The notes beneath the pieces are model-generated. The model worked only from the letters and a program-made list of their open reading frames with translations. It did not search any database and had not been told where the DNA came from. A DNA stretch of 64,000 nt from a virus (lineage: Duplodnaviria; Caudoviricetes), in the IMG/VR virus record IMGVR_UViG_3300036845_000196, positions 1,848 to 65,847 of that record; one strand, 5' to 3'. The translations under genes were made by a program, and so were the position numbers. Numbering within the stretch: the first letter of the stretch is position 1; every line of letters begins with the position of its first letter. Of the stretch, positions 1 through 64,000 are shown one piece after another.

Positions 1-133
1 GCCGAACACGCCGCTGATATAGACCGGATGCCGACCTGCCCGATATGCGGGCACTGTCAAGATCATCGGCAAGAACATGAGCGTCTGCCAGGAACGGTCA
101 GATGACAAACAAACACCCAAATAAGCGATTAGG

Positions 134-403
134 GTGGAGCACATGAAGCAGAAAACCATAGATCGGATCGCGGCTAGTCCCGGCGGCCTCAAAGAGCAAT
201 TGGAGGGTCGCAATGCCGAAATTGTCCGGTTGCGAGCGGCTCTTGAATTGGTGCGAGATTATATTCACGATCAGCCCATCGCGAATGCAATTGTCCCGAT
301 CATTGGCAAGAAACTTACTGGAAAAGAGCCGAGTTTGATTCAGACGATAGACACCGCGCTTCGCGCAAATGGGCAATTAAGAAAATCGGAGACGGAGGGC
401 TAA
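134..403 (+). CDS. hypothetical phage early protein
   Basis: ORF with coiled-coil-like AEIVRLRAAL; same strand as the early arm. Confidence 0.55.
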   Translation: MEHMKQKTIDRIAASPGGLKEQLEGRNAEIVRLRAALELVRDYIHDQPIANAIVPIIGKKLTGKEPSLIQTIDTALRANGQLRKSETEG

Positions 404-649
404 ATGATAGAGGGATTTGCGCTGGGGGTTGGAGTAGGCTTCCTGCTCGGCTTCAAAATAGCCAGCCATATGGGCAAGAAGCATCTTGCGCGGATGCGAG
501 CGATTTGGATGCAGTCTTAGATGAGGACCGCGTGCATGGGCGAGCCGCCCGATCTTAAAGCTCTCTACCTGCACGGAGAGAGTGATCCCTGGGTGACCTT
601 GGATTGGCCGGGCGGCTCACCCATGTTCGCAAACAAGAGATGACCGCTA

Positions 650-868
650 ATGAAAATTGACGACAACCCACCTGGACTGATTGGCCGCCGAATGCTCCGT
701 GTCGGCGACGGCAAGGTGGTCGTGCAGGAAGAATGGAACATCGACACGCCGGGATGTCCCATGATCCGCTCGCCGTGGCACCCACCGCCGCCGAACAGTG
801 GCCCTCTCTGGATTCGCCAAGTCACGATGACAGAGGAAGAATACCGAGACGCTTTCCCTAATGCCTAA
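650..868 (+). CDS. hypothetical protein
   Basis: Last plus-strand ORF, converging on the late arm at 868/875. Confidence 0.5.
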   Translation: MKIDDNPPGLIGRRMLRVGDGKVVVQEEWNIDTPGCPMIRSPWHPPPPNSGPLWIRQVTMTEEEYRDAFPNA

Positions 869-874
869 CTTGCG

Positions 875-1309
875 CTACGGCACGATCTCGAACGCGATGG
901 GCGGCTGCGTGAACACTGCAGTCTTTATCGGATTGATCTGGTAAAGCCCTTGGAAAATATAGCTGTGTTTTCCGGTCTCCAAATCAGCGGGGAGCTTGAT
1001 CGGCCTGTCGTGCTTGGTGCACCCCGTCGCCGGGAAAATATAATTTTCACTCATGAATCTCAGATAGCCATCCTGCGGTCCCTTAATCATCCGCACGCCG
1101 GTTCCTGGCACGCCTGGCCGCACCTGACAAATATCGACGTGGAGCGTCACGACATCGCCGGCATGGATCGGACCGTCGTGCAGGATTGAGACGCTATTGA
1201 TCTTGACCGGATCGGGGTTGTCGAGAAACCACCAGTAAAAGGCCATGCCGGCCATGATCGCCCAACAGACGGTGGAAATCTTCATCAGGCACGAAATGAT
1301 GCGCCTCAT
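875..1309 (-). CDS. membrane-anchored hypothetical protein
   Basis: N-terminal hydrophobic helix then beta-rich domain; ATG overlaps the stop of the upstream gene. Confidence 0.6.
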   Translation of the reverse strand: MRRIISCLMKISTVCWAIMAGMAFYWWFLDNPDPVKINSVSILHDGPIHAGDVVTLHVDICQVRPGVPGTGVRMIKGPQDGYLRFMSENYIFPATGCTKHDRPIKLPADLETGKHSYIFQGLYQINPIKTAVFTQPPIAFEIVP

Positions 1310-1551
1310 CGTGGAGTGATTTTTACCCATCCCGTTACGACACCCCATACGGCTGAGCCTCCAACTATAACGGCACCGATGATCCACAGAATCTTGCCGA
1401 GCAACGTGCTGGCTTTGTAGAAATCAACGGCTGGCTTGGCGTCCTCTTGAAAGGCTTTCCGGCTCTGAATTTCGGATGCCAACGCCCTTTCGAGATTCCC
1501 AATACGTTCGTCGGCACTTAGCCGATCATCCCAAGACCCGTGGCCCGACAT
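1306..1551 (-). CDS. small coiled-coil protein with C-terminal TM helix (lysis-region membrane protein)
   Basis: ERIGNLE coil plus ILWIIGAVIVGGSAVWGVV helix. Confidence 0.6.
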   Translation of the reverse strand: MSGHGSWDDRLSADERIGNLERALASEIQSRKAFQEDAKPAVDFYKASTLLGKILWIIGAVIVGGSAVWGVVTGWVKITPR

Positions 1552-1670
1552 CCTTATATCCCAATTGTAGGCAGTAGAATAGGGGTAAGCAATACGAAAG
1601 GACTATGCCACAATCTTCGGTCTGCTCCTATCGGTACTAAGGTCCCGGTACTTTTGGATAATATGTCTTT

Positions 1671-2015
1671 TTACGCAGGGCCACGTTGAACAACCTTGAG
1701 TCGCCCCGGATCAACATCCGGCATCTGCTGTGACCCGCGCTGGGGCTCGACCGCGTGCATGGCCTCGCCGCTCATGGCGTTGATCTGGCGCATTTTGGAT
1801 TTGAGCAGATGAAGCTCGCGCTGTGCGGCGTCTAGCCGGCGGACGATTTTCTCGCGCGAGGTCCGCAGCGATTCGTTCTCGGATGACACCGCCTCGAATC
1901 CGGCGCGGTAGGAATCGCACTGGCCTTTGAGCAGCGTATTTTCATCGTGCAGATCGGCCATCATGGTTTGGAGCGCGCCTGCGAGTTGCACGGCGTCGTC
2001 GCGGTCATCGGACAT
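1671..2015 (-). CDS. coiled-coil hypothetical protein
   Basis: Heptad-rich ORF starting MSDDRDDA. Confidence 0.6.
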   Translation of the reverse strand: MSDDRDDAVQLAGALQTMMADLHDENTLLKGQCDSYRAGFEAVSSENESLRTSREKIVRRLDAAQRELHLLKSKMRQINAMSGEAMHAVEPQRGSQQMPDVDPGRLKVVQRGPA

Positions 2016-2017
2016 GG

Positions 2018-2350
2018 CTAGGATGCCTCTCGCATTGTTGCTGCGGCGGTAACCGCCTCGTGTTTTTTGGCCCACGCTTTAAGCATGTATTCATCGTAAA
2101 CGCAGGCATCGCATGTGATGGGAGCCGTAAGCCATGAACGGCATACACTGCAATCGCCTTGATGCGGTTCGGCGCCCGAACGCTTTACATAATTGTGGCA
2201 CCAATCGAGGCCCATTGCTGGCTGCTCTGCGACCATTAATTCGGCGGCGATTAATTCGACTTCGGCAATCGTTCTGCTCCAATCTCCGGTCTTGCCCCGT
2301 ATCCAACGCAAATCGAGGCCAGCAACACCAACCGAGTTTCTAACACTCAT
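2018..2350 (-). CDS. Cys-rich hypothetical protein
   Basis: GGAGG RBS before MSVRNSV; two CxxC pairs. Confidence 0.5.
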   Translation of the reverse strand: MSVRNSVGVAGLDLRWIRGKTGDWSRTIAEVELIAAELMVAEQPAMGLDWCHNYVKRSGAEPHQGDCSVCRSWLTAPITCDACVYDEYMLKAWAKKHEAVTAAATMREAS

Positions 2351-2402
2351 GGCATCCTCCAAAAAACCAGCGGGCATTTGCGCCCGCCTTATCCCCCGAC
2401 GC

Positions 2403-3110
2403 TTAGTATTTGAACGATACGCCCGTCTTATAGCGCGTACCGAGCTTGGGGCACATATTGGCGCCGAGGCAGAGCGAATTGCTTTGGAGCTCCACGCCGG
2501 CATAGGTGTCCGCCACGATGACGGTCTTGTTCGTCGAAACGAGATTGAACAGAATGCCGGTGCCGACTTCCGGGGAGACCAGCCATTGGTGGGCGGTGGC
2601 GAGTCCGAACTGGCTGGAAATGTCGTCCACGTCCACGGCGCCGTACACGTAGTTTGCCGGGGTGCCGACGACACTGTACTGCGGCGGCAGCACAGGCAGG
2701 CTCGGGGCGGTCCCGGTATTGAGGCCCGGCCAGAGCGACGCCATGAACGGGATGAGCGAGGTTTGGATGCCCACTCGACCCTCGCCATGGAACGGGCCGG
2801 ACAGGCTGAAACCGTTATTGCCGGCGTTGAGGTTCTGGAAGTCGAAGATGGCTTCCGCAAACCATGGGGTCGATGCCGCGACGCAAGCGTAGCCGACTAG
2901 AACGCCAATGTCACCGCCGATGACGGTCGTGCCCGCAGGGGCGTTGGGGACGACGCCCGCGCCGCCTTCCGCGTTGATGCCGTAGTAGACGCCGCATTTG
3001 GTGGGGTAACCAGCGGCCAGCGGCGGGGCTTTGGTGGCCATATCAGCCGCGTGCGCAGCCGACATTGCGGACAGGACCGCGGCGAGAATTCCAAGCGCGA
3101 GCTTTTTCAT
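2403..3110 (-). CDS. outer-membrane beta-barrel protein (Omp25/RopB-like)
   Basis: Signal peptide MKKLALGILAAVLSAMSAAHA, then ADMATKAPP typical of rhizobial small OMPs; amphipathic strands; aromatic C-terminus SFKY. Confidence 0.75.
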   Translation of the reverse strand: MKKLALGILAAVLSAMSAAHAADMATKAPPLAAGYPTKCGVYYGINAEGGAGVVPNAPAGTTVIGGDIGVLVGYACVAASTPWFAEAIFDFQNLNAGNNGFSLSGPFHGEGRVGIQTSLIPFMASLWPGLNTGTAPSLPVLPPQYSVVGTPANYVYGAVDVDDISSQFGLATAHQWLVSPEVGTGILFNLVSTNKTVIVADTYAGVELQSNSLCLGANMCPKLGTRYKTGVSFKY

Positions 3111-3187
3111 GTCAGTCTCCATAGCCGTAAATGGCATGGGGATAGTACGCACAACTAGGTGTGGTAAGTCCGCAACACCGAATGGAA

Positions 3188-3379
3188 TTATTGGCCGATG
3201 CCGCCGCCAGATTGGCCGCCGGCGCCCGGCGGCGGCTGGTGTGCCTGCACCGTCGCGATAATGGCCGAGATATGCGGCCACAGCTTCAAAGCTGGGCCAA
3301 TACCGCCCACCGCGCCGATCAACGCTTCCAGGTCGGAACTGTTCTTGACGGCAATAGCCGCGATCAGGGACGGGTCCAT
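3188..3379 (-). CDS. hypothetical lysis-module protein
   Basis: GGAG RBS; immediately downstream of the holin. Confidence 0.5.
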   Translation of the reverse strand: MDPSLIAAIAVKNSSDLEALIGAVGGIGPALKLWPHISAIIATVQAHQPPPGAGGQSGGGIGQ

Positions 3380-3391
3380 TATGGTTTGCTC

Positions 3392-3697
3392 CTACGCCGG
3401 GGCGGCGGGTGTCGGGGACGGCTGGCTGTGACCGTTGCCGCCAGGAGACGGATTAGCGGTCAACGCTGCGATCGTCTGGTCCTTGGTAGCCGACGTGCGG
3501 GACGAACCGAAGTAGAACGTCACCACCATGCCGGCAAAGCCGCCGAGCGTACCAACAAGGGTATTGAGGACGGCTGTAGCTGCCGAGTCCGTTGACGGCG
3601 GATGAAGCATCCACACAAAGATGACGACGATAAAAGCCGCCACGACCACAAAGGCCAGAAGCTTTTGCGTGTCGTTCCAAGACGTGGTTTCTTGCAT
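3392..3697 (-). CDS. putative holin
   Basis: Two TM helices ending in the FYFGSS motif; adjacent to the endolysin. Confidence 0.7.
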   Translation of the reverse strand: MQETTSWNDTQKLLAFVVVAAFIVVIFVWMLHPPSTDSAATAVLNTLVGTLGGFAGMVVTFYFGSSRTSATKDQTIAALTANPSPGGNGHSQPSPTPAAPA

Positions 3698-3727
3698 GGT
3701 GCTAAATCCCCCAGTCCAGATTGAAGA

Positions 3728-4582
3728 TTATGCTGCCTTCAACTTGGCGTCAATCGCAGCCCAAGTTGCCGGACCAGCAAGCCCGTCGACCGCCAATCCA
3801 GCCTGCGTTTGGAAGGCCATAACGGCTCGGCGCGTCATGCGTCCGAAGGAACCATCGACAGTCAATTGCGGGTCGGCGCCAAGCTTATTAAGATCGGTTT
3901 GCAATGTCGTTGCATCATGCAGTCCAACAGGAACCGGCGCAGGGACGATAGAAGGCGCTTGCGGGACGTGAATGATCGGCGACCCAATAGCAAGGCTGGG
4001 ATGGCGACGGACCAATTCCAGATACATCGCTACAGTGCCGGGCTGCGGATCGAGTTTGCTTGGGTCCCATACACCGTCGGCGACATATTTGCCACCGAGG
4101 CCATGACCACCGTAAGCCGCCGTGTCATAGGCATCGGTGCATGACCACAGATAGCCGCTCAATCGGCCATGTGCGCGTGGCCCGAATCCATTCCAATGTT
4201 CCCAATCGAAGCAGGCAAACGGAAGAGTCCATGTCACGCCAGCCGGCAATGCGTCTATGTGGTCATAGTGTAGATAGAACTTGTCTGCGGCGGCCTTAGA
4301 TGCAAACGGTCCCTCACCGCGCGGAACATGCACCGAAGTTCGATTCCATGGATCACCCTGCCCAATGCCGCATCGCGGATTGCAGTCACTCTCCCGACAA
4401 TCGGTCGGTCCAATCCAGGCTGCCGGAACGCCGTTATCTGCCGCCGTCTGCTCATAGCTCGCCAGCACGCGCTCAATCTCATCAACGCCGCGCGATACGA
4501 CTTGAGACCGCGTGACTCTCACGGAGCCAAGCAGTTTTTCGTATTCGGGCTGGAGAGCCGCAAATGGATATTGCATGGTCAT
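3728..4582 (-). CDS. endolysin with C-terminal peptidoglycan-binding domain
   Basis: Lysozyme-like N-terminus (RES, NGFG, YLWS, GKYVADG); PG_binding_1 motif VDGSFGRMTRRAVMAFQ...VDGLAGPATW. Confidence 0.85.
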   Translation of the reverse strand: MTMQYPFAALQPEYEKLLGSVRVTRSQVVSRGVDEIERVLASYEQTAADNGVPAAWIGPTDCRESDCNPRCGIGQGDPWNRTSVHVPRGEGPFASKAAADKFYLHYDHIDALPAGVTWTLPFACFDWEHWNGFGPRAHGRLSGYLWSCTDAYDTAAYGGHGLGGKYVADGVWDPSKLDPQPGTVAMYLELVRRHPSLAIGSPIIHVPQAPSIVPAPVPVGLHDATTLQTDLNKLGADPQLTVDGSFGRMTRRAVMAFQTQAGLAVDGLAGPATWAAIDAKLKAA

Positions 4583-4622
4583 TTCCAGCGGTTGGCGTTG
4601 GCGGTTTTGAGGGCGGCGATGT

Positions 4623-4847
4623 TCATGCGTCGTACCTCTTTTCGCGGGGAGGGCCAGGCACCGCGGGCACCACCCCTTGCGAAATCACCATGGCGCCATG
4701 ACGGGTGAGCGAACAGCCGCCGTCGAGCGCGAGATACGGCCCCAGCGCAAGGCGATGTTCGGTCGAAAGGCCCTGGTTGACGATGACGGCGATGCCTTCG
4801 ATGCCCGGTTCGAAGCCGATCCACAGCGTCTTGACTTCATTCCACAT
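4623..4847 (-). CDS. hypothetical protein
   Basis: ORF in late-arm orientation. Confidence 0.45.
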   Translation of the reverse strand: MWNEVKTLWIGFEPGIEGIAVIVNQGLSTEHRLALGPYLALDGGCSLTRHGAMVISQGVVPAVPGPPREKRYDA

Positions 4848-4900
4848 GGTCTAGACCTTTACTTCGTCGGCTGGACCGTGACTCGGCGGATATGATTCGG

Positions 4901-5158
4901 TCAAGAGTCGGAAGGAGGTTTTGGGCCGTCTTTCCGTAGCCTTTCCACCATCGCGATAAGAGCTTCACCGGAAAGAGGGGCGCCGTAGCGGCCGAAGCCG
5001 AAGAATTGGTCGGAGGGGATTTCGATGGAGCGGCGGCGGCCCTTGCGGTTGCCGGATTTGGACCAGTAGGCGACGACTTCGATCAGGGTCGGCCACGCCT
5101 CATCGGCTTCAATGCTTCGAGCTTTGGCGAGGTCGCCGGATGGTGCAGGGCGAGGCAT
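4901..5158 (-). CDS. hypothetical protein
   Basis: AAGGA RBS just beyond a family-A repeat arm. Confidence 0.55.
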   Translation of the reverse strand: MPRPAPSGDLAKARSIEADEAWPTLIEVVAYWSKSGNRKGRRRSIEIPSDQFFGFGRYGAPLSGEALIAMVERLRKDGPKPPSDS

Positions 5159-5181
5159 ATTCTTGGTTTCCTTTGGAGTCG

Positions 5182-5591
5182 TTTGGTTAGCTTGGCTACC
5201 TTGGCCCTCACGCGACCGCTAGGATTTTACGGCCATAGAGACTTGCAAGGGCCACGAAAGCCAACGGTTTATCCGATACTGCAAAATCACGCGGCTGCGT
5301 TCTTTTCTTACTATGCTGTATTCAATACCGAGAAAATCCACGCGCCATTCAAAACAATCCCTCAGTGGAAGCCAGCGGATTTCAAAACCGCGGCGGTAGT
5401 ACGGCCAACCTTCGCGATCATCACGACTCCACCCAATGCGGAACGACCATGTGTTTGTCATGGTCCCAAAATCCATTCGATTAAATGCAACCCCGCACTT
5501 TTCGCCGCGCCAAAACATTTTCTCCACCCTCTATGGCCGTAAGAATCTCACAGAAAAATCGCGCGCCAAGGTAGCCAGTCTACCCAAAAAC
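5182..5591. mobile_element. Family-A inverted-repeat cassette 1 (arms 5182-5240 and 5529-5591)
   Basis: TTTGGTTAGCTTGGCTACCTTGG..TTTTACGGCCATAGAG and inverted CTCTATGGCCGTAAG..CCAAGGTAGCCAGTCTACCCAAA around one small ORF; mobility is inferred. Confidence 0.7.
5219..5518 (-). CDS. cassette cargo, Trp/Arg-rich hypothetical protein
   Basis: GGAG-AAA-ATG start beside the right arm; ends SMAVKS* inside the left arm. Confidence 0.55.
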   Translation of the reverse strand: MFWRGEKCGVAFNRMDFGTMTNTWSFRIGWSRDDREGWPYYRRGFEIRWLPLRDCFEWRVDFLGIEYSIVRKERSRVILQYRINRWLSWPLQVSMAVKS

Positions 5592-5593
5592 TT

Positions 5594-8074
5594 CTACCCC
5601 TCCGCCTCCAAATCCCCATGCCCATGAGGAATAGGCTTCACATCGGCATCCTTCGGCTCGTTCGTAAACGGCCCTCTTTCCAACTTCGATTCCTGCCCTC
5701 GACACCACGCCGACCACCCATTCCAGTCAACCCCTATTTTCCTCGCGTGCGCCCGCTCATTCGGAGTGCCGGATCGGTTATGCGCTTTGAGATAAATTTT
5801 CTTACGCTCCGGCGTCGAAGGTTCGCGCTTGTGCAGACTTTTAAATTCTCTCAGCAAGTTTTCCAAATCCTCACGCTCCGGCACCTCGTGATGCAGCAGC
5901 ACATCGTCCACGTCGACGGTCTTGCCCTTGATGTTCGCCGTCGCTGGAATGTTTTTGTTCTTATACATCGTCGCGCCGTCGATCGACATGCAGGACATCC
6001 ACGGGCCGTCGTGGGTGGCGTCGATTTTGACTGTACTCACGCCCTTAGCCGGCTTGGTCGTATCGCCGTTTTCCAGCCAGTGCTTAAAACCATCGACCGG
6101 CATTTCCGTGACATGGCCCATGCGTTCACGGCCGCGACCGTCGGAGAACGCGGCGCGATAGGTTTTGTTGACCTGTGCCCGCGATGCAAAACCGAGAAAC
6201 GCTTTGTGCTCGTCGAACTTTCTGGAGTCCGCGTTCACCTGATCGACGATGTAAACCGTGGGCGCTTTCAGATGCGGCCCGATGTAAACGTCAACGTGAT
6301 CCTTGTCCTTGCCGACGGTGCCTTTGATGTAGCCGTAGTGAGCTGGCATCTTCACCGACCACGCCTTGCCACCTTTATCCACGCCGCGCCGGTAATGACC
6401 CTTGGCGTTTTCAATGGTGATGTCGAGACCGTGAACGTGAATGTGGTCCTTGGCGTAATTGCCCGCTTTCTTCTGCGCCTCGGTCGGCTCGTGTTCGATG
6501 TTGGAGGCTTCGACGCGACCACCAGCAGCGCGCTCGGCAGCCCTCCGCTCCCAAAATTTACACACAGCCCACGGCGAGATTATTCCGCGCACAGCACTAC
6601 ATGAACTAGGCGCAACAAACATGCTGCAAGTCCCGCATCGACGCTGCCCCGTGCCCCCACGGTAGACCGCCTGCACCTTCGTCACCTTCCCCGAAACCGC
6701 GCCACCTGTCGCCATGCCTTGATCGGCAAACGGGTCGTGATCGACCGGAGTGGTGGAAAAGTGCGCGGCGTTGCCTGCAATCAGGCCGGCGATGCCGTAT
6801 TTTTTTACGATGTTGATCGTATTGGGATCGAAGACCACGAAATTACTCGTCTGCGGTTGTTTCAATTGACCGCGAAGGCTGCCGATTTTATCCTGAATAT
6901 CCTCGATATGCCTTTGGTCTACGTTGCCGTTCGGGTCGGCTCCGCCTTTGCGGAGATATTCGATGTCGGCTTGGTGGGATGCAATCTTGTTCTGAATATC
7001 GGAATCGCTTAAACGCCGCGACCCCTGATCCAGATATTTGATGCCGGGGATGCCTGCTTGGCGAAGGGCCTGTGACGAATAAGCCGGATCATGATTTCCT
7101 AATCTAAGAACGCGAGACTTATCGCCGCCGACCATCGCAAGGGATTCGTCGTATGTGTTGCCGCCTTGCTTCCATAGCGACTGCGGATTATCGCGGATCG
7201 GATAGGTATATTTCGTCATGCCACCGACAATTGAACTGCCGCTAAGGTCATCGTCGGCCAATTTCATCTTTTCCCACGTTTCCGGGGAATAGTCCGATTT
7301 TTGGGTCTTGCCAGCGAGATAATCCGCGAGGGCGCCCTTGATCTCTGGCGTGACGCCAAGCGCCTCCTGCACCTTCGGGTGCTGCTCACTCAGCGGCTTA
7401 TCCCAGTCCAAAAAATGATCGGGATCGGCGGCTATGTTGACTTCGTACATGCGACCGCGCTGCGGATCGTTCGCAATCAGATTCTTCGCTTCTTGTTCCG
7501 TTAAGCCATTCGTCTTTTCGTTTGTTTGATGTCTGCCGCCGCCGGCATATTCAACCGTATAGGTGCCATCATCCTCCCTCACCATGTATGGTTCCGGGGA
7601 TAGCGCTTTTTTATATTCCTCGCTTACCGCCGGATTCTCCGCAAAATACAATCCATGCCCGTACGCCTGGGCGCCCTCTCCGGTTCCTATCTTGGACAGG
7701 TCGAACTTGTCGAAGTCGTAGGGGGAACCGTGATAGGCGCGGATGCCTTGGGGGATAATATCTTCGGCCGCTTCCGCGATTGGTTTTAGCGCCCGCGCTT
7801 CCGGCGCCATCAACGCGGGCACCGCCCCCAGCGCGAACATCTGGGCTTCCTCTGGCGTCATATTTCCGCGTAGCGCACTCACGGCATCGTTGATTCCCAG
7901 TGCAGACCCGACACCGCCTGCGATTGTTGATGGCGCCTGCGCCATTTCGGCGGGGATGTTCTGTTGTGGGATTGTCTGGCCGGATTTTGGTGTTGGGGCG
8001 TCGGCGAACTGGGGAGTGTAGTTCACCGGCATCAGATCGTAATCGGGGGGAGTATTAAGGTTTGGGTCATCCAC
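5594..8074 (-). CDS. polyvalent protein: ART-PolyVal-like, HiPIP-like and InPase domains
   Basis: AYHGSPYDFDKFD..IGTGEGAQAYGHGLYF (ART-like); CGTCSMF..C..VRGIISPWAVCKFW (HiPIP-like); EPTEAQKKAGNY..HYGYIKGT.GKDKDHVDVY..FDEHK (InPase). Confidence 0.8.
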   Translation of the reverse strand: MDDPNLNTPPDYDLMPVNYTPQFADAPTPKSGQTIPQQNIPAEMAQAPSTIAGGVGSALGINDAVSALRGNMTPEEAQMFALGAVPALMAPEARALKPIAEAAEDIIPQGIRAYHGSPYDFDKFDLSKIGTGEGAQAYGHGLYFAENPAVSEEYKKALSPEPYMVREDDGTYTVEYAGGGRHQTNEKTNGLTEQEAKNLIANDPQRGRMYEVNIAADPDHFLDWDKPLSEQHPKVQEALGVTPEIKGALADYLAGKTQKSDYSPETWEKMKLADDDLSGSSIVGGMTKYTYPIRDNPQSLWKQGGNTYDESLAMVGGDKSRVLRLGNHDPAYSSQALRQAGIPGIKYLDQGSRRLSDSDIQNKIASHQADIEYLRKGGADPNGNVDQRHIEDIQDKIGSLRGQLKQPQTSNFVVFDPNTINIVKKYGIAGLIAGNAAHFSTTPVDHDPFADQGMATGGAVSGKVTKVQAVYRGGTGQRRCGTCSMFVAPSSCSAVRGIISPWAVCKFWERRAAERAAGGRVEASNIEHEPTEAQKKAGNYAKDHIHVHGLDITIENAKGHYRRGVDKGGKAWSVKMPAHYGYIKGTVGKDKDHVDVYIGPHLKAPTVYIVDQVNADSRKFDEHKAFLGFASRAQVNKTYRAAFSDGRGRERMGHVTEMPVDGFKHWLENGDTTKPAKGVSTVKIDATHDGPWMSCMSIDGATMYKNKNIPATANIKGKTVDVDDVLLHHEVPEREDLENLLREFKSLHKREPSTPERKKIYLKAHNRSGTPNERAHARKIGVDWNGWSAWCRGQESKLERGPFTNEPKDADVKPIPHGHGDLEAEG

Positions 8075-8255
8075 GGCCGAATGTCCTTGAACTCAGTGCG
8101 GTCACCCAACCGTCAAATATTAAACGGTTCTCTTGTGGGGTGCTTTGACGTTATGCCCTGCGTGAATCGGCGTGTGTCCTGCATAACCACCCCACAAGAG
8201 AACCGTTGACCGAGTCCGGTGCCGCTGCACCCAAAGCCTCTCGTGACCCAGAATC
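8058..8255. mobile_element. Family-B cassette with non-coding hairpin cargo (arms 8058-8105 and 8205-8255)
   Basis: AGGTTTGGGTCATCCACGG..CTCAGTGCGGTCAC and inverted GTTGACCGAGTCCGG..CTCTCGTGACCCA. Confidence 0.65.
8123..8207. repeat. perfect 20-bp inverted repeat with inner 7-bp stem
   Basis: AACGGTTCTCTTGTGGGGTG / CACCCCACAAGAGAACCGTT; inner GTTATGC / GCATAAC. Confidence 0.9.
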
Positions 8256-8266
8256 TTACCCTAATT

Positions 8267-10738
8267 TCAACGCGGCACAACTAACAAGAATTTACCCGGC
8301 CGTGCCCTATCTTCGACATAATCTCGCCCGTCTTTTGCCGTTCTTGCCCCTATGAGTGAACCTTGATGTTTCACCCCACCGCCCTTCGCGCGCTGTTGCT
8401 GCTGTATGCGACCGCCGTTTTGCTGTTGATCTTCTACCCTTGGAACATTCTGCTGCTGTGGCTGGGCGCCCGCGCTGCCTGGCAACTGGATTTGCGGCAG
8501 GCTGGAACCGCGCTGCGCCCCGAAATACCCGGAAGCCCGCGACGCGAGATTACGCAAACCATCGGCCACCCGCTGATTCTTGGTCGCGATCTGGAGCCCC
8601 CGCATCAACTCCGACGGATCGTTGGACGCCAATAACCGCGCCACTTCGCCCGCCGTGCGGCGGTCCACATAGCCCAACGCCGTCTTGGCACCCGTCAGCA
8701 CGCCGTGGCGAATCAGCCCTGACGCCCCACCCGCAAGGCCGGCGCCCGCAGCGGTCCCCGCCGCCTCCAACGTCTCGCGCGGATCACCGCCCGACAGGAA
8801 TGCCCCGCCAGCCCCTCCGGCCAGGCCGGCCTCGATCATCTGCCGCGCCGTCGTCGAATTCCCCAAAGCCTTGCGCGCTGCGTCGAAGATACGCTCGCGA
8901 TTGACGAACGCCTGCATGGTGTCGATGCCCTGCGGCCCGAACACCGCGCCGATGATCTTGCGCTGCTGCGGCGAGTTGAATATCGAATTTGTGATGTCGC
9001 GGTTGTCGCCCGCGCTTTCGGCCTTGCGCGCCAGGGCATCGGCAAACGATTCCTGGAACATGCCCTGTTCGGCCGGCTTCATGTTGTTTACGATGAGTCG
9101 CAATTGTTCCGGGGCGATGGCCTTTCCGTTGGCGTCCTTCCCGCTAAGCGCCTTCACACCGGCATCAATGGCATTGTTGCCACCGAAATACCTTGCTGCG
9201 ACCCCCCGCGCATCGGCAAATTGTGGAACCTGCTTGTCAAGCTCGGCTTTGAGCTGCCCAGCCAAACCACCAACTTGCGCCGCCGCCTGGTTGTCACCGG
9301 TGCGCTGCGCCCGCGAAGCCGCATCGCTCAGATTACGCTGGGCATAATCCCATAACTGCAAATTTGGATATGCCGGAACGCCGGTCTCCGGCTTGTAGGC
9401 ACTCGGCGGCGCCGGCGCCTGCGTTCCCGCACCAAAATCTTGTTCCCTCTGCACTCGGTCCCAAAAACCTTCACCGGACGGCGTCTTTGGCGGATTCTTT
9501 GACCAGATGAAGCGCCCATCATCGGTGACCTGAACGGGAGAATTCATGCCGCCGAAGCCGTCCCGGACCTGCCAATTCTTCCAGTTTGTGATGGCGTCCT
9601 GGAGCGCGCTGGTCACCACTGGCGCCCCCGCCAACCGTTCCAATTCCGGCGACCAGATCGGCCGATCGCCAGCCTGGTACGCCTTGCCGTAAGCCGCCCC
9701 ACGTTCCGCATCGTACTCCGCTTCCAACTGCGCCTTGGTCTTAAGCGTGTTGGCGCCCCCCGGAATAAGGCTGCGCGCCGTCACCCCGGCGCGGTCGTTC
9801 TGCGCCTGAAACCTATCTTGGATAACGCTATTCAACTCCGCGCGGCCTTCCGGCGACGTATTAGCCGCCGACCGCATCAAGGCGCGGGTCGTCTCGCCGC
9901 CCAAATCCATGAGCGACACAGGCTCGCCTGCGGCCTTAGCCGTGGCCCACTGTTGGGGTGTCAAGCCCAAGGCTGTTCCGCCGCTCACTTGCGGATAGTC
10001 GCGGTAGAGCGCCCCTGCAACCCGCCGCGCGGCCTCTTGTGCGGGATCGGTCCAGCCGCGGATCGTCGCCGCGATCGGTTGGCCGATGTAGCCGTAAGCC
10101 GCCGAGCCAAGACGCCCCAGCGCGGTCCCGCCAACCTCGCCGGCCGCGCCACCGACTCCACCTTCAATTCCGCCCTCGACAGCCCCGGTCAAAGCGCCCG
10201 GCAAGCCACCTGTGCCGGCACCTTCCGACGCGCCGCTTGCCGCGCCATATCCCGCGCCAACTTTCATCGCCTGTCCGACGCGCCCTGCAAGTGTGGCCGC
10301 CGCTTCCTCTGGGCCAGCCAGCATCATCGACGCCCCAGCCCCACCCAATTCTCCGGCCCCGTAAGCGTAAGGGTGTTTCGCCTTCATCGCCGTCGTTTGC
10401 TTTTGCAGCGCCGCCATGGTGGCATCATACGCTTGGCTGGCGCTTCCCGGTGTTCCCGTAAAGTGTTCATAGGCCAAGCGCGCGGCGCCGACAGGCATTC
10501 GAATCAGCGGACTGACAAGCGGCGGCAACCCCGAGGCGGATGCCGCAGCACTCCCTTCGTCAGCCCATCCGGCAGTTGCGCCGTGGACAAGACCGGCCGC
10601 CCCCGATTCCAGTATATCCGGATCAGCAGTGGCCGCCGGGGGCGCAGTCGGCGGCTTCGGCGGAATCAAATCGTCATACGTCCCCCCACCCGCCGGGGGC
10701 GGCGAAGCAGCGGGCACCAGATCGTCAAACATTCCCAT
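8267..10738 (-). CDS. internal virion / DNA ejection protein
   Basis: Large Ala/Gly-rich helical protein with N-terminal FDDL/YDDL motifs; position after the nozzle and other ejection genes. Confidence 0.65.
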   Translation of the reverse strand: MGMFDDLVPAASPPPAGGGTYDDLIPPKPPTAPPAATADPDILESGAAGLVHGATAGWADEGSAAASASGLPPLVSPLIRMPVGAARLAYEHFTGTPGSASQAYDATMAALQKQTTAMKAKHPYAYGAGELGGAGASMMLAGPEEAAATLAGRVGQAMKVGAGYGAASGASEGAGTGGLPGALTGAVEGGIEGGVGGAAGEVGGTALGRLGSAAYGYIGQPIAATIRGWTDPAQEAARRVAGALYRDYPQVSGGTALGLTPQQWATAKAAGEPVSLMDLGGETTRALMRSAANTSPEGRAELNSVIQDRFQAQNDRAGVTARSLIPGGANTLKTKAQLEAEYDAERGAAYGKAYQAGDRPIWSPELERLAGAPVVTSALQDAITNWKNWQVRDGFGGMNSPVQVTDDGRFIWSKNPPKTPSGEGFWDRVQREQDFGAGTQAPAPPSAYKPETGVPAYPNLQLWDYAQRNLSDAASRAQRTGDNQAAAQVGGLAGQLKAELDKQVPQFADARGVAARYFGGNNAIDAGVKALSGKDANGKAIAPEQLRLIVNNMKPAEQGMFQESFADALARKAESAGDNRDITNSIFNSPQQRKIIGAVFGPQGIDTMQAFVNRERIFDAARKALGNSTTARQMIEAGLAGGAGGAFLSGGDPRETLEAAGTAAGAGLAGGASGLIRHGVLTGAKTALGYVDRRTAGEVARLLASNDPSELMRGLQIATKNQRVADGLRNLASRASGYFGAQRGSSLPQIQLPGSAGAQPQQQNVPRVEDQQQNGGRIQQQQRAKGGGVKHQGSLIGARTAKDGRDYVEDRARPGKFLLVVPR

Positions 10739-10739
10739 G

Positions 10740-13700
10740 TCACAGCCCGGACGGATCGACGCCGTTGGCGCGCAATCTCTGGATCACGGCATCGCGGGGC
10801 GCACCAGCCTGGATGGCAGCGCGAGCTTCGATCAAGGCCGAGTCTCCGGTGCTGCCGCCCAAACGAGTGATGGCTTCCTGCGCGTGCGGCGAAAGCAACG
10901 TCAACGGCGAGCGCGTCGTTCCCATGCCGCGATTATAGGTATCGCCGACCGCTTCGATGCGGGATTTGAGCAGATCGACCGCCGACTTGACCGCCGCGTG
11001 AAGCGCCTGCGGCGAATCCGCTGAATTCAATGTTTGCTCCCACCCGACGATGTCATGAACGTTACCGCCCGAACCGCGGAACGCCCGCGTCAATTCGTCG
11101 GTCACGGCCTGGCGCTTTGCCATGAAATCTTTTTGCGCCGCCTGGAACTGCGTATCGCCCGTCGCCGACTTTCCGGCCTGCAGCATCGGATTGAGCCAAC
11201 CGAATCGGGTGTTGCCCAGCGGTTCGATGGCCTTGTCGAGCGAATCCAAATGCCCGATCGCCGTATTGAACGAGGTAATGTTTTGCGCCGATTTTCCCGC
11301 CACAAAATCCGCCCGTGTCTTTGCTCGCGCATTGTAGTTCACGGCATCGAACGACGGATCGTACTGCGAGACCAGCCGCAGCATATTTTGCCAATAGGGC
11401 TTGCTCAGTGCAAAGCCCGTCGGAAATGCCATGCGGCCTTCGTCGAGCGCCTTGATCTGCGCCGCCATGTTTGGCTCGAGCGCGCCAAGAACTTCGGGGC
11501 GAATACCGGGCGGCATATCGCCAGCCGTCGGCGACGATGTGCCGGGGAGTTGCTGCTGGCTTGTCGGCACGGATGGACCTGCCGGCGCTGGCGTCATTGG
11601 CGCCACGGGTGCGCCCGTTCCCATCGGCGTGACATGACCGCCAAGCTGCGTTGGATCAATACGGCGGAAGCCCCCAGGCACACTCGGATCGCGCACGGCG
11701 TAAATATCCGTGCCGGTGGACATATCGGTGCCGACCTTGACGGGCTGTTGTTCCTGGCGCTGTGCTTCGCGGTTTCTGAATTCGTTTTCGGCAATCTGTG
11801 CTGCCGTCATCTTGGTATAAGGATCGTTCTCTTTCTTGGTTTCCAGCGCAATCTGATCCTGATGCTGCTTCGCCTCTTGCTTCAATTTCGCAACCGCGAG
11901 ATCGACGTTCTGTTCGTCTTTCTTCAAGCCGGTATAGCTTTGCAAGCCTTGCAAGCCGCCCTCGCCGACAGCCACCCCTGCATATGGCGAGCGCGACGCC
12001 ATCATACCCAAGCCGGCGGCGATCAGTCCATACTTTGCTTCCGGCGAGATACTGTTAAAACCGAACGTGACGCCCTGCGGACGCTTAATATGATCTGCGG
12101 GAGAATCGTCGGTGGCAGCGGGTGGCGCCTGCTGTGGCGCTGGCGGCGGAGTCTGCAAGCCACCTGTCGGCTGCTCATTGTCGAATGCAAGCGTGGTGGT
12201 GCCCAGCCCCTGCTGTTGCGGCGGCGGCGAATCTGTGGGCACCAATCCCGTGTCGGTCAAATTGGCCAGCGCATATTTGGGGTCACGGCCCGCAGCAACC
12301 GGCGAGTAAATGCTGTTGTCGGGATCGGACGCATCGACCGGCGCACCACCCAAGCCAGGAAGCGTCTGGGGAAAATTCTGGGCGATGTAGCTGTTGGCCG
12401 ACAGGTCGTCATCATCTGCGGTCGGCGCACCACCGGAATCATAACCCTTGCGCGGCACGAACGAGGCAAGCCCCAAGCCCGCGCGCACCGGCACGCCCCC
12501 GCGACGTAATTGGATGCGGTTTTGTTTCGGCAGTGCAAGCCCGCCATAGGCCCGCGCGATTCGGCCGCCGCGATTGGCAAGTGCCAACATCGGCAATAGA
12601 TCGGCAATTGAACTCGCGCCAGCGCCTGCTGCCGCCACGTCGCCGGTCGCAGCGGCGTCGGCCGCCAATCCCGCGGTGTCCCCCGCGCCAGACGCTACAG
12701 CATCGGTCCCGTAATCCGCCGCCGTCAGTCCCGGCAGTGGGTTTGCGGCCGAACCGCCAAAGGCGTCGCCGGTAAACGCATTGCCGCCGCCATAAGACGG
12801 GCTATCAGGCAGTGCTTTCCCAAGAAGGTTTTCACCGCCGCTAAAGGCTTTTCCCATCGAAGCGGGAGTCAAACCAGGAATACCGGCCACATTGGTGCCT
12901 GCAGCTTGCGTAGTCGGAGTCTTGGGCGCGGCCGGCGCCTTGATATTCAATGGCGTAATCGCGCCCGCAGTCGGCACCCAGCTTGGAAACCCGTCGCCAC
13001 CGAACGGCGTTGACGGCGCACCGCCGCCCGCTAGTTTTTGAATGCGACCGCCGCGATTGGCAATCGCGCCCAGAGCCGCAATGCCCAACCCAGCGGCCTG
13101 CGTATATGGATTTGGCGGCGGCGGCGTTGTGGTTGACGTGCCACCCATGGCACCCCCAAGACCCGTAAGCTCGCCAGTTTCCCAGCCGAGGGTTTGGAAC
13201 GGATAGGCCAGCGCCTGCATGTACTGCTGATAAGCCGCCGTATCCTGCGCCTGCTGTGTTTGCTGTTCCAGCGTTCCGGCGCCGACTTGGGCGTTGGCGC
13301 CCGTCAAGCCCGCATTCTCCAACGATGTTCCGGTTGAGCCAAGACCATAAGCGACTGCTTCCGGGTTTTGCTGAAATTGTTGCTGCGCATATTGGACGGC
13401 CTGATTGTAGCCAGTGTTTTCAAGGCCAGCAATGGTTGGCGCCTCTTGCGCCTGCTGTTGTCCGGCGAGTACCGCCTGTGCTACCGCAGTTCGGTCGCCG
13501 CCGAGCGCACCCTGCGATGCGGCGTTGCCAAGCACTTGCTGCTGTTGCTGTGCGTTCGTGTTTGCGAACTGATTTTCGGTCGCCTGCACGACCTGCTGCT
13601 GATAAGGGCTGTAATACTGTTGAACTTGTTCCGGCGTCAGCGGCTGACCCGCGCTGGTCAACATACCACCGGCCTGCTGCAGATACGGAATGGCGCCGTA

Positions 13701-13886
13701 GGCGTTGCTGTTGATGCCAGCGATGCCAGTCGCCTGCTGTTCATTGGTGGGCGCAACAAGTTGGCCACCGAACGCCTGATATGGAGTAGACCCTGCTGCC
13801 TGAATCTGCGGCAGCAAATTGTAATACGCCGACATCGCCGCCGGGTTGCCGGATGTTTGGGTCGTGGTCGATGTGTTCTTTCCCAT
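10740..13886 (-). CDS. internal virion / DNA transfer protein
   Basis: Gln-rich N-terminus (YYSPYQQQVV, GALGGDR) typical of podophage ejection proteins; 1048 aa. Confidence 0.65.
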   Translation of the reverse strand: MGKNTSTTTQTSGNPAAMSAYYNLLPQIQAAGSTPYQAFGGQLVAPTNEQQATGIAGINSNAYGAIPYLQQAGGMLTSAGQPLTPEQVQQYYSPYQQQVVQATENQFANTNAQQQQQVLGNAASQGALGGDRTAVAQAVLAGQQQAQEAPTIAGLENTGYNQAVQYAQQQFQQNPEAVAYGLGSTGTSLENAGLTGANAQVGAGTLEQQTQQAQDTAAYQQYMQALAYPFQTLGWETGELTGLGGAMGGTSTTTPPPPNPYTQAAGLGIAALGAIANRGGRIQKLAGGGAPSTPFGGDGFPSWVPTAGAITPLNIKAPAAPKTPTTQAAGTNVAGIPGLTPASMGKAFSGGENLLGKALPDSPSYGGGNAFTGDAFGGSAANPLPGLTAADYGTDAVASGAGDTAGLAADAAATGDVAAAGAGASSIADLLPMLALANRGGRIARAYGGLALPKQNRIQLRRGGVPVRAGLGLASFVPRKGYDSGGAPTADDDDLSANSYIAQNFPQTLPGLGGAPVDASDPDNSIYSPVAAGRDPKYALANLTDTGLVPTDSPPPQQQGLGTTTLAFDNEQPTGGLQTPPPAPQQAPPAATDDSPADHIKRPQGVTFGFNSISPEAKYGLIAAGLGMMASRSPYAGVAVGEGGLQGLQSYTGLKKDEQNVDLAVAKLKQEAKQHQDQIALETKKENDPYTKMTAAQIAENEFRNREAQRQEQQPVKVGTDMSTGTDIYAVRDPSVPGGFRRIDPTQLGGHVTPMGTGAPVAPMTPAPAGPSVPTSQQQLPGTSSPTAGDMPPGIRPEVLGALEPNMAAQIKALDEGRMAFPTGFALSKPYWQNMLRLVSQYDPSFDAVNYNARAKTRADFVAGKSAQNITSFNTAIGHLDSLDKAIEPLGNTRFGWLNPMLQAGKSATGDTQFQAAQKDFMAKRQAVTDELTRAFRGSGGNVHDIVGWEQTLNSADSPQALHAAVKSAVDLLKSRIEAVGDTYNRGMGTTRSPLTLLSPHAQEAITRLGGSTGDSALIEARAAIQAGAPRDAVIQRLRANGVDPSGL

Positions 13887-13891
13887 CTAAA

Positions 13892-14599
13892 TTATCCATT
13901 CACCACGAGCGGCAGCATCGGCAGCGGCGTGGTGGTCATCATTGCACTGGTGAGTGCAGGCAGAAGCTGCGCCACATTATCGTTGTCCTTTGGCGTCTTT
14001 CGTTTGATGAATTTTTCAATCATCGCCCAGCCCCTGTCGGCATCGCCGTCGCCCAAGCGCACCAAGGTTTCCTGCGGCACGTAACGAGCGCCACGTGGCA
14101 TCTTGTCTTTTTCAAACATTGCCGCCCATACAGCCGGGTTTGTCTGTTCATTGGACCACTTCGCGTTATAGACAAAGATCACGCCTGCCGGTGAGCCCAA
14201 CTTGCGGCGATAGAGCCGTGTCTTTGCTTCAAGTTTTTCATTTGTGAGGATGCCGGTCACCAACGGCAGACCGAGCGCCTTGGCGCATTGTTGATTGAAC
14301 GCAATGAGATCGTTGTGATGCGACGAATGACGGAACTGTGGCTTAACAAACAACAACAGTTCTTCAAGGTGGTAGTGGTCATCGTACCAAATTGTTGTGA
14401 TGAGAATCACCGTAGCGGCTTCGATGCCGTTCGGCCCGTCAATCACACCGATGATGCCGCCGCGTTTCTCGAACGCGCGATGCAGCATTTCGGTCACCAT
14501 TGCGTCGTTCATTGCGCCAAGGCCGTTCTCGGCGTGCAATTCGTGGCACAGCGCGAGCAACTGCGGTTCGTCGGCTTTGGTGGCGAGGCGAGGGGTCAT
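13892..14599 (-). CDS. GNAT-like acetyltransferase-fold protein
   Basis: PRLAT.ADEPQL, LEELLLFVKPQFR, RLYRRK; usual position among ejection genes. Confidence 0.6.
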   Translation of the reverse strand: MTPRLATKADEPQLLALCHELHAENGLGAMNDAMVTEMLHRAFEKRGGIIGVIDGPNGIEAATVILITTIWYDDHYHLEELLLFVKPQFRHSSHHNDLIAFNQQCAKALGLPLVTGILTNEKLEAKTRLYRRKLGSPAGVIFVYNAKWSNEQTNPAVWAAMFEKDKMPRGARYVPQETLVRLGDGDADRGWAMIEKFIKRKTPKDNDNVAQLLPALTSAMMTTTPLPMLPLVVNG

Positions 14600-15684
14600 G
14601 ATTTTACTGGCGGCTTTAACTTGGAAAGTGTTTTTTGATGTTCTTTACGCATCGACATGATCCAAGCGTCCAGCGCTTGATGGCCATGCTTGATGTTCCC
14701 ATTTCCAATGGCACGGACGGAATCTGGCCCGATGATGTATTCGCCGCCCGCCACAATCACAGGCACGCCTTCGCCACCGCCTTCGCCGCGCGATCCGCCC
14801 GCATCCATGAGACCCATCGGCTTTGGCGGACGCGGGAGCCCCATTCCGTGACCGATGCGCGGCATACTCGCGCCGCCCGGCGCGGAACCGAACATGCGAC
14901 CAAGCACGCTCATGCCGGCCATCGTATTCCCTTCGCCCAAATGTCCAACCTCTTCTGATGGTACTACGTAGGAACCGCTGGGCACAGAAATTGAGTGACG
15001 GTCTGTTCGTCCCGGCACGGCGCTCATCACCGGACCTGTGTGGAGCATTTCGCGCGACTCGGCCCGCTGATACCAAGGCGGCGATGCCATCCCACCCGCC
15101 GCAAACGCCGCCGGATTCTGATTCTGCGGCACAGTTTGTCCGTTAACAGCCCCAAGCCCCGCCGTCGCTGCCGGCGCCCCACTGAAACTCGCGGGATTGG
15201 CCGGCGTAGTCGGCGCCTGCATCGCCGTCGCAGGCTGCAGCCCCGACACCACCGAAGCCGGCGCTTGAGCAGCTCCGATACCAGCCCCCGCCGTAGGCGC
15301 GGGCTGTGCGCTTGCTGGAGTCGTCGGGGCTTGAATCGCCGTCGCGGGCATCAGGCCAGACACCGCAGGTGGGGATGCGGCTGGAGCCAGAGCAGTTGCG
15401 GTCGGCGCCGGCGTAGCGTTCGTCGCGTTGCCGAGCGGATTGGACCCGTTGGCCGCCGCGCCAAAACCGCCGCCCTGCTGCAAGGCGTTGATGACCGCCT
15501 GCACAGGATCGGAAGTGGTTGCGGCACCGCCCATGTCGCGGTGTTTGGCGCGACGCTGGGTGGCATACGCGACTGCGAGGGCCTGAGCGCGCGATTGAAC
15601 GTGGGGGCTTTTGCCTACCTCATGCATCAATGTGCGGACGTTGCGCTTGAACGAAGAAGGAGTTTCGGAGTGTTCAATTGGCAT
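14596..15684 (-). CDS. virion-associated protein
   Basis: Low-complexity Ala/Pro linker; C-terminal GRTD..VPSGSYVVP and VAGGEYII motifs seen in phage virion proteins. Confidence 0.6.
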   Translation of the reverse strand: MPIEHSETPSSFKRNVRTLMHEVGKSPHVQSRAQALAVAYATQRRAKHRDMGGAATTSDPVQAVINALQQGGGFGAAANGSNPLGNATNATPAPTATALAPAASPPAVSGLMPATAIQAPTTPASAQPAPTAGAGIGAAQAPASVVSGLQPATAMQAPTTPANPASFSGAPAATAGLGAVNGQTVPQNQNPAAFAAGGMASPPWYQRAESREMLHTGPVMSAVPGRTDRHSISVPSGSYVVPSEEVGHLGEGNTMAGMSVLGRMFGSAPGGASMPRIGHGMGLPRPPKPMGLMDAGGSRGEGGGEGVPVIVAGGEYIIGPDSVRAIGNGNIKHGHQALDAWIMSMRKEHQKTLSKLKPPVKS

Positions 15685-16381
15685 TTTTTTCTAACTCCTC
15701 ACGCGCATCATCCACAAGCTGCCAAGGAAGAAGCGTATCCCACCCGCCTTGGAGCAGTCTGGTTCCCGGATCAGCGCCCGTGCGCCCCTGCGCTCCCCTC
15801 TGATTTAGCCATTTCATGTTTTCTACAATAAACGATTCCACCGCCAAATCTTCTTGAGTTGCGCGCCCGTCAACTTTGGTAGCCGCCCACGCATGAACCA
15901 ACAAAATCTGATCGCTCTTTACCCTAACAAACGGCTCTACGGCCACTAACAATTCCACTACCCGCGACCCAGCAAAGCGCCATACCCAAGTTGGACTCCA
16001 ATTTGTCTTTTCTTTCGGCCTATACAAAGACGCAATGTCGCCGCCGCCCACCGTCGCGCTTATCCATTGCAAGAGTTTTAGGTCCGTATTTACAATCAAA
16101 ACTCGCGGGAAAATGCGTCGAGCGCCGCCAGCTTGACGGGCGAATTGAATACAGCCTTCTCCGTCAATTATTCCGGCAAGGTATGCAGCGTCCGTTTGCT
16201 TAAACTGAACGCGCCAGTCGCTACGGTGTCGGCAACTCTCATAGTCCGCCCCCAACAGCTTATAGAGCAAATCGCGCGGCGAAACGGAAGGTGATACGTC
16301 GCCACCGTTTTTCAAGAATTCGCGCAAAGTCGTTTCTCCAAACGGCCTAGACATCACGGTGCATTTCCTCGTGGATGACAT
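15674..16381 (-). CDS. free-standing LAGLIDADG homing endonuclease
   Basis: AAYLAGIIDGEGCI motif, VNTD..LL.WI, PFVRVKSDQ; lower GC than flanks. Confidence 0.85.
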   Translation of the reverse strand: MSSTRKCTVMSRPFGETTLREFLKNGGDVSPSVSPRDLLYKLLGADYESCRHRSDWRVQFKQTDAAYLAGIIDGEGCIQFARQAGGARRIFPRVLIVNTDLKLLQWISATVGGGDIASLYRPKEKTNWSPTWVWRFAGSRVVELLVAVEPFVRVKSDQILLVHAWAATKVDGRATQEDLAVESFIVENMKWLNQRGAQGRTGADPGTRLLQGGWDTLLPWQLVDDAREELEKNAN

Positions 16382-16407
16382 TTTATGGGCTTTCGGTTAT
16401 GGGCATA

Positions 16408-16780
16408 AGTTTGTCTCATTCTCGCATCGTCGCGCGACAACTCAGTGCGGTCACCCACGCGAAAGTGAAACGCTGGATATATCCTTCCACATTCGCAAGC
16501 CGGCTACGAGTTGGCTTCTAGGCACGACTTCAATTTCCTCTATCGCAAACTCGCCCAACAAATTATAGCCGGTCACCGTAAATCGACAGGGATGCGCGGC
16601 CGAAGTGAGGGCAATTCCATCGCGCGGAAACACCAACGATGCCTTGATTGGCATCAGACTCGCCGCGCGCACGATTGCCGGCGCCACAACCAAACTAGCC
16701 GCAGCACCAAAAAAGAACCCGCGCCGACTGAGACTAGTTGACCGCACCGTTATCACTCCGCCCTCGTGACCCAAAACCCC
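16408..16780. mobile_element. Family-B cassette (arms 16408-16454 and 16737-16780)
   Basis: TTTGTCTCATTCTCG..CTCAGTGCGGTCAC and inverted GTTGACCGCACCGTTA..CCCTCGTGACCCAAAACC. Confidence 0.65.
16451..16774 (-). CDS. cassette cargo, twin-arginine-signal-like protein
   Basis: SRRGFFFGAAASLVVAPAIVRA; stop TGA lies in the left arm; start codon uncertain. Confidence 0.55.
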   Translation of the reverse strand: MGHEGGVITVRSTSLSRRGFFFGAAASLVVAPAIVRAASLMPIKASLVFPRDGIALTSAAHPCRFTVTGYNLLGEFAIEEIEVVPRSQLVAGLRMWKDISSVSLSRG

Positions 16781-16789
16781 TACCTGATT

Positions 16790-17347
16790 CTACGGCCCAA
16801 ACCACCCTTGGGCATTGCATATTACGGTAGAAATCCCCGTTGACAACGAGAAAGTGAGTGCTGACCCCACTGCCGTCCGTAGCGGTGTGGGAAACACCAT
16901 AGGCTGAAAGCTCGTGGTGGCCAGAAAGAACCGCGAGGTCGCCAGATCATTGAGGGTCACCACGCAGGAAGCGGTCGCCTGGTTGCTGAACTGCAGGCTG
17001 TTGATGTAGTATCGCGCCGTCGAGATTGCGGCAAAAAGCTGCACTGCGGTCGTCGTCGCCGAGGTTGTGGACGCACTCACCATGATCGAGGTGGCGACCT
17101 GCACCGTCACCGGCAGGATCACCAAGGCCGTCGCGATCGAAACCGGCAGGACGCTCTGGTCCGACGCGATCACCACCGGCAGCGACGTGGCCGAAACCTT
17201 TTGGCCGAGCGTCAAGGCGGTTCCGCTGACTTGCGTCAGGTTCACCGGCACAACCGGGAGCACCGTCGTTCCCAGTTCCTGGCTGATCTGGCCAAGATTG
17301 GTGACCACGTTTTTGAGCGTTGAGTTTACGTCGTCGAGCGACGCCAC
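16790..17347 (-). CDS. putative virion structural protein
   Basis: Thr/Ser/Val-rich beta protein; SLPVVIASDQ motif. Confidence 0.6.
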   Translation of the reverse strand: MASLDDVNSTLKNVVTNLGQISQELGTTVLPVVPVNLTQVSGTALTLGQKVSATSLPVVIASDQSVLPVSIATALVILPVTVQVATSIMVSASTTSATTTAVQLFAAISTARYYINSLQFSNQATASCVVTLNDLATSRFFLATTSFQPMVFPTPLRTAVGSALTFSLSTGISTVICNAQGWFGP

Positions 17348-17348
17348 G

Positions 17349-17501
17349 TCAGAGTGTCCTTTTTTTACTGATCGGGATGTTTGTCACGATAGTGGAAAGA
17401 TTGGTCACCACGTCCTTGAGCGTGTTGTTGATGTTGGCGCAGTCTTGGTTTGGCGGCTGCGCCGTGGTCGCCGTGTTGTTTGGTGGAAGCGGCTGGGCCA
17501 T
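17349..17501 (-). CDS. 50-aa ORF partly paralogous to the downstream gene
   Basis: Manual translation MAQPLPP..INNTLKDVVTNL.. versus VNSTLKNVVTNL. Confidence 0.45.
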   Translation of the reverse strand: MAQPLPPNNTATTAQPPNQDCANINNTLKDVVTNLSTIVTNIPISKKRTL

Positions 17502-17875
17502 CTGGTTAGCTTGGCTACCTTGTCTGTCACGTCACCGCTGGACTTTTACATGCCATGGAGGCCTGGTTCTTTTCCCGCTCGCGCCTCGCCCATTCGTGGG
17601 CATCCTCAATGCGGCCAGATTCTAATTCGTCCGCGAGGACACGCAACCCAGCCGGGGTGATGCACGCAAAGCCACCATCCTCTGTCTTCAGTAATCCCCG
17701 CTTGACCAAACTGAGCGCCACTTTATCTGGAACGATCAACGCACAACTTGGCGACGCAAGAGCCCGCAGCAAACCCCGCTGTTTTGTCCCCAAATGAACC
17801 ATTATCACCCTCTATGGCCGTAAGAATCTCACAGAACTTTCGAGCGCCAAGGTAGCCAGTCTACCCAAACAAACC
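17501..17875. mobile_element. Family-A cassette 2 (arms 17501-17560 and 17810-17875)
   Basis: TGGTTAGCTTGGCTACCTTG..TTTTACATGCCATGGAG and inverted CTCTATGGCCGTAAGAATCTCACAGA..CCAAGGTAGCCAGTCTACCCAAA. Confidence 0.7.
17527..17802 (-). CDS. cassette cargo, winged-helix-like small protein
   Basis: SLVKRGLL....ITPAGLRVL; ends SMACKSPAVT* inside the left arm. Confidence 0.55.
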   Translation of the reverse strand: MVHLGTKQRGLLRALASPSCALIVPDKVALSLVKRGLLKTEDGGFACITPAGLRVLADELESGRIEDAHEWARREREKNQASMACKSPAVT

Positions 17876-20131
17876 TCAACGCCTCCCACTCGGCGCATAC
17901 CGATACCTGATCCGCCCCAACCGCCAGAAACTCCCCGCATCCGACGATGCGACTTGTATTGCCATCTGCCTTCCCCTAAATCTCACCGACAACCATTCCG
18001 GCGATGACTGTGTCACAGTATAGGGTCCATAGACCGTAGGCGAATCACCCGGATAGTTCACCACAAGAAACGACAACTGGATATTGGCCGTCTGCGCCGC
18101 CCCGAAGAATCCCCACTTGAAGTCCGGCAATATCTGATCGATGAAGGCAAAATCCTCGCCTTCCGACAGGAAGAAATATCCCGTCGTAAAGGACACCGCC
18201 ATCGGCTGACCCGCAGCATCGTTCGAAGTTTCGTGCTGGTAGATCGTCCCGCCAGCCACCGCCCCGATCGGATTGCCTAGGATACTCTGATCTGTCCACG
18301 CCGATCTGGCCAAAAGTCCACAATCCCACGGCGCCCCCTGCTCCGTGATGTTGAACTTGACGTAGGAATCGTTCTCCCCCGACACGCTCGACGTTGACGG
18401 AAACTCCCAGCCCACCTCGTTGAACGGCGTGTTCGGGATCGACCGCACGTTCTGCTGGAACAACGGATTGATCCGTTGAAACACAAAATCCCACACCGGG
18501 CACGGGATCACCGCGACGCCATTGCTGGTCATGGAATAAAAATTACTCGGCCCCATCCAGTAGACGTTGCCTCTCAGTTCCATGACCGCGTGCGACGACA
18601 CCGCTCCCGCCCCAGCTCCGATCTTGTTGAAGCCGAACACGAACGGCAGTCCAGAATAGTTCATCGCCCACGCATCTTCGTCGGTGATGATGAGATTCTG
18701 ATTCGGCGTGGATAGTCCACAGATGATCTTGGAACCATTCGACAAACGATACGACCCAGCCTCCGTCGTCGCCAGCACCTGAAAATTCGTGTAGTCACCG
18801 ATGGTGGACCATCGCACCAGCAACGGGTCTTGGGTGATGCCGATGTTCTGCGCCACGGTGGAACCCCAGCACACCAATATCTGCTGCTGCGTCGAGACGA
18901 AGATGCCGCCATTGAAGAACGGCGCCGTGGCCACAAGACCAGCGGTTGAAAACCCGGTGTTCGGCGTCCACGCATAGACACCTCCGCCCATCGGACAGGC
19001 CAAATAAGTCTGCCCCCAATTATCCGAGGTCCAATCGGTCGCCGTGATCGGCGTGCCGGTCATCTGCCCCGTCGCCGCGCCAGTACCGAATCCCCCAGAC
19101 CCGAACGCACCGATGCCGAAACCGGAGCCACCACCCGCAGGTCCGATGTTGAGATAATAAACAATCTCCGCTTTGCCGGCGTTCATCACCACGACGGTGC
19201 TTGACGAAGCCTGCGCATTGACCGTGATCGAAAAATTATTAATGTCGGTGACAGACACCACGCTATAGGTGCCGACGATAGCCACCCCACCGACCGTTGT
19301 TGAAATCGGAAAGTTCACTGTATTGCCGACGACCTGGCCATGCGCCGCCAGAAACACGTTGACGGTGGCACTTCCAGACGTGGGCGTAAACACGGGAACG
19401 GAGCAGATAACGATATTGTCGCCGCTGCCAACACCGGCCCCCGCCGCGTTGTTGGTCATGACGATGGTACTACCGGTCGTTGACAACACCAGCGTACTCG
19501 CTGGAATCGACGCCGGCGTAGTCAGGTCGAACACCACCATATTGGCGATGACCCACGCGGGCGTCGCAACAAAGTGCAGCGTCGCATTGCCTGCCGCCGT
19601 TGTATTATTGGTGGCGAACGGATTGGTTTCCGTCGTCGTCGCGTTGGCTGCCGCCGTGATCTGATATTGCGTCGTACCTTGCACCAAGGTGACCGGATAA
19701 GCGCCGCTCAAAATCAAACCGCCGACCGAAACCGGCACGTTGAAATAAACCGAATCATTGGTCGTCAGCGTCGCGGTTAGATTGGGATCGATGATGGTGA
19801 CGATGGGTGAACTTGCCACCGTCGAAAAGTTCGGCGCGAAGTCCGATGTGAAAGTCTGCGGGGTGATATTCTGCAGCGACCCCGACGTGATGACGCCAAG
19901 CATGGTGGTCGTGCCGACGCCGAGGTGATTGATCTGATTCAAATCCTCCCAGGCGTGCAATTCGCGGGGAGTGCCGGCGACATTGGAATAGAAGATCGTC
20001 CAGCCGCCCAGTTTCTGCACCAAGCCGTCGCGATAGCGGATCAGTTGCGAGACCGACACACCGGCTTTGAGCAGCGTTGGCGTCTGCTCTACGTCAACTC
20101 CGGGGATCAGCGTGACCGAACCGTAAGGCAT
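17876..20131 (-). CDS. tail nozzle / packaged-DNA stabilisation protein
   Basis: 751-aa beta-rich protein; DPLLVRWS, RFRGRQMAI..WRLGRIR C-terminus typical of podophage nozzles. Confidence 0.75.
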   Translation of the reverse strand: MPYGSVTLIPGVDVEQTPTLLKAGVSVSQLIRYRDGLVQKLGGWTIFYSNVAGTPRELHAWEDLNQINHLGVGTTTMLGVITSGSLQNITPQTFTSDFAPNFSTVASSPIVTIIDPNLTATLTTNDSVYFNVPVSVGGLILSGAYPVTLVQGTTQYQITAAANATTTETNPFATNNTTAAGNATLHFVATPAWVIANMVVFDLTTPASIPASTLVLSTTGSTIVMTNNAAGAGVGSGDNIVICSVPVFTPTSGSATVNVFLAAHGQVVGNTVNFPISTTVGGVAIVGTYSVVSVTDINNFSITVNAQASSSTVVVMNAGKAEIVYYLNIGPAGGGSGFGIGAFGSGGFGTGAATGQMTGTPITATDWTSDNWGQTYLACPMGGGVYAWTPNTGFSTAGLVATAPFFNGGIFVSTQQQILVCWGSTVAQNIGITQDPLLVRWSTIGDYTNFQVLATTEAGSYRLSNGSKIICGLSTPNQNLIITDEDAWAMNYSGLPFVFGFNKIGAGAGAVSSHAVMELRGNVYWMGPSNFYSMTSNGVAVIPCPVWDFVFQRINPLFQQNVRSIPNTPFNEVGWEFPSTSSVSGENDSYVKFNITEQGAPWDCGLLARSAWTDQSILGNPIGAVAGGTIYQHETSNDAAGQPMAVSFTTGYFFLSEGEDFAFIDQILPDFKWGFFGAAQTANIQLSFLVVNYPGDSPTVYGPYTVTQSSPEWLSVRFRGRQMAIQVASSDAGSFWRLGRIRYRYAPSGRR

Positions 20132-20186
20132 TTTTTATTTTCTCTTAGGTCTTGTCAAGTCCGTAATGCCACGATACGGTAGCACC

Positions 20187-20726
20187 ATGAAGTGGAAACC
20201 AGTCGTCATCCGGGGCATCCTGCTACCATTTGAGGTCAGCGACATCGGTCGCGTTCGCAGCATAGACCGTCCGGATGCAATTGGAAGACGCCGCAAAGGC
20301 AAGTTAATAAGCCCCCAAATCGTTGCTGGAGGGTACGTGCAAGTAACAATTAAACATAATTTCATTACCTACCATCCCCTAGCGCATACACTAGTCGCTT
20401 TCGCTTTTCTTCCGCCGCCACCCTCCGAATACGGACGACACAAAATAGCGATTAATCACATTAACGGAGTAAAAACGGACAATCGACCTAACAATCTTGA
20501 GTGGGTAACTTATCGACAAAATAGTGAACACGCTTCACGCGCCGGCCTTATGTTGATCGGAGAAAATAACCCAAATTCACGCATGACGGAAATCGATGTC
20601 AGGAAGATGCGAAAGCTTCACGCCGACGGCGTCGCTATAAGAAAACTCGCGAGAGATTTCGGATACAGCCGATTTGCCATCAAACTCGCCTGCGACAGGA
20701 TTACTTGGAAACACATCAAAGATTGA
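20187..20726 (+). CDS. NUMOD4-HNH homing endonuclease
   Basis: WKPV..EVSDIGRVRS (NUMOD4); AHTLVAFAF..INHINGVKTDNRPNNLEWVT..NSEHA (HNH); antisense to the operon. Confidence 0.88.
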   Translation: MKWKPVVIRGILLPFEVSDIGRVRSIDRPDAIGRRRKGKLISPQIVAGGYVQVTIKHNFITYHPLAHTLVAFAFLPPPPSEYGRHKIAINHINGVKTDNRPNNLEWVTYRQNSEHASRAGLMLIGENNPNSRMTEIDVRKMRKLHADGVAIRKLARDFGYSRFAIKLACDRITWKHIKD

Positions 20727-21719
20727 TCTAGCTAGCACAGTTAAGAGAATGGCCGTTTTTATGAAAGTCATGCCGTGGACGAGGCCGGGCGGGATATTGC
20801 CGGACGTTCCAGTGCCGGAATTGTTGACCGACAGGTTCGTCGTAGCGTTGGCGGTCAAAGTGCCAAGTCCGCCGGTAGTGACATAGAAAAATTGCACGCC
20901 GCCGCCGCCAGCCGAAAGCGCCTGAGCCAAACCGTGCTGGTGACCCGGATCGGTGACCGTGTGGTTGTGTTGCTGTAGCTGCTGGCTACCTCCAGACGCG
21001 CCCCACGTCGTGCCGTTGATGCCGGCACCGGCCACGGTGATATTTCCAGCGGCACCGTTGGCACCCTGATTATCCAGCGGAATGCGATAGCGTGCGCGCA
21101 GATCGGGTACGGCAAATGTGGTGACGCCATTGCCCCCGAAGGCGGAGCCGACCAGCGCAGCGAGCGCCGTGAAAGTTGAGGTCGAATAAAGCGAGCCATC
21201 ACACACGAGCCACGGCTGCACAGTGCAACGCACAATCCACGCAGGGGTTGCCGATACTGCCAAATCCATGAACGACCCGACTTCCGGCATATCGACAAAA
21301 TCTATGTCGGTGCCATCAAAGTAAACGTGCGTTTTTCGTCCTGGTGGAGCAGAGATCGCGTTGCCGCCTGCGGGGTTTGGCTGCAACTGCACATTGAAAG
21401 CGGTGCCTACTACGCATTTATTCTCGATAATATAAAAACCAGGCAGCGTGAATTGGACGGCAATGTTTCCCGTGAGCGTCCCAGTGAATCGGATGAGAGA
21501 ATTCTGACTCTGATTTGGTCCCGCTGCGGCCGACACAACGCCGGTCGAAGGCGTCGTCAGTAGCACCGTGGAAGCCGCAGACAAGCCCAACGTCACCGCG
21601 CCACCAAAGCGTCCATCGAGCGCAATTGCGTTGCTATTTAAAGGCGAGTCCCAAGTTCCACTGTCCGAGCCGCGGGTCGGCGTGGATAACAGAATGTTGC
21701 CAGTAGTCGGGTCGGCCAC
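20577..21719 (-). CDS. tail fibre protein with tail-collar domain
   Basis: WLVCDGSLYST..L..LVGSAFGGNGVTTFAVPDLR collar motif; C-terminus runs antisense into the HNH gene. Confidence 0.75.
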   Translation of the reverse strand: MADPTTGNILLSTPTRGSDSGTWDSPLNSNAIALDGRFGGAVTLGLSAASTVLLTTPSTGVVSAAAGPNQSQNSLIRFTGTLTGNIAVQFTLPGFYIIENKCVVGTAFNVQLQPNPAGGNAISAPPGRKTHVYFDGTDIDFVDMPEVGSFMDLAVSATPAWIVRCTVQPWLVCDGSLYSTSTFTALAALVGSAFGGNGVTTFAVPDLRARYRIPLDNQGANGAAGNITVAGAGINGTTWGASGGSQQLQQHNHTVTDPGHQHGLAQALSAGGGGVQFFYVTTGGLGTLTANATTNLSVNNSGTGTSGNIPPGLVHGMTFIKTAILLTVLARSIFDVFPSNPVAGEFDGKSAVSEISREFSYSDAVGVKLSHLPDIDFRHA

Positions 21720-21732
21720 TGCACTTTTCCTT

Positions 21733-22458
21733 CTACGTTCGCGGCGGCGTCGCCAGCGGCGCCGGAGTTTTCGACGACCAGCCCTCCGAGGTGAATTTCT
21801 TCATCGCTTCCTCGGTCTGCGCCGATTTGAGCAGCGTCTGCGTATGCGCCATCCAACTCGGCCCCATCTGCGGGTTATCGACATAACCGGAGGCGCCAAA
21901 GTTTTGTTGATATGCCGACAAAAAACTCATCGAAGCCGCCAACGTCAAGTCTGGAAAATACACCGAAAGCAACGTGGTCACATTGGTGGACGACAGCGGC
22001 TTTGGTCGGTATGTGCCGACCACCTCAGCCTGATAGTTCTGATCCGGCCACGGCGCGATGATGTAGGTCGTCTGCGATGACGGCGCAAAATACTGCGGCA
22101 CGCCTGAGCCAACCGAACTCGGAAACGTAAAATCCATGAACTCGCGCGAGCTTGGCGTTAGCGCATTGCGCGTGCCGAGATTCGGGTTGCTCTGCCCAGC
22201 CGGGGTAATCGCATAAATATTATTGACCACGATGAACGTTCCATTCGCAGACGGCAACGAAAACTGCCGCAAGCCGGCGACAAACGTGGTCGATGAATCC
22301 GACGTGATGGTGTTGAGCAATTGCAGTTCGCGATAAAGCATTTGCTCCATGTCGTCGATCGTATTTGGGAGCGCAGCCTGAAAGCCGGGATCGTTCGAGG
22401 GGATGCCCTGGAGCATGTTGGCGAGGCTAGAGACCAGTGTGGAATAGTTGAGGCTCAT
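21733..22458 (-). CDS. head-tail adaptor-like protein
   Basis: MSLNYSTL.., G.PQYFA, IIAPWPDQNY motifs. Confidence 0.65.
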   Translation of the reverse strand: MSLNYSTLVSSLANMLQGIPSNDPGFQAALPNTIDDMEQMLYRELQLLNTITSDSSTTFVAGLRQFSLPSANGTFIVVNNIYAITPAGQSNPNLGTRNALTPSSREFMDFTFPSSVGSGVPQYFAPSSQTTYIIAPWPDQNYQAEVVGTYRPKPLSSTNVTTLLSVYFPDLTLAASMSFLSAYQQNFGASGYVDNPQMGPSWMAHTQTLLKSAQTEEAMKKFTSEGWSSKTPAPLATPPRT

Positions 22459-24167
22459 CGGCCCACCACCGTCCAATGAGACCCGTTATACCAACCCAGC
22501 ACGGTAGACCCCCCGCTGCCGGCGATGTTCGCACCAAATGCAGTGGTGTTGGAATCGGTGACGCAGGCTATCATGCCCGCTTGAGGCGCACTCGGCAACG
22601 CCGTGAACACGCTATTGCCGACGGCTGGCGTGGCTGAATCCGACAAACCCATTTTTTGCGAAAACCCGGCCGACATATTCGGCGGCCACGTCACGCTCTT
22701 GTCGCCGACAATCTGAGCCGCCCTCGTCATGAAAAATTGCTGGCCCGAGATTCCGGTCGTATTACCAGTGAAGGACAGCGGCCCACTGACGTCGATGAGC
22801 GCACCGGAATCGCCAACCAACAAAGCATTTGTCATTCCAAACGTTCCGTTGATGCGAAGCGCGATTTGCGGCTGGCAAACGGCCCGATCTGTAAGACTGA
22901 TAAAAGCTGAGGCCGTACCGCTCAGGCTATTTCCAACTCCAACATTTATTGAAACTTGATTTGACCCAGCTACGTCATTGCCGTTCGGACCATTCAGGCC
23001 AAAATCACAATTGTTGATATCGACGATGCAAAACTGACCGCCAGCATTGATAAAGGTACAGGCACTCGTTCCGCTATTCGAAAATCCAATTCCGTCAAAT
23101 CCCACGGAATTATAATCCGTCAGCGACAGCGCCGTTTGATGGTCTGCTATCTGCCACGCACACGCAGTTGCGCTGGTCAGGTTGCCAAAGATCGTGACCT
23201 GGCTGCCACCTTGCGTCAGTGCGCCGCTCACACTAACATTCTCGGCGACCGGAACGGAAGTCGTCTGCGGCAACTGAATACGAATCAAATTGCCGCCCTG
23301 TTGCAACGTCTGATTCTGAATGACGGAGAACGCGTGTTGTATTGTTTTGAAAGACCCAGTGCCGCCCTGCGCACCGAGCCCGTCGTTGACCGACGAATCG
23401 GTCCCATTGACATTATCGACGTTAAAGGTGATGGACGAGCCAACTCTCAGCGACCACGGTTGAATGCCTGGCGACACGATCCATTTGTTGTTGTCATTGA
23501 TAAGCAACAAACTCTGCTGCGGCCACAGAATCGAAGTCGCAATCCCGTTGAGCAGCATCGTCTTGCCGCGTCCGGTATCCTCGTTATAAATCTGGCACCA
23601 GAAATTTGACTCATAACCGCTTGCGGTATTGGCCGTCAGTTGAAACAGCGTGTTTCCGCCCAGAGCGATCAACTTGCCGAAATCCGTGGTGGCGAGCGTG
23701 TAATTTGCCGTCTGCGCGTTGCGGCCGAACAGCAAACTTGCCGGAATCTGCCACGATGGCGGCGATGTCGAGCCTTGGCTGGTGAGAACTTGATTTGCCG
23801 TGGTGGCGCCAACAACGCTCAGCGCGCTCGTTGCGTTGCCCAACACCACGCCATCAAGCGCAAGTGCGGCAGTGCCGATGCCGCCGTTGACGACGCCAAG
23901 CACGCCAGTCACGTTGGCCGTCGTGCCGAGATTGAGTTGCTGAAAACTCGGCGCCGTCGCCGTACCGTTAGCAATGAGCGGCAACCCCGTCGCACCGTTC
24001 GGCAGGATGTACGACGCCAGCGCGGACGCCGTCATCTGATAGTTGATGCCGTTAGATGCGTTGCCGGGCGAGACTACCTCCAGCAGTTCAGAGCCGGACA
24101 ACGAGCCCGTGAATTGCTGCAGCGAGGTCAGCCGACCGTCGGAGGGATATGTCGAGGGATTTGCCAT
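22455..24167 (-). CDS. tail fibre / spike protein
   Basis: LGVVNGGIG fibre motifs, FKTIQHA beta-helix entry motif, WYNGSHW C-terminus. Confidence 0.7.
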   Translation of the reverse strand: MANPSTYPSDGRLTSLQQFTGSLSGSELLEVVSPGNASNGINYQMTASALASYILPNGATGLPLIANGTATAPSFQQLNLGTTANVTGVLGVVNGGIGTAALALDGVVLGNATSALSVVGATTANQVLTSQGSTSPPSWQIPASLLFGRNAQTANYTLATTDFGKLIALGGNTLFQLTANTASGYESNFWCQIYNEDTGRGKTMLLNGIATSILWPQQSLLLINDNNKWIVSPGIQPWSLRVGSSITFNVDNVNGTDSSVNDGLGAQGGTGSFKTIQHAFSVIQNQTLQQGGNLIRIQLPQTTSVPVAENVSVSGALTQGGSQVTIFGNLTSATACAWQIADHQTALSLTDYNSVGFDGIGFSNSGTSACTFINAGGQFCIVDINNCDFGLNGPNGNDVAGSNQVSINVGVGNSLSGTASAFISLTDRAVCQPQIALRINGTFGMTNALLVGDSGALIDVSGPLSFTGNTTGISGQQFFMTRAAQIVGDKSVTWPPNMSAGFSQKMGLSDSATPAVGNSVFTALPSAPQAGMIACVTDSNTTAFGANIAGSGGSTVLGWYNGSHWTVVGR

Positions 24168-24172
24168 CGGTT

Positions 24173-24282
24173 AGGTTTTCTGGGTCACGAGGGCGGAGTG
24201 GCTACGGTGCGGTCACCATATCTCTGAAGACCGTTGACCGAGTCCGGTCTCTCCAACAAACAAACTCTCGTGAAACCAATCT
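24173..24282. mobile_element. Family-B empty cassette (arms 24173-24216 and 24233-24282)
   Basis: GGGTCACGAGGG..TACGGTGCGGTCAC, about 16 bp, then GTTGACCGAGTCCGG..CTCTCGTGAAACCAA. Confidence 0.7.
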
Positions 24283-24291
24283 TTCCTTTCC

Positions 24292-24732
24292 TTAAGAAGT
24301 TGCCGCCTGCATATAGATCGTCGAAGTCTCCAACGCTCGCGCCCGCGACGGTTGTTGCGTGTTCGGCACCGGATAGGCCGCACTCATTGTCGTGCCTTCC
24401 AGATATTTCGGCAGCGCATCGCCCACGCCGCTCGGATCGGTCGTATTGGCTTCATACATCCGCACCCACACTTCATCGATCGGGTAAGGCTCGATGCGCG
24501 CATTCGGGATAGACACCGGATCGGGCGGCAGGATGATGGAGCCGAGCTGGCGGTTTGGTACGTCGAGTTGATCGGCGAAGCATAGGATTCTTTTGTTAAT
24601 TAACTGCGTTCCGGCCCAATCGTATTGCCACTGCAAATCCACCTGATTCCCGATGAAGCCAGATTTATCATCTGTCGCCCATGCGCGCGGATGATTGGTG
24701 TCTGTTTGAGTTCGGCGAGGATGAGGGCGCAT
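24292..24732 (-). CDS. conserved virion-module hypothetical protein
   Basis: PRAWATDDKSGF..LQWQYDWAG..DPVSIPNAR. Confidence 0.6.
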   Translation of the reverse strand: MRPHPRRTQTDTNHPRAWATDDKSGFIGNQVDLQWQYDWAGTQLINKRILCFADQLDVPNRQLGSIILPPDPVSIPNARIEPYPIDEVWVRMYEANTTDPSGVGDALPKYLEGTTMSAAYPVPNTQQPSRARALETSTIYMQAATS

Positions 24733-24751
24733 TTTACCTTCCTACAACCTT

Positions 24752-25465
24752 TCAGCGAAAATAAGAATTCAAATTTGGCGCGAGAAGGAGCGGCACGTTT
24801 TCCGTATCCTGCGCCGCCGCGATTCGCCACGCTTCCTCCGCGTCATCTTTACACAATTTTCGGAACGTCAGCCCGTCCATTCCGGGCGGCGGTGGATAAA
24901 GCCGCGAGAACCGCGACGTGAGCCCGGACACCATGGCATCGAGCCAACGGTAGGGCAGGTTCGGCGTCTCACCCCCAGCAAGCCCGGCGTCCTGAATCTG
25001 CGTGCACGAGAAATAATCGAACGTGTATGGCCCATTGCTGTCCGGCACTGGGTAGAACGTCACGGTCGGCGCTATGAGCCTATCCATCCAATATACTGTG
25101 ACGCTGCCTTGAGTTTGTTGATTTGCGTAACTTAAATACTCAGTTCGGGAGATCGGCGTAATATATCGACGCGACTCTTGGGATGTCCCAAAATTTAGAA
25201 CCACGGAAGCATCAAGAATCAAAACAGTTTGCAAGGGTAAATTAATTGTTGCCACACCAGGCGTCAGAACGACCTGATTCCTAACAACGGACCATAAATT
25301 TACTTGCCGATTGGACCACTCAACAAACAACAAATTAATTTCGCGCCTCGCGGTAAGCATATGTTCTTGGCGAATTTCGGGGGCACGAATATAAACTCTC
25401 TCAAATGCCGCAAGGACACATTCTCCATTACTCGGACTGAATATAAAGGTGCCAGAACTAGCCAT
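24752..25465 (-). CDS. head completion / head-tail connector protein
   Basis: ARREINLLFVEWSNRQVNLW, ISRTEY, PYRWLDAMVSGL; AT-rich 5' part. Confidence 0.7.
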   Translation of the reverse strand: MASSGTFIFSPSNGECVLAAFERVYIRAPEIRQEHMLTARREINLLFVEWSNRQVNLWSVVRNQVVLTPGVATINLPLQTVLILDASVVLNFGTSQESRRYITPISRTEYLSYANQQTQGSVTVYWMDRLIAPTVTFYPVPDSNGPYTFDYFSCTQIQDAGLAGGETPNLPYRWLDAMVSGLTSRFSRLYPPPPGMDGLTFRKLCKDDAEEAWRIAAAQDTENVPLLLAPNLNSYFR

Positions 25466-26363
25466 CGCACCACTCAAACGATAAACCGGCCGCTGCGCCA
25501 CCCGCCACAGGACGCTTATCGCGCAGCGCGCGCTGGAGAGTATCGTGTTTCATTCCATAAAACCGCACGGCGGCTTTCATGCTTTCATAAACCACACCAT
25601 CAGTTAGACACCGGATCGCCTTCATTCGTTTTTTATTGGCGCCCCTCATATTGGTCAGCCATATCTCTAACGTTTCTGGCGTCGGCGCCTTGGGAGTGGG
25701 CCAGAATGGCCGACTAGCGGCGATCTTCGCAACGGTCTCGGGACTGCGCTTTTTACCAAGCCAATAGCGCGACGGGTTTAATGCGCGCGACGCCGTTCGC
25801 TTGGCAATGGATTCCGCTGAGAGCGTTGCGCCCAATCTTCCGCTAGGTTTCCCCTTGCGTGACTCACTCATTCTCTTTCGCGATTCTTCGGAGTGTTTCC
25901 AACCTTGCGGGCCAGACAGGCCACCAGCGGCGATATTGTACTGCGGCTTATGCTGTTCGATGAGTTCCCTCTCACGGCGTAAAGCGGTTTTGGTATCAAC
26001 ACACGCTTCTAAAATCGAAAATTCAAAATGTTCGGCGCCGTACTTCCGCAACGCTCTGTTAAATGCCCCTTCATAACCAGCCCTCGCGGAGGCCCGATGC
26101 CCGCGCGACCGGACGCGCAAACCCCTTGCGGTCATGCCAATATATCGCTTGCCGTTTATCTTGTTAACGGCTTGATACACAATGATTAATGGACCATCTT
26201 CCATATCGGAAATATAGCACAAATCGGGAACTTCCGCAAGTCTTCCGCAGCGCCTGATGTGTTCCTGGCGCAGTTCCGGCGCGCGGATGTAGACGCGCTC
26301 GAAGGCGGCGAGGACGCATTCGCCGTTCGAGGGGCCGAAAACGTAAGTGCCAGAACTCGTCAC
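25458..26363 (-). CDS. GIY-YIG homing endonuclease with NUMOD3 motifs, fused to a copy of the connector N-terminus
   Basis: IVYQAVNKINGKRYIGMT, ALRKYG..F.FSILE, YNI, KHSEESRKRMSESRKG. Confidence 0.85.
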   Translation of the reverse strand: MTSSGTYVFGPSNGECVLAAFERVYIRAPELRQEHIRRCGRLAEVPDLCYISDMEDGPLIIVYQAVNKINGKRYIGMTARGLRVRSRGHRASARAGYEGAFNRALRKYGAEHFEFSILEACVDTKTALRRERELIEQHKPQYNIAAGGLSGPQGWKHSEESRKRMSESRKGKPSGRLGATLSAESIAKRTASRALNPSRYWLGKKRSPETVAKIAASRPFWPTPKAPTPETLEIWLTNMRGANKKRMKAIRCLTDGVVYESMKAAVRFYGMKHDTLQRALRDKRPVAGGAAAGLSFEWCDG

Positions 26364-27272
26364 TTAAAATCCCCAATAAGCGTGTTGATTGCTATTAAGC
26401 GCCGTGCGCTGGGTGCCGGTGAAGGCGACGTTGTCCCAGGCGCCACCTTCTGTCATTTCGGCTGTAACAGTCCCCTGCGTAAGGCCCACCAAAGGAGCGG
26501 CAGTAGTTGTAGAACCTGTTGCTGTGTTAGTAGCCTCCGTTCCATCTACATTTAAGACAGAACTTGTACCAGTGATAACTCCGTTACCGGCGTGCCAGGA
26601 GCCATCTGCAACACTGGTTCTCGCAACAAATCCAGACGTTCCTCCAACTATTCTCCATACGTTGGCGGCGGCGTTCGCGATAATTCTATTTCCCGCCGCG
26701 GCTCCGCCGGCATTTTCACCGGCAAACACAAAAGCCGCCGTGCCGGTTGTACGATTGGCAACTGTACTGAGAGAAACCACACCAGTTGCTGGTGTGAAGT
26801 TCCCAGAGGCAGACATTGTAGCAGATGAATTTGAAAAATTAAGACACGGCAACGCGCCGAGCGCATTTAACACCACCGCAGGCTGGTTAGCCGCCGTCGG
26901 CTGCACGACGTGATTACCGTTGCCGGTTTGGTCATACAGCTTAGAACACGTTCCCGTTGTCGCCGCCAAAAACGTTGTCAACGTCGCAACGTCGAGATTG
27001 CCGTTGGCAAGAACATTGATCGTGATGGTCGTGCTATCCGAAGCCCGAAGCACGTCCATCGCCGGATTGTTGCCCGGCGCCGCATAGGCTGCGCTATAGC
27101 CGCGCAATCCCCACCACATCGAAGCGCTGGCGACAAGATCGCCAGGTCCGACATAACTGGCTGGAGGCGCGGACGTTCCCGGCAACACGGTATTATCGCC
27201 CGTTGGCGCACCGTTGACGATTCCTGCCGTACTCGCCGTCAGGACCGAGTTATTTCCCGTCGGATCGGCCAT
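26364..27272 (-). CDS. concanavalin/LamG-like carbohydrate-binding virion protein
   Basis: WWGLRGYSAAY, LYDQTGNGNHVVQ, DGSWH, LNVDG motifs. Confidence 0.6.
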   Translation of the reverse strand: MADPTGNNSVLTASTAGIVNGAPTGDNTVLPGTSAPPASYVGPGDLVASASMWWGLRGYSAAYAAPGNNPAMDVLRASDSTTITINVLANGNLDVATLTTFLAATTGTCSKLYDQTGNGNHVVQPTAANQPAVVLNALGALPCLNFSNSSATMSASGNFTPATGVVSLSTVANRTTGTAAFVFAGENAGGAAAGNRIIANAAANVWRIVGGTSGFVARTSVADGSWHAGNGVITGTSSVLNVDGTEATNTATGSTTTAAPLVGLTQGTVTAEMTEGGAWDNVAFTGTQRTALNSNQHAYWGF

Positions 27273-27276
27273 AAGT

Positions 27277-27906
27277 TCACCGCCGCCGTCGCGCCTGCAT
27301 CACGCCGTAGACGGCGGTCGTTGAAGTCGCAAACGTCCCCAGCGCATTCAAAAACGTGGTGCCAGCCGCAGCAAGACTGATACGCGTCGGCCCTACATTC
27401 ACGCCGGTATCGACGCCACCTGTGAGCCCCGCACCCAAGCCAAGTTGGAATTCGGCGCCAGAGGTCAGGCCCGGTAACGCCGTATTCGAGACTGTGCTGA
27501 TGCCGACCGCGAGACCTGTCAGCACCGTGAGAGATTGGACGTGAACGAAGCCGGAGCCCCACACATCCCAGTCGCCGGCGCTCAGCACCATTGATGCGAC
27601 GCTGGTTGCCACACCATTTGACATAAGAATCGCCGACGCAGCCGATAGCGCCACGCTGGTATATTCCCCAACGTTGCCCGCAGACGCAGCACTTGACGTG
27701 GCCACACCGGGAATTTGGCCAAGGATTGCAGTGCCCGCTGGGCCGATCGCCACACCGTTCGAACTGATGACCAGGATATTCGTCGTACCGCCTCCGCTCG
27801 ACAGGTCGCCGCCAAATGCGGGCATGACCGTAGAGGACAACGTTCCCGTCGTGAGATTCGACGCGTTATTCGGAACCTGACTATTGATACCCGTCGGGTC
27901 CGCCAT
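27277..27906 (-). CDS. virion structural protein
   Basis: ASAGNVGEY, LSAGDWDVWG, terminal ARRRR. Confidence 0.6.
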   Translation of the reverse strand: MADPTGINSQVPNNASNLTTGTLSSTVMPAFGGDLSSGGGTTNILVISSNGVAIGPAGTAILGQIPGVATSSAASAGNVGEYTSVALSAASAILMSNGVATSVASMVLSAGDWDVWGSGFVHVQSLTVLTGLAVGISTVSNTALPGLTSGAEFQLGLGAGLTGGVDTGVNVGPTRISLAAAGTTFLNALGTFATSTTAVYGVMQARRRR

Positions 27907-28566
27907 TTACGGACTCCCGATGCCGGTCTGGATTCCAGTGGCGCGCACGGAACCCGTACCCGCGCTGATCAAAAGCCGCCACGCCGTGATGGGGTCATTC
28001 GAGGCGCCATCGATGGTCGCTGTTGCATTGACGATGGACGGCTGATTGAACGGTTGCGGAAACGCCTGCCCCACCGCCAGATTATTTGGATCGTCGTAGG
28101 TGTATTGGATCGAAAACGTTGCCGCCCCGGTCGCGAGCTGACAGGCAAACGAAATATTCGACGGCATCGCGTGCCAGTTCATGATGTTCCAGATGCTCGA
28201 CCCCACGCCGTTGACGCCAACCGAAACCGTCGCCGCGGTCGAAGCATTCGTTTGCGCCACCGATGAGTTTGACGGCTGCACCGAAACGACGGTGAGATAA
28301 TCCATATTCGACTGCACAGCGCCGGCCGTCGCGTTGCCACCGGCAAGATACTCCGAAGCCGGGAAGCCCGCTTGGTTGGTGCCGACAATGTGAAAATAAA
28401 TCGCCGAATCATTACCCGACGACGTGATCAGCAAGCGCCGCTGCCACACGCCGGGCACATTCGCGGTCGCAAGCGCCAGCGCACTCGTGGTCGCCGCCCC
28501 GGCATTAACGACGCTCGACGCATTGCCGGCTACCAGATTGTAGTTGTTGACGACAATCGGCAGCAT
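27907..28566 (-). CDS. virion structural protein
   Basis: Beta-rich; tightly packed in the operon. Confidence 0.6.
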   Translation of the reverse strand: MLPIVVNNYNLVAGNASSVVNAGAATTSALALATANVPGVWQRRLLITSSGNDSAIYFHIVGTNQAGFPASEYLAGGNATAGAVQSNMDYLTVVSVQPSNSSVAQTNASTAATVSVGVNGVGSSIWNIMNWHAMPSNISFACQLATGAATFSIQYTYDDPNNLAVGQAFPQPFNQPSIVNATATIDGASNDPITAWRLLISAGTGSVRATGIQTGIGSP

Positions 28567-28818
28567 CTAGTGCATCCTGTCCGAACGATGCCTCACCGCG
28601 CCACCGTCCATTCTGTGCTGCTCGTCGTGTTGTTTGATGCCGGGAAATTTCTTGTGGACTTTTGCGCGAATCTTCGCCTTCAACTCCGGATGAAACTGCG
28701 ACGCGCGAGCCAACGCGTTCCTGGCGTGAGAGGCATCCTGAATCGGGAATGACCGATCCGGCCCCGCAAAATCCTTGGTGGGAATTTTATTACGCCGCGC
28801 CGCAATCAACCGCGCCAT
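28567..28818 (-). CDS. small basic conserved phage protein
   Basis: RRNKIP..FA.P.RSFPI.D..HARNALAR motif. Confidence 0.65.
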   Translation of the reverse strand: MARLIAARRNKIPTKDFAGPDRSFPIQDASHARNALARASQFHPELKAKIRAKVHKKFPGIKQHDEQHRMDGGAVRHRSDRMH

Positions 28819-28836
28819 CTTGAACCCCAGCGGGAT

Positions 28837-28884
28837 GTTGACCGAGTCCGGCGCCTATCCCGCAAAGGCCCTCTCGTGAGGCAA
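28837..28884 (-). repeat. solo family-B arm (long-spacer type)
   Basis: GTTGACCGAGTCCGG..CTCTCGTGA between two genes. Confidence 0.8.
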
Positions 28885-28892
28885 ACGGTGCC

Positions 28893-29312
28893 TCAGTCCG
28901 ACATGCCGCCCTCTTGCGTCTTCGGCGAGGACTCCGCAGACGCCGTGCGATGCGCGCTCGACAGCGGCGACGTATCCGCTCCCACACCACCACCACGCTT
29001 GCGCCCGGGACGACTGTGGCTCATCGAATGACCGTGGCGATTCTTCATCTCGTGGCCATCGTCATGAGCGCCCGCCACATGCCCCCCGCGTTTGAAGCCA
29101 GCCCGATCGGAGCGATGCTTCACCCCACCGCCGGTCATCAGACCGAGAACTTTGCCGCCGGCCGCGCGCTTCTTATGCACCTTGCCGCCGCGCTTTTTCT
29201 CGTCGCCCTTGGCATATTCTTCCTTGCCTTCGGCTTCCTTGATCACATCGGGATTGCCCGACGCCACCATGTTCAAACGACCGCCGCCGGCCTTGTGTCT
29301 TGCTCTGCTCAT
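28893..29312 (-). CDS. basic low-complexity protein with repeated xxxGGxV motifs
   Basis: KRGGKV, AAGGKV, MTGGGV, KRGGHV, KRGGGV. Confidence 0.65.
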   Translation of the reverse strand: MSRARHKAGGGRLNMVASGNPDVIKEAEGKEEYAKGDEKKRGGKVHKKRAAGGKVLGLMTGGGVKHRSDRAGFKRGGHVAGAHDDGHEMKNRHGHSMSHSRPGRKRGGGVGADTSPLSSAHRTASAESSPKTQEGGMSD

Positions 29313-29332
29313 GGCGCTACTTGGCCTCCAAG

Positions 29333-30625
29333 TTAGGTAGTCGAGTTGGTCACACCGAACATCGGAATGAGATTGTTCGGATTGGTATTGATGATGGCAT
29401 TAAGCGACGGTGTCTGCTCAATGTAAAGCCGTAGCACATTATTGGTCGTCGCCTGGCTGGAGATCGGCGTGCCGTTGCCGGCAAAGCCTGAAAGCTGCAG
29501 CGTGCCGCGCACATCGCCCGTCGTATTGGTCGCCGGCGTGGTCACCGCCGCAATGTAACCGACGCTACTGGAAAGCGCGGTATTGCCGGCCCACGCCTGG
29601 AGCTGCTGCACTTCATCCGACCGCTGCGGAAACGAGAAGGTATCGCCGATGCCAAGCGTGAAACTCGCCGCCTGCGTGGTCTGCGGCACGGCATTGAGGA
29701 TATATTTGAAGCCCTTCTTGCCGCCCTCGACCGTCGTGCCCGACGCCGTGAGCAATTCCGTCATCAACTGGCCCCACACGTCATAGCCAGTCACCAGAAT
29801 GGTCGCCGTGCCCCCCGTTGACGCGCTCGCTGCCACAACGACATTGCGCGCAAGCTGCTCGCGCGGGTTATGAATCCGCAGCAACCCAGCCTGCAGCGTC
29901 TTGCTGACCGCCGTCGCCGAGGCATTCGCCGGACCAAACTGCGTCGCCGGCGGCAGCAGCACCGAACCCCACAGATTGGCGCCCCCAATCGGAACACCCA
30001 AGGCCGTCGCCGGAAGCAACGGCCCCACCGTCAACGTCGTCCCGTTAGCCGAAACAGACTGGACCTGCGTGATGAGACTCGCGGTGCCCGCCACGTTTGC
30101 CACGTTGCCGACCACAATCCACTGCCCTGCGGTATAGATCGTGTTGTCCGGCACGTTCACGGTCGATGAATTCGCCGTGGTGGTGCCGGTGCCAAACCCA
30201 AAGTCGAGCGCGATGACCGTCGTGACGACTGTCGTCCCTTGCGGAATCAGCGGCACACCGACCGCGATCGAAGCCGCGCCGGCCGAGAAGTTCGACGCCG
30301 CGATCGTCGCCAGCGCCATCGGCGTTAGTGCAGTCACAACCTGCGCCGCCGCCAGTGCCGTGGTGGACGCCGCCTGCGGAACGGCATCGATGGTGACCAT
30401 GTTCGGCGCCATCAGAAACGCCGGCGCGCGACCGGGCAGTAGTCCGTCCTTGGCGAACGGATAGGCGCGCGGATCGAGAAAGCCGACGCCCTGATAGAAA
30501 TAGCTCGGCCCATCGAACGGCTGCACACTGGCGGTGCCGAATGTCGTGGTGCCGACACCGCCGCCGGAATCGGCTTCGGTCGCTCCCATCGCGCCGATCG
30601 GGCCTCGGAAATTGGTGTCAGCCAT
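29333..30625 (-). CDS. virion structural protein
   Basis: Follows the capsid gene; VTGYDVWGQ.MTE, GKKGFKYI, TTGDVRGT. Confidence 0.65.
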   Translation of the reverse strand: MADTNFRGPIGAMGATEADSGGGVGTTTFGTASVQPFDGPSYFYQGVGFLDPRAYPFAKDGLLPGRAPAFLMAPNMVTIDAVPQAASTTALAAAQVVTALTPMALATIAASNFSAGAASIAVGVPLIPQGTTVVTTVIALDFGFGTGTTTANSSTVNVPDNTIYTAGQWIVVGNVANVAGTASLITQVQSVSANGTTLTVGPLLPATALGVPIGGANLWGSVLLPPATQFGPANASATAVSKTLQAGLLRIHNPREQLARNVVVAASASTGGTATILVTGYDVWGQLMTELLTASGTTVEGGKKGFKYILNAVPQTTQAASFTLGIGDTFSFPQRSDEVQQLQAWAGNTALSSSVGYIAAVTTPATNTTGDVRGTLQLSGFAGNGTPISSQATTNNVLRLYIEQTPSLNAIINTNPNNLIPMFGVTNSTT

Positions 30626-30666
30626 CGCCTATGCTCCGTACCTGTTTGTTTGCTCCGTGAGCATAG

Positions 30667-31581
30667 TCACGATGTGGGGAATTCGCCCCAAGCTGCGCGT
30701 GGATCGTTGTAACCGAACGAATATCTTTCATAGGCTTTCACGAGAAGGTTGTCCGTGACATTATCGACCCACAAATCCGACTCATACGGAATCCGAAGCA
30801 TATGAATCAGACCATCGATGTTCGTCGTGAGGAACCACGCGAAGTTCGACGTGAGGAAGTCGAGCACGATGTGCCCTTCCGGCAAACCGCCCGACAAAGT
30901 CAGAATCGCGTTCACGTCGTTGTCAGCCGTGCCCGGTCGCAATTCGGTCTTGGTCAGGCGAATCGCAATCCCTTCCAAGTTCGGCGGAACAACGAGTCGG
31001 CGCGCGCGAGAAAGAATGCGCAGACCGCGTTCGTTGACGAACTGCGTGCGGACGTTGGTCATGTCGGCGAGCAGCGTCGATTCGTTCAAAGACTTCGGCG
31101 TGTTCGAGGTGTTGGCCCACGTGCCTCCATCGTAAGGATGTGCGATTGAGAACAGCGGCTGCCCGTCGCCGATCTGTGACGGATTGTAGGTCGCGCCCAA
31201 GTTGAGGATATTGGCGCCCTGGATTTCCTTGAACTGCGCGAAGGCTTCCTGCAGTTTCAGGTTGGTCGGGTTGAACTGCGCCTTGTAGAGCATATCGTCG
31301 ATCGCCTTGCGGGTGATCGAGTAGCCGAGCGCGACTTCAATATGCACGAAGGCCCAAGTGAAGCGTTCGCCGGCGGCGTTGTCGAACTGGGTGGCGGCGC
31401 CTTCGTCTTTCAGATACGGCAGCGCGACGAACGCCATTTGGGTCGAGCGTTCCACCGCCATGTTCGATTTGTGGGTGGTGAACACCTTGTCCCACTGCCG
31501 CGGGATCATGTCGTATGAGCCGCGAACGTCGAACAGGCCGGGCAGCAGTTCGGAGCGGACTTGAGCTAACGAAACGGGCAT
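30667..31581 (-). CDS. major capsid protein
   Basis: ELLPGL, ALGYSITRKAIDD, LVVPPNL, AWFLTT, ERYSFGYNDPR; 304 aa. Confidence 0.85.
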   Translation of the reverse strand: MPVSLAQVRSELLPGLFDVRGSYDMIPRQWDKVFTTHKSNMAVERSTQMAFVALPYLKDEGAATQFDNAAGERFTWAFVHIEVALGYSITRKAIDDMLYKAQFNPTNLKLQEAFAQFKEIQGANILNLGATYNPSQIGDGQPLFSIAHPYDGGTWANTSNTPKSLNESTLLADMTNVRTQFVNERGLRILSRARRLVVPPNLEGIAIRLTKTELRPGTADNDVNAILTLSGGLPEGHIVLDFLTSNFAWFLTTNIDGLIHMLRIPYESDLWVDNVTDNLLVKAYERYSFGYNDPRAAWGEFPTS

Positions 31582-31613
31582 TGGTTAATCCTCTGATCCT
31601 GTCCGGTTGCTAC

Positions 31614-32222
31614 TTAGCCCGCGAACGAGCGGTTCATTTGGAAGTTGAAGCTGCAAATGACCCAGTTGAACGGGGTCGTGGGGTCGGAGCCGTTGCCGAC
31701 GCCTGGATAAAGGCCGATGACCCGGAACGGCAGGACCGACGTGGTGGTGCCGGTCGATGTCGCCGTCGATTGATCGAGTGTGGCGATGGAGAAGCCGGCG
31801 CCGGTGGTTGCGGCGGAGCCGCTGGCGAACGAGATAAGGTTGCCGATGTTCGCCGAGGTGATGGCCGTGTTGAGGGCTGCGACCAGGAACTGCGCGTTGG
31901 GCGCGTCGATTACGTAGGCCGTGCCGTTGGCACCCTGTGCAGCGCCAGGCCAGAAGTTTGACCACACCGGAGCGCCACCGCCTGACGGGATGAGCTGGCA
32001 GCCCTGAAAGATACCCACCATGGGCAGCGTTCCGGTTGCGAGGGTCGCCGTGTATTGGGTGATGAACGGCGACGTGGTGTTGACGTAGCCGACCGGATCG
32101 CCGAAGCCGATGGCGGTGGTGTTGGACGATGAAATCGCGTAGGTGCGAAGCTGGTAGTCGGGAGCGCCACCGCCAAGATAACCGATGTGCTTGAACCCGA
32201 ATTGGGCTTGGGTATTTGCCAC
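31614..32222 (-). CDS. capsid decoration / cement protein
   Basis: MAN...FGF start, I.FGDPV, GIFQGC; directly upstream of the capsid gene. Confidence 0.6.
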   Translation of the reverse strand: MANTQAQFGFKHIGYLGGGAPDYQLRTYAISSSNTTAIGFGDPVGYVNTTSPFITQYTATLATGTLPMVGIFQGCQLIPSGGGAPVWSNFWPGAAQGANGTAYVIDAPNAQFLVAALNTAITSANIGNLISFASGSAATTGAGFSIATLDQSTATSTGTTTSVLPFRVIGLYPGVGNGSDPTTPFNWVICSFNFQMNRSFAG

Positions 32223-32328
32223 AGGCAGACTCCGAGCGGGGTTTTCTTTTGAAACCCGGCCCGGCAGGCGCTGCCAAGGCTAGTGGGGAGGGTGGGACCG
32301 TCCGGCGCGGACAAGTCTTTAGGGTTTG

Positions 32329-32520
32329 TTAGGTTGATTCGATTCCGGGGGTGTTGTCAACGGGTTTTGGTGTGGTGGGTGTGGAAAGGTTTTTTGGGTC
32401 CGCACCTGGCTTGAAAGCATCCGGTAGAACAATGGTGAAATCGTAGCCGCGCTTCCATACTCCGGGACCGCTTTCGATGCGGATTCCGTTGGGTAGAGTT
32501 TGGACGTATTTTTGAGTCAT
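32329..32520 (-). CDS. hypothetical protein
   Basis: Starts immediately beyond the solo family-A arm. Confidence 0.45.
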   Translation of the reverse strand: MTQKYVQTLPNGIRIESGPGVWKRGYDFTIVLPDAFKPGADPKNLSTPTTPKPVDNTPGIEST

Positions 32521-32523
32521 GAA

Positions 32524-32586
32524 GGTTTTTGGGTAGACTGGCTACCTTGGCGCCCACGCCGCCGAGAGGGTTTTACGGCCATAGAG
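32524..32586 (+). repeat. solo family-A arm
   Basis: GGTTTTTGGGTAGACTGGCTACCTTGG..TTTTACGGCCATAGAG. Confidence 0.85.
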
Positions 32587-32587
32587 G

Positions 32588-32836
32588 CTACACCATTGCT
32601 CCTGGCATCCCGTAGGTTGCCGCTATGCGCGCATCCCAGAATTCTTTTTGCGAAGCGCAGTATTCCATGATTTCAGTTCGACGCCAGCCGTACATTTCCT
32701 GCAGGATTGGATACACATCCTCGGCGTTGCGCAAAATCTCCCATAGCAGCCAATCCGTGATGATTTGTTGTTGCGCGACCGGAAACAGGAATGGCCGAAA
32801 CGCTTTGGGGAAGATGCCGCGGAGTTCTTCGGCCAT
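32588..32836 (-). CDS. hypothetical protein
   Basis: MAEELRGIFP..; stop abuts the inner end of the solo A arm. Confidence 0.5.
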   Translation of the reverse strand: MAEELRGIFPKAFRPFLFPVAQQQIITDWLLWEILRNAEDVYPILQEMYGWRRTEIMEYCASQKEFWDARIAATYGMPGAMV

Positions 32837-32869
32837 GGAACCTTTTACTCCGCCGCGCGTTCCCCACCC

Positions 32870-33082
32870 ATGATAAGCACACTCATCACCCTCATCATCT
32901 ATCTGCTGATCGTCGGCGTCATCTGGTATGCCGTCACGACCATCATGGCCGTCCTTCCGCTGCCGGAGCCGATTAAGACCGTCATCAACGTCCTGCTGAT
33001 CGTGGTGCTGTGCCTGATCGTGATTTTTGCTTTGCTCGACTTGCTCCCCGCTTGGATCGGGCCGCATTGGCGATTATCTTAG
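32870..33082 (+). CDS. small two-TM membrane protein
   Basis: MISTLITLIIYLLIVGVIWY..LPLPEPIKTVINVLLIVVLCL; antisense to the late operon. Confidence 0.65.
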   Translation: MISTLITLIIYLLIVGVIWYAVTTIMAVLPLPEPIKTVINVLLIVVLCLIVIFALLDLLPAWIGPHWRLS

Positions 33083-34517
33083 CGGCGCCGTTGGTGCGCT
33101 TTCTTTCCGCACGGCGTTTTCCCACAGCGATGATCGTCTTATCTATGGACGCCGGCCGCCACGGCACCTCAATCAAATCCGGACCAACAATCGTTTCTTG
33201 AGTCACGAGCGTAACGACTCGATTGGACACCATCCACGACCCGTCGCCGAACGTCTGTTCCGGCTTCCCGAACGCTTCGGTCACCGCACGTTTGATGCCG
33301 GAAAAATATTCGATGTCGTTGTAGTCGTGCCCCGCGATGACGCCGCCGTCCTTCACGAGCTTTCGCGCAATCGCAATGTCCTTCGCCACGGCGTCATAGG
33401 AGTGATCGCCGTCGATGTAGACCATATCGAATTGGGCCGACGGCAGATGCTGCAGCGCGTCGGGGCTCGCGCCTTGGATAGCGGCAACGTTCGGGTACTT
33501 CGACATTCGCAGCTTGAATTCTTCCAACGCCCGCGCATCCGGCCAAGTATCCACCGTGTAAACTTGCTTGCAGATAAGCGCGAAGGCTTCAGTCGAAACG
33601 CCCTTGTGGGCGCCAATTTCCAAGACGGTTTCGGGTTTGACGGCGTTGATCAGGTCGATCAAGCCGCCGACCTTGTTGCTGGCATCGTTCGGGCCGTTTT
33701 CGTGGCGGAATTCTTGGGCCAAGTCGGCCAGCCGCTGCCTGGGATCGACCTGCGGCTTCACCGCGTTCTGTTGTGCCGTGAGTAATGCCTGCGCCATGGC
33801 TTCCTGGCGCTGCGATTCGCCGGCCGTGCGCTCGGTGACTTCCAGATAGCTTTGGCCGTAGTCGTAAGGTCCGACGTGGCTGATCTTGTAGTTGATCGCC
33901 GCCCACACCGTGCCGCCGCATTGCCGATGGCGGATGCAGAACGACAGGTCTTCCGACACCATGCCGCGATCGGGGATGTCCATTTTCTCGAAGACGCGAA
34001 GCAGCCGATTGGTGCCGCCCGATTGCAGAATCTTGGCGTAGGGCTGCATCGCGATTCGCGTGTCGTTGAGTTCGGGATATTTCTGCACGATGGCGTGCAT
34101 GGCGTCGCGGCGAATGAGCGTGCAGCCCATGCCGACACCCTCGACCTCCATGAAATTACCGCGGCGCGCGGTTGAGGTTCCACCCGTTCCAGAACCTGCC
34201 CACGAGACTGGAAGATTGCGCTGCGGATAGATTGCTCCAACCACGCCTTCGTCGAAATGGAGCATGTCGAGCACCATGTCGGGCGGGAATCCCATGTCGG
34301 AATCGATGAACAACAGATACTGAAACTCCGGCATCGAGTCGTACCAGATCGTCGCGATCATCGAGCGCAGTTCGGCGATGTCGGGAAACGATAGCGTTGA
34401 GATCGACGACTGGATGCCCTTCGCCGTGAAGGATTGCTGCAAGGCGTGTGTGGTCATGAAGGTCGCGGCGGTAACCTGCTGGCCGAAGGCGGGCACGAAC
34501 ATGAAGATTTTTTTCAT
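32985..34517 (-). CDS. glycosyltransferase fused to class I SAM methyltransferase
   Basis: LLFIDSDMGF, GVGMGCTLI, SEDLSFC, ISHVG (GT-A); VLEIGAHKGVST, DMVYIDGDHSY, GGVIAGHDY (Methyltransf_24-like). Confidence 0.85.
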   Translation of the reverse strand: MKKIFMFVPAFGQQVTAATFMTTHALQQSFTAKGIQSSISTLSFPDIAELRSMIATIWYDSMPEFQYLLFIDSDMGFPPDMVLDMLHFDEGVVGAIYPQRNLPVSWAGSGTGGTSTARRGNFMEVEGVGMGCTLIRRDAMHAIVQKYPELNDTRIAMQPYAKILQSGGTNRLLRVFEKMDIPDRGMVSEDLSFCIRHRQCGGTVWAAINYKISHVGPYDYGQSYLEVTERTAGESQRQEAMAQALLTAQQNAVKPQVDPRQRLADLAQEFRHENGPNDASNKVGGLIDLINAVKPETVLEIGAHKGVSTEAFALICKQVYTVDTWPDARALEEFKLRMSKYPNVAAIQGASPDALQHLPSAQFDMVYIDGDHSYDAVAKDIAIARKLVKDGGVIAGHDYNDIEYFSGIKRAVTEAFGKPEQTFGDGSWMVSNRVVTLVTQETIVGPDLIEVPWRPASIDKTIIAVGKRRAERKRTNGAAKIIANAARSKRGASRAKQKSRSGTAPRSAGR

Positions 34518-34524
34518 TGGTCAA

Positions 34525-34749
34525 CTATCCAGACTGTGCGTCAGCGGGAGGCGGCGGAATCGGCGTCCAATGCGTGACGCCGCACCATTCTGACCAAGTA
34601 TCCCCGTCATAGTGAACCCAGTATTTTTCGCAACCGCAGTATTTGATAACCGCGTATTCCTCACCCTCGCCGTCAGAACCAAGTGCCCCATAACTGAGGA
34701 TTCTTGTTCCGTCCTTGGGCGCAGTCTCTATCGGTTGTCAGTCGCTCAT
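34525..34749 (-). pseudogene. DUF551-like gene with in-frame TGA at codon 4
   Basis: Manual translation MSD*QPIETAPKDGTRIL...VTHWTPIPPPP. Confidence 0.75.
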
Positions 34750-35666
34750 CCCACCCTCGGCAACGCCACGATATTATCCGGCGGCAATAGCGCCGTGCGG
34801 TACGCATTGGCTTCCTGCGCCGGCATGGTCGCCAGCAGTTCGTCGATCATGGCAGCCGCAGCCTGTCGGCATTTGGTGTAGCCTTCGTCGGGCGCGTGGG
34901 TGACGCCGTAGCCTTCGAGTTGGCGGGCTTGGCCGCGCACGTTATCGTTGATCCAGCGCGACCGGAATTCGTGCAGCGGAGCATTGCCGATCAGGATCAG
35001 CTTGCGCCACTCCGGCTCGTCCATCGCCAGCATGATCTTCGCCGCCTGTTCGCGCCGCATTCGGTAGGCCGCGTCGAACCACGTTCCCCACCATGCGAGT
35101 TCGCGGAGGTTTTGTGTTTGCGGCTTTCCACCCGGCGGATACTCCAGCGCAAAGTCGCACAGCGCCATGCGGTCGATGCGGCGCGCGATTTCGTCCACCC
35201 AATGGTCCCAGAACCAGTAGCGGAAATACGGCGGCGAATAGTAGCCGAGCAGTTTATAAAGCGGCTTGGTCATCACGTACATATCGGAGAACGAGGCGTT
35301 GCGCATCGGATTGACGACTACGCCTATGCCGTCTGGGAACAATTTTGCGGTCTCGATGATCTTGGTGTCGAAGCCGGGCGTGACGATGGGCGTGTAGTCG
35401 GAGAGATTGCCGATGAGGTCCGGCTCGAATTCCAGTGCGCGATTGTACTTGGCGCTGGTGGCATCTTCTCTCGGCTTGATCGAGAGTTTGACGTTGGTGT
35501 GCTTGCCGAAATGGTGGTGGATGAATTCGACAGTCGGCATGTCGTCGATGTCGGCCGACACCATGATCAGCGTGTCGGGATTGGCGATGTTGGGCAGCGT
35601 GCGGTCCAGGGTGGATTTGACAAGCTGCGGACGGCCGCGCGTGACGAGATTGATGATGAGGCGCAT
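34746..35666 (-). CDS. glycosyltransferase family 2-like protein
   Basis: LVTRGRPQLV..TL, VSADIDD, KYNRA, PYFRYWFWDHW. Confidence 0.7.
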   Translation of the reverse strand: MRLIINLVTRGRPQLVKSTLDRTLPNIANPDTLIMVSADIDDMPTVEFIHHHFGKHTNVKLSIKPREDATSAKYNRALEFEPDLIGNLSDYTPIVTPGFDTKIIETAKLFPDGIGVVVNPMRNASFSDMYVMTKPLYKLLGYYSPPYFRYWFWDHWVDEIARRIDRMALCDFALEYPPGGKPQTQNLRELAWWGTWFDAAYRMRREQAAKIMLAMDEPEWRKLILIGNAPLHEFRSRWINDNVRGQARQLEGYGVTHAPDEGYTKCRQAAAAMIDELLATMPAQEANAYRTALLPPDNIVALPRVG

Positions 35667-35686
35667 GGGACTCTTTGGGGTTTGTT

Positions 35687-35970
35687 AGGTTCGGGTCACG
35701 AGGGCGGAGCGATTATGGTGCGGTCAAACGTTCTTTCTTCGCTTTCTCCCGATAGGCTTTGAAGAACTTAGCAGCACGTTCGTCTATTTCAACGGGACTA
35801 CGCGCTCTGTCGATAAGACGCATGAGCGTTCGTTTTATCTTCGCCCTGTCTGAAAGCAAATCGTATGGGATCGGAATAAACGTCAACCCAATCTGTATCC
35901 ACCGCTCCGAAAGCGGAATGTTGACCGAGTCCGGCCCATCAACTCGCGCATGACTCTCGTGACCAAAATG
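35687..35970. mobile_element. Family-B cassette (arms 35687-35727 and 35920-35970)
   Basis: GGGTCACGAGGGCGGAG..TGGTGCGGTCAA and inverted GTTGACCGAGTCCGG..CTCTCGTGACCAAAA. Confidence 0.65.
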
Positions 35971-35979
35971 CCTAGCCAT
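35713..35979 (-). CDS. cassette cargo, hypothetical protein
   Basis: Stop lies inside the left arm; start uncertain. Confidence 0.4.
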   Translation of the reverse strand: MARHFGHESHARVDGPDSVNIPLSERWIQIGLTFIPIPYDLLSDRAKIKRTLMRLIDRARSPVEIDERAAKFFKAYREKAKKERLTAP

Positions 35980-36229
35980 GAATCCTCCGCGTGGTGTGCT
36001 GCACTTTCGGCGGCTCAGTCGCCGGCGGCGCTTCAAGAACTTTTTGCGCTATCACCCGCATTCGTTTCATGTGGCTGCAGTTCCACACCTTTGGATCACG
36101 GGCCGCTTCGCACAAGTGTTCGCACGTTCCCTTTGGTTTTGACTCTGGGCAATCCACCGCACACAGAGCCAGCGCGACACCATTGATCTTCGTTTGATCG
36201 ACCGGCATTGAGAAAATCCGAAAGTTCAC
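35972..36229 (-). CDS. Cys-rich hypothetical protein
   Basis: ORF in operon orientation. Confidence 0.45.
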   Translation of the reverse strand: MNFRIFSMPVDQTKINGVALALCAVDCPESKPKGTCEHLCEAARDPKVWNCSHMKRMRVIAQKVLEAPPATEPPKVQHTTRRIHG

Positions 36230-36339
36230 AAAGGCCGGCCATTAATGCGTTTGACGGGGGCGTAGCATAGCGACCGCTTTTCTTGCATTTAGCCAGCCAC
36301 GCAGCTTCGAGACCAGTTGCAAATAGCGCCATAGCCGAT

Positions 36340-36606
36340 TTAGTTCGTCGCAAATCTCGAATGAACCGAACCGTTTTCAATAGACGGTTCCGTTCTCCAG
36401 TACAGCGTATCAGTTTTTCCATCCGCAAGTTTGATGGTTTCCATAAGCCACCAAGCGGCCAGTGGGTCTTCCGATGTATTTTGATGCGAACCACCGCTCA
36501 CAGCAATGTACGGCTCACCGTTTGGTGCAAAAGCGGTGTCTCCGCCACGAACCACGTTTTGAAAACGCAGCTCGAATTGCTTTTGATTTGTCTTCAAATT
36601 TGCCAC
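36340..36606 (-). CDS. hypothetical protein
   Basis: GGAG RBS upstream. Confidence 0.5.
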   Translation of the reverse strand: MANLKTNQKQFELRFQNVVRGGDTAFAPNGEPYIAVSGGSHQNTSEDPLAAWWLMETIKLADGKTDTLYWRTEPSIENGSVHSRFATN

Positions 36607-36638
36607 TTCCAGTCTCCGTTGTTGTGTTTGCTCAGTCG

Positions 36639-37259
36639 CTATTCGCCCGGCTCCGCAAGTTGGTGCGACGGACGAGACACATCCAATCCCGGATCGATCT
36701 GCATCCGCACCGCCGTCCCACGCCGATCACCCGTTCCACGAACCGGAATGCCTTGACCCTCGACGCCGCGAAGATTCGCCGCGCCGCCCATCAGCGCCTG
36801 GTCGCGGTCGCGCATTTGCTGTACGGCGTTGCGGTAGTCTTCGTCGCGCGCTTCCTCGCACATTTCTTTCGGCCGCTCCATGAGCATCTGGTCGCGAACG
36901 ATGATCGGCCCCGCTTCGCCTTTCGGCATGAAATAGCCGTCGTGGCGATTCGCAGGGACCGGACGCCAACCGTTCTGATGAAACTCGATGTTCATCGTGC
37001 GGGTGATTTCCTTGTTGCCGAGCGAGGCAACCGCGCACCACTGGTATTCCCAGTTCGGCGGGCAGAAGTTCTTCGGCACGTCGAAAGGATCGATGCCCGA
37101 CTTGCGCGTGCGGGTCAGCACCTCGTTGTCGCGGCCCTGGTATTGGCCGTGGCCTTCGACGCGGGCTGATTCGCGGCTGTTGGGACGCGCGCTCGGTCCA
37201 CGGCCGCGACGGCGCGGGGTAGCGCCGATGTCGCCTAGCATTTCGTTGTCGTCGTTCAT
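36639..37259 (-). CDS. conserved head-module protein
   Basis: PPNWEYQW, NGWRPVP, QMLMERP. Confidence 0.65.
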   Translation of the reverse strand: MNDDNEMLGDIGATPRRRGRGPSARPNSRESARVEGHGQYQGRDNEVLTRTRKSGIDPFDVPKNFCPPNWEYQWCAVASLGNKEITRTMNIEFHQNGWRPVPANRHDGYFMPKGEAGPIIVRDQMLMERPKEMCEEARDEDYRNAVQQMRDRDQALMGGAANLRGVEGQGIPVRGTGDRRGTAVRMQIDPGLDVSRPSHQLAEPGE

Positions 37260-37684
37260 GATGTAGCCTCGTTTGCGATATGGATTCCAGAGACCTGCAC
37301 GTTATCGGGAATTACCATAGAAAAAGTGGTGTAGCGGTCCACGGTCGGCAACTGCGCTGTGAGGGTATGAGTCATCTCGTCGTGCATGATCGACAGATAG
37401 TCGTCGTCCGGGTTGGTTGGCGGCCTGCCACGAACTGCTTGATATAATTCCGGCCAATCAAAACCATTCACCAAACGTCCGTCGCACGGGATCAGCACGG
37501 ACGGCGCTGATCCATTTGCCATGATGATTTCACCGGCCCCGAGACCAGCGCCTCGGATATACATTCGCGGCGTGAGTTTTGCGGCACTGACTCGCATGAT
37601 GCTATCCGGCCGCACGACCGCAGGCGCCGCAACTAACAGCGCGCCAAGTCCGGTCAGAAATGATCGACGCGACGGCACCAACAC
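37256..37684 (-). CDS. twin-arginine-signal-like protein with tail-collar-like motif
   Basis: SRRSFLTGLGALLVAAPAVVR; LIPCDGRLV...WPELY. Confidence 0.55.
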   Translation of the reverse strand: MLVPSRRSFLTGLGALLVAAPAVVRPDSIMRVSAAKLTPRMYIRGAGLGAGEIIMANGSAPSVLIPCDGRLVNGFDWPELYQAVRGRPPTNPDDDYLSIMHDEMTHTLTAQLPTVDRYTTFSMVIPDNVQVSGIHIANEATS

Positions 37685-37685
37685 G

Positions 37686-38684
37686 TCAGTTCTCCAGAAA
37701 CGTCTTGTCGTACTGCCCACCGTCCTGCAGCGCAGCCTTGCGACGGGCCATCTCCTCAATTCCAATAGGGTCGCCCTTCTTGAAACGATTCTTACCCGTT
37801 GGATCATTGTAGTTGAAAATTAACGTCCCGTCCGTGGCGGATCGCGCTTCTGCGGCCGTCAGATTCACCACGCGTCCACCGCCATTCATGCCGCCGCCTC
37901 CATTCTGCACCGGCGCAACCGGCGCCGTCGAACTGCGCCGCTGTTGCTGCTGCCGCGGCTGTTCTTTCGTCATGCCGAGAAACTTTTCGACGTGCTGAAA
38001 ATAATCCGTGGTGCCGCGCGTCAAGCCTTCCGCCACCGCGTCGGCATCCGCCGCGTTGATCTTCATTCCCCGCCGGGATGTGGGATCGGTCGCGAGAATG
38101 CGCGCCTCGTCAGGATGGCTGCGCAGCCACGCTTGCGTGCCGGTATCGCGTCCGCCGATGAAGGCTTCGACCGGATCGGCAGCGGTCCTTTGCTGTTCCT
38201 GCTGGCGTCGAATCGGCGCCTGCGTCTTGGCGATTTCCAGATCGGCCTTGGCGACTTCGAGTTGCGCCGACCGCGCTTCGGCCCGCGCGAGCTTGCGCTG
38301 TTCCTGTGCCGCGCGTTTCCAGTCGCCGGCTTCCTGCGCCGCCGTGTAGGCCGCTTCCGCCGCGTCCGCTTCGGTCTTGGCCGCTGCAATGCCTTGCTCG
38401 ACGGTATCGAGCCGCGATTCGGTCACCTCGGTGCGGGTTTGGTCGCGTTCCTGTTCGGCGCGTTGGCGGCCTGCCGCTTCCTCGTTGACACGCAGCAGAG
38501 CGGCAGCCTTCTCGCCGCGCTCGCGTTCGGTCTCGGCCTGCAGCGTCTTGTATTGCGAGCGCAGGTCTTCGAGGGCCTCGTTCTTGACCGGCGGCGCCCC
38601 GCCGTTGGTCTCGACCTTCTGCGTCACGCCTTCCGGCGCGGGCGCTTCTTTCTCGATTTCGACGGTGATTGCTTCGTCTGCCAT
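37686..38684 (-). CDS. capsid scaffolding protein
   Basis: Long Glu/Ala coiled coil; position between portal and capsid. Confidence 0.7.
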   Translation of the reverse strand: MADEAITVEIEKEAPAPEGVTQKVETNGGAPPVKNEALEDLRSQYKTLQAETERERGEKAAALLRVNEEAAGRQRAEQERDQTRTEVTESRLDTVEQGIAAAKTEADAAEAAYTAAQEAGDWKRAAQEQRKLARAEARSAQLEVAKADLEIAKTQAPIRRQQEQQRTAADPVEAFIGGRDTGTQAWLRSHPDEARILATDPTSRRGMKINAADADAVAEGLTRGTTDYFQHVEKFLGMTKEQPRQQQQRRSSTAPVAPVQNGGGGMNGGGRVVNLTAAEARSATDGTLIFNYNDPTGKNRFKKGDPIGIEEMARRKAALQDGGQYDKTFLEN

Positions 38685-38698
38685 GGGTTTGTTCTCGT

Positions 38699-39148
38699 TC
38701 AGTAGATCGCTTCGGGATTCTGCACGCGCCCGCGAATCAGCCGCTGCTCGATGATCCGCACCGAGTTTCCATCGAGTCCGGTTTTCTTGTCCACAAAGAA
38801 AAACTCATCGGCATCGGACGCGCGATACATGATCCAATCACCCGTCTTGATCGGCGTCGGAAATGGCCCTGGATATTTCTCGGTGTTGACGCAGTGGCCG
38901 CACTTGAGGACCAAGCCCACCTTGCCCTGGAAGCGATCCTCGGCGCGTGTCCTGTCGCCCCCGATGATGATGCCGCCCTTGGTGCGGTCGCCGGCAACGA
39001 ACGTTGCCACCAGCACTTCGTCGTAGGACGGCTCGAACTGGTCGATGATCTTTTGCCCAATGGAATCGATCAGCGTCCGGCGCGGATCGCCGCCGAGGCC
39101 GATCTTCGCGGCGATGTCGGCGAGCTTGCGGGTGGCGACGATGCCCAT
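38699..39148 (-). CDS. GroES-like co-chaperonin
   Basis: FEPSYDEVLV, RTKGGIII, GLVLKCG, IKTGDWIMY. Confidence 0.8.
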   Translation of the reverse strand: MGIVATRKLADIAAKIGLGGDPRRTLIDSIGQKIIDQFEPSYDEVLVATFVAGDRTKGGIIIGGDRTRAEDRFQGKVGLVLKCGHCVNTEKYPGPFPTPIKTGDWIMYRASDADEFFFVDKKTGLDGNSVRIIEQRLIRGRVQNPEAIY

Positions 39149-39150
39149 GC

Positions 39151-39321
39151 TTATCTCTTTTCTTCCGGTGCCTTAAGTGCGGCAACTTCGCTTTCCAACG
39201 CTGCGACTCGCTCTTGCAGACGATCCGTCGTTCTTTTCGCTATCCACTCTGAGCGGGTATAAATCTTGCCGCCATAATCTATGCCGCGAATATTGTCAGG
39301 CAAATCGTCCTCGTCATCCAT
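39151..39321 (-). CDS. hypothetical protein
   Basis: AAGGA RBS; C-terminal coiled coil. Confidence 0.5.
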   Translation of the reverse strand: MDDEDDLPDNIRGIDYGGKIYTRSEWIAKRTTDRLQERVAALESEVAALKAPEEKR

Positions 39322-39323
39322 GC

Positions 39324-39563
39324 TTATTTGTTCCTTTCGGTCAATTCGCGATCGATGTCGAGGCACATCTGAATAATTTCGTCGAGCATTAGCACCTTGC
39401 CGCGACGCTCATCGTCAGACGTAGTGATGGGGGGGCCGAGAAATTCCTCCAGGGCCTGCTCACGCCGTTTTTCCAAACGCTTGCGCAACGTGTCGGCCAT
39501 CGCTGGATGGTCGAGCGGGAAGATTCGCACTGCGGATGGGGTGGGGGCGCCGCCGGATGCCAT
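39324..39563 (-). CDS. hypothetical protein
   Basis: Starts just beyond a family-B arm. Confidence 0.5.
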   Translation of the reverse strand: MASGGAPTPSAVRIFPLDHPAMADTLRKRLEKRREQALEEFLGPPITTSDDERRGKVLMLDEIIQMCLDIDRELTERNK

Positions 39564-39571
39564 GGTGATTC

Positions 39572-39915
39572 AGGTTTGGTTCACGAGAGGTTTGTGGTTA
39601 CGGTGCGGTCAACATTGGCAATTACATTTACCTTTTCTTGAAGCCCATCAAGATGGTCACTCATGAGCAGGATCATTCCTGCCTTTGCTGCGGTGATATG
39701 CGTGTTGTCATCGATAGACTGCCGAAGAATGGCGAAGCCGTACTTTCCGTTTCGACTAATTACCAACGCATCGTGGTTCCATTGGATGTCAATTCGACAG
39801 TCGCCCGGCAACTCAATAGCCGCAGCCAAATCCTCGGCAACTTGCAGCATATTTCTCGGCATGCGATTGACCGTGATGACGCGCAGCCAACGCTGGCCGC
39901 GAATGAACCAAACCT
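39572..39915. mobile_element. Family-B cassette (arms 39572-39613 and 39867-39915)
   Basis: AGGTTTGGTTCACGAGAG..TACGGTGCGGTCAA and inverted TTGACCG..CCGCGAATGAACCAAACCT. Confidence 0.65.
39581..39862 (-). CDS. cassette cargo, hypothetical protein
   Basis: Reads through the left arm and stops at its CTCGTGA. Confidence 0.5.
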   Translation of the reverse strand: MPRNMLQVAEDLAAAIELPGDCRIDIQWNHDALVISRNGKYGFAILRQSIDDNTHITAAKAGMILLMSDHLDGLQEKVNVIANVDRTVTTNLS

Positions 39916-39920
39916 AAAAA

Positions 39921-40643
39921 CTACGCCGCCTTATAATCGCGCCGCGCACGTTTCTCTTTGACCAGGCGCGCCTCGCCACCACCGGAACCGCCCGGCAGTT
40001 TGGTGGCTTTGTCCACACCTTGCGGCGATTCGATCTTGCCGCCGCGCGCATACGTGACCGGCTTGCCGCGGAACATATCGCCGAGGTCTGACTTGCCCGG
40101 AGTATGGGTCGGCTGCGTTCCGTTCTTCACGCCCTCTTTCCACGCGGGGCCGTCCTTGACACTACCGCCGCGCGCCCGCATCGGCATTCCCGGCGGCATC
40201 ATCGGCGGACGCGGAGGCATCCCCGGAGCGCCACCTGGCGGCGGCATACCACCGGGAGGCATTCCAGGCGGACCTGCAGCACCCATCGGCGGAGCACCCA
40301 TCGGGGGCATCGGCGGATGGGGCGGCGGCATGGGCATTCCACCGGGCGGCATCATCGGACCTGCGCCCGGACCATTGGGGTGCGAGGCGTTGATGATATT
40401 GACCGTGGTGCCCTTGTGCTTAACCTTGCCGCCGCGCGCCCGCTTGTCGGCCCGATGTTTGACCTTGCCGCCGTGCATCCGCAGCGAGTTCGGCTTGACC
40501 AGTTTCTTGACCAACTTCACATCGGCTTTTTCGTCGGGGTGATTCGCGGGGACAGCGCCACCGTGGGCGTAGCCTTTGGTAAGGCGCTTGGCGCGACTGT
40601 GTTCGACGATGGATTGGCGATGGGCGGCGTGGGGGTGCGGCAT
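39921..40643 (-). CDS. basic Pro/Met-rich protein with repeated xxxGGx[VI] motifs
   Basis: YAHGGAV, MHGGKV, RARGGKV, RARGGSV, YARGGKI. Confidence 0.65.
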   Translation of the reverse strand: MPHPHAAHRQSIVEHSRAKRLTKGYAHGGAVPANHPDEKADVKLVKKLVKPNSLRMHGGKVKHRADKRARGGKVKHKGTTVNIINASHPNGPGAGPMMPPGGMPMPPPHPPMPPMGAPPMGAAGPPGMPPGGMPPPGGAPGMPPRPPMMPPGMPMRARGGSVKDGPAWKEGVKNGTQPTHTPGKSDLGDMFRGKPVTYARGGKIESPQGVDKATKLPGGSGGGEARLVKEKRARRDYKAA

Positions 40644-40901
40644 TTAATTTTCTCCCGATGAAACGTCGACCGAGTCCGGCGTGTCAGACGGCACAGACTC
40701 TCGTGACCCAAACACCTTTACAGCCTTGATATAATACCACGGCTGGGCCGGTTCAGGCCACACCGGAACAACAAAAACCTCAGCGCAAGTATCGATCAAA
40801 GCCCTTGCGGCCATCGCTTCTTTTTCCGTCAGGAAAGCCTGCACAGGGCCCGAATGGCCCTCAACGCCGTTATTCACTGCGATTACCCAGATAGATTTCA
40901 C
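40644..40901 (-). CDS. hypothetical protein
   Basis: Coupled to the portal stop; 3' end runs through a family-B arm. Confidence 0.5.
   Translation of the reverse strand: MKSIWVIAVNNGVEGHSGPVQAFLTEKEAMAARALIDTCAEVFVVPVWPEPAQPWYYIKAVKVFGSRESVPSDTPDSVDVSSGEN
40665..40715 (-). repeat. family-B arm (long-spacer type), unpaired or outer arm of a compound cassette
   Basis: GTCGACCGAGTCCGG..CTCTCGTGACCCAAA. Confidence 0.8.
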
Positions 40902-43081
40902 GGTGAACTATTTCCCGAATCTGTTGGCGTCGGCGGGTTTAAAACTTGATGCACATCCAACGCATGTTGCGCAAGGTCCAAATTTTGGTCATGCACCGAT
41001 TGTGACGTTTGCAGCCCCAATTGTTTGTTGTCGTGGGCGGCGTCGGCCTGGTGGATGACCAGTTCCTTGGCCAAGTCGGTTTTGGCGATTTCCGCCTCGG
41101 TGGCGACCTTCTGCTGGTCGATCTGCAGCTTACCGGCGCCCAACTGCGCATCCGTCTGCGCCTTGGTCTGCGCGGTATTTGCCTGGGTCACCTTGGCTGC
41201 GGCGGCGATAGCCTGCGGATCGGGCGGCGGCGGTCCTTGCGGCTGTGCCGGCATGATCAGATTCGTCGGATCGACGCGGATGATGCCGAGAATGCGCTGC
41301 AGCGCCTCGCGCGGATCGAGCACCTGCGCAAACGACGGAATCTGGAACAACTGCGACAATCCCAACGCCTTTGCCACCCGATGGATATGCGACGGCGTAT
41401 TCGGATCGGCGCGCGGGATCAGATTGTAGTCGTTCAACGCCTGCTGGAACCGCTCGACGGTGCCGTAGACCTTCGCGAGCTTATTGCCCGACATGAAATC
41501 TTCCGGCGACTCGCGTAACAGATCGATGATCATGCCAATTTCTTCGGCCTGCGCCTTGTACTGCCCGCGATGGGCGGCGGCGATGACTTTTGTCGCCTGC
41601 TCGATTTGCGCGAGCATGGTGCCGACTGGGACGTTCTGCAGCCCCTCGGATGTCGGTAGGTCGCCTGTCCCGCCAACGTCTTTCGCCTGCGCGGTAATTT
41701 GTTGAATCAGCGACAACATCCCCGGCGTGATGTCGCGGTAGGGATTCGGCGCGATGATATTGCCGATGGGCTGGCCGTTCGTTTCAATGGGCGACCAAGT
41801 TCCCGGTCCCAATCGAATGTCGGACGTATTCTGCCGGCCGCCCAGCTTCGCAATCAACCCCGCCGGAAAATTCGCAAACATCGCGCAGTCGAGCGCCAGC
41901 CGCCACGCCGCCGTCATCGCCTGCGAACAGTTGCCCAGGATATTGAGCAAGCCCGTACCATAGAAACCCGGTCCCGGAATGTACGGAAACTTCACATACA
42001 TGCGCTTGCGCTTGCAATCGTCGTCGTCCTCTTTCCAATCACGGCGCAGCGCCAAAATCTCGCGCGATTCCTTGTCCATCGTTACGAGATACGGCAGCGG
42101 AATATTGCGCTCGGCGTATTTCTTCGGGTTTGAGCGCAGATCAAGTTCACACTGGGTTTCCCAGATGGTGTAGGGCTGATTCTCCGGACGTTCACGACGC
42201 GCGGGATTGGTGCCCTGGATGCCCGCCACCTTGGCCTCGACAGGACCGGGCGCCTGCTCGGTCGGCTGCGGCGGCAAGTGATCGCGATAGGCGCCTGCCA
42301 AAATCATGCGCTGCATGACCGAAGGCCGCATCTTGATCTGGTGCGTGATTCGCGCGCAGGATTTTAAATCTTTCGTCGTATCCGAGACGATAAAATCCTC
42401 GACGGCAATACTCTGCGATGTTGGCCTGCGCAGCAGCGGACAGCGATAGATTTTCTTGATGCCGGAGCCGCCGAAATACACACTCCAAAGCAGCATGTGT
42501 GACGTGTCGGGGTAGTATTCCGTCATCACGTCGGTAAAGAAATAATTCACATCGCGCTCGAACGCTTCGGCCACCTGGTCTTCGGCGGTCGTCGCGGAGT
42601 TTTCCTCGTCGATCTTGACCGGCCCCTCGGACGGCAGCAGTTCGGCTTCCGCGTTGGCCCAACCTTTCAAGCACGCTTCGAGCAATAGCGGATTGGTGAC
42701 CTGCGATTGGCCCTCGATCGCAGCAGATGTATCGCCTGCAGCAGCGCGTGGTTCTTTCAGTTCAAGGCCGAGGAAATCCATGGCGCGGGCGCGGATGGCC
42801 AATGTCTGCTTGCGCGAATCGTCGTCGGCTTGGATTTGCTCGTAAAGGTCTTCGGCGATCTTGCTGAGTTCTCCAGCCGCCAGATCATCCACAAGATTGC
42901 AGTCGAAGGCTTCAGGCTCGCCCTTGGCCTGCGGCCGATGCGCGTCGAGTTGCACCACCACGCCGCCGCCTTCCTGCGGGGTTGCGATCGTGCCGCTGAC
43001 CGGATCGACCGTGACGTTGCCGGTATCGTCTTCGACGACGACCTGGATGCCTTGGGTGGGTTGGACTTGGGGGTCAGCCAT
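40898..43081 (-). CDS. portal protein
   Basis: 727 aa after the terminase; NPLLLEA, GSGIKKIY, YIPGPGFYGTGL, PVGTMLA. Confidence 0.85.
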   Translation of the reverse strand: MADPQVQPTQGIQVVVEDDTGNVTVDPVSGTIATPQEGGGVVVQLDAHRPQAKGEPEAFDCNLVDDLAAGELSKIAEDLYEQIQADDDSRKQTLAIRARAMDFLGLELKEPRAAAGDTSAAIEGQSQVTNPLLLEACLKGWANAEAELLPSEGPVKIDEENSATTAEDQVAEAFERDVNYFFTDVMTEYYPDTSHMLLWSVYFGGSGIKKIYRCPLLRRPTSQSIAVEDFIVSDTTKDLKSCARITHQIKMRPSVMQRMILAGAYRDHLPPQPTEQAPGPVEAKVAGIQGTNPARRERPENQPYTIWETQCELDLRSNPKKYAERNIPLPYLVTMDKESREILALRRDWKEDDDDCKRKRMYVKFPYIPGPGFYGTGLLNILGNCSQAMTAAWRLALDCAMFANFPAGLIAKLGGRQNTSDIRLGPGTWSPIETNGQPIGNIIAPNPYRDITPGMLSLIQQITAQAKDVGGTGDLPTSEGLQNVPVGTMLAQIEQATKVIAAAHRGQYKAQAEEIGMIIDLLRESPEDFMSGNKLAKVYGTVERFQQALNDYNLIPRADPNTPSHIHRVAKALGLSQLFQIPSFAQVLDPREALQRILGIIRVDPTNLIMPAQPQGPPPPDPQAIAAAAKVTQANTAQTKAQTDAQLGAGKLQIDQQKVATEAEIAKTDLAKELVIHQADAAHDNKQLGLQTSQSVHDQNLDLAQHALDVHQVLNPPTPTDSGNSSP

Positions 43082-43331
43082 TTAGGTTTTTTGGATCACG
43101 AGAGGCTGGGGTTAGGGTGTGGTCAACCACGGGAGGCGGCCTCACGCGGTCCTTGATGTCGCGGAATGATTCGCCTTGGGATACAGCGCCAGCCGCCGAC
43201 AGCAGGCGCTCGATCGCCATTGCCGCCTCGCGCATGATGCTGGCACAGATTGAAGCATTATGCGACGCCGGATTATTTTCCACGTCGTTGGCGCGCACGC
43301 GCAGTCGTTCGATGAGATCAACGTCGGTCAT
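43074..43331 (-). CDS. hypothetical protein
   Basis: MTDVDLIERLR..EAAMAIERL; 3' end reads through a family-B arm. Confidence 0.55.
   Translation of the reverse strand: MTDVDLIERLRVRANDVENNPASHNASICASIMREAAMAIERLLSAAGAVSQGESFRDIKDRVRPPPVVDHTLTPASRDPKNLNG
43084..43127 (+). repeat. family-B arm (short-spacer type) immediately upstream of the portal ATG
   Basis: AGGTTTTTGGATCACGAGAGG..TAGGGTGTGGTCAA. Confidence 0.75.
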
Positions 43332-43533
43332 GGGTTTCCTCACTGCGATGCCGCATGATCGTTTCCATCGCTTTGTCACACGCCAAGATGGCGCCTGCGC
43401 GAATAGCACGCAGGCGCTCGATTTCATTGGCGGCCATTGTCAGCAATTCCGCAAGACAATCGTCGCGATATTCGCCGGGCTGGCGTTTTAACTCCGCCAT
43501 CATCCGCAATTCGTCCACGTCAACGTCGGTCAT
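43318..43533 (-). CDS. hypothetical protein, paralogue of 43074-43331
   Basis: MTDVDVDEL..AANEIERLR. Confidence 0.55.
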   Translation of the reverse strand: MTDVDVDELRMMAELKRQPGEYRDDCLAELLTMAANEIERLRAIRAGAILACDKAMETIMRHRSEETHDRR

Positions 43534-43621
43534 GGGCGAGTCTCCAAATAGTGGTAAAACGCGCCAGCCGCCACGACAGCGACGACTCCGATAAACGCCA
43601 ACAACAGATAAGCAGCATTGA

Positions 43622-43909
43622 TCATAGCCGCGGCCTCACTTTCATCACCGGCATTGTCGAATCACCCTCATCGGTCACCCGCTCCAGAATGCGTTTCTTC
43701 AACGCATCGCAGCCGAGATTGAGCGATCCTGCGTCCGTCCCGCCGATGGTCGTGGCAAAGCCGGTCTTCATGCAGACCACGATGCCGACGGTGTAGATGT
43801 TGCCCTTCTTGGCTTCCTCCAGGCATTCCTCCAGCTTGCCGAGACAGTCGAGTTGGTCGTCGTTGAGCGGGGTGGGGGAGAGAAGGATGAAGGGGGTTTT
43901 TGGGGTCAT
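43622..43909 (-). CDS. conserved hypothetical phage protein
   Basis: LEECLEEAKKGNIYTVGIV; ATG lies in the outer box of a family-B arm. Confidence 0.6.
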   Translation of the reverse strand: MTPKTPFILLSPTPLNDDQLDCLGKLEECLEEAKKGNIYTVGIVVCMKTGFATTIGGTDAGSLNLGCDALKKRILERVTDEGDSTMPVMKVRPRL

Positions 43910-44202
43910 TCGCGGTCTTTCGTGTTGCGGCTCAGTGCGGTCACACAAACTCAGATCGAAGCACGGACGATATTTCCCGAGGGTGTTAAGGCTTCCGTGA
44001 CGCAGCCCACCGCCGGTATCGTCCGCTTCGCTTCATGTTGGCCCGCTCCCTTGGTGCCCGAGTAACGGATGCGCGGCTGCCATCCAAGAACGTCCCGCGC
44101 CTCATGCCTGGTAGCTGGTGGGCCTGGTGGATTCAGTTTTCTCCGCGCATGGGTGACCGCACTGCGATTCGGGATTCCACTCCCCGCGAATGATACAAAC
44201 CC
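43894..44202. mobile_element. Family-B cassette with apparently non-coding cargo (arms 43894-43944 and 44153-44202)
   Basis: GGTTTTTGGGGTCATTCGCGG..CTCAGTGCGGTCAC and inverted GTGACCGCACTG..CCGCGAATGATACAAACC. Confidence 0.65.
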
Positions 44203-44204
44203 AC

Positions 44205-46064
44205 TTATACGTTGTATAGGGCTTTCGGACGCGGCCTGTGCGTAATCCGCTCCCGCTCCGCCACCTTGATTTCTTCATCGGTCGGCGCCAGCCCCACCAT
44301 CCGCAAGTGCCGCAGCGCCAATGTGGCCGAATCCGTCAGGTCCATGTATTTGCCGCGAGGGAAGGATTCCATTTCTTCCATGCAGATTTCGGCCCAATCC
44401 TTGATCGGCGACCAAACCTTCCCCTGCGAGAACATCGGTTGCACCGACAGTGCGCGTGCGTACTTATCGCCCTTCACGGGCGACAACTGCACTCCCCAAG
44501 GCTCATCGGCGTACAACCGCTGAATCTCCTGTGCCACCGCGATGCCGGTTTTCTCCGACTCGATGATCAGAAGATCAACGAGATGATAGCGGCACGAGAA
44601 TGCGATCCACTCGACCAAGCCCCACTCGCCGCCGCAGCGATTGCGCCACATCAAATCGCGTTGCCGCCTTTTGTTGATCGTGTCCCCCATCTGCGGAATT
44701 TCCATCGCCTGGCGCGGCATCAGCACACCATGCAGTTTCAATCGCTTGCGCCACGCATCGATCAACATGATCGCATTGTTGTCGGGATTGTCGGGGTGAC
44801 GGAACGTGCCCCAGATCGTAAAGCCGGACGGACAGTTTTCTTCTTTCTCGGTCGCGGCTGCGTCCAAAGACGCCAGCACGTAGTCGAACTGCGGCCAATG
44901 GCCGTCTTCGGGCGACCAGATGCGCCATTGATCGCGACGGAATAGGCCGCCGCCGCGGGGGGAAGGGCGCTGCTGGTATTGGCCGGCCCAACCGTACTCG
45001 CCGAGTTCACGCTGCAGCCGCGCCATCTGGTCGTTGGGGAATCGTTCAGGCCACGCCGGCACGCCTTGATTGGGCAAGTCGCCGTTCTTTTCGTAGACCA
45101 CGAAGCCCTCGTCATCGAGTTCGAGGCGCGGATCGATCCATCCGATTTCGTTCAGGTACGGTTCATCGGTTTCCTCGTTGACAATGCGTTCGGGTTCAAA
45201 CTCCCACGGGATCATGCAGTGGCAATAATCAAATTCAGGACCAAGCGCGACGCCGCTCACGTCGGACTCTTGGACTCGCTGCATGATGATCACGAGCGCG
45301 CCGGTTTCCAGATTGTTAAAGCGTGACGAGATTGACTCACGAAACCACCGCACGGTCTCATCGCGCACCCGTTCCGATTCCGCTTCTTGCACAGAATGGG
45401 GATCATCGATGATGATGCGGTCGCCGCGCTCGCCAGTCGCGACGCCGCCAACAGACGACGCGAGCTTCCAGCCGGTGCGCGTGTTCATCACCTTGATCGT
45501 GGTTTTGTTGCGTAGTTGGACTTTACCTTCGGCATCAACCTCGCTGACTTGTTCGGTCCCTTCGATGCGCTTTGTGCGCAGCGGACCATATGATCGCTGA
45601 TAATCTTCGGATGTAATCAGCGTGCGAAATCTATCGTTATCGCGTTCTGTAAGCGACGCCGAATATGAAAACGCCACGTAACGGTAGTGGGTTTTCTTCA
45701 TCGGCCCCCACTCCCACGCGGGCCAGAAACAATCAACGATAATGCTTTTGGCAAACCCTGGCGGGACATTAATTAAAAGCCGCGTAATCTCACCGAACGT
45801 CACCGCTTCGAGATGCTCGCACATCGCCCACAACGGCCACCCATCAACGAACGGCGTCTCCGGCTCCAGCACATGCCAAAAATACCGCACGAACGCGATC
45901 AGCCCACCCTCGCGCCGACAGCCCACGACGTAATGCTCGAACCGTTCGCCGTCGCGCTCGTACCAGCCTCGTTGAGACTGCAAATCCTTGGCGACACGAC
46001 GCAGATATTCTTCCGACAGCGCGCGGAATTTTTTGAGTTTTGTCTGGTCGAGCGGGGCGTTCAT
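44205..46064 (-). CDS. terL: terminase large subunit
   Basis: LLINVPPGFAKS (Walker A), IIIDDPH (Walker B), GQYQQRP, ASLDAA, FPRGKYMDLTDS. Confidence 0.92.
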   Translation of the reverse strand: MNAPLDQTKLKKFRALSEEYLRRVAKDLQSQRGWYERDGERFEHYVVGCRREGGLIAFVRYFWHVLEPETPFVDGWPLWAMCEHLEAVTFGEITRLLINVPPGFAKSIIVDCFWPAWEWGPMKKTHYRYVAFSYSASLTERDNDRFRTLITSEDYQRSYGPLRTKRIEGTEQVSEVDAEGKVQLRNKTTIKVMNTRTGWKLASSVGGVATGERGDRIIIDDPHSVQEAESERVRDETVRWFRESISSRFNNLETGALVIIMQRVQESDVSGVALGPEFDYCHCMIPWEFEPERIVNEETDEPYLNEIGWIDPRLELDDEGFVVYEKNGDLPNQGVPAWPERFPNDQMARLQRELGEYGWAGQYQQRPSPRGGGLFRRDQWRIWSPEDGHWPQFDYVLASLDAAATEKEENCPSGFTIWGTFRHPDNPDNNAIMLIDAWRKRLKLHGVLMPRQAMEIPQMGDTINKRRQRDLMWRNRCGGEWGLVEWIAFSCRYHLVDLLIIESEKTGIAVAQEIQRLYADEPWGVQLSPVKGDKYARALSVQPMFSQGKVWSPIKDWAEICMEEMESFPRGKYMDLTDSATLALRHLRMVGLAPTDEEIKVAERERITHRPRPKALYNV

Positions 46065-46261
46065 TCGGATGTATGCTTGATCGCCTTCATCAGTTCGTCG
46101 ATGACCCACCGAGGCACTGGGACCATCTCCATAAGTGTGTTGTGGTCGCTCGACGCCGTGCCAGGGCGAGCACCGGCCAAGATGCGCTTTATCTCGTTTG
46201 TCGCCGCAAGAAGCGTTGGCTTTGCTCTTTGCCTAAATGTTTGGTCGAATGGGGTGTTCAT
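46061..46261 (-). CDS. hypothetical protein
   Basis: Stop overlaps the terL start; begins just beyond a family-A arm. Confidence 0.5.
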   Translation of the reverse strand: MNTPFDQTFRQRAKPTLLAATNEIKRILAGARPGTASSDHNTLMEMVPVPRWVIDELMKAIKHTSE

Positions 46262-46274
46262 TCTTTGTTGTTTA

Positions 46275-46630
46275 TTTGGTTAGCTTGGCTACCTTGGCCC
46301 TCACATTGCCGCTAGGATTTTACGGCCATAGAGGCTGGAAGCGGCGGCAAAGGCATCCAATGTGTCGGCGAATAATAGTGTTCATACGAACCACCTTCGC
46401 CAATGAACACACCATCAAACACAATTTCAAATTGTCCTGAACTGTTAGCCCAACCATCGTAGCGAATAAATCTAATGCCGTAGTTCGGATCAAAACCCAA
46501 AAGCCGCTCTTTCTGCGTTTGATCCTTTGGTGCCGTGTCAATTGGTTGCCACTGATTCATTTTCTCCACCCTCTATGGCCGTAAGAATCTCACAGAATGA
46601 TCGCGCGCCAAGTTAGCCAAGCTAACCAAA
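46275..46630. mobile_element. Family-A cassette 3 (arms 46275-46333 and 46571-46630)
   Basis: Arms nearly identical to cassette 1 but cargo unrelated; lies between terS and terL. Confidence 0.72.
46312..46560 (-). CDS. cassette cargo, DUF551-like protein
   Basis: WQPIDTAPKD...PTHWMPLPPLP; ends SMAVKS* in the left arm. Confidence 0.7.
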   Translation of the reverse strand: MNQWQPIDTAPKDQTQKERLLGFDPNYGIRFIRYDGWANSSGQFEIVFDGVFIGEGGSYEHYYSPTHWMPLPPLPASMAVKS

Positions 46631-46634
46631 TCTT

Positions 46635-47327
46635 CTAAGACTGCGAATCCCCAAACCGATACGACAAATCGATCTCGATCCCCAACTCCCGCGCCTGGTT
46701 GGCAAGCTGCGAGATAATCTCCTTGTCGCTCAACCGCTCGAATCCCGCTTCACCATCCCGCGTCGGCGCCCCGATTCCCAATAGCGCCCGCAATTCCTTC
46801 GACGCCGCCAGCGCCGAATACGTCCGCATGGTCAGCCGGCCCTTTTCATCGAACGTGATCGCCTCGATGCACTTGCGGATGTCGTCGGGAATATCGCTCA
46901 ACAGTCGCGGTCGCTGGACCTTCTTTTTCAAAGGCTGCCCGTCTTCACCCAAAATCGGCTTGCCGTTCTTGTCGGCCTTTTCCACCTCGATGGTCTCGTA
47001 CATCAACCCCGGATCGGCATCGTGAATGAGCCACAGCCGTTCCTCGATGCGCTTGCGCTTTTCCGCGAGCATTTCATCGTCGAGTTGCCGCAGGTAGCGG
47101 ATGCGCTTTTGCACCTCAGGAAGCGATTCCCATTTGGTGCCGGAACCATTCTCAGGGCGACCGCCGGCGCGACGCACGGCTTCGCGCTGCGAACAGCCCA
47201 AGGCGCGCTCGAAGGCGTACTTTTCGTGCAAATCGCTCCGCAGCGGCGTCGCCGGATCGTGAGGCAACGCTATGAGCGACCTACACTTTTCCGCTGTGGC
47301 CGATTCCGAATGATTCCCGTTCGCCAT
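46635..47327 (-). CDS. terS: terminase small subunit (putative)
   Basis: N-terminal HTH-like HEKYA..ALG.SQREAVRRAG, VQKRI; upstream of terL. Confidence 0.7.
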   Translation of the reverse strand: MANGNHSESATAEKCRSLIALPHDPATPLRSDLHEKYAFERALGCSQREAVRRAGGRPENGSGTKWESLPEVQKRIRYLRQLDDEMLAEKRKRIEERLWLIHDADPGLMYETIEVEKADKNGKPILGEDGQPLKKKVQRPRLLSDIPDDIRKCIEAITFDEKGRLTMRTYSALAASKELRALLGIGAPTRDGEAGFERLSDKEIISQLANQARELGIEIDLSYRFGDSQS

Positions 47328-47437
47328 AGTTTATCCACAACCGCAAAAGCCGCCGCTTCCTGTTCAAAGGAAACGACGGCTTCGCACAGGAGGGACAACA
47401 ACAGGAGCTACGCAAGCCCATTAAACAGATTCGCCGG

Positions 47438-47623
47438 TCAGTCGTCAAGTTCGCCCATCAGGCGCTCGCTAAGGCGCTTGTCGGCTTCGGTGGGCTGGAC
47501 GTTGTAATGCCCGCGCGGAGCCGACTGGCGGCGGATTACAGCCCGCTGCAGCACCTTCCAACGCCGATCGTCGTCCGCGTTGCGCTCGGCTTCGGTGTAG
47601 GGCTGGGCGGAGGCGAATTTCAT
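47438..47623 (-). CDS. hypothetical protein
   Basis: Coupled ATGA overlap. Confidence 0.45.
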   Translation of the reverse strand: MKFASAQPYTEAERNADDDRRWKVLQRAVIRRQSAPRGHYNVQPTEADKRLSERLMGELDD

Positions 47624-48306
47624 GCTCGCTTGATCAGTTGGGGGCCGAACGGTAGTGGCAGTCCCTTTTTATCGACTGTCGCGGTCGCCATCACCCGCTG
47701 ATCTAGCACTCGCACTGCCATAGCGCCGCGCAAGTTCTCATCTTGAACCGCCTTGAGCATATCGGCAAGCCGCTCCGGGTCGTCAAGTACACCATCCCAC
47801 CTGGCGATTTGCTTCTGCGCCTGCATGGCCCTCATTCCAGTCGCACTGGCCAACCAGCGGGCACCTTGATCGCCAAGCCAAAACGCAGCCGCTTGTCTCG
47901 GAGTCAGAGTAATAGAAGATTCTTTTACACTTACGTTATTACCACGGCTAAGGTCTTGATTCGAGGCGTGCGATTTCAATGACTTATCGCCGCGCAAATC
48001 CCGGAGTCGCGCTGTCCGAGTCATTCGCTGGTGCGCAAATTCAAGTTGTGCCGTGATGTGGGGGTGGAAGATATGGTCGCCGTCAAATCGGAGCTTTTCC
48101 GTAAGAACCAAGCGCACGCGCCTCCACTGACGCGCGTTCATTTTGGCGACTTTCGCCAGTTTAGAGGGGTCTTTGGTCAACCTGCCGCCGTGACGCCACA
48201 GCGCCCACTTGATTCGGGTGTAAGCGCCCAGAGCCTCGGGGGTCATTTCGTCGGCGTCGAGCAGAGCCTGATCCACATCCTCGGAACGAAAGCGGGGCTT
48301 TTTCAT
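47620..48306 (-). CDS. DUF1376/YdaU-like replication protein
   Basis: DADEMTPEALGAYTRIKWALWRHGGRL..D...LAKVAKM...W. Confidence 0.7.
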   Translation of the reverse strand: MKKPRFRSEDVDQALLDADEMTPEALGAYTRIKWALWRHGGRLTKDPSKLAKVAKMNARQWRRVRLVLTEKLRFDGDHIFHPHITAQLEFAHQRMTRTARLRDLRGDKSLKSHASNQDLSRGNNVSVKESSITLTPRQAAAFWLGDQGARWLASATGMRAMQAQKQIARWDGVLDDPERLADMLKAVQDENLRGAMAVRVLDQRVMATATVDKKGLPLPFGPQLIKRA

Positions 48307-48872
48307 GATACAAAACCCAGAGCGCTCATATACTCGCTGACCCACCCCGGCCTACTCGCGTTCCTATAATCAGAGTCGGTCGTCATCTTTGATTTATTGC
48401 AGCGATCACAAAGCGGTTGCAAATTGGCGACACAATCACACCCGCCCCGCGCCAACGGCACCACATGGTCTTTGGTCGTCTCGCGGGTCCCACAACGCGC
48501 ACACCCATCAAACAAAGACACCATGACATTCCATTCGAAAGGCGTGTGTGTACCCAATTCTTGGCCCTTCAATAAACGCTCATAGCGCCGCGCGCCGGGT
48601 GTCCCGTCGTCTTTGACTGTTACGTTGCCCAGCGACGAGCATGTTGCGCGGCCGTCGATTACCTCAAAGAAACGCTTGAGCGAATCGTAAATGCTGGGGA
48701 AGTGGTCGCCAGCACGCGAGTGACGCGCAAACTCATTGGCCGGAAGCCAACCGCCGTTCAGTGTCATAGCCCATTTGAGGCGGCAAAACGCACCCAGTTC
48801 CTCGTTGGTGAGGTCATCGCTATCGGCCATTGCTGATTCGACGTGTTCCGAGCGGTAGTGCAGTTTAGTCAT
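48303..48872 (-). CDS. DUF1376-like N-terminus fused to HNH endonuclease
   Basis: DSDDLTNEELGAFCRLKW; CARCG..TKDHVVPLARGG...NLQPLCDRCNKSK. Confidence 0.8.
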   Translation of the reverse strand: MTKLHYRSEHVESAMADSDDLTNEELGAFCRLKWAMTLNGGWLPANEFARHSRAGDHFPSIYDSLKRFFEVIDGRATCSSLGNVTVKDDGTPGARRYERLLKGQELGTHTPFEWNVMVSLFDGCARCGTRETTKDHVVPLARGGCDCVANLQPLCDRCNKSKMTTDSDYRNASRPGWVSEYMSALGFVS

Positions 48873-49321
48873 TACCTTCCCCCACCAACACCGACTGTTC
48901 TGACCTTCTGCCCGTCGTCGAACTGCCCCAGTTCATCCGCACACATTTGCGCCGCCGATCCGCAGCCTGACCACATCACTTCGGATGGAAACGCAGTTGG
49001 CCAGATAACGCTGGTATCCACAATGGCGCCGAGGGTGAATCTTTCTGTCCCAGCTTTCCGCGCGTCCAGCATGGCATGAGCGAACGCCAGATTCATTTCC
49101 CGGCAGTGATCATAGGTGAAATATCCGGGGATGGTGTTGTTGTTTGGTGGCTTTTGTGGCGGCGGATTGCAGACGATACAGATGCCGTTGGTGATCCAGC
49201 TCAACGTGTTCTCTTTGGCGCAGCGTGCACAGGTTAATTGCATGTGACTCCCCTCTCCCTTATAGTAAGATTTTAGATTTATTTCATTCGCGGTCCAGTG
49301 TTTGTTCGTCGGTGCGGTCAC
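48872..49321 (-). CDS. hypothetical Zn-finger protein
   Basis: CARC and CIVC; true start may lie downstream of the repeat arm. Confidence 0.5.
   Translation of the reverse strand: MTAPTNKHWTANEINLKSYYKGEGSHMQLTCARCAKENTLSWITNGICIVCNPPPQKPPNNNTIPGYFTYDHCREMNLAFAHAMLDARKAGTERFTLGAIVDTSVIWPTAFPSEVMWSGCGSAAQMCADELGQFDDGQKVRTVGVGGGR
49276..49321 (+). repeat. degenerate solo family-B arm
   Basis: TTTCATTCGCGG..GTGCGGTCAC. Confidence 0.6.
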
Positions 49322-49355
49322 AGCGGCTCAAGCGCAATGACTGCGCGCCTCCCAC

Positions 49356-50297
49356 TCAGCCTGATTCGTTGCCCCAAGCACTCCATCCGTCCCGCGCGGG
49401 GCCGCGGCGGTTGAGTTCTATTTTTGGGAGAGTTGGAAAATACTCGTCGATCATTTCCAGAAAACATTCAGGCTTTGCCGAGTGTATGCTTTTCGGAGCA
49501 AGCACCAACGACTCCCATTGCGTACCAGGAGCCGGACAAGGCGGCGCACCGCGCGTGCCTATCAACAAGAGTTCATGCTTACCGCGCTGCCAGCGGCCTA
49601 AACTGATTCGATCTTTGCCCCAGCAATAGTTCGACTTGTATTCAAAGCCCCATGCTCGCATCACGTCGATACCGATGGCTAGGTGTTGATTCGTTACCCA
49701 AAGCCAGAGCACGCAATCCTTTGCCGCGATCGAGGCCACATCTCGCCCTGCAATAATTTCTGCCGTACTGGTCGGGTAGTGATTCGCCGCGTGCCTATCC
49801 ATGCCGGTCTCGGTGCCCCACACTTCGTCGTTCCATTCAGGGTCGGCGACAATTACTCCGAATTTCTTTTCGGGGAGAGCGCGTTGCTTTTCGCCGAGGT
49901 CTTGTTCTCGCTGTTCACGGCGGAGAAGCTTGCGGCGTTGCGCCAGTTCGCGCGCTTCCATATCGGGATTGATTGTGCCGTCTTTGATTCGCTCCGCGAA
50001 TTCGTCATCGTCCAGCTTTGTCAATTCAACAAGGCTTGAAACATGCGGCGGCAAAAACGACAAATTGGACGTATTTGAAAGTTTAGGGTCTCGGGCGATG
50101 TCCATAAGCCTCTGCGCCGTTCTTAGGCCGAACGGCAAAAGATCATCAGCCATTCGCATCCATTCGCCGTGCGCCAGATTATTCTTGGCATCGATGCAAA
50201 GCCGACCAGTCTCGATAACCGCCTCAGCCGAACGCGACCATGAAGCGCGAATCAGTCGCGCCCATTTTTCCGTTTCGGGCTGGGCGACGGCGTTCAC
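49356..50297 (-). CDS. MT-A70 family DNA adenine methyltransferase with DUF3102-like N-terminus
   Basis: FGVIVADPEW, HYPT, LWLWVT, AWGFEYKS, HELLLIGTRG, HSAKPE, WGNE; LAHGEW..RTAQRLM. Confidence 0.85.
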   Translation of the reverse strand: MNAVAQPETEKWARLIRASWSRSAEAVIETGRLCIDAKNNLAHGEWMRMADDLLPFGLRTAQRLMDIARDPKLSNTSNLSFLPPHVSSLVELTKLDDDEFAERIKDGTINPDMEARELAQRRKLLRREQREQDLGEKQRALPEKKFGVIVADPEWNDEVWGTETGMDRHAANHYPTSTAEIIAGRDVASIAAKDCVLWLWVTNQHLAIGIDVMRAWGFEYKSNYCWGKDRISLGRWQRGKHELLLIGTRGAPPCPAPGTQWESLVLAPKSIHSAKPECFLEMIDEYFPTLPKIELNRRGPARDGWSAWGNESG

Positions 50298-50674
50298 GCG
50301 GCCTTCCTCCGCTTCACCATGCTCAAACTCGCGGGCTCTAAATCAAAAATCGGCTTCCCCGCTTTCTCGAAAACCTCGATTTCAATGGCGACTCCCTTGC
50401 TCGTTTCCCATGAGGGGAGGTGCGCCACGATGAGCGAATCGCAAACGTCCATCATCGCTTGGTCGAACGGCATCCATATCGCGTGATCATGGGGATCGAT
50501 GTCGCCATGGATGGCCACCGGGTGGGTATGGGCTATCGGGCTGTAAACCTTGATGCCGGCGCGTAGAAGCTGGGCGGTCAGCTTGGAGGCAGCGATGAAT
50601 GCCGCCTCGATCCCGTCAGGAAATTTCGAATACGGCGTCGCGAGATATGCCAGCCCCACTTTGAATCCCCCCAT
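50294..50674 (-). CDS. DUF1937 family protein
   Basis: YLATPYS, VYSPIAHTHP, W..SKGVAIEI. Confidence 0.75.
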   Translation of the reverse strand: MGGFKVGLAYLATPYSKFPDGIEAAFIAASKLTAQLLRAGIKVYSPIAHTHPVAIHGDIDPHDHAIWMPFDQAMMDVCDSLIVAHLPSWETSKGVAIEIEVFEKAGKPIFDLEPASLSMVKRRKAA

Positions 50675-50686
50675 TTTGCTTTCCCC

Positions 50687-50947
50687 TCACAAACCCGTGA
50701 ATGACCCTTCCCGAATCACAGCCGGTGCATGACCCAACACCTTGATTTCCTTACATTCCAACGGCCGCAGCGTCTCAATTGCCAGCGAAAGACTGGCCGC
50801 CCGCTCCAAGATTCGCTGCATCTGTGCCTCGCGCGCCCGGACGTGTCGTTTGTCGCCCTCATGGCGTATAGCCGCGCATTGGCAGGTTTCCAGCTTGCGC
50901 ATGGCGAGGCGTAATTGGTGGGTGAGGTCGGTGATGATCTTGTCCAT
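50687..50947 (-). CDS. hypothetical protein
   Basis: Starts just beyond a family-B-like arm. Confidence 0.5.
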   Translation of the reverse strand: MDKIITDLTHQLRLAMRKLETCQCAAIRHEGDKRHVRAREAQMQRILERAASLSLAIETLRPLECKEIKVLGHAPAVIREGSFTGL

Positions 50948-50955
50948 GAAACGTC

Positions 50956-51009
50956 AGGTTTTTTGGGGTCATTTGAGGGTCTTCGCACCCGAATCACCGG
51001 GAAGGTCAT
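50956..51009 (+). repeat. family-B variant arm (GGGAAGGTCA inner box)
   Basis: AGGTTTTTTGGGGTCATTTGAGG..GGGAAGGTCA; matches the inverted arm at 55786-55836. Confidence 0.6.
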
Positions 51010-51198
51010 CCGATCGCTGCGGGCCGCGCGGGAAGCTAAAGGATGTCAGCGCCTCGACGGTCGGATCGGTGTCCGGGCCGTGCCAGCCGCCGGCGTCGAA
51101 GCCGTGGTAGAAGCCTGACATGGGGACGGAAGCAAATATGGCCCGCGCGATGTAGCGGGCGACGACGAGGGCGCAGACGATGCCGATGAGCGAGTAAG

Positions 51199-51471
51199 TC
51201 ATTGTCGCGGTTCCCCCAGCAACGCGCGGTCGCGCTGGTTCGGCCGCACGGTGGGATGGGGAAAATATTTGGTTTTGGCGCCATTCCATATTCCAGGCTT
51301 GCCTTCCTCGGGGTGTAGAACAGCGTTACGCCGCGCCGCGCGATAAGTGCTGCGAGCGCGAGGCGGCTTCGTCCGGCGCTTTAGGGATGGCTGCGGTTCT
51401 CGGATACCGGCGCGCTTGCGCATCACTCGCGCGATAGCCTCATCGTCGAGGTGTCTTTCAAGTCGTCCCAT
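51199..51471 (-). CDS. basic hypothetical protein
   Basis: GGAGG RBS; RSTYRAARRN. Confidence 0.5.
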   Translation of the reverse strand: MGRLERHLDDEAIARVMRKRAGIREPQPSLKRRTKPPRARSTYRAARRNAVLHPEEGKPGIWNGAKTKYFPHPTVRPNQRDRALLGEPRQ

Positions 51472-51958
51472 GGGTTGCCTCCATTTTGGGTGATGTTTCA
51501 CGTGAAACATGGGCCCCCGCGCGCATTTGAGTGGCAGGCGTGTTCAAAAGTTTGAAATAACCAAAAGGACTTAGGCCGACAAACTGACATCCGCGCAGCA
51601 CCACGCCGATAAGCGCAACGTCGCCGCGCTCCAGATGCCTGATTGTACCAGGAAACACCCCAAGCGCCTTCGCAGCCTGCTTCTCATTATGGCCCATAAG
51701 GTAGCGCCGCAGTCTAAAGGCCAGCGAAAACACGCCAAAATCGAAATCCGACGGTTCCGGGATAGGGTGAAGCAGCTCCGGGGTCGGGTCAAACCGGATG
51801 GCCGCGCAGATGCGCAGGAAGGCCACAGCACCGACCGGACGCGCCGCTATGGCGTTGGCCATCTGGCGGGGCGTGACGCCGGCTACGCAGGCCCAGTGTG
51901 CTACGTCGCCGATGGGATCGAGGGCGTGGGCTAAGCTGTCGCGGGGGGAGAGGGTCAT
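51458..51958 (-). CDS. tandem HTH (XRE-like) protein
   Basis: QAAKALGVFPGTIRHLERG; second HTH-like segment N-terminally. Confidence 0.6.
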   Translation of the reverse strand: MTLSPRDSLAHALDPIGDVAHWACVAGVTPRQMANAIAARPVGAVAFLRICAAIRFDPTPELLHPIPEPSDFDFGVFSLAFRLRRYLMGHNEKQAAKALGVFPGTIRHLERGDVALIGVVLRGCQFVGLSPFGYFKLLNTPATQMRAGAHVSRETSPKMEATHGTT

Positions 51959-52284
51959 TCGGCAACCTCCGTTTCCGTGAGGCGTCCCGCGATATAATCA
52001 ACGTAATGGCGACCAAACCACTCGCCGGCGAGAACCCAGTGTTTATAGCCGGGGCCGAGGCGACGTATATCAAGGCCATAAAAATCTCGCAGCGCAGCAA
52101 TCCGGCCGCCGTCATCGCGAGACCCAGTCAACCTAGATGCCGCAAGGTCAACCGGAGAACCTTTTCGAGCGTAGAAAAAATCATACATTGAACGCAACTT
52201 GGTGCCCTGCCGCGGAATAGGGTGGCGGGCAGCGTTTCGACCCATTCTGTCTGCCTTGGCTTCGGCTGCGCTTTCGGTTTTCAT
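51955..52284 (-). CDS. hypothetical protein
   Basis: GGAGG RBS; coupled to the Cro-like gene. Confidence 0.55.
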   Translation of the reverse strand: MKTESAAEAKADRMGRNAARHPIPRQGTKLRSMYDFFYARKGSPVDLAASRLTGSRDDGGRIAALRDFYGLDIRRLGPGYKHWVLAGEWFGRHYVDYIAGRLTETEVAE

Positions 52285-52493
52285 TCCGCCGCCTCCCGCG
52301 CCGGATATACGTCCGGCCGCAAAAGGTGTCGCGAAACCCCCGTAATGCGCTCGACTTGGAGCACCCGCAGCGGGGGCACGCGGTCCCACTGCATGATCGC
52401 CTCGCCGCTGATCTTGAGCCTGCGCCCAAGCGCGGTAAAGCCGCCAGCGGCCTCGACGGCGCGTTTTAGAGCTTCTTTTGGGGTTTCTGCCAT
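52281..52493 (-). CDS. Cro/YdaS-like transcriptional regulator
   Basis: ALKRAVEAAGG..ALGRRLKIS..AI.QW..VP..RV..VE..TGVSRH.LRPDVY. Confidence 0.85.
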   Translation of the reverse strand: MAETPKEALKRAVEAAGGFTALGRRLKISGEAIMQWDRVPPLRVLQVERITGVSRHLLRPDVYPAREAAE

Positions 52494-52501
52494 ATTACAT
52501 C

Positions 52502-52613
52502 CTAAGCACAAGTTAGGACAGGCTACAAGTTCCTAAGCTATACTTAAACCGCAACCCTGCCATGCACTCCTAAAGCTAAGTTTTCCTTTGCTTTCCGGCT
52601 AAGGTTCGCTTAG
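52502..52613. promoter_or_regulatory. divergent control region with four CTAAG-N5-CTTAG-like operators
   Basis: 52502 CTAAGcacaaGTTAG; 52533 CTAAGctataCTTAA; 52576 CTAAGttttcCTTTG; 52599 CTAAGgttcgCTTAG. Confidence 0.7.
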
Positions 52614-52644
52614 TGTCTGATTATCGAATTCAGGGAGACAGCAG

Positions 52645-52803
52645 ATGACCAAGCAAGACAAAATTAATTCACTCTTGGCGTGGGCGCTTTGTGGGTGCCA
52701 GATTTCCGAGAGGAACCGTACTCTTTTGTACGCGCAGTTCTCAGCCATGGCGGAGGACGAAATCGACCGCAGACTTGCGATGCAGGCGCGCCGTCGCGCT
52801 TGA
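52645..52803 (+). CDS. 52-aa first early gene, hypothetical
   Basis: GGGAG RBS; MTKQDKINSLLAWALCG..; stop TGA is the inner end of a family-B arm. Confidence 0.55.
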   Translation: MTKQDKINSLLAWALCGCQISERNRTLLYAQFSAMAEDEIDRRLAMQARRRA

Positions 52804-52842
52804 CCGCACCGTAACCACCAACCCCTCGTGAACCAAAACCTT
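52800..52842 (-). repeat. family-B arm (short-spacer type)
   Basis: TTGACCGCACCGTAA..CCCTCGTGAACCAAAACCT. Confidence 0.85.
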
Positions 52843-52859
52843 CCCTTAGGAGCCTCACA

Positions 52860-53276
52860 ATGTCCACCACCTTCACCCCCCTGCGCGGCGAGTACGATGT
52901 GTTCGAGGCGCCGACGCAAGTTGTGCCATCCAATCCGATCGCCGTGGCGCAAGCCGATATGATCGCGGAGCTGGCGCGAATTGTTGCTCCGGTTATCTCG
53001 GTGTCGCCGTCGCCGGGGCAGTTCGAGGATGTGGCCGACTATGTCGAGCGCATGGTGCGGGTGATGGATCGGTGGTTGCTGGCGGTGGGTGAGGAAGCGC
53101 AGTCGAATTCGACAACGCAGATCGACATGGGAGATTTTAAGGATAAGTTTTTCGAGGCGGTTGATGGTTTTGCAACGCACGAACTGGATCGCATCGCGCA
53201 GGATTTGGCCGACGAACATCCCGATGGGCAACGCTACTGTCCGACGCGGCGTGGGTGGTACGCGGTGGGAAGGTAG
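52860..53276 (+). CDS. acidic hypothetical protein
   Basis: AGGAG RBS. Confidence 0.6.
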   Translation: MSTTFTPLRGEYDVFEAPTQVVPSNPIAVAQADMIAELARIVAPVISVSPSPGQFEDVADYVERMVRVMDRWLLAVGEEAQSNSTTQIDMGDFKDKFFEAVDGFATHELDRIAQDLADEHPDGQRYCPTRRGWYAVGR

Positions 53277-53280
53277 GAAG

Positions 53281-53625
53281 GGTTTTGGGTAGACTGGCTA
53301 CCTTGTCCCCCACACCACCGCTAGAATTTTACGGCCATAGAGACTGAAGCAAACAACACCATGACAATCCGCCGCGAAGGAAAACGTCCGCCGGTTATTT
53401 CATGTGACGGCTGCGGCGTCGTGGCAGACAAAACAAAGTTGGAGGGCTACGCCGTATTCAACTATGCCGCCCGATGGGACGAAGCCAAAGCGGCCGGATG
53501 GACCGCGGCGAGAAAACCGGAAGGCAAGGACTGGAATCATATCTGCCCGGACTGCTCATCACGAGCCCCTATGGCCGTAAAGCCCAAGCAGGACAATCGA
53601 GAGCCAAGGTAGCCAAGCTACCGAA
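53281..53625. mobile_element. Family-A cassette 4 (arms 53281-53342 and 53567-53625)
   Basis: GGTTTTGGGTAGACTGGCTACCTTG..TTTTACGGCCATAGAG and inverted CCTATGGCCGTAAAG..CCAAGGTAGCCAAGCTACC. Confidence 0.68.
53361..53612 (+). CDS. cassette cargo, Zn-ribbon protein
   Basis: ISCDGCG..AKAAGW..HICPDC; ends PMAVK..* within the right arm. Confidence 0.65.
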   Translation: MTIRREGKRPPVISCDGCGVVADKTKLEGYAVFNYAARWDEAKAAGWTAARKPEGKDWNHICPDCSSRAPMAVKPKQDNREPR

Positions 53626-53638
53626 TAAGGAGCGTAAC

Positions 53639-54517
53639 ATGCCAGCTACCCGACACGGTTCAATCGGCTCGATGGTCGATGAGATTGTGGACCGCACCAA
53701 CCATTCTCTGTTGGCGCAAGAACACGCCCGCCGCGTGGCCGACAAGTACATCCCGGCCGTGAACCGCGACGTGACGCGCAACGACAACGCGCCGCCAAGC
53801 GGCTTCGCCATCGCACAGGCCCAGGACACCACCACCGAGGTTTCAGCGTTCCTGAAAGAGACGCCCGCCGTGACCAGCCCCGCCGAGTGCAAGCAAGGCG
53901 ACGCCTGGATTGAGCGCGTGCGAATTAACCTGCAATCAATGGAAGATGAGCGGAAGCCTCGTGTTGAGCCGCTGAACGCCCAACTCGCTGCGATCAACGA
54001 GCCCTACCGCCTGGTGCGCCAGCCGTTGGAGAAAATCTTCAACGAACTAAAGCGCCGCGTGACCGTGTTCAAGAACAAGATCGAGGCCGAGCGCGAAGCC
54101 GAAGCCGCGCGGGTGCGGCACGCCGCCGAGGAAGCCGCCCGCATCGCCGCCGAAGCTGCTGCTGCCGCCGATGATGCCGTGGCCTGCGCGGACGTTGGCG
54201 AGTGCACCGACGCGGGCGCCGCGATCTTCGAGGCCCACCAGGCCGAGCGCGAAGCCGGCAAGCTCGACCGCATGGCGTCGCGCGCCGAGAATTCCGTGTC
54301 CTATCGCAACGCCTCAATCGCTGGCGGCAAGGCGATGTCGATGCGTACCGTGACGGTCATCAATATCGCCGATCCCGTCGCCGCCGTAAAGGCACTGTGC
54401 AGCAGCGGCGTGCCGGAGAAACTTGCGACCGCCATTCGCCAGTTGTCGGTCGCCTTTGAGGAAGCCTATGGCGTGCTGCCGGACGGCGTGACCAAAACCA
54501 CAGAACGGAGAATGTAG
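53639..54517 (+). CDS. coiled-coil recombination-module protein
   Basis: AAGGAG RBS; MEDERK....PL......IN..Y pattern. Confidence 0.6.
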   Translation: MPATRHGSIGSMVDEIVDRTNHSLLAQEHARRVADKYIPAVNRDVTRNDNAPPSGFAIAQAQDTTTEVSAFLKETPAVTSPAECKQGDAWIERVRINLQSMEDERKPRVEPLNAQLAAINEPYRLVRQPLEKIFNELKRRVTVFKNKIEAEREAEAARVRHAAEEAARIAAEAAAAADDAVACADVGECTDAGAAIFEAHQAEREAGKLDRMASRAENSVSYRNASIAGGKAMSMRTVTVINIADPVAAVKALCSSGVPEKLATAIRQLSVAFEEAYGVLPDGVTKTTERRM

Positions 54518-54790
54518 GGTATCACGAGAGAACGTTCGTGGGACTGGCACCGGACTCGGTCAACGGGATACAGGGGTTTAAGATGACGCACGAAGGCGAA
54601 AGACTGGACCGCAAAATCAAACGGCTCGAACGCGATCTTGAGAAACCGATCACACCGGAATGGCGCCGCGCCACCCAAGAGGCCATCAACCACCTCAAGG
54701 CACAAAAGCATTCTTGGGAGCGGCCACACTGAGATTGGGTGACCGCACTGAGATCGTGCACCACCAGATAGAGAATGAGACCAACTAAAC
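54515..54790. mobile_element. Family-B cassette (arms 54515-54563 and 54739-54790)
   Basis: TATCACGAGAG..CCGGACTCGGTCAAC and inverted GTGACCGCACTGAG..GAGAATGAGACCAA. Confidence 0.65.
54583..54732 (+). CDS. cassette cargo, 49-aa helical protein
   Basis: MTHEGERLDRKIKRLERDL.. Confidence 0.5.
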   Translation: MTHEGERLDRKIKRLERDLEKPITPEWRRATQEAINHLKAQKHSWERPH

Positions 54791-54806
54791 TAAACAGGAG
54801 CAAGCC

Positions 54807-55274
54807 ATGAACGCCGAACACGCCACAGTGACCGTGCAATACGTCAACCAGCCCAAGGGCGCCGCAGTGTCTGGGTCGATCAAGGACGCCAACGGCGATT
54901 ACTATGGCGTGCACAAAAGCGCGCTCAATCGGTTCCAGGAAGGCGGCAAGTACGAATTCGAATTCCGCACATCGGACTCCGGTTTCCGCAATGTCGATGT
55001 CAAGACAATCCAGCCGGTCATGAACGGCGGGACGCCACGCGGCCAGTACGAGGTGCACGAGCAGCGCCAGCCGGTTGCTGCAGCACCGCAGCCGCAAGCG
55101 GTTCGGCCGACACAGTACCGCCAGCCCGTGACGCCGGCAGAAGCCAAAAGCATGTTTCGCACGTCCTGCGTGAACGCGGCCATCCAAAGCCGCCAGGTGG
55201 TGTTGACGCGCGACGGCATCGCGGCGTTGATCGTCGAGATTGACGCGGCATATGATATGGCGGCGGGCGAATGA
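54807..55274 (+). CDS. putative ssDNA-binding (OB-like) protein
   Basis: AGGAG RBS; beta-rich N-terminus. Confidence 0.5.
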   Translation: MNAEHATVTVQYVNQPKGAAVSGSIKDANGDYYGVHKSALNRFQEGGKYEFEFRTSDSGFRNVDVKTIQPVMNGGTPRGQYEVHEQRQPVAAAPQPQAVRPTQYRQPVTPAEAKSMFRTSCVNAAIQSRQVVLTRDGIAALIVEIDAAYDMAAGE

Positions 55275-55474
55275 CCGAGCGCCAAAAACAGGAAGCCCTC
55301 GACAGCATCGCCACCCGCATCGCGCGGGCCGAATACCGCGGGCTGCGTGCCACGGCGCAATCATGGCGCGAGCTTTACACGACCGTTGCATTGCGGCCGG
55401 CGGGGGAGATAGTTATGGGGACGCAGTTGTTTGGTGGGACGGTGGAAAAGGTTAGTGTCACGAGGGTTTGTTAG
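55271..55474 (+). CDS. hypothetical protein
   Basis: Coupled start; ends inside a family-B arm. Confidence 0.45.
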   Translation: MTERQKQEALDSIATRIARAEYRGLRATAQSWRELYTTVALRPAGEIVMGTQLFGGTVEKVSVTRVC

Positions 55475-55836
55475 TTTGAGCGGCCGGACTCGGTCAACGA
55501 TACACAGGGGTTCAAGATGGGCGATCACAGGCCGAAAATCACTGCCGACTTTGAAATGCACGGCCATAAAGCGCACTACGACTATGGCTGGTGCAATTGG
55601 AGTGACAATGGCGACGGGATAGATCAACGCATTGTTGATTGGTTCCGCGAACAAGTCGAGATTGCCATGAACAAATACCACGAACGAGTCCACGAGTCCC
55701 AACGTGAACAACGCCAGCGCGACGATGAACAACGGGATCGCGCGGAATTTGCGCGCCTCAAAGCAAAATTTGATACAGAGCGCAAGTGACCTTCCCAGCG
55801 CAACGGACGCGAAGGACGCCTCATGACCCAAAACCC
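55450..55836. mobile_element. Family-B cassette (arms 55450-55498 and 55786-55836)
   Basis: GTCACGAGGG..CCGGACTCGGTCAAC and inverted GTGACCTTCCC..CATGACCCAAAACC. Confidence 0.6.
55517..55789 (+). CDS. cassette cargo, hypothetical protein
   Basis: Leader GATACACAGGGGTTCAAGATG resembles GATACAGGGGTTTAAGATG of the 54583 cargo; stop TGA in the right arm. Confidence 0.6.
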   Translation: MGDHRPKITADFEMHGHKAHYDYGWCNWSDNGDGIDQRIVDWFREQVEIAMNKYHERVHESQREQRQRDDEQRDRAEFARLKAKFDTERK

Positions 55837-55953
55837 CTTCATCTTCCCGGAACGCTCCATGCTCAACCTCCTGTTCGGCATCGTCGTCCCCGTTTCAACC
55901 CTAGTCGGCTGCATCGCCGCCGTGGCATATTATCTGATCATGGGACACACCCT

Positions 55954-56394
55954 ATGAAACACCACCCGCAGCGAATCTCCCCCATCGCCCAGCCGAACGA
56001 ATTGGCCAAGCGCCTTCCCGGCACCACGGCGCGCATCCGCCTGCGGGATACCGGCGACCGGGACGAAACCTACCTGGCGCTGATCCGGCAATGCCCCTGC
56101 CTCAAGTGCGGCCTTGATCCATGTTGCGAAGCGGCCCACGTGAGATTCAATTCAGGCGCCTTCAACAAGCACAACGGCATGGGCAAGAAGCCGGCGGACA
56201 GATTCGCGGTACCTCTCTGCCCCCAGGATCATCGCGAGTCCAACGACAGCCAGCACAAAGTCGGCGAGCAAGCGTTCTGGCATTACATCGGTATAAACCC
56301 GCTGTTGACCGCAACGAGACTCTATGCAGCGCGCGGCGATTTGGTTAAGATGCGGGCCATCGTGATTCAGACCATCGCGGAGCGGCAGACATGA
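55954..56394 (+). CDS. DUF968-like putative HNH-fold nuclease
   Basis: YLALIRQCPCLKCG..EAAHVR..GMGKKPADRFAVPLC..H..QH..GE.AFW. Confidence 0.75.
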   Translation: MKHHPQRISPIAQPNELAKRLPGTTARIRLRDTGDRDETYLALIRQCPCLKCGLDPCCEAAHVRFNSGAFNKHNGMGKKPADRFAVPLCPQDHRESNDSQHKVGEQAFWHYIGINPLLTATRLYAARGDLVKMRAIVIQTIAERQT

Positions 56395-56731
56395 TCGGAC
56401 GCGCCGTCTTGTTGCTGATCCTGGTGAGCGTCGCGATCGCGCTGGCAAGCCTCAACGGCATCGGACACTATCGCGCGCTGCAATATCAGGATGTGCATCG
56501 GGATCGCCATTGAAGCCGAAACGCAAATGATTGATTAGGGAGAATGAAAAATGCCTTTCGCCGGTGCATTCCTTTTCGTGATTTTGGTCGCGGCTTGGGT
56601 GCTTTTCTGGGCTGACCGCTCCATTACCGTCGAGAATGAGTTGCAGTCCAAGGCTTGTATGTTTTTGGCGTTCCTGCCGGGTTTTTGTTTGTTGGCAGCA
56701 ATGCTTTCGCACTAACCAAGGCTGACTGCTA

Positions 56732-56986
56732 ATGAAATTTGCCCCGGTCCACACGCTCGACGACCTGGATAGCCTCGACGATACCGAGATGCAGGAGGGC
56801 TATCTATCGGCCGAGCGTGGCGACCCGGAACCCGGTGAGAACCGAGGTCGCGCTTACTGGCACGGCTGGCGCTGCAGGATGATGGACTACCACGAACTTC
56901 CGATTGACCGTGGCCACATGAAACTCGTGGACGAGTGGGTGAAGCGTGAAGGCGAGCGCCGCGCGTTATCCCAAACGAGAACTTAA
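56732..56986 (+). CDS. hypothetical protein
   Basis: EGY..PEPG.NRGRAYWHGWR. Confidence 0.6.
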   Translation: MKFAPVHTLDDLDSLDDTEMQEGYLSAERGDPEPGENRGRAYWHGWRCRMMDYHELPIDRGHMKLVDEWVKREGERRALSQTRT

Positions 56987-56988
56987 CG

Positions 56989-57288
56989 ATGACGGAAACG
57001 CTACGAGACCCGGTTGAGCATCAGGAGTTCGTGGACGGCAAACGCCGAAAGCGAATGGATGAGATCGACCGTCAGCCGCCGGCTATCCGCGCCTGCGTTC
57101 ATGAATACGGCTGGTCCGTCGTGCGCGCCTGTCTCGATCTTGGGATCAGGGAGCCGCGCCACATCCGGCATCTGGTGGAAACGGTGTTGAACGAATTTAG
57201 CCCGACGCGAGGAAGCTTTGCCTCCCAAGGCATCCGTACACAGCTTCTTGCGCCGCCCGCGGTTACTGGGGAAGAACGCAAGCCATGA
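56989..57288 (+). CDS. hypothetical protein
   Basis: Operon-packed ORF. Confidence 0.55.
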   Translation: MTETLRDPVEHQEFVDGKRRKRMDEIDRQPPAIRACVHEYGWSVVRACLDLGIREPRHIRHLVETVLNEFSPTRGSFASQGIRTQLLAPPAVTGEERKP

Positions 57289-57518
57289 AGTGGGATCGAT
57301 CATACGGCGGAGGACATGCTTACGAAAGCGAAGATGGTGGAATTAAATTCCAAATCTGGAAGTCAAACGATGCAGGCTTCGGCCTGACTGCCCGCCGTAT
57401 ATCGGATGGAAAGAATCTTACGAGCTCGCCGTCGATTGCTTGGTGCCGCACCAAAAAGCGGTGCGTCGCGTATGCTGAGAAAATTCTTAGAATACAGTTG
57501 GCGCTAACTAGGACGTAG
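57285..57518 (+). CDS. hypothetical protein
   Basis: Coupled ATGA overlap. Confidence 0.5.
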   Translation: MKWDRSYGGGHAYESEDGGIKFQIWKSNDAGFGLTARRISDGKNLTSSPSIAWCRTKKRCVAYAEKILRIQLALTRT

Positions 57519-57591
57519 GGCAAAACCCCAGCTGTAACAATTCGTGATAATAGCCTATTGACATATCCGCGAATATGCGAAATTGTAGGAC

Positions 57592-58113
57592 ATGCCAAGG
57601 CGACCAGGAAACCACGGACGGTTTATCCCTCGGGATCGCAAGTTGCTTCGGCGGTTGTATTGGAAGGAGCAAAGGACGCTGACGGAACTCGCAGCGATGT
57701 TCGATGTAACCCACAAATCAGTCCATCGTGTTTTTGAGCAACTGGGAATCACCACGCGCTCAAAATCCAAAAAAATAAATCGGGGCTGCATCGAATGTGG
57801 CAAAAGAGTTTTCCTAGTCTGGCACGCCAAACATCGTGTTTGGTATGGTAGACGATGTAAGTCTCACTGGAACAAACATCGAGCGGCCTTGGCTAAAGCG
57901 GAGTTCAACAGGCCGGGCGCACGAGAGAAAAAACAGGCCCACATGCGGCGTTGGTATCTCTCAGGTCCCATAAACCCCAAAGGAGAAAGACAGTGGCTCA
58001 GAAAAAGTCGTCACACGCTGCGAACCCTCAAGCGCGAGTTACAAAAGCCAAGCCTCGATCGGCTGGCCTTGCAGAACACGGCGTCCAAACTGGATCGCAG
58101 TTTGCGCGCTTGA
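57592..58113 (+). CDS. HTH plus Zn-finger protein
   Basis: LRRLYW..QRTLTELAAMFDVTHKSV; CIECG; upstream TTGACA at 57558. Confidence 0.6.
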   Translation: MPRRPGNHGRFIPRDRKLLRRLYWKEQRTLTELAAMFDVTHKSVHRVFEQLGITTRSKSKKINRGCIECGKRVFLVWHAKHRVWYGRRCKSHWNKHRAALAKAEFNRPGAREKKQAHMRRWYLSGPINPKGERQWLRKSRHTLRTLKRELQKPSLDRLALQNTASKLDRSLRA

Positions 58114-58286
58114 TGTCTGCGCTGATGAGCGACATCATCGCTGGGCGAGTTACGCCAGCGGTTGGCAACGCTGCGTGCAACGCTGGCGGCAAACTACTCA
58201 AGGTCGTCGAAATGCAGTACAAGTACGGCACGCAGAGTGGCAACCAAGGCGACCGTATCCTCACGCTGGCGCCAGCCGAAGGTTAA
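57951..58286 (+). CDS. hypothetical protein
   Basis: LMSALMSDII.GRVTP.VGNAACNAGGKLLKVVEMQ; start uncertain. Confidence 0.55.
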   Translation: MVSLRSHKPQRRKTVAQKKSSHAANPQARVTKAKPRSAGLAEHGVQTGSQFARLMSALMSDIIAGRVTPAVGNAACNAGGKLLKVVEMQYKYGTQSGNQGDRILTLAPAEG

Positions 58287-58290
58287 GCCA

Positions 58291-58485
58291 ATGACGCCGG
58301 ACGATGTCCGAACCATGCTGCGGCGCGCCTGTCGAGAGGCAGGCGCCGCCGTGTCCTGGGCTAAGGCCCACAAACTATCGCCGGCCTATGTCAGTGACGT
58401 TCTAAATGGTCGCCGCGATCCTGGGCCGGCAATATGCGACGCGCTCGGCATTGAGGCCGAGATGACGTATCGGAAATCAAAATGA
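58291..58485 (+). CDS. small HTH protein coupled to the recombinase
   Basis: WAKAHKLSPAYVSDVLNGRRDPGPAICDALG. Confidence 0.75.
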   Translation: MTPDDVRTMLRRACREAGAAVSWAKAHKLSPAYVSDVLNGRRDPGPAICDALGIEAEMTYRKSK

Positions 58486-59489
58486 CCCTCTCCGACCTCA
58501 TAGCCGCCTACCGGAGCGACCCGGATTCGTCCTACCGCAAGCTTCGCTTCCGGTCGCGCCAGCACATGGATGGTCTCTGCGGCAGGATTGACGCCGACTA
58601 CGGCACTGTCGAGATCGCCGACATTCGAGGGCGCCAGCTTCGCCGCTGGCACGAAGATTGGATTGTGGCCGTCAAGGCGAAGCGCCCGACCGACCCGCAC
58701 GCGGGCATCACCATGGCGCACGGCCTTATGGGAATGCTGCGGACGCTCGTAGGCTTCGGCTTCACAATCCTCGAAAACGAGGACTGCGGCAAAGTCTCGA
58801 TGCTACTGCATGGCCTCAAGTTTGAAATGGCCAAGCCGCGCACTGTCGTTCTGAGCGTTGGCCAAGTGATCGCCGTTCGCCGCATGGCACACGCAATGGG
58901 GCGTCACTCTGTCGCCTTGGCGCAGGCCCTCCAATTTGAGGGAACTCTACGGCAAAAGGACATTATCGGCGAGTTTGTTCCAGTCACTGAGCCGGGCCGC
59001 AACTATCTGGTCACCAAAGACGGATGGAAATGGCTTCGTGGCATCCGCTGGGAAGAAATCGACACCGAGCTTGTGCTTCGCCATGTCACGTCGAAGCGCC
59101 AGAAGGAAATCGAGATAGACCTGAAACTCGCGCCGATGGTCCTTGAGGAATTGCAGGACAAGTTCGGCTTGATGTCGGAACTGCCGCGACGCGGCCCCGT
59201 CATCATTTCCGAGCACAGCGGGCTTCCCTACACCGCGCCATCTTTCCGCTATCTCTGGCGCACGATCGCTCGCGCCGCTGGTATCCCCGATGACGTGCGC
59301 AATATGGACACGCGCGCCGGCGCGATCACCGAGGCGACGGATGCTGGCGCGCCGCTTGAGCTTGTGCGCCATGCGGCAACGCACAGCGATGTCTCCACGA
59401 CGGGGCGCTATTCGCGTGGTGCGCCGGCCAAGACTGCGGAAGTCATGAGAATGCGCGTTGCGGCGCGGCAGCAGCAAGAGGTGGCGTGA
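58482..59489 (+). CDS. tyrosine recombinase / integrase
   Basis: LRQKDI (Arg-I), TSK, MDTRAGAIT (Arg-II), ATHSDVSTTGRY (His/Tyr). Confidence 0.85.
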   Translation: MTLSDLIAAYRSDPDSSYRKLRFRSRQHMDGLCGRIDADYGTVEIADIRGRQLRRWHEDWIVAVKAKRPTDPHAGITMAHGLMGMLRTLVGFGFTILENEDCGKVSMLLHGLKFEMAKPRTVVLSVGQVIAVRRMAHAMGRHSVALAQALQFEGTLRQKDIIGEFVPVTEPGRNYLVTKDGWKWLRGIRWEEIDTELVLRHVTSKRQKEIEIDLKLAPMVLEELQDKFGLMSELPRRGPVIISEHSGLPYTAPSFRYLWRTIARAAGIPDDVRNMDTRAGAITEATDAGAPLELVRHAATHSDVSTTGRYSRGAPAKTAEVMRMRVAARQQQEVA

Positions 59490-59839
59490 TGGAGCAATTG
59501 AATGAATTTTTGGAATCAGATCGGCAGTGGCCGCGTCATCTGCGTATCGAACATGCTCGATACGAGCTGCGCCGGGCAAGTGCGGCTGCTACTCAGGCGC
59601 AATGCGTAGAACAGCAAACTTTTTGGCACGCCGTGCTAAAAGCAAACGGCTTTTACGACTAGCGTAATTCGGTCATTAGCGCGGACGGAAAATGGAAAAG
59701 ATCATTACCAGCTTCATCTACCCGCCGATCCCAATCCGGCAGTTCGACTGGTGCGCGCACTACGACAATTACGAGCCTGGATGCCCAATGGGCCACGGGG
59801 CGACCGAGCAAGAGGCCATCGAGGATTTAAAGAGCCAAG

Positions 59840-60574
59840 ATGAGTAGCCGGCGCACCATAGTTTGGTTTTCCTGTGGGGCGGCGTCCGCCGTAGCAGCCA
59901 AGCTATGCCCAGAGGCGCAGCCGGTCTATTGCGAGACTGGCGCAGAGCATCCTGACAATGCCCGCTTTCTAGCCGACTGCGAGCGATGGTTGGGGCGTGC
60001 CGTAGAGCGCATCGCATCGGACAAATACGCCGACACTTGGGCGGTGTGGGAAAAGACCCGCTATCTCGCCGGCATTGACGGCGCCCGCTGCACCATAGAG
60101 CTAAAGGTCAAGCCCCGGCTGGCCTTCCAGCGCCCCGACGATATTCATGTGTTCGGCTACACGGCTGACGGTCCCGATTGCGACCGCGCCGACCGTCTCC
60201 GCGCTGCATACCCCGAATTGACCATCAAGACGCCGCTGGTTGAGCGCGGCGTGACTAAGGCCGCCTGTATCGACATGGTGCGCCGGGCTGGCATAGAGCC
60301 GCCGCCGCTCTACGCAATGGGCTTCCAGAACAATAACTGCCTACCCTGCGTCAAGGCGACCAGCCCCGCCTATTGGGCGCTGGTGCGCAAATGTTTCCCC
60401 GACAAGTTCGAGCGCATGGCCAAGCTGTCACGCTCACTCGATGTGAGGCTATGTCGCCTCGGCGGCGAGCGGTCCTTTATTGACGAGATACCGGCCGACT
60501 ATCCGACCACAAATCCGATCCAGCCCTCATGCGATTTTCTCTGCCACATAGCCGAGACGGAGTTTGCAACATGA
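59840..60574 (+). CDS. PAPS-reductase-like (PP-loop) protein
   Basis: WFSCGAASAVA, EHPDN.RF, CT.ELK, GF.NNNCLPCVK. Confidence 0.75.
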   Translation: MSSRRTIVWFSCGAASAVAAKLCPEAQPVYCETGAEHPDNARFLADCERWLGRAVERIASDKYADTWAVWEKTRYLAGIDGARCTIELKVKPRLAFQRPDDIHVFGYTADGPDCDRADRLRAAYPELTIKTPLVERGVTKAACIDMVRRAGIEPPPLYAMGFQNNNCLPCVKATSPAYWALVRKCFPDKFERMAKLSRSLDVRLCRLGGERSFIDEIPADYPTTNPIQPSCDFLCHIAETEFAT

Positions 60575-60792
60575 ACGCCTGTCGAGAGTGCCGATTCTTC
60601 GATGACGAGTGGGGATTTCAGTGTCGGCATCCGCAGATAATTGTTCCCGACGCTATCCACGGCGCCGTGATGCAGGGCTGTCGCGAGGCGCGCAAAACGG
60701 AGCCATGTGGGCCAGATGGAAAGTTGTGGGAGCGTCGGCAATCCGTACTTTCTCGTCTAGCAGCCCTAGTTGTGCATTAGGGAGAATGGAAA

Positions 60793-61038
60793 ATGACGAC
60801 GGCCACGGAACTGTACAAGCGAGACCGAGACGCTATCGATCAACGCATTTTTGAGCAAATGATGGAAGCGTTCTGGAAGCGATGGGCGCCGGACGACAAA
60901 TACGAGGCGGCCACCTTCCATGCCGAGCTTTCATCGCTCATTCGGCGCGTCTACATCGACGCCCAGGAGCCTCTTTCGAAGCAGATCATGGCGATAATGT
61001 CGGCGATGCCGATACCATTCAACCTAACCGCTCCTTAA
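60793..61038 (+). CDS. hypothetical protein
   Basis: GGGAG RBS. Confidence 0.5.
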   Translation: MTTATELYKRDRDAIDQRIFEQMMEAFWKRWAPDDKYEAATFHAELSSLIRRVYIDAQEPLSKQIMAIMSAMPIPFNLTAP

Positions 61039-61051
61039 TGCCGAGAGAAAA

Positions 61052-61795
61052 ATGGGCGAAAACAGCAAAATCGAATGGTGCGATCATACTTTCAACCCGT
61101 GGATCGGATGCACGAAGGTCGGACCTCCATGTGACAATTGCTACGCCGAGGCGATGATGGATCATCGCTACGGCAACGTGCGCTGGGGCGCGGGCGAGGA
61201 TCGCAAGCGCACGTCTGCGGCCAATTGGGCATTGCCCCATAGGTGGAACCGCAAGGCCATCGCTGACGGCGCCAGGCCCTTTGTGTTTTGCGCGTCTCTC
61301 GCTGACGTGTTTGACAACGAGGTTGACCCACTCTGGCGCCGCGACCTTTTCGATATGATCAAAGCCACGCCGGCCCTTGTGTGGCTACTGCTGACAAAGC
61401 GGATCGGCAATGTGCCGAAAATGACCGATCCCCTGGCCGGCAATCTTCCGCTGCCAAGGAACGCGGCGGTCGGCGCCACAATGGGGGATCAAGAAGAATA
61501 CGACCGCGACCGGATGAAACTGCGCTATGTCGCCGATCTGTGCGGCCCGCTGTTCACATTCGCCAGCCTTGAACCGCTGCTTGGTCCAATCATTCTAGAC
61601 TGCAATGCACCGAACTGGATCATCGTTGGCGGCGAGAGTGGGCGTAACGCTCGCAACATGAAGCCGGAATGGGCGCGCGACTTGCGCGACGCCAGCGGCA
61701 GATTCGGGCGAGCGTTCTTTATGAAGCAGATGACCGGAAAGGCGCCGATACCGTCCGATTTGTTAGTGCGGCAATTTCCGAACCATGCGCTCTAA
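61052..61795 (+). CDS. DUF5131 (Gp37/Gp68) family protein
   Basis: SKIEWCDHTFNPWIGCTKV...CDNCYAE, VFCASLADVF, LLTKR, WIIVGGESG, FFMKQ. Confidence 0.9.
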   Translation: MGENSKIEWCDHTFNPWIGCTKVGPPCDNCYAEAMMDHRYGNVRWGAGEDRKRTSAANWALPHRWNRKAIADGARPFVFCASLADVFDNEVDPLWRRDLFDMIKATPALVWLLLTKRIGNVPKMTDPLAGNLPLPRNAAVGATMGDQEEYDRDRMKLRYVADLCGPLFTFASLEPLLGPIILDCNAPNWIIVGGESGRNARNMKPEWARDLRDASGRFGRAFFMKQMTGKAPIPSDLLVRQFPNHAL

Positions 61796-61818
61796 CGCGC
61801 CCTGACCGTGGATAAAAA

Positions 61819-62511
61819 ATGAATGTCCTCGACCTCTTTAGCGGCATCGGCGGCTTCTCCCTCGGGCTCGAAAGAGCCGGGATGCGAACCATTGCGTTCT
61901 GCGAATCCGATCCATACTGCCAAGCCGTCCTCAAAAAGCACTGGCCAAGGGTTCGGTGCTATCCCGATGTGCTTAGTTTGCCGCCCCACGGAGCCGATGT
62001 CGTCGTCGGCGGACCTCCCTGCCAAGCGACAAGCGTTGCTGCCGCTGTTTCAGGAAAACGTACAGGCGCCACTCTCTGGCCCGCTATGCGGCTCGTCGTT
62101 GAGCAAGCCTGTCCCAACTGGGTCGTCGTCGAACAGCCGGCCGGCAACGCGGAGTGGGAAGCGGAAGTTAAGGGCGATCTGGCGGGGCTTGGCTTCTACA
62201 GCACCAGACTTAAACGATCGGCTCGCGATTGTGGTGCGCCTCATGAACGCCGGCGAGTGTTCATTGTTGCCAACCCCGTGCGCGAGCGATGCGAAAAGGT
62301 GGCCTGGCTCACCGACCCATCCGCGGTTGATGCGAGCGCGTGGCCTGCGCCTCCAAGAGGAGCTTGGCGCCAGGCCGGGGCCGGAAATCGTCGAATGGAT
62401 GATGGGTTTTCCGATTGGGTGGACCGCCTTAGAGCCCTCGGAAATTCCGTCATCCCCGCGTGGACGGAAATTATCGGGCGAGCAATCATGACCACCCAAA
62501 TGGGGAGATGA
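61819..62511 (+). CDS. C5 DNA cytosine methyltransferase, alpha-like subunit
   Basis: LDLFSGIGG (motif I), GGPPCQ (IV), HERRRVFIV (VIII), RLRALGNSV (X). Confidence 0.88.
   Translation: MNVLDLFSGIGGFSLGLERAGMRTIAFCESDPYCQAVLKKHWPRVRCYPDVLSLPPHGADVVVGGPPCQATSVAAAVSGKRTGATLWPAMRLVVEQACPNWVVVEQPAGNAEWEAEVKGDLAGLGFYSTRLKRSARDCGAPHERRRVFIVANPVRERCEKVAWLTDPSAVDASAWPAPPRGAWRQAGAGNRRMDDGFSDWVDRLRALGNSVIPAWTEIIGRAIMTTQMGR
62243..62491 (+). CDS. putative overlapping beta subunit of the C5 methyltransferase (+1 frame)
   Basis: LLPTPCASD..PEIVEWMMGFPIGWT; frame is open from 61823; start uncertain. Confidence 0.65.
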   Translation: MNAGECSLLPTPCASDAKRWPGSPTHPRLMRARGLRLQEELGARPGPEIVEWMMGFPIGWTALEPSEIPSSPRGRKLSGEQS

Positions 62512-62754
62512 TGCTAATGGACAAATGGATCGACAAGACAATTCCCGCCGTCGCTGATCGGGCCGACTTCGGGCCAGCATACAACGGTGAGGACTATGTG
62601 ACGATGACCTTCCGCGTCCCGAAGGACACCCCCGCGATTGTCGGCAAATGGGATTTGACGCCGCGCGGCGCGGGCTCGTTCGATTGGGCTGTCCAAAAGA
62701 ACCCCATAGAAGAATAGCATTCGCCCGCGCAAAGCGTCAGTTAAGGAGGCAAAA

Positions 62755-63309
62755 ATGCACCGCAGGCTGAGCAAGATCGAACTCATCATCGCGCAATCGC
62801 CGATTGCTGCGCTGCTCGGTCGCCACAAGAAGCACGCGGACATGCAGCTCTATAAGGTGCTCGCGGACTGCATGGAGATTTCAGAAATCTGCCTTCGCGA
62901 TATTAAGGAATACGAGGTTTTGAACGGGCTCATTCAAAAGCTCCCCGTAATCGACGGAAAAAACCGTCATTACGTCGAACGCAGCAGCGACATTTACCAG
63001 CGCGTCTGCCGCTTCATGTTTCATGGCGAGGAGCATAACGCCAACACAAATCGATATGCTCATTGCCTACGGGAGGCTGCCAGGCAGGGCGTAAAAGGCA
63101 AAGCGTTGGTTGCGGAACTCTCCAAAGGCGGCATCAACAAGTTCTATTTGAAGCGTCCAAATCAAAGCCGAGAGGTTAGGGTTTCGACGAAATGTCTGCG
63201 ACTGGATCGAGCGATAGCCCATAGCCGCCGCGCCTCGTTCACTCTCAATCTAAAACGCGGAGAGGACGGCGTTTACAAGGTTTTGAAAATGCAAGAGACA
63301 ACGCGCTAA
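62755..63309 (+). CDS. hypothetical protein
   Basis: TAAGGAGG RBS. Confidence 0.6.
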   Translation: MHRRLSKIELIIAQSPIAALLGRHKKHADMQLYKVLADCMEISEICLRDIKEYEVLNGLIQKLPVIDGKNRHYVERSSDIYQRVCRFMFHGEEHNANTNRYAHCLREAARQGVKGKALVAELSKGGINKFYLKRPNQSREVRVSTKCLRLDRAIAHSRRASFTLNLKRGEDGVYKVLKMQETTR

Positions 63310-63319
63310 TGCGTCATTC

Positions 63320-63562
63320 GTGACGACGGAGAGGAAGATGGCAGAGAAACTACCCAAAATGTTTGTTGATCCGCAGCGCCCTGGTATCATCAGACACGAG
63401 GATGATCCGACCGCCGGGCTTCTCGCCGGGATGCGCGCCAAGGACATCTGCGCGGCGTGCAACTACTACAACGATTTGATCGCTCTAATCGAAAAGGCGA
63501 AGGACAGCCGCTATTCATCCGAAGCCATCGGCGTCGCTTTCAGGGCTGCGTTCACGTCATGA
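63320..63562 (+). CDS. hypothetical protein
   Basis: Operon-packed ORF. Confidence 0.5.
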   Translation: MTTERKMAEKLPKMFVDPQRPGIIRHEDDPTAGLLAGMRAKDICAACNYYNDLIALIEKAKDSRYSSEAIGVAFRAAFTS

Positions 63563-63987
63563 TTGCGCGGCCGATCATCCGCTGGGACGAATGGCGCGGT
63601 GCGATGGACGGTCGGCCGACTCTATGGGTCAAGCACCTATTCTGTCGCCGAGGTCGCCACGTCGATCTGCACAAGATGGTTGGCCCTGACGATCCAGGTT
63701 GTTTTCACACGCATCCCGCATACGCCATCCGCATCATCCTGTGGGGCGGATATCTTGAGGAACTCGAAGGCGGTAGGGTCGTGATCTGGAAGCCAGGATA
63801 TATTGGCTTGGTTGCGCCAGAGCTGTCGCATCGGATCGCGCGCGTCTACCGGCAGTCTTCCTATTCGCTCTGGATCAGGTTCCGCAAGCGCGCCAAGGTT
63901 TATTTGCGCGGCGACGGCTGGCAGCGTCAGCAGCAAACATTCCGGGCGCCTAATACCGAGATCGCGGCATCACAAAGTGGAGGTTAA
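63559..63987 (+). CDS. cupin-like protein
   Basis: LHKM..PDD..FHTHP....IILWGGYLEE..HRI. Confidence 0.65.
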   Translation: MIARPIIRWDEWRGAMDGRPTLWVKHLFCRRGRHVDLHKMVGPDDPGCFHTHPAYAIRIILWGGYLEELEGGRVVIWKPGYIGLVAPELSHRIARVYRQSSYSLWIRFRKRAKVYLRGDGWQRQQQTFRAPNTEIAASQSGG

Positions 63988-64000
63988 GAAACATGCGATG

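Follow-up and report, generated by a model that had tools for sequence, protein, structure and literature searches.

The complete 65.8-kb genome of a temperate soil phage, most of which lies in the 64,000-nt stretch analyzed here (the window), carries scattered cassettes in which two inverted copies of a conserved repeat enclose a single small ORF. The ends of these repeats, which we call family-A arms, provide fixed translation signals for ORFs that are unrelated to each other. On balance, these cassettes probably constitute a regulatory system akin to promoter-early stem-loops (PeSLs) and morons in which cargo is swapped through recombination in the arms. The arm would then be an intergenic control module conserved among uncultivated temperate phages of one clade, with accessory, moron-like genes placed one per cassette between two module copies, and a second, unrelated module (family B) would be used likewise.

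Anatomy of the cassettes

Searched with an nhmmer profile, the 65,847-nt genome yielded nine family-A arms (E-values of 6e-19 to 4e-14), and the first non-arm match followed at an E-value of 0.17. The arms form four inward-facing inverted pairs with one small ORF in each plus a solo arm at position 32528 (Table 1). Each arm is an intergenic element of ca. 60 to 62 nt composed of two conserved blocks (24 nt and 17 to 20 nt) around a spacer of fixed length and variable sequence, and its inner block is a near-palindrome centered on GGCC. We refer to the upstream copy of a cassette as the U arm and to the inverted downstream copy as the D arm. Both blocks show 1.6 to 1.75 bits per column, equally in U and D arms, despite a TerL identity of no more than 59% for the relatives.

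Table 1. Features of family-A and family-B cassettes in the window.
Feature	Position	Strand	Remarks
Arm L1, D arm of cassette 1	5182–5240	+ (outer to inner)	cargo stop TAG (5219–5221) inside
Cargo 1 (P0001, 99 aa)	5219–5518	-	W-rich family, no Pfam match; ends ..QVSMAVKS*, last 6 residues (SMAVKS) arm-coded
Arm R1 (5530–5588) with 11-nt RBS leader, U arm of cassette 1	5519–5588	-	
B cassette	16440–16769	-	U_B 16737–16769; cargo ends ..SLSRG*, its stop within a degenerate inverted B remnant (about 16440–16460)
Arm L2, D arm of cassette 2	17501–17560	+	inner block degenerate; cargo stop inside
Cargo 2 (P0002, 91 aa)	17527–17802	-	ends ..SMACKSPAVT*
Arm R2, U arm of cassette 2	17810–17869	-	
Empty B cassette	24181–24273	-	co-oriented B 24233–24273, 5-codon ORF MVTAP*, inverted B 24181–24219
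Solo arm L5, D orientation	32528–32586	+	stop of ORF 32588–32836 (-) 1 nt from inner end; gene with start 32520 (no SD) 7 nt from outer end
B cassette	35692–35962	-	U_B 35920–35962, inverted D_B 35692–35730; cargo end ..RLTAP* inside D_B
B cassette, about 1.1 kb	39577–40706	-	U_B 40665–40706, inverted D_B 39577–39615; stop of last ORF at 39581, inside D_B
Arm L3, D arm of cassette 3	46275–46333	+	cargo stop TAG (46312–46314) inside
Cargo 3 (P0003, 82 aa, DUF551)	46312–46560	-	ends ..PASMAVKS*, residues 77–82 (SMAVKS) arm-coded
Arm R3 (46571–46630) with RBS leader, U arm of cassette 3	46561–46630	-	arm 4 nt past stop of TerS-like gene
ORF 52645–52803 and inverted B 52800–52840	52645–52840	+	TGA of ORF inside B element
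Arm L4, upstream position in cassette 4	53284–53342	+	D-type spacer, without RBS consensus
Cargo 4 (83 aa, CxxC..CxxC)	53361–53612	+	ends ..PMAVKPKQDNREPR*; stop is TAG in R4 outer block
Arm R4, D arm of cassette 4	53567–53626	-	exonuclease gene start at 53639
U_B, shared leader and start of 54583 ORF	54522–54585	+	
B cassette	55458–55835	+	U_B 55458–55498, cargo 55517–55789, degenerate inverted B about 55786–55835; HNH gene directly after the cassette

Family B is unrelated to family A, shares its architecture and is able to occupy the same sites. As predicted, the cargo stops at 16451, 35713, 39581 and 55789 fall inside inverted B elements; this also holds for the stop at 52803, but the corresponding ORF is encoded on the plus strand and not on the minus strand. 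The leader reported to be shared by the ORFs at 54583 and 55517 is real and is also present before a third, minus-strand gene that starts at 28818. In the empty B cassette, a start codon and an in-frame arm stop are still in place.

Translation signals, stops and arm-derived tails

The U arms of cassettes 1 and 3 share an exact 40-mer (at 5516 and 46558; two occurrences, chance expectation 0) that begins at CAT, the ATG of the minus-strand ORFs, and is preceded by divergent bases, so the original prediction that identity runs through the RBS and breaks at the start codon was accurate. More generally, the flank of U arms up to the ATG carries 1.03 bits per column compared with 0.30 for the D-arm flank, the RBS begins 2 to 3 nt beyond the inner block, and most U arms have the cargo ATG at +11 to +13 from their inner end. 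The claim of fixed translation signals at the arm ends is thus upheld except for cassette 4, which has no RBS-like leader and which, rather than sitting at the divergence point, lies inside a rightward operon starting near 52645.

At the other end, the stops of all four window cargos are located inside the far (downstream) arm in one common frame (…MAVK…). Cargos 1 and 3, which show no similarity in tblastx, indeed both terminate in SMAVKS* via a TAG in the other arm, and the C-termini proposed for cargos 2 and 4 (Table 1) were confirmed by translation. Homology of DUF551, DUF5131 and P0001-family cargos to their relatives ends at the inner arm boundary, as the original prediction anticipated, and the free-standing homologues of these three families carry no MAVKS tail, which shows that the tail is encoded by the arm. 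About six native residues have been lost from P0001.

Among the 34 distinct cassettes that we collected (see below), 30 have an ORF that terminates at or within the D arm, with 3' junctions spread from -29 to +45 nt around the ATGGCC anchor. According to an automatic caller, 18 of the 34 cargos keep their native stop, in 14 cases 0 to 29 nt before the inner end of the arm. The MAVK frame is used by 14 of the 16 in-arm stops (P about 1e-5) and the earliest-stop frame of the arm at most once, with that instance (L004) being a caller error, a bias that a passive model does not predict. Arms can also contribute a stop on their outer side, since at site Y (see below) a TAG in the outer end of the U arm terminates the upstream core gene.

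Distribution and cargo replacement in related phages

In uncultivated relatives, the arm motif was found at 25 IMG/VR loci on 14 contigs and at 35 metagenome loci, and five complete relatives carry two to six arm cores each (reversed-pattern control: 0 matches). Together with the window, these loci comprise 123 arm matches, 46 pairs in a tally of inward-facing inverted arms and the 34 distinct cassettes. The motif was not found in 185,579 species genomes, which leaves no host reservoir for the element. Cargos are extremely diverse, with a single homologous pair among essentially 34 unrelated proteins, so the same cargo was never seen at two different sites. Most appear to be ORFans, and just 4 of 20 scanned cargos passed the Pfam cut-off (DUF5131 twice, a 5-hmdU DNA kinase and an HTH protein).

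Closely related phages carry different cargos in the same intergenic site, and the inner arm ends are exactly where their homology breaks off. At site X, for which nine loci display nine cassette sizes, three loci (L013, L016 and L085) have left flanks that are 95% to 97% identical, whereas their cassettes measure 1002, 1082 and 477 nt, respectively. Homology is lost a few nucleotides past the U arm and regained where the D arm begins, and the arms themselves are mosaics of one another. Sites Y and Z retain one arm in D orientation when empty, and their occupied state equals the empty state plus "U arm and cargo" exactly at the inner end of this resident arm. In the window and at sites X, Y and Z, cassettes are intergenic and oriented like the surrounding operon, with the expression signals at the upstream arm.

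Cassette locations vary between related phages. In L026 and L027, no cassette 3 separates the TerS-like gene from TerL, the site of cassette 1 harbors a family-B cassette in L149, and that of cassette 2 an empty B cassette in L106 and L095. At the sites of cassettes 1 to 3, the relatives, which are distant in this comparison, have no A arm.

Alternative readings of the arms

A consensus scan called no sigma-70-type promoter in arms L3/R3 or L4/R4, with an extended -10-like word (TG-n-GAGATT) visible in U arms as a candidate, and we found no terminator-like hairpin with a T run but just a small outer hairpin that no T run follows. Shuffled sequences fold as well as single arms do (z of -1.4 to +0.5). 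The label "regulatory" therefore draws solely on position and conservation, from which the arms may be proposed to control transcription or translation. Such control could act at the RNA level if the arms paired in the polycistronic transcript (about 24 + 17 bp with an internal loop) and looped the accessory ORF, serving RNase III-type processing, mRNA stabilization or translational control, with ribosomes that enter the D arm melting the stem near the RBS. The inverted rather than direct arrangement of both arm families, the proximity of the RBS to the inner block and the many ORFs with a stop at or within the D arm are in line with this idea, and the favored frame, which reads through the whole inner block, would fit coupling. 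We nevertheless regard it as improbable, given that the arms of one cassette show no covariation (variable-column identity 0.359 versus 0.398 for shuffled partners, with 1000 of 1000 partner shuffles reaching the observed value), that two different outer-block variants often occur within one cassette and that solo arms, seen in both orientations, are conserved as strongly as paired ones. Furthermore, the empty B cassette surpasses shuffled sequences in folding just weakly (z = -1.39), and Rfam contains no matching family. RNA pairing would be compatible with exchange by recombination. A reading of the arms as terminal inverted repeats of a non-autonomous element (MITE or mobile insertion cassette type), on which a host or phage transposase would act in trans and in which the ORFs would be passengers, would account for inverted terminal repeats of about 60 nt, for variable cassette positions and for mutually unrelated passengers. 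It is very unlikely, however, because target-site duplications are absent (the longest direct repeats across the ends of the 34 cassettes measure 3 nt in 11, 4 nt in 16, 5 nt in 5 and 6 nt in 1, with none in 1, which matches the shuffled-partner control) and because no Y1_Tnp, rve, DDE_Tnp_1 or Resolvase domain, the four families tested, occurs in the complete phage genome. The single arm left in empty Y and Z alleles, the absence of the motif from species genomes and the intergenic, operon-oriented placement of cassettes speak against it as well.

The original prediction pointed to a capture mechanism at the inner arm ends. In a dedicated, site-specific version, the arms would serve as recombination or cleavage sites for an enzyme of the phage, either an integron-like tyrosine recombinase or a nuclease that recognizes sequence or structure, for which the conserved HNH protein would be an example. 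This enzyme would act on the inner end of a resident arm, opening it there and adding an "arm, RBS and ORF" unit. The defined insertion unit at one-arm sites would suit such a process, as would two unrelated arm families with common architecture and sites, the empty B cassette with its start codon and arm stop (MVTAP*), the strong single-frame bias and the near-palindromic inner block. However, the sole recombinase that we found is a tyrosine integrase (Pfam Phage_integrase, 34.7 bits) without an NCBIfam integron-integrase match; it is encoded at least 5 kb from every A arm, and its homologue is missing in two of the five complete arm-bearing relatives (G001 and G002, both 100% complete), which counts against a dedicated mechanism built on it. 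Cassettes are scattered instead of forming an array beside a recombinase, and the spread of 3' junctions and frequent native stops look imprecise rather than enzymatic. A further point in favor of such an enzyme is that the HNH homologue is present in five of five arm-bearing and one of five arm-free relatives and directly adjoins a cassette in the window, G001 and G003 (three of six genomes), an association with n = 10 that is confounded by phylogeny and has gene order as its sole basis. While the view of ORF bodies placed between fixed signals holds, we thus consider dedicated capture at the inner arm ends unlikely: Any set of unrelated cargos between conserved repeats would show the sharp boundary, and exchange of cargo requires no more than homologous recombination inside the arms. 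The broader notion that families A and B are docking sites of a virus-borne gene-capture platform which installs units in a preferred frame seems quite doubtful; if true, the resulting expression system would resemble integrons but be dispersed and have inverted sites, and the clade could use it to sample an open pool of accessory genes. A lead for its enzyme would be the HNH protein, which is found in every arm-bearing genome.

Proposed cargo exchange through recombination in the arms

Under the favored PeSL- and moron-like interpretation, the upstream module would supply the RBS with a start codon fixed 11 to 13 nt from its inner end, and the inverted downstream module would abut the start of the next core gene with its outer end. 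Since arm pair and layout are shared by all cassettes, recombination in the arms would exchange cargo and leave core genes undisturbed, either between co-infecting relatives or from cassette to cassette. This would be modular shuffling of the PeSL type with inverted rather than direct repeats, an arrangement in which intramolecular recombination could not delete the cargo. Tight packing would account for the arm-coded stop and SMAVK tail as by-products, because the arm offers stops nearby, 3' junctions are imprecise and cargos often lose their native stop or last codons. We infer recombination as the mechanism of exchange, and the mosaic arms at site X suggest that homologous recombination inside the arms, and nothing more, may be required; the phage itself was found to encode an exonuclease and no RecT or ERF recombinase. 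Arm recombination accounts for exchange and not for the first entry of an ORF between arms, and it leaves unexplained how a one-arm site gains an inverted "U arm and cargo".

Comparison with known systems

Integron cassettes each carry one attC site in direct orientation and form tandem arrays next to intI, attI and Pc whose dynamics depend on IntI. They resemble the cassettes described here as tight, mostly promoterless-looking and extremely diverse single-ORF units whose stop codon can fall in the flanking recombination site, but our cassettes are dispersed with two inverted arms each, and the integrase is missing in two of five arm-bearing relatives. Mobile insertion cassettes and MITEs similarly enclose passengers unrelated to transposition in inverted terminal repeats, but we see none of their other features here, namely target duplications, IS-derived ends and dependence on a transposase. 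Morons of lambdoid and other temperate phages are each defined singly by a promoter and a terminator; like them, the cassettes insert a single accessory gene with apparently its own expression signals between two core operon genes, yet morons are not known to have a shared, clade-wide bracketing repeat that would enable cargo exchange.

In Cluster K mycobacteriophages, many unrelated genes have an SAS or ESAS motif 3 to 8 nt before their start, and the ESAS inverted repeats are 17-bp half-sites spaced 4 to 13 bp apart upstream of a gene (PMC3203893). The likeness, a conserved motif linked to inverted repeats right before unrelated starts, is a functional analogy between unrelated sequences. 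In that account, ESAS repeats do not bracket an ORF, and no replacement of cargo is described (PMC3203893). PeSLs are mobile regulatory cassettes of T4-type phages that include the stop of the gene before them, the SD and the start of the gene behind them (PMC2839356). In the accounts cited, they are directly repeated, contain a promoter with a sigma-70 consensus as well as a stem-loop tested as a terminator, and can form mini-circles (PMC2839356, PMC4122927). As described there, they share with the arms the organization as repeated intergenic modules of tens of nucleotides that include these three elements beside ORFans or variable genes, as well as insertions, deletions and replacements at the repeats between related phages, seen here at sites X, Y and Z. 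The arms differ from the PeSLs of these accounts in belonging to an unrelated sequence family without a detectable sigma-70 consensus or terminator and in residing in temperate phages of about 65 kb that are not T4-like. Unlike in the known cases of this kind, the arms are inverted around each ORF.

Anatomy of the arms and their setting in the phage genome

The window spans positions 1848–65847 of a virus record that consists of one contig of 65,847 nt with direct terminal repeats and is rated 100% complete; its genes run leftward from ca. 52.5 kb to position 1 and rightward from ca. 52.6 kb. Besides TerL, a TerS-like gene and a tyrosine integrase, we recognised genes for portal, virion and ejection proteins, an exonuclease, three HNH proteins and several methyltransferases. 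No close phage was found in GenBank, where the best matches of TerL and portal are 37–42% identical; neither RecT nor ERF was found in the phage genome, and no NCBIfam family matched the integrase, the exonuclease, the Cro-like protein or any of three cargos.

An arm-profile search of this genome returned nine copies of the family-A arm (E 6e-19 to 4e-14) and otherwise nothing below E 0.17, arranged as four inward-facing pairs, each bracketing a small cargo ORF (cassettes 1–4), and one solo arm. Each arm consists of an outer block of 24 nt, a spacer of 19–20 nt that is fixed in length and variable in sequence, and an inner block of 17–20 nt. Both blocks are equally conserved in upstream (U) and downstream (D) arms (1.57–1.75 bits per column), despite TerL sequences of arm-bearing phages that are at most 59% identical to that of the window. 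The 11 nt leading up to the ATG, on the other hand, are conserved at the U arm (1.03 bits) and not at the equivalent D-arm positions (0.30 bits). The 40-mer on which the original prediction drew indeed occurs at exactly two places where none is expected by chance, and the identity between the U arms of cassettes 1 and 3 extends across a purine-rich leader of 11 nt and stops at the ATG, as had been claimed. All four cargo ORFs likewise enter the far arm in one frame, ending in ..SMAVKS*, ..SMACKSPAVT*, ..SMAVKS* and ..PMAVKPKQDNREPR*.

Coordinates of arms, cassettes and genes (window positions unless a relative's locus or genome is named)
Feature	Position	Strand	Remark
Arm pair, cassette 1	5182/5588		inward-facing
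Arm pair, cassette 2	17501/17869		inward-facing
Arm pair, cassette 3	46275/46630		inward-facing
Arm pair, cassette 4	53284/53626		inward-facing
Solo arm L5	32528		
Outer end of D-oriented arm to core-gene start	5159-5181; 32521-32527; 46262-46274		
Empty B cassette	24181-24273		leader, ATG, four codons, arm-coded stop (MVTAP*)
B elements with CGGACTCGGTC core	8205, 24233, 28837, 35920, 40665	-	
B elements with CGGACTCGGTC core	54522, 55458	+	
Gene stopping in a B element	55271-55474	+	ends ..VTRVC*
TerL	44205-46109		
TerS-like gene	46638-47327		
Tyrosine integrase	58482-59486		
HNH-family gene	55786-56391		downstream of a B cassette
HNH-family gene	G001 45024-45485		downstream of an A cassette
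HNH-family gene	G003 59050-59511		downstream of an A cassette
Longest-ORF gene call	52599-53231	-	probably spurious
Favoured genes	52645-52803; 52860-53276	+	
Cro/HTH-looking ORF	52281-52511	-	76 aa
Putative divergent control region	~52511-52645		
Candidate ORF near L5	32871-33082	+	resembles two-helix membrane protein
Nucleoside 2-deoxyribosyltransferase-like protein	50297-50674		
PAPS-reductase-like protein	59840-60571		
5-hmdU DNA kinase helical-domain protein, site X	L013 4374-5225		cargo
DUF5131 protein, site X	L001 8426-9361		cargo
DUF5131 protein, site X	L016 6127-7119		cargo

Core genes that follow a D-oriented arm start ca. 7–25 nt from its outer end (in the window and at the relatives' loci L082, L061 and L062), and their leader is CA-rich (..CCAAACAAAC..) and often without a Shine-Dalgarno sequence, while cargo genes have a purine-rich RBS instead; one module with two ends thereby shows two different initiation contexts. 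Upstream genes, too, can stop in the outer end of a U arm, as seen at a B element. Downstream of the inner end of the solo arm starts a candidate ORF (MISTLITLIIYLLIVG..) that is antisense to the basic, low-complexity C-terminus of a 510-aa glycosyltransferase/methyltransferase-like gene, and either of the two may be real.

Where gene direction changes, a strong Shine-Dalgarno sequence and codon-position GC favour two plus-strand genes over the longest ORF called on the opposite strand. By their coding pattern these genes run rightward, which places cassette 4 inside a rightward operon, and together with the leftward Cro/HTH-looking ORF they point to a divergent control region in between. The claims that several cargos of the second arm family (B) also stop inside the arm and that two of them share a leader stood, except that the ORF ending at 52803 lies on the plus strand.

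Cargo proteins with tails read from the arm

The C-terminal tails had been proposed to derive from the repeat, and the same tail was not seen on free-standing homologues in any of three cargo families. Eight phage homologues of the DUF551 cargo of cassette 3 (P0003) align from residue 1 to residue 73–77 of 82, and two of them, JBD44 gp73 and Pam5_66, terminate in ..PLPxPA(D)* precisely where SMAVKS continues in P0003; a protein homologue search with P0003 returned the query alone (11 candidates). The DUF5131 cargos of L001 and L016 match their Pfam profile completely (243/243 positions), their last 8 and 15 residues being the arm-coded tail. For the cargo of cassette 1 (P0001), a full-library search found 10 relatives, classed as free-standing from their differing C-termini only, with alignments ending at residue 93–95 of 99; tblastn against GenBank phages gave no match. 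In an alignment of nine sequences, the shared WP-x-x-V-x-F/Y motif is followed in seven relatives by 4–5 terminal residues of unrelated sequence; one more carries a longer tail, also unrelated, and another stops sooner. MAVKS is absent from all of the aligned relatives, and P0001 has thus lost ca. six native residues. The cargo tail is arm-coded, and annotators should be aware that 6–15 C-terminal residues of cassette proteins come from the repeat.

Across 34 cassettes, with ORF ends assigned by an automatic caller, 14 cargos stop inside the D arm in the MAVK frame (L061 among them relies on a TTG start), one stops inside the arm in the LYG frame (L024) and one in the third frame (L004, a caller error, as the ORF on the U-arm side there has its own stop), while 18 use their own stop. 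Most of these own stops (14/18) fall 5–29 nt ahead of the in-arm ATGGCC anchor, itself located 4–5 nt within the arm from the inner end, and the remaining four lie 115–834 nt ahead of it in longer cassette interiors. The frames of own-stop cargos (8, 7 and 3) are compatible with a uniform distribution (P 0.31); among in-arm stops, 14 of 16 share one frame (P ~1e-5). One idea for this bias is avoidance of a C-terminal ..WP, given that a C-terminal proline slows termination, though two of the tails end in ..KP. Another idea is an advantage from ribosomes reading through the inner block.

Arms across relatives and cargo exchange at fixed sites

A gapped pattern of the two conserved blocks matched 35 loci in metagenomes and 25 in IMG/VR, the latter on 14 contigs. 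The arm profile, run over all loci and the window, recovered 123 arms, of which 46 pairs face inward, and the distinct cassettes number 34. All-against-all tblastx of the 34 cargos gave a single homologous pair (L001 and L016), i.e., about 34 different genes for 34 cassettes. Five complete relatives carry 2–6 arm cores each (16/21 cores paired; none with the reversed control pattern), and the B core is present in 5/5 A-bearing genomes at 1–11 copies each. Neither core was found in five complete or near-complete genomes of relatives at a greater distance (TerL 40–58% identical), and the arm motif was found neither in 185,579 species genomes, searched with two patterns, nor in GenBank phages. 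The arms are thus a feature of this phage clade. A single DNA run (contigs, probably from the source sample) revealed no alternative alleles, only assembly breaks and cross-mapping at the repeated arms.

Searching each cassette's flanks against all loci showed that, at a given site, close relatives differ in cargo only. At the intergenic site X, the left flanks of L013, L016 and L085 are 95–97% and the right flanks 87–90% identical around cassettes of 1002 nt (5-hmdU DNA kinase), 1082 nt (DUF5131 protein) and 477 nt (unknown cargo), respectively; homology is lost a few bases past the U arm and is back at the first bases of the D arm, and the arms of L085 combine variants found in L013 and L016. 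Nine loci at this site have nine cassette sizes. Sites Y and Z hold cassettes of 303–567 nt when occupied and, when empty (L082/L077, L061/L062), a single D-oriented arm between the upstream gene and the next gene's start, so that the two kinds of allele differ by upstream arm, leader and cargo at the inner end of the resident arm. The core gene upstream of occupied site Y (L011, L025, L059) ends in ..FAKEKVG* with a TAG from the outer block of the U arm; at the empty site it ends in ..FAKERPASMAVKSEQNG*, again in the MAVK frame. In L026 and L027, cassette 3 and the next ORF (66 aa) are absent between the TerS-like gene and TerL, and an A arm is absent from all 64 loci that surround a homologue of the 751-aa or the 826-aa gene.

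The cargos of site X include the kinase and DUF5131 proteins, and the window phage encodes nucleoside 2-deoxyribosyltransferase-like and PAPS-reductase-like proteins and several methyltransferases, which suggests that the exchangeable pool includes DNA hypermodification genes.

Family-B elements

L149, the nearest relative, has at the site of cassette 1 a family-B cassette that is bounded on either side by the B core in perfect inverted copies of 15 nt, and L148 has a solo B-like element there. The site of cassette 2 is taken by an empty B cassette in L106 and L095, and the window retains a B-like remnant immediately ahead of the next core gene. A and B are thus two unrelated modules of like use that sometimes occupy one and the same site. 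B elements with the CGGACTCGGTC core are almost always co-oriented with local genes, their inverted partners having a variant core, and relative G005 has the B element ten times on one strand, 2–12 kb apart (most gaps 2.4–4.6 kb), and once on the other. This pattern would be expected if the element were a phage-specific promoter or some other signal of operon direction.

Interpretation and comparison with known systems

Several other identities fit the arms poorly. They match no known RNA family, since Rfam returned nothing for the window as a whole (gathering threshold) or for cassette 3 (E≤1), and arm folding did not support locally structured RNA; nor do the arms of a cassette covary, which speaks against selection for long-range pairing outside the already-conserved blocks. 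A scan called no sigma-70 consensus promoter or intrinsic terminator in the arms, and hand inspection for sigma-54, ECF-type and outward-facing promoters yielded nothing convincing. The usual marks of a transposon are missing, with neither target duplications nor a transposase or resolvase of the four families tested, and the arms do not depend on the integrase, of which two complete arm-bearing genomes lack a homologue. In three genomes the same HNH-family gene directly follows a cassette, and it occurs in 5/5 arm-bearing versus 1/5 arm-free relatives, which, across ten related genomes, makes it only a lead worth testing. In G001 and G003, the HNH match continues past a stop into the arm.

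The best-supported reading is a system similar to PeSLs, in which a conserved intergenic module would bring expression signals and double as portable homology, allowing accessory genes to be exchanged as cassettes. The original comparison to an expression vector is a fair description; the dedicated capture mechanism that it placed at the inner arm ends would be a less likely reading. Accessory genes of phages (anti-defence, DNA modification, host takeover) turn over fast, and how they move is understood in few model groups. This uncultivated soil phage clade has a compact "socket" of two inverted module copies that give the RBS, start spacing and often the stop. The arms can serve as a sequence handle with which to mine metagenomes for accessory genes of unknown function, and two unrelated arm families, one-arm empty sites and the frame bias could reveal a new mechanism of recombination or expression control.

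In the open-access literature, where PeSLs, SAS/ESAS and mobile insertion cassettes come nearest, we found no phage genome described in which inverted arms enclose single ORFs. For exchange of cassettes, the nearest known system is PeSLs (PMC2839356, PMC4122927). Compared with these, the phage group, the inverted layout and the presence of two arm families that can be interchanged are new; because the arms are inverted, cargo would not be deletable by intramolecular recombination, which makes the cassettes a natural case of exchange with deletion-proof homology arms.

Follow-up and report, generated by a model that had tools for sequence, protein, structure and literature searches.

A window of 64,000 nucleotides, most of the 65.8-kb contig of a soil phage, carries small genes bracketed by repeat arms at its operon junctions. 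The question it raises is whether these arms are the ends of a non-autonomous cassette system that slots accessory genes between core genes, as an earlier note on this DNA proposed, or dispersed regulatory sites, which it named as the alternative. Repeat finding, motif scans and nhmmer arm profiles located nine bipartite arms of family A and 21 of family B in the window, together with a weak B-like match at 49276-49332 (E 0.063). The arms that the note described are real, the A arms in the number claimed and the B arms at 21 plus the weak match against a claimed 22, and all 12 of its inverted pairs were found in place (Table 1). An origin of the repeats by chance is excluded. The 11-mer of A box 2, allowing at most one mismatch, has 9 matches against 0.55 expected, none of 100 shuffles gave 9 or more, and eight of the nine matches fall inside A arms; a loose two-box B pattern has 7 matches against 0.22 expected. 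With A and B masked, self-BLAST of the genome returned no other dispersed repeats except a 127-bp end overlap.

Table 1. Cassettes, solo arms and candidate genes, in positions of the window
Feature	Position	Strand	Content and context
A cassette	5179-5591	-	Downstream arm 5179-5248, upstream arm 5520-5591; 99-aa ORFan cargo 5219-5518; flanked by 826-aa lysozyme-domain virion protein and 85-aa gene
B cassette	8057-8255	-	B2 arm 8196-8255, B3 arm 8057-8113; perfect 20-bp hairpin, then T-rich run; no gene
B cassette	16407-16777	-	B1 arm 16725-16777, B3 arm 16407-16468; possible 101-aa ORF; HNH endonuclease gene 15674-16381 directly downstream
A cassette	17498-17871	-	91-aa cargo 17527-17802; box 2 of downstream arm degenerate
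Cargo-less B2+B1 arm pair, head to head	24177-24282	-	Flanking stop and start overlap (TAATG) in G001 and G002
Solo B2 arm	28821-28886	-	Runs into GGGGTTCAAGATG of next core gene; arm also present at this junction in G001
Solo A arm, 3'-type	32525-32592	+	Outer end 3-4 nt from ATG of 63-aa gene 32329-32520, which is cargo of a B pair in G001
B cassette	35687-35969	-	B2 arm 35908-35969, B1 arm 35687-35735; 88-aa ORF; junction empty in G002
B cassette	39572-39915	-	B3 arm 39850-39915, B1 arm 39572-39616; 89-aa cargo; downstream B1 arm only in G001 and G002
Solo B2 arm	40650-40715	-	Directly 5' of 240-aa core gene; overlaps 3' end of 85-aa ORF
Solo B1 arm, 3'-type	43087-43131	+	Outer end 4 nt from portal gene ATG; no Shine-Dalgarno motif
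B3/B3 cassette after terminase	43898-44202	-	Doubtful 39-aa ORF only; ATG and first codons of next gene come from downstream arm
A cassette	46272-46632	-	82-aa DUF551 cargo 46312-46560; arms 84-92% identical to those of 5179-5591, cargos unrelated
Solo B3-like arm	50960-51023	+	
166-aa protein, weak helix-turn-helix match	51458-51958	-	Cluster in 6/6 arm-bearing genomes
Solo B1 arm, divergent early region	52797-52841	-	Outer end 18 nt from start of 52860-53276, the first rightward gene
A cassette	53281-53627	+	83-aa cargo 53361-53612 with two CxxC motifs; 61% identical counterpart within A pair of locus L132
Candidate recombination genes, shared early module	53474-55274	+	Exonuclease (PHROG 10477) and 155-aa partner
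B cassette	54519-54786	+	B2 arm 54519-54579, B3 arm 54726-54786; cargo 49-64 aa
B cassette	55448-55835	+	B2 arm 55448-55513, B3-like arm 55769-55835; 90-aa cargo with homologue lacking arms in G001; DUF968/HNH gene next
DUF968/HNH-like protein	55786-56394	+	Homologue in 6/6 genomes, each just downstream of a 3'-type arm
Tyrosine recombinase	58482-59489	+	Phage_integrase 34.7 bits, cut-off 27.1

Anatomy and placement of the arms

Each arm holds a GGTCA core twice in direct orientation, and the outer tip, TTTGG(G/T)T, is common to both families. Family B does not hold as the single family it was taken for; it splits into three subtypes that share only TTTGGGTCA.. and ..GGTCA(A/C), with a box spacing of 28 nt in some and about 38 nt in others. 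Most B pairs are heterotypic (B2+B3, B2+B1, B1+B3) and are therefore not true full-length inverted repeats; the complementarity between the arms of a pair spans 15-25 nt at box 1. The A arms come in two forms, an upstream one with a fixed ribosome site and ATG, most copies of which terminate in GAGAAAATG across genomes with different cargo, and a downstream one. A lineage of arms, ..CCGCTAGGATTTTACGG, reaches 3-4 copies in this genome only.

The claim that arms pair only within their own family is borne out, all 12 pairs within 600 bp being single-family and convergent with the TTTGG end outermost. Of 27 neighbouring arms that lie 600 bp or less apart in six genomes, 24 are likewise convergent and of one family, and none are tandem. 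The outer ends lie close to a stop on one side and a start on the other, as had been noticed by eye: 13 of 14 upstream (5'-type) arms sit at -27 to +10 nt from the preceding stop, and 15 of 16 downstream (3'-type) arms at -18 to +70 nt from the next start. The cargo is likewise as described, one small gene, a non-coding stretch or nothing, with ORFs of 82-101 aa in eight pairs and of 64 aa in 54515-54790; the remaining pairs hold the 20-bp hairpin and T-run (8058-8255), the doubtful ORF of 39 aa (43894-44202) or are empty (24173-24282). All ten cargo ORFs run with the operon, and no cargo is duplicated within the genome.

The arms also supply translation starts. The ATG of c44 is provided by a B3 arm, and its N-terminus reads MTPKT here versus MEHIPPHKP in G002. 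Shine-Dalgarno motifs are rarer after 3'-type arms (10/28 versus 313/514), a contrast that is soft because the gene caller favours such motifs. In seven of 14 A pairs, by the calls of the ORF picker, the cargo runs into box 2, always in one frame (..SMAVK..).

Turnover of cargo and conservation of arms

Comparison of junctions between related genomes indicates what is gained and lost. Empty sites do occur: the junction of c27 and c4 reads TAATG in G001 and G002 versus a 124-nt arm pair here, and that between terminase and c44 is only 21 nt in G002. Different cargo was found between the same arms at one junction, as were pairs with none. Locus L139 and G002 show 88-100% identity as far as the inner border of the upstream arm; identity resumes, at 84-96%, with the inner border of the downstream arm, and between these points the two are unalignable (26-56% per 50-nt window), the interior being a DUF5131 gene in one and a 5-hmdU DNA kinase in the other. 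Some cargo genes, among them c86, DUF5131 and the gene at 55517-55789, have arms in one genome and none elsewhere. Insertions and deletions involve entire arms or entire pairs, located between a stop and a start, single arms are gained and lost independently, and the linkers at the insertion edges vary from 3 to 9 nt. The proposal of a unit that inserts at operon junctions and leaves core genes intact is thus upheld, with arm-cargo-arm as the real unit of gain, loss and replacement. Since turnover is seen at the junctions, a picture of arms invariant in place around unchanging cargo, under which they would be regulatory sites instead of cassette ends, does not describe these genomes.

The same arms occur in five relatives and about 27 IMG/VR contigs. 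Of the 81 BLASTN matches between this phage and the five relatives that reach 80% identity, 75 overlap an arm; the alignable remainder averages about 70% identity, and the arms are the main islands of high DNA identity among these genomes. At orthologous junctions the boxes are retained and the spacers drift, for example in the B1 arm before c41 in three genomes, a pattern that suggests selection on the boxes. Some arms are fixed at orthologous junctions in three to six genomes (before c41, the DUF968 gene and c11, and after c1), and here and in four relatives an arm directly precedes the first rightward gene of the early operon, with the ATG at the arm end. G003-G005 have a different virion module and the same arms, which ties the arms to the shared early module, not to the structural one. 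Among 60 metagenome loci found through the terminase, only three had A or B matches, including a copy of the G002 region, and the nearest of the 60 (66% aa) had no arms. Several arms are thus fixed across diverged genomes, as the note expected of regulatory sites, yet cargo turnover is also seen, and both halves of the earlier choice, cassette ends and regulatory sites, seem to be true at once.

Proposed boundary elements and crossover points, and the alternatives

The interpretation we favour, at a probability of roughly 0.45, is that proteins bind the arms as boundary elements, which also provide translation starts and at which crossover takes place when cassettes are exchanged by homologous recombination. 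The arms would be conserved cis-acting boundaries belonging to an early gene module that is specific to the clade, and the two boxes of each would be recognised by at least one DNA-binding protein of the phage, for which the 166-aa protein may be a candidate (its helix-turn-helix match scores 19.7 bits, under the Pfam cut-off of 27 bits). Box 1 faces the neighbouring core gene and box 2 the accessory gene, so that the single accessory gene between two convergent arms would form an expression unit of its own within a long operon, probably an insulated one. The ribosome site and ATG of the cargo come from the upstream arm; the next core gene has its start codon against the downstream arm or within it, so that insertion would not orphan that gene. 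Since the arms are almost the sole DNA staying 80-94% identical between co-infecting relatives, they would be preferred crossover points, and cargo could be exchanged, gained or lost through homologous recombination within them. The likely agents would be the phage exonuclease system, the exonuclease and its 155-aa partner each being present in five of six arm-bearing genomes, aided by breaks from the several homing endonucleases of the genome, which encodes, besides the exonuclease, four HNH genes and one GIY-YIG endonuclease gene. The comparisons establish the anatomy of the arms, the rule of their orientation, the pattern of conservation, the provision of start codons and the replacement of cargo with breakpoints at the inner arm edges; the binding of proteins, an influence on transcription and the enzymes of recombination are proposals. 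This model does not account for the arrival of the first pair at an arm-less junction such as that of c27 and c4, nor for the single-frame reading of box 2. Moreover, homologous recombination between the two arms of a single cassette would be expected to flip its cargo, yet each of the ten cargo ORFs follows the operon.

It could be argued instead that the cassettes are true mobile elements, the arm ends being recognised by a dedicated recombinase or transposase, from the shared early module or the host, that would cut at the TTTGG tips and either mobilise arm-cargo-arm units or take up genes between arms, like an integron or a cargo-bearing MITE. Transposon ends with multiple sites are a ready comparison for repeated cores in inverted arms, and the two direct GGTCA cores, the tip shared by both families, the cargo-less pair where relatives read TAATG, the lineage multiplied in this genome only and the lack of matches to A arms in GTDB species genomes all fit such an element, as does the coding of a tyrosine recombinase and of the DUF968/HNH protein beside an arm in all six genomes. 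However, nothing demonstrates the non-autonomous transposable or integron-like system first proposed: no target-site duplication at any pair inspected, the arm-to-codon linkers being 3-9 nt, no cargo twice in the genome, no match to transposase, DDE, HUH or serine recombinase families among 70 of about 105 proteins scanned, and no clean excision or inversion joint in the reads of one DNA run. The tyrosine recombinase is full length in four of the six arm-bearing genomes and absent or fragmentary in two, lone arms come and go independently, and the L139/G002 breakpoints lie at the inner arm edges, as crossover in the arms predicts and cutting at the tips does not. Such an element is thus unlikely.

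Slightly less probable still is that the arms serve a modified host RNA polymerase as phage promoters or operators, or a repressor as roadblock sites of the kind found in temperate phages; the cassette appearance would then simply follow from control of each accessory gene at both of its ends. Arms fixed at orthologous junctions, and one directly before the first rightward early gene, are what this would predict, and about thirty intergenic sites with an integrase and a helix-turn-helix candidate recall stoperators, reportedly the dispersed, repressor-linked sites of cluster A mycobacteriophages. Against it, one type of arm is found both with and against the direction of transcription, unlike a directional promoter or a polar stoperator, seven arms are located no more than 3 kb from the early operon, box spacing varies among subtypes, no sigma-70-like geometry is seen, and neither cargo turnover nor exact swaps at arms would be expected. 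Sigma-70-like sites and intrinsic terminators in 39-58 kb were at shuffle level, with none on arms, so any transcriptional role for the arms can only be inferred. An action in RNA, where the arms of a cassette pair as a long mRNA stem that is cut by RNase III, as at the T7 processing sites, or shields the cargo, has the box-1 complementarity and the transcription of whole cassettes within long operons in its favour, and we consider it very improbable. Single arms show no excess folding (mean z over 30 arms +0.31 and +0.13 read inward, -0.63 and -0.46 read outward), arms within a pair are no more alike than between pairs, variable positions do not covary, and at the AC/CT positions of box 1 the two arms disagree in ten of the 14 A pairs. 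In addition, six of the 30 arms here stand alone, as do many in relatives, a stem would not need strict sequence conservation across genomes, and Rfam gave no match.

Comparison with known systems

Morons are independent accessory transcription units between phage core genes and are not known to be defined by shared flanking repeats. The cassettes resemble them as single accessory genes that lie between intact core genes and vary among relatives, and differ in that each has family-specific inverted arms and no evident promoter or terminator. The cassettes of integrons each have a single attC, which folds as a single-stranded hairpin, and are stacked at one attI beside intI. Promoter-less single-gene units, recombination-prone conserved ends, unrelated cargo and a tyrosine recombinase in the genome are common to both, but here there are two inverted arms that do not fold, dispersed over 50 kb, with the recombinase absent in two of six genomes. 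Mycobacteriophage mobile elements (MPME) reportedly have terminal inverted repeats, and like MITEs, as far as these are described, they share with the cassettes their ends, small size, intergenic position and many copies in a phage genome; the cassettes differ in having no target duplication, interiors all different and mostly coding, frequent solo arms, and no transposase among the scanned proteins. A survey of viral MITEs lists 99 MITE calls in IMG/VR phages assigned to Acidobacteriae UBA7540, which may or may not be this clade (PMC11602168).

The start-associated sequences SAS and ESAS of cluster K mycobacteriophages, as outlined in PMC3203893, and the stoperators are, like the arms, dispersed motifs at gene starts or short gaps, in 11-30 copies, with functions unknown or repressor-linked, and ESAS contain inverted 17-bp repeats with a variable spacer. 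In that outline, however, SAS are 13 bp, nearly all in a single orientation and at non-structural genes only, the inverted repeats of ESAS are 4-13 bp apart and enclose no gene, and neither these nor the stoperators are known to mark cargo exchange.

The closest of the known systems compared here is PeSL (promoter-early stem-loop), the regulatory cassettes of T4-type phages (PMC2839356, Arbiol et al. 2010; PMC4122927, Comeau et al. 2014). Both are intergenic repeats of ~50-70 nt that reach from the upstream stop to the next Shine-Dalgarno and start, flank small genes of unknown function and lie at breakpoints of insertion, deletion and replacement between related phages, and for both homologous recombination is proposed. 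PeSL, as characterised there, combine a sigma-70 consensus promoter with a G/C stem-loop terminator, are arranged as direct repeats, are found mainly in hyperplastic regions and are able to loop out as mini-circles. The arms, by comparison, have no sigma-70 or terminator features, form two sequence families of two boxes each, and occur throughout the operon of virion genes in an unrelated clade of podovirus-like soil phages; since they stand in convergent inverted pairs, loop-out of a circle by homologous recombination is impossible, unlike in PeSL. By analogy, the arms may be regarded as an inverted relative of the T4-type promoter-terminator cassettes.

Architecture of the arms and cassettes

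Using repeat finding, motif scans and nhmmer profiles, we located 9 arms of family A and 21 arms of family B in the window, with one extra weak B-like match. The observed motif counts were never reached in shuffled sequence, and no third dispersed repeat family was left in this genome once the A and B arms had been masked. Each arm consists of an outer box 1 and an inner box 2, is 45-70 bp long and occurs in both orientations relative to transcription. The A arm reads TTTGG(T/G)TAG(CT/AC)TGGCTACCTTGGC, then ~22 nt, then TTTTACGGCCATAGAG, and its box 1 is a short palindrome. The B arms have TTTGGGTCA.. and ..GGTCA(A/C) common to three subtypes, where B1 has a 13-nt spacer followed by ACGGTGCGGTCAA, B2 a spacer of ~20 nt (19-21) followed by CCGGACTCGGTCAAC, and B3 is marked by TCATTCGCGG and CTCAGTGCGGTCACCC. 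All 12 inverted pairs named in the earlier note are present; they have terminal inverted repeats, in family B over the shared boxes only. In this genome, every one of the 12 sets of neighbouring arms less than 600 bp apart is convergent and of a single family. Across the six genomes, i.e. this phage (G000) and five complete relatives (G001-G005), 24 of the 27 arm neighbours no more than 600 bp apart are convergent and none tandem, the three divergent cases being arms between adjacent cassettes.

At the junctions compared, the linkers between arm and flanking codon vary from 3 to 9 nt. The upstream arm, which precedes the cargo along transcription, starts mostly 0-10 nt past the preceding stop codon, and the motif spans from that stop to the downstream ribosome site and start, e.g. 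GGTGGAGAAAATG at upstream A arms. Since the upstream A arms, whose spacer is conserved, terminate in ..CCATAGAGGGTGGAGAAAATG, the start codon of the cargo belongs to the repeat; GGGGTT(C/T)AAGATG forms the end of three B2 arms. The downstream arm, between the cargo and the next core gene, is an inverted copy with the outer end ..GTGACCCAAAACC or ..GCTAACCAAA, mostly 0-19 nt from the next start, and the inverted box 1 of B3 arms (GAATGACCC) includes the start codon of the next gene. At these starts the Shine-Dalgarno motif is often absent: it precedes 10 of 28 genes after downstream arms versus 313 of 514 other genes, a contrast that is soft because the gene caller favours such motifs. For the gene following the terminase, the arm-borne ATG gives MTPKTPF-ILLSPTP in this phage, while the arm-less G002 homolog begins MEHIPPHKP-ILLSPTP after an ordinary AAGGA site. 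A leaderless-mRNA promoter was considered and rejected, as the spacer upstream of the arm-borne ATG varies.

Among the cargos, ORFs predominate. Those of the four A cassettes are mutually unrelated: two ORFans of 99 and 91 aa, a DUF551 protein of 82 aa and an 83-aa protein carrying two CxxC motifs. The B cargos are small ORFs without family, except in three B pairs that hold a hairpin with a T-run, a doubtful 39-aa ORF and nothing, respectively. All 10 cargo ORFs lie in the operon direction, none being inverted, and no cargo recurs as a cassette in the genome. In the cassettes 5179-5591 and 46272-46632 the arms are 84-92% identical, and the likeness runs from the outer tip as far as the cargo ATG at one end, and at the other end sets in again at box 2.

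Several further observations concern the cargo. The hairpin, at window 8114-8195, comprises AACGGTTCTCTTGTGGGGTG and its complement, a perfect inverted repeat of 20 bp, with TTTAATATTT after it. It makes up the whole content of a cassette between two 820-aa virion proteins and looks like a terminator carried as cargo. At window 34521-34691 an arm-less, DUF551-like small gene between core genes is 33% identical to the cargo at 46312-46560. A cargo ORFs that reach box 2 do so in one frame throughout, giving the C-terminus ..(S/P)MA(V/C)K(S/P).. (7 ORFs among the 14 A pairs of the six genomes, from those A cassettes where the ORF picker found such cargo). The DUF5131 cargo of a further contig, L139, also reads box 2 in that frame, and three other A cargos end right at the inner edge of the arm.

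Turnover at gene junctions

Comparing the same junction between core genes in different relatives shows the arms and their contents coming and going. Between c27 and c4, G001 and G002 have ..GTAATGGC.., with stop and start overlapping, where this phage has 124 nt made up of B2 and B1 arms placed head to head. The junction of terminase and c44 measures 21 nt in G002; G001 has a solo arm plus ~190 nt there, and this phage a B3/B3 pair. Between c40 and c39, this phage has 14 nt, G001 a B2-cargo-B1 unit of 440 nt, and G002 an unrelated ORF that lacks arms. Contents between portal and c42 differ among all three of these genomes; between c42 and c41 all three have the downstream B1 arm, to which this phage adds an upstream arm and cargo. 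Among G003-G005 (~81% nucleotide identity), the 10-nt AAGGATTAAA spacer of G004 between c57 and c56 is replaced by a single A arm. Moreover, a lysozyme-domain virion protein bracketed by B2 and B3 arms in G001 is missing in G002, and the 63-aa gene after a solo A arm in this phage is found elsewhere in G001 as the cargo of a B pair.

The clearest case is the junction of the methyltransferase gene c16 with c15. In G002, G003, G004 and G005 it holds an A pair whose outer flank is conserved, and in this phage only 34 nt. As cargo, G003-G005 carry DUF5131; that of G002 is a 5-hmdU DNA kinase (1.6e-45). The DUF5131 genes of this phage and G001 are at other positions, arm-less. When L139, with its DUF5131 cargo, was compared to G002 in 50-nt windows, identity was 88-100% over a stretch that starts at the end of c16 and takes in the upstream arm, fell to an unalignable 26-56% across the cargo, and returned to 84-96% from the downstream arm into c15. 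The exchanged piece is exactly that between the inner arm edges, a pattern that crossovers inside the arms would produce. The junction comparisons likewise place indel and replacement breakpoints between relatives at arms. Together with the L139 and G002 swap, they bear out the proposal of the earlier note that cassettes slot accessory genes into operon junctions; what that note held to speak against it, the same cargo arm-less in place or fixed arms without turnover, is found at a minority of sites only.

Conservation and distribution of the arms

The arms are also where the DNA of this clade is conserved. BLASTN comparisons of this genome with the five relatives gave 81 matches at 80% identity or more, of which 75 overlap an arm, and the alignable remainder averages ~70%. 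When relatives at 95-99% identity were sought, the other contigs proved to be 100% copies of G001-G005 or else distant. Orthologous junctions retain the boxes but differ in the spacer, which points, from the sequence pattern, to recognition of both boxes by a protein.

With nhmmer, G001-G005 have 2, 6, 7, 2 and 7 A arms and 19, 13, 2, 5 and 5 B arms, respectively, these counts being lower bounds: behind the G001 terminase, at least one degenerate arm escaped the profiles. Inverted pairs were found in ~14 other IMG/VR contigs with the A box-2 14-mer and a stricter two-box pattern, and the B2 pattern matched 47 stretches in ~27 IMG/VR contigs, while the A-arm pattern had no match in 185,579 GTDB species genomes. 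The virion module is common to this phage, G001 and G002 (26-95% aa), whereas G003-G005 have another virion module and only early genes in common with this phage. Of 60 metagenome loci found through the terminase, three have A or B matches, one of which duplicates the G002 region; the nearest terminase relative (L272, 66% aa) has no A or B arms, and no comparable repeat system was present in the four terminase loci inspected. Since G003-G005 share the arms and early genes only, and the terminase loci are mostly arm-less, the arms travel with the early module and not with the virion genes. All six genomes have clusters for the HTH candidate, a 74-aa protein, the DUF1937 protein and the 138-aa first rightward protein, and BLAST finds the DUF968/HNH protein in all six, each time just downstream of a downstream-type arm. 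Just upstream of its terminase, at 7485-7937, L272 has a single pair of 25-nt inverted repeats, different in sequence from the A and B arms, around ~400 bp, possibly an analogous cassette with other arms.

Genome context

The window covers bases 1848-65847 of an IMG/VR virus record that is 65,847 bp long and has a G+C content of 58%. Its leftward genes run from ~52.5 kb down to 0.9 kb and comprise replication and modification genes, small and large terminase, portal, capsid, tail fibres and large ejection proteins, while the rightward genes from 52.6 kb are early genes, the exonuclease, an integrase-like gene and methyltransferases. Scans of the whole window gave no Rfam match and no tRNA gene. 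The terminase has at most 37% aa identity to any isolate phage and megablast with 20 kb matched no isolate phage, so the phage has no close isolate and no studied relative. A 127-bp terminal direct repeat is present (1-127 and 65721-65847 of the record), and the ends of G004 have a repeat of the identical length. As two unrelated assemblies show it, we suspect that it is not a biological repeat but an overlap left by the assembly of a circular or permuted genome.

DNA-modification genes are numerous, both in window 47438-62511 and in the relatives, with the 5-hmdU DNA kinase additional in G002, and the DNA of the clade is probably hypermodified. Two of the four HNH-type endonuclease genes (15674-16381 and 55786-56394) lie directly 3' of a downstream-type arm. 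The GIY-YIG endonuclease sits inside or against a virion gene (window 24752-26363), where ORFs 25458-26363 and 24752-25501 both match one single gene of G001 and G002 (74-95% and 71-84% aa), so that this core gene looks split by insertion of the endonuclease. An ESM Atlas search with the conserved 138-aa early protein gave no usable lead.

Genes of interest in the phage genome (window coordinates)
Feature	Position	Remark
Tyrosine recombinase	58482-59489	full length in 4 of 6 genomes; missing or fragmentary in G003 and G004
Exonuclease	53474-54517	
HNH-type endonuclease genes (4)	15674-16381; 48303-48872; 55786-56394; 57592-58113	
GIY-YIG homing endonuclease	25458-26363	301-aa ORF; PHROG 314, residues 61-280
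HTH candidate	51458-51958	weak match
DUF968/HNH protein	55786-56394	
First rightward early protein	52860-53276	138 aa
MT-A70 methyltransferase	49356-50297	
DUF1937 deoxyribosyltransferase-like protein	50294-50674	
PAPS-reductase-like protein	59840-60574	
DUF5131	61052-61795	
Further methyltransferase	61819-62511	
Methyltransferase domain	within 32985-34517	

Exchange at the arms and a possible cis function

The earlier note had seen in these units a non-autonomous cassette system, loosely analogous to integron cassettes, MITEs or REPINs. Rather than transposition, our findings favour homologous exchange at the conserved arms: the breakpoints are the inner arm edges, no target-site duplication is visible at the pair flanks, read by eye, no cargo is repeated, solo arms are gained and lost, no transposase family, including Y1 transposases, was matched among the 70 of ~105 proteins scanned, and the phage encodes an exonuclease and many homing endonucleases. 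The inverted or excised forms raised in that note did not appear, nor did circle joints, in the contigs of one DNA run, the probable source, which end at the arms; the joints listed there (46296 to 46567, 53342 to 39001 and 50948 to 46275) are short-sided, or cross-matches to paralogous arms or a low-depth relative. Selection on the paired arms as an RNA stem or cruciform is unlikely, since arms within a pair are no more similar to each other than across pairs and the AC/CT positions of box 1 differ in 10 of 14 A pairs. The arms showed no fold either, with mean z scores against dinucleotide shuffles of +0.31/+0.13 inward and -0.63/-0.46 outward. As for expression signals, sigma-70-like promoters between 39000 and 58000 numbered 7 sites versus 7.1 in shuffles, none in arms, and 19 terminator-like sites between 39 and 58 kb compare with 21.8 in shuffles, again none on arms. 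A resemblance to sigma-54 sites and LexA boxes, noted by eye, was rejected because the spacing was wrong.

Homologous exchange need not be the only role of the arms. We argue that they may also have a primary cis function, exerted via a bound protein, because the orientation rule is strict, the boxes are conserved with free spacers, the arms depend on the early module and some of them are positionally stable. A convergent pair would show the same face to anything leaving or entering the cargo on either side, just the property required of an insulator or of a set of looping operators. A more elaborate pathway can be envisioned, although we think it rather improbable, where the phage carries a dedicated gene-capture system: A and B arms would be recognised by portable early-module proteins, which insert, exchange and insulate single accessory genes at the stop/start junctions of essential operons, the arm carrying the next start codon. 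The candidates for such proteins would be the DUF968/HNH protein, the 138-aa first early protein and the tyrosine recombinase.

Comparison with known systems

Phage genomes are mosaics, and according to modular theory exchange is guided by conserved linker sequences where modules meet. To our knowledge, there are few clear examples of such linkers beyond the PeSLs of T4-type phages. The uncultured soil phage clade described here shows linker-guided exchange in unusually clean form, as the arms are the only well-conserved DNA and bracket single accessory genes, and one recent swap ends precisely at them. The bracketed genes include DNA-hypermodification genes (DUF5131 and the 5-hmdU DNA kinase) and the lysozyme-domain virion protein. 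Should a regulator also bind to them, the arms would constitute a ready-made insulated expression slot, useful for phage engineering, and looking between arms would provide a handle for accessory (defence or counter-defence) genes in metagenomic phages.

Our literature searches on phage cassettes with inverted repeats, on MITEs and on dispersed phage repeats associated with starts or stops yielded no account of such an arrangement. It has one or two traits in common with each of MITEs, integron cassettes, REPINs, stoperators and SAS/ESAS, all of which fail on the defining ones. Like MITEs and IS elements, the cassettes have terminal inverted repeats (in family B, the shared boxes only), but they show neither target-site duplications at the flanks read nor near-identical full-length non-coding copies, most cargo being an ORF. 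A survey of viral MITEs mentions 99 such calls in phages of IMG/VR with an assignment to Acidobacteriae UBA7540 (PMC11602168). REPIN/RAYT systems are defined by inverted doublets of palindromic REP, abundance in the host and a RAYT gene, a set at odds with the A-arm scan of GTDB genomes and the Y1 transposase search reported here. Stoperators are short, asymmetric repressor sites in one orientation relative to transcription, while the arms are 45-70 bp, bipartite and in both. Integron cassettes have a single hairpin attC each and form a tandem array at attI beside IntI; here, each unit has two non-folding arms, and the cassettes are dispersed over 5-56 kb, apart from the tyrosine recombinase. 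The putative gene-capture system, if true, would amount to an integron counterpart that is dispersed and two-ended and works in lytic phage genomes.

The nearest described system is that of the PeSLs, which are sigma-70 promoters with stem-loops, in direct orientation and associated with mini-circles (PMC2839356, PMC4122927). The likeness lies in the stop-to-start layout, the association with ORFans and the role at indel breakpoints. The arms described here differ in having neither a sigma-70 early promoter nor a stable stem-loop terminator, and in their convergent arrangement, with no tandem neighbours, where the PeSLs are direct repeats able to give mini-circles.
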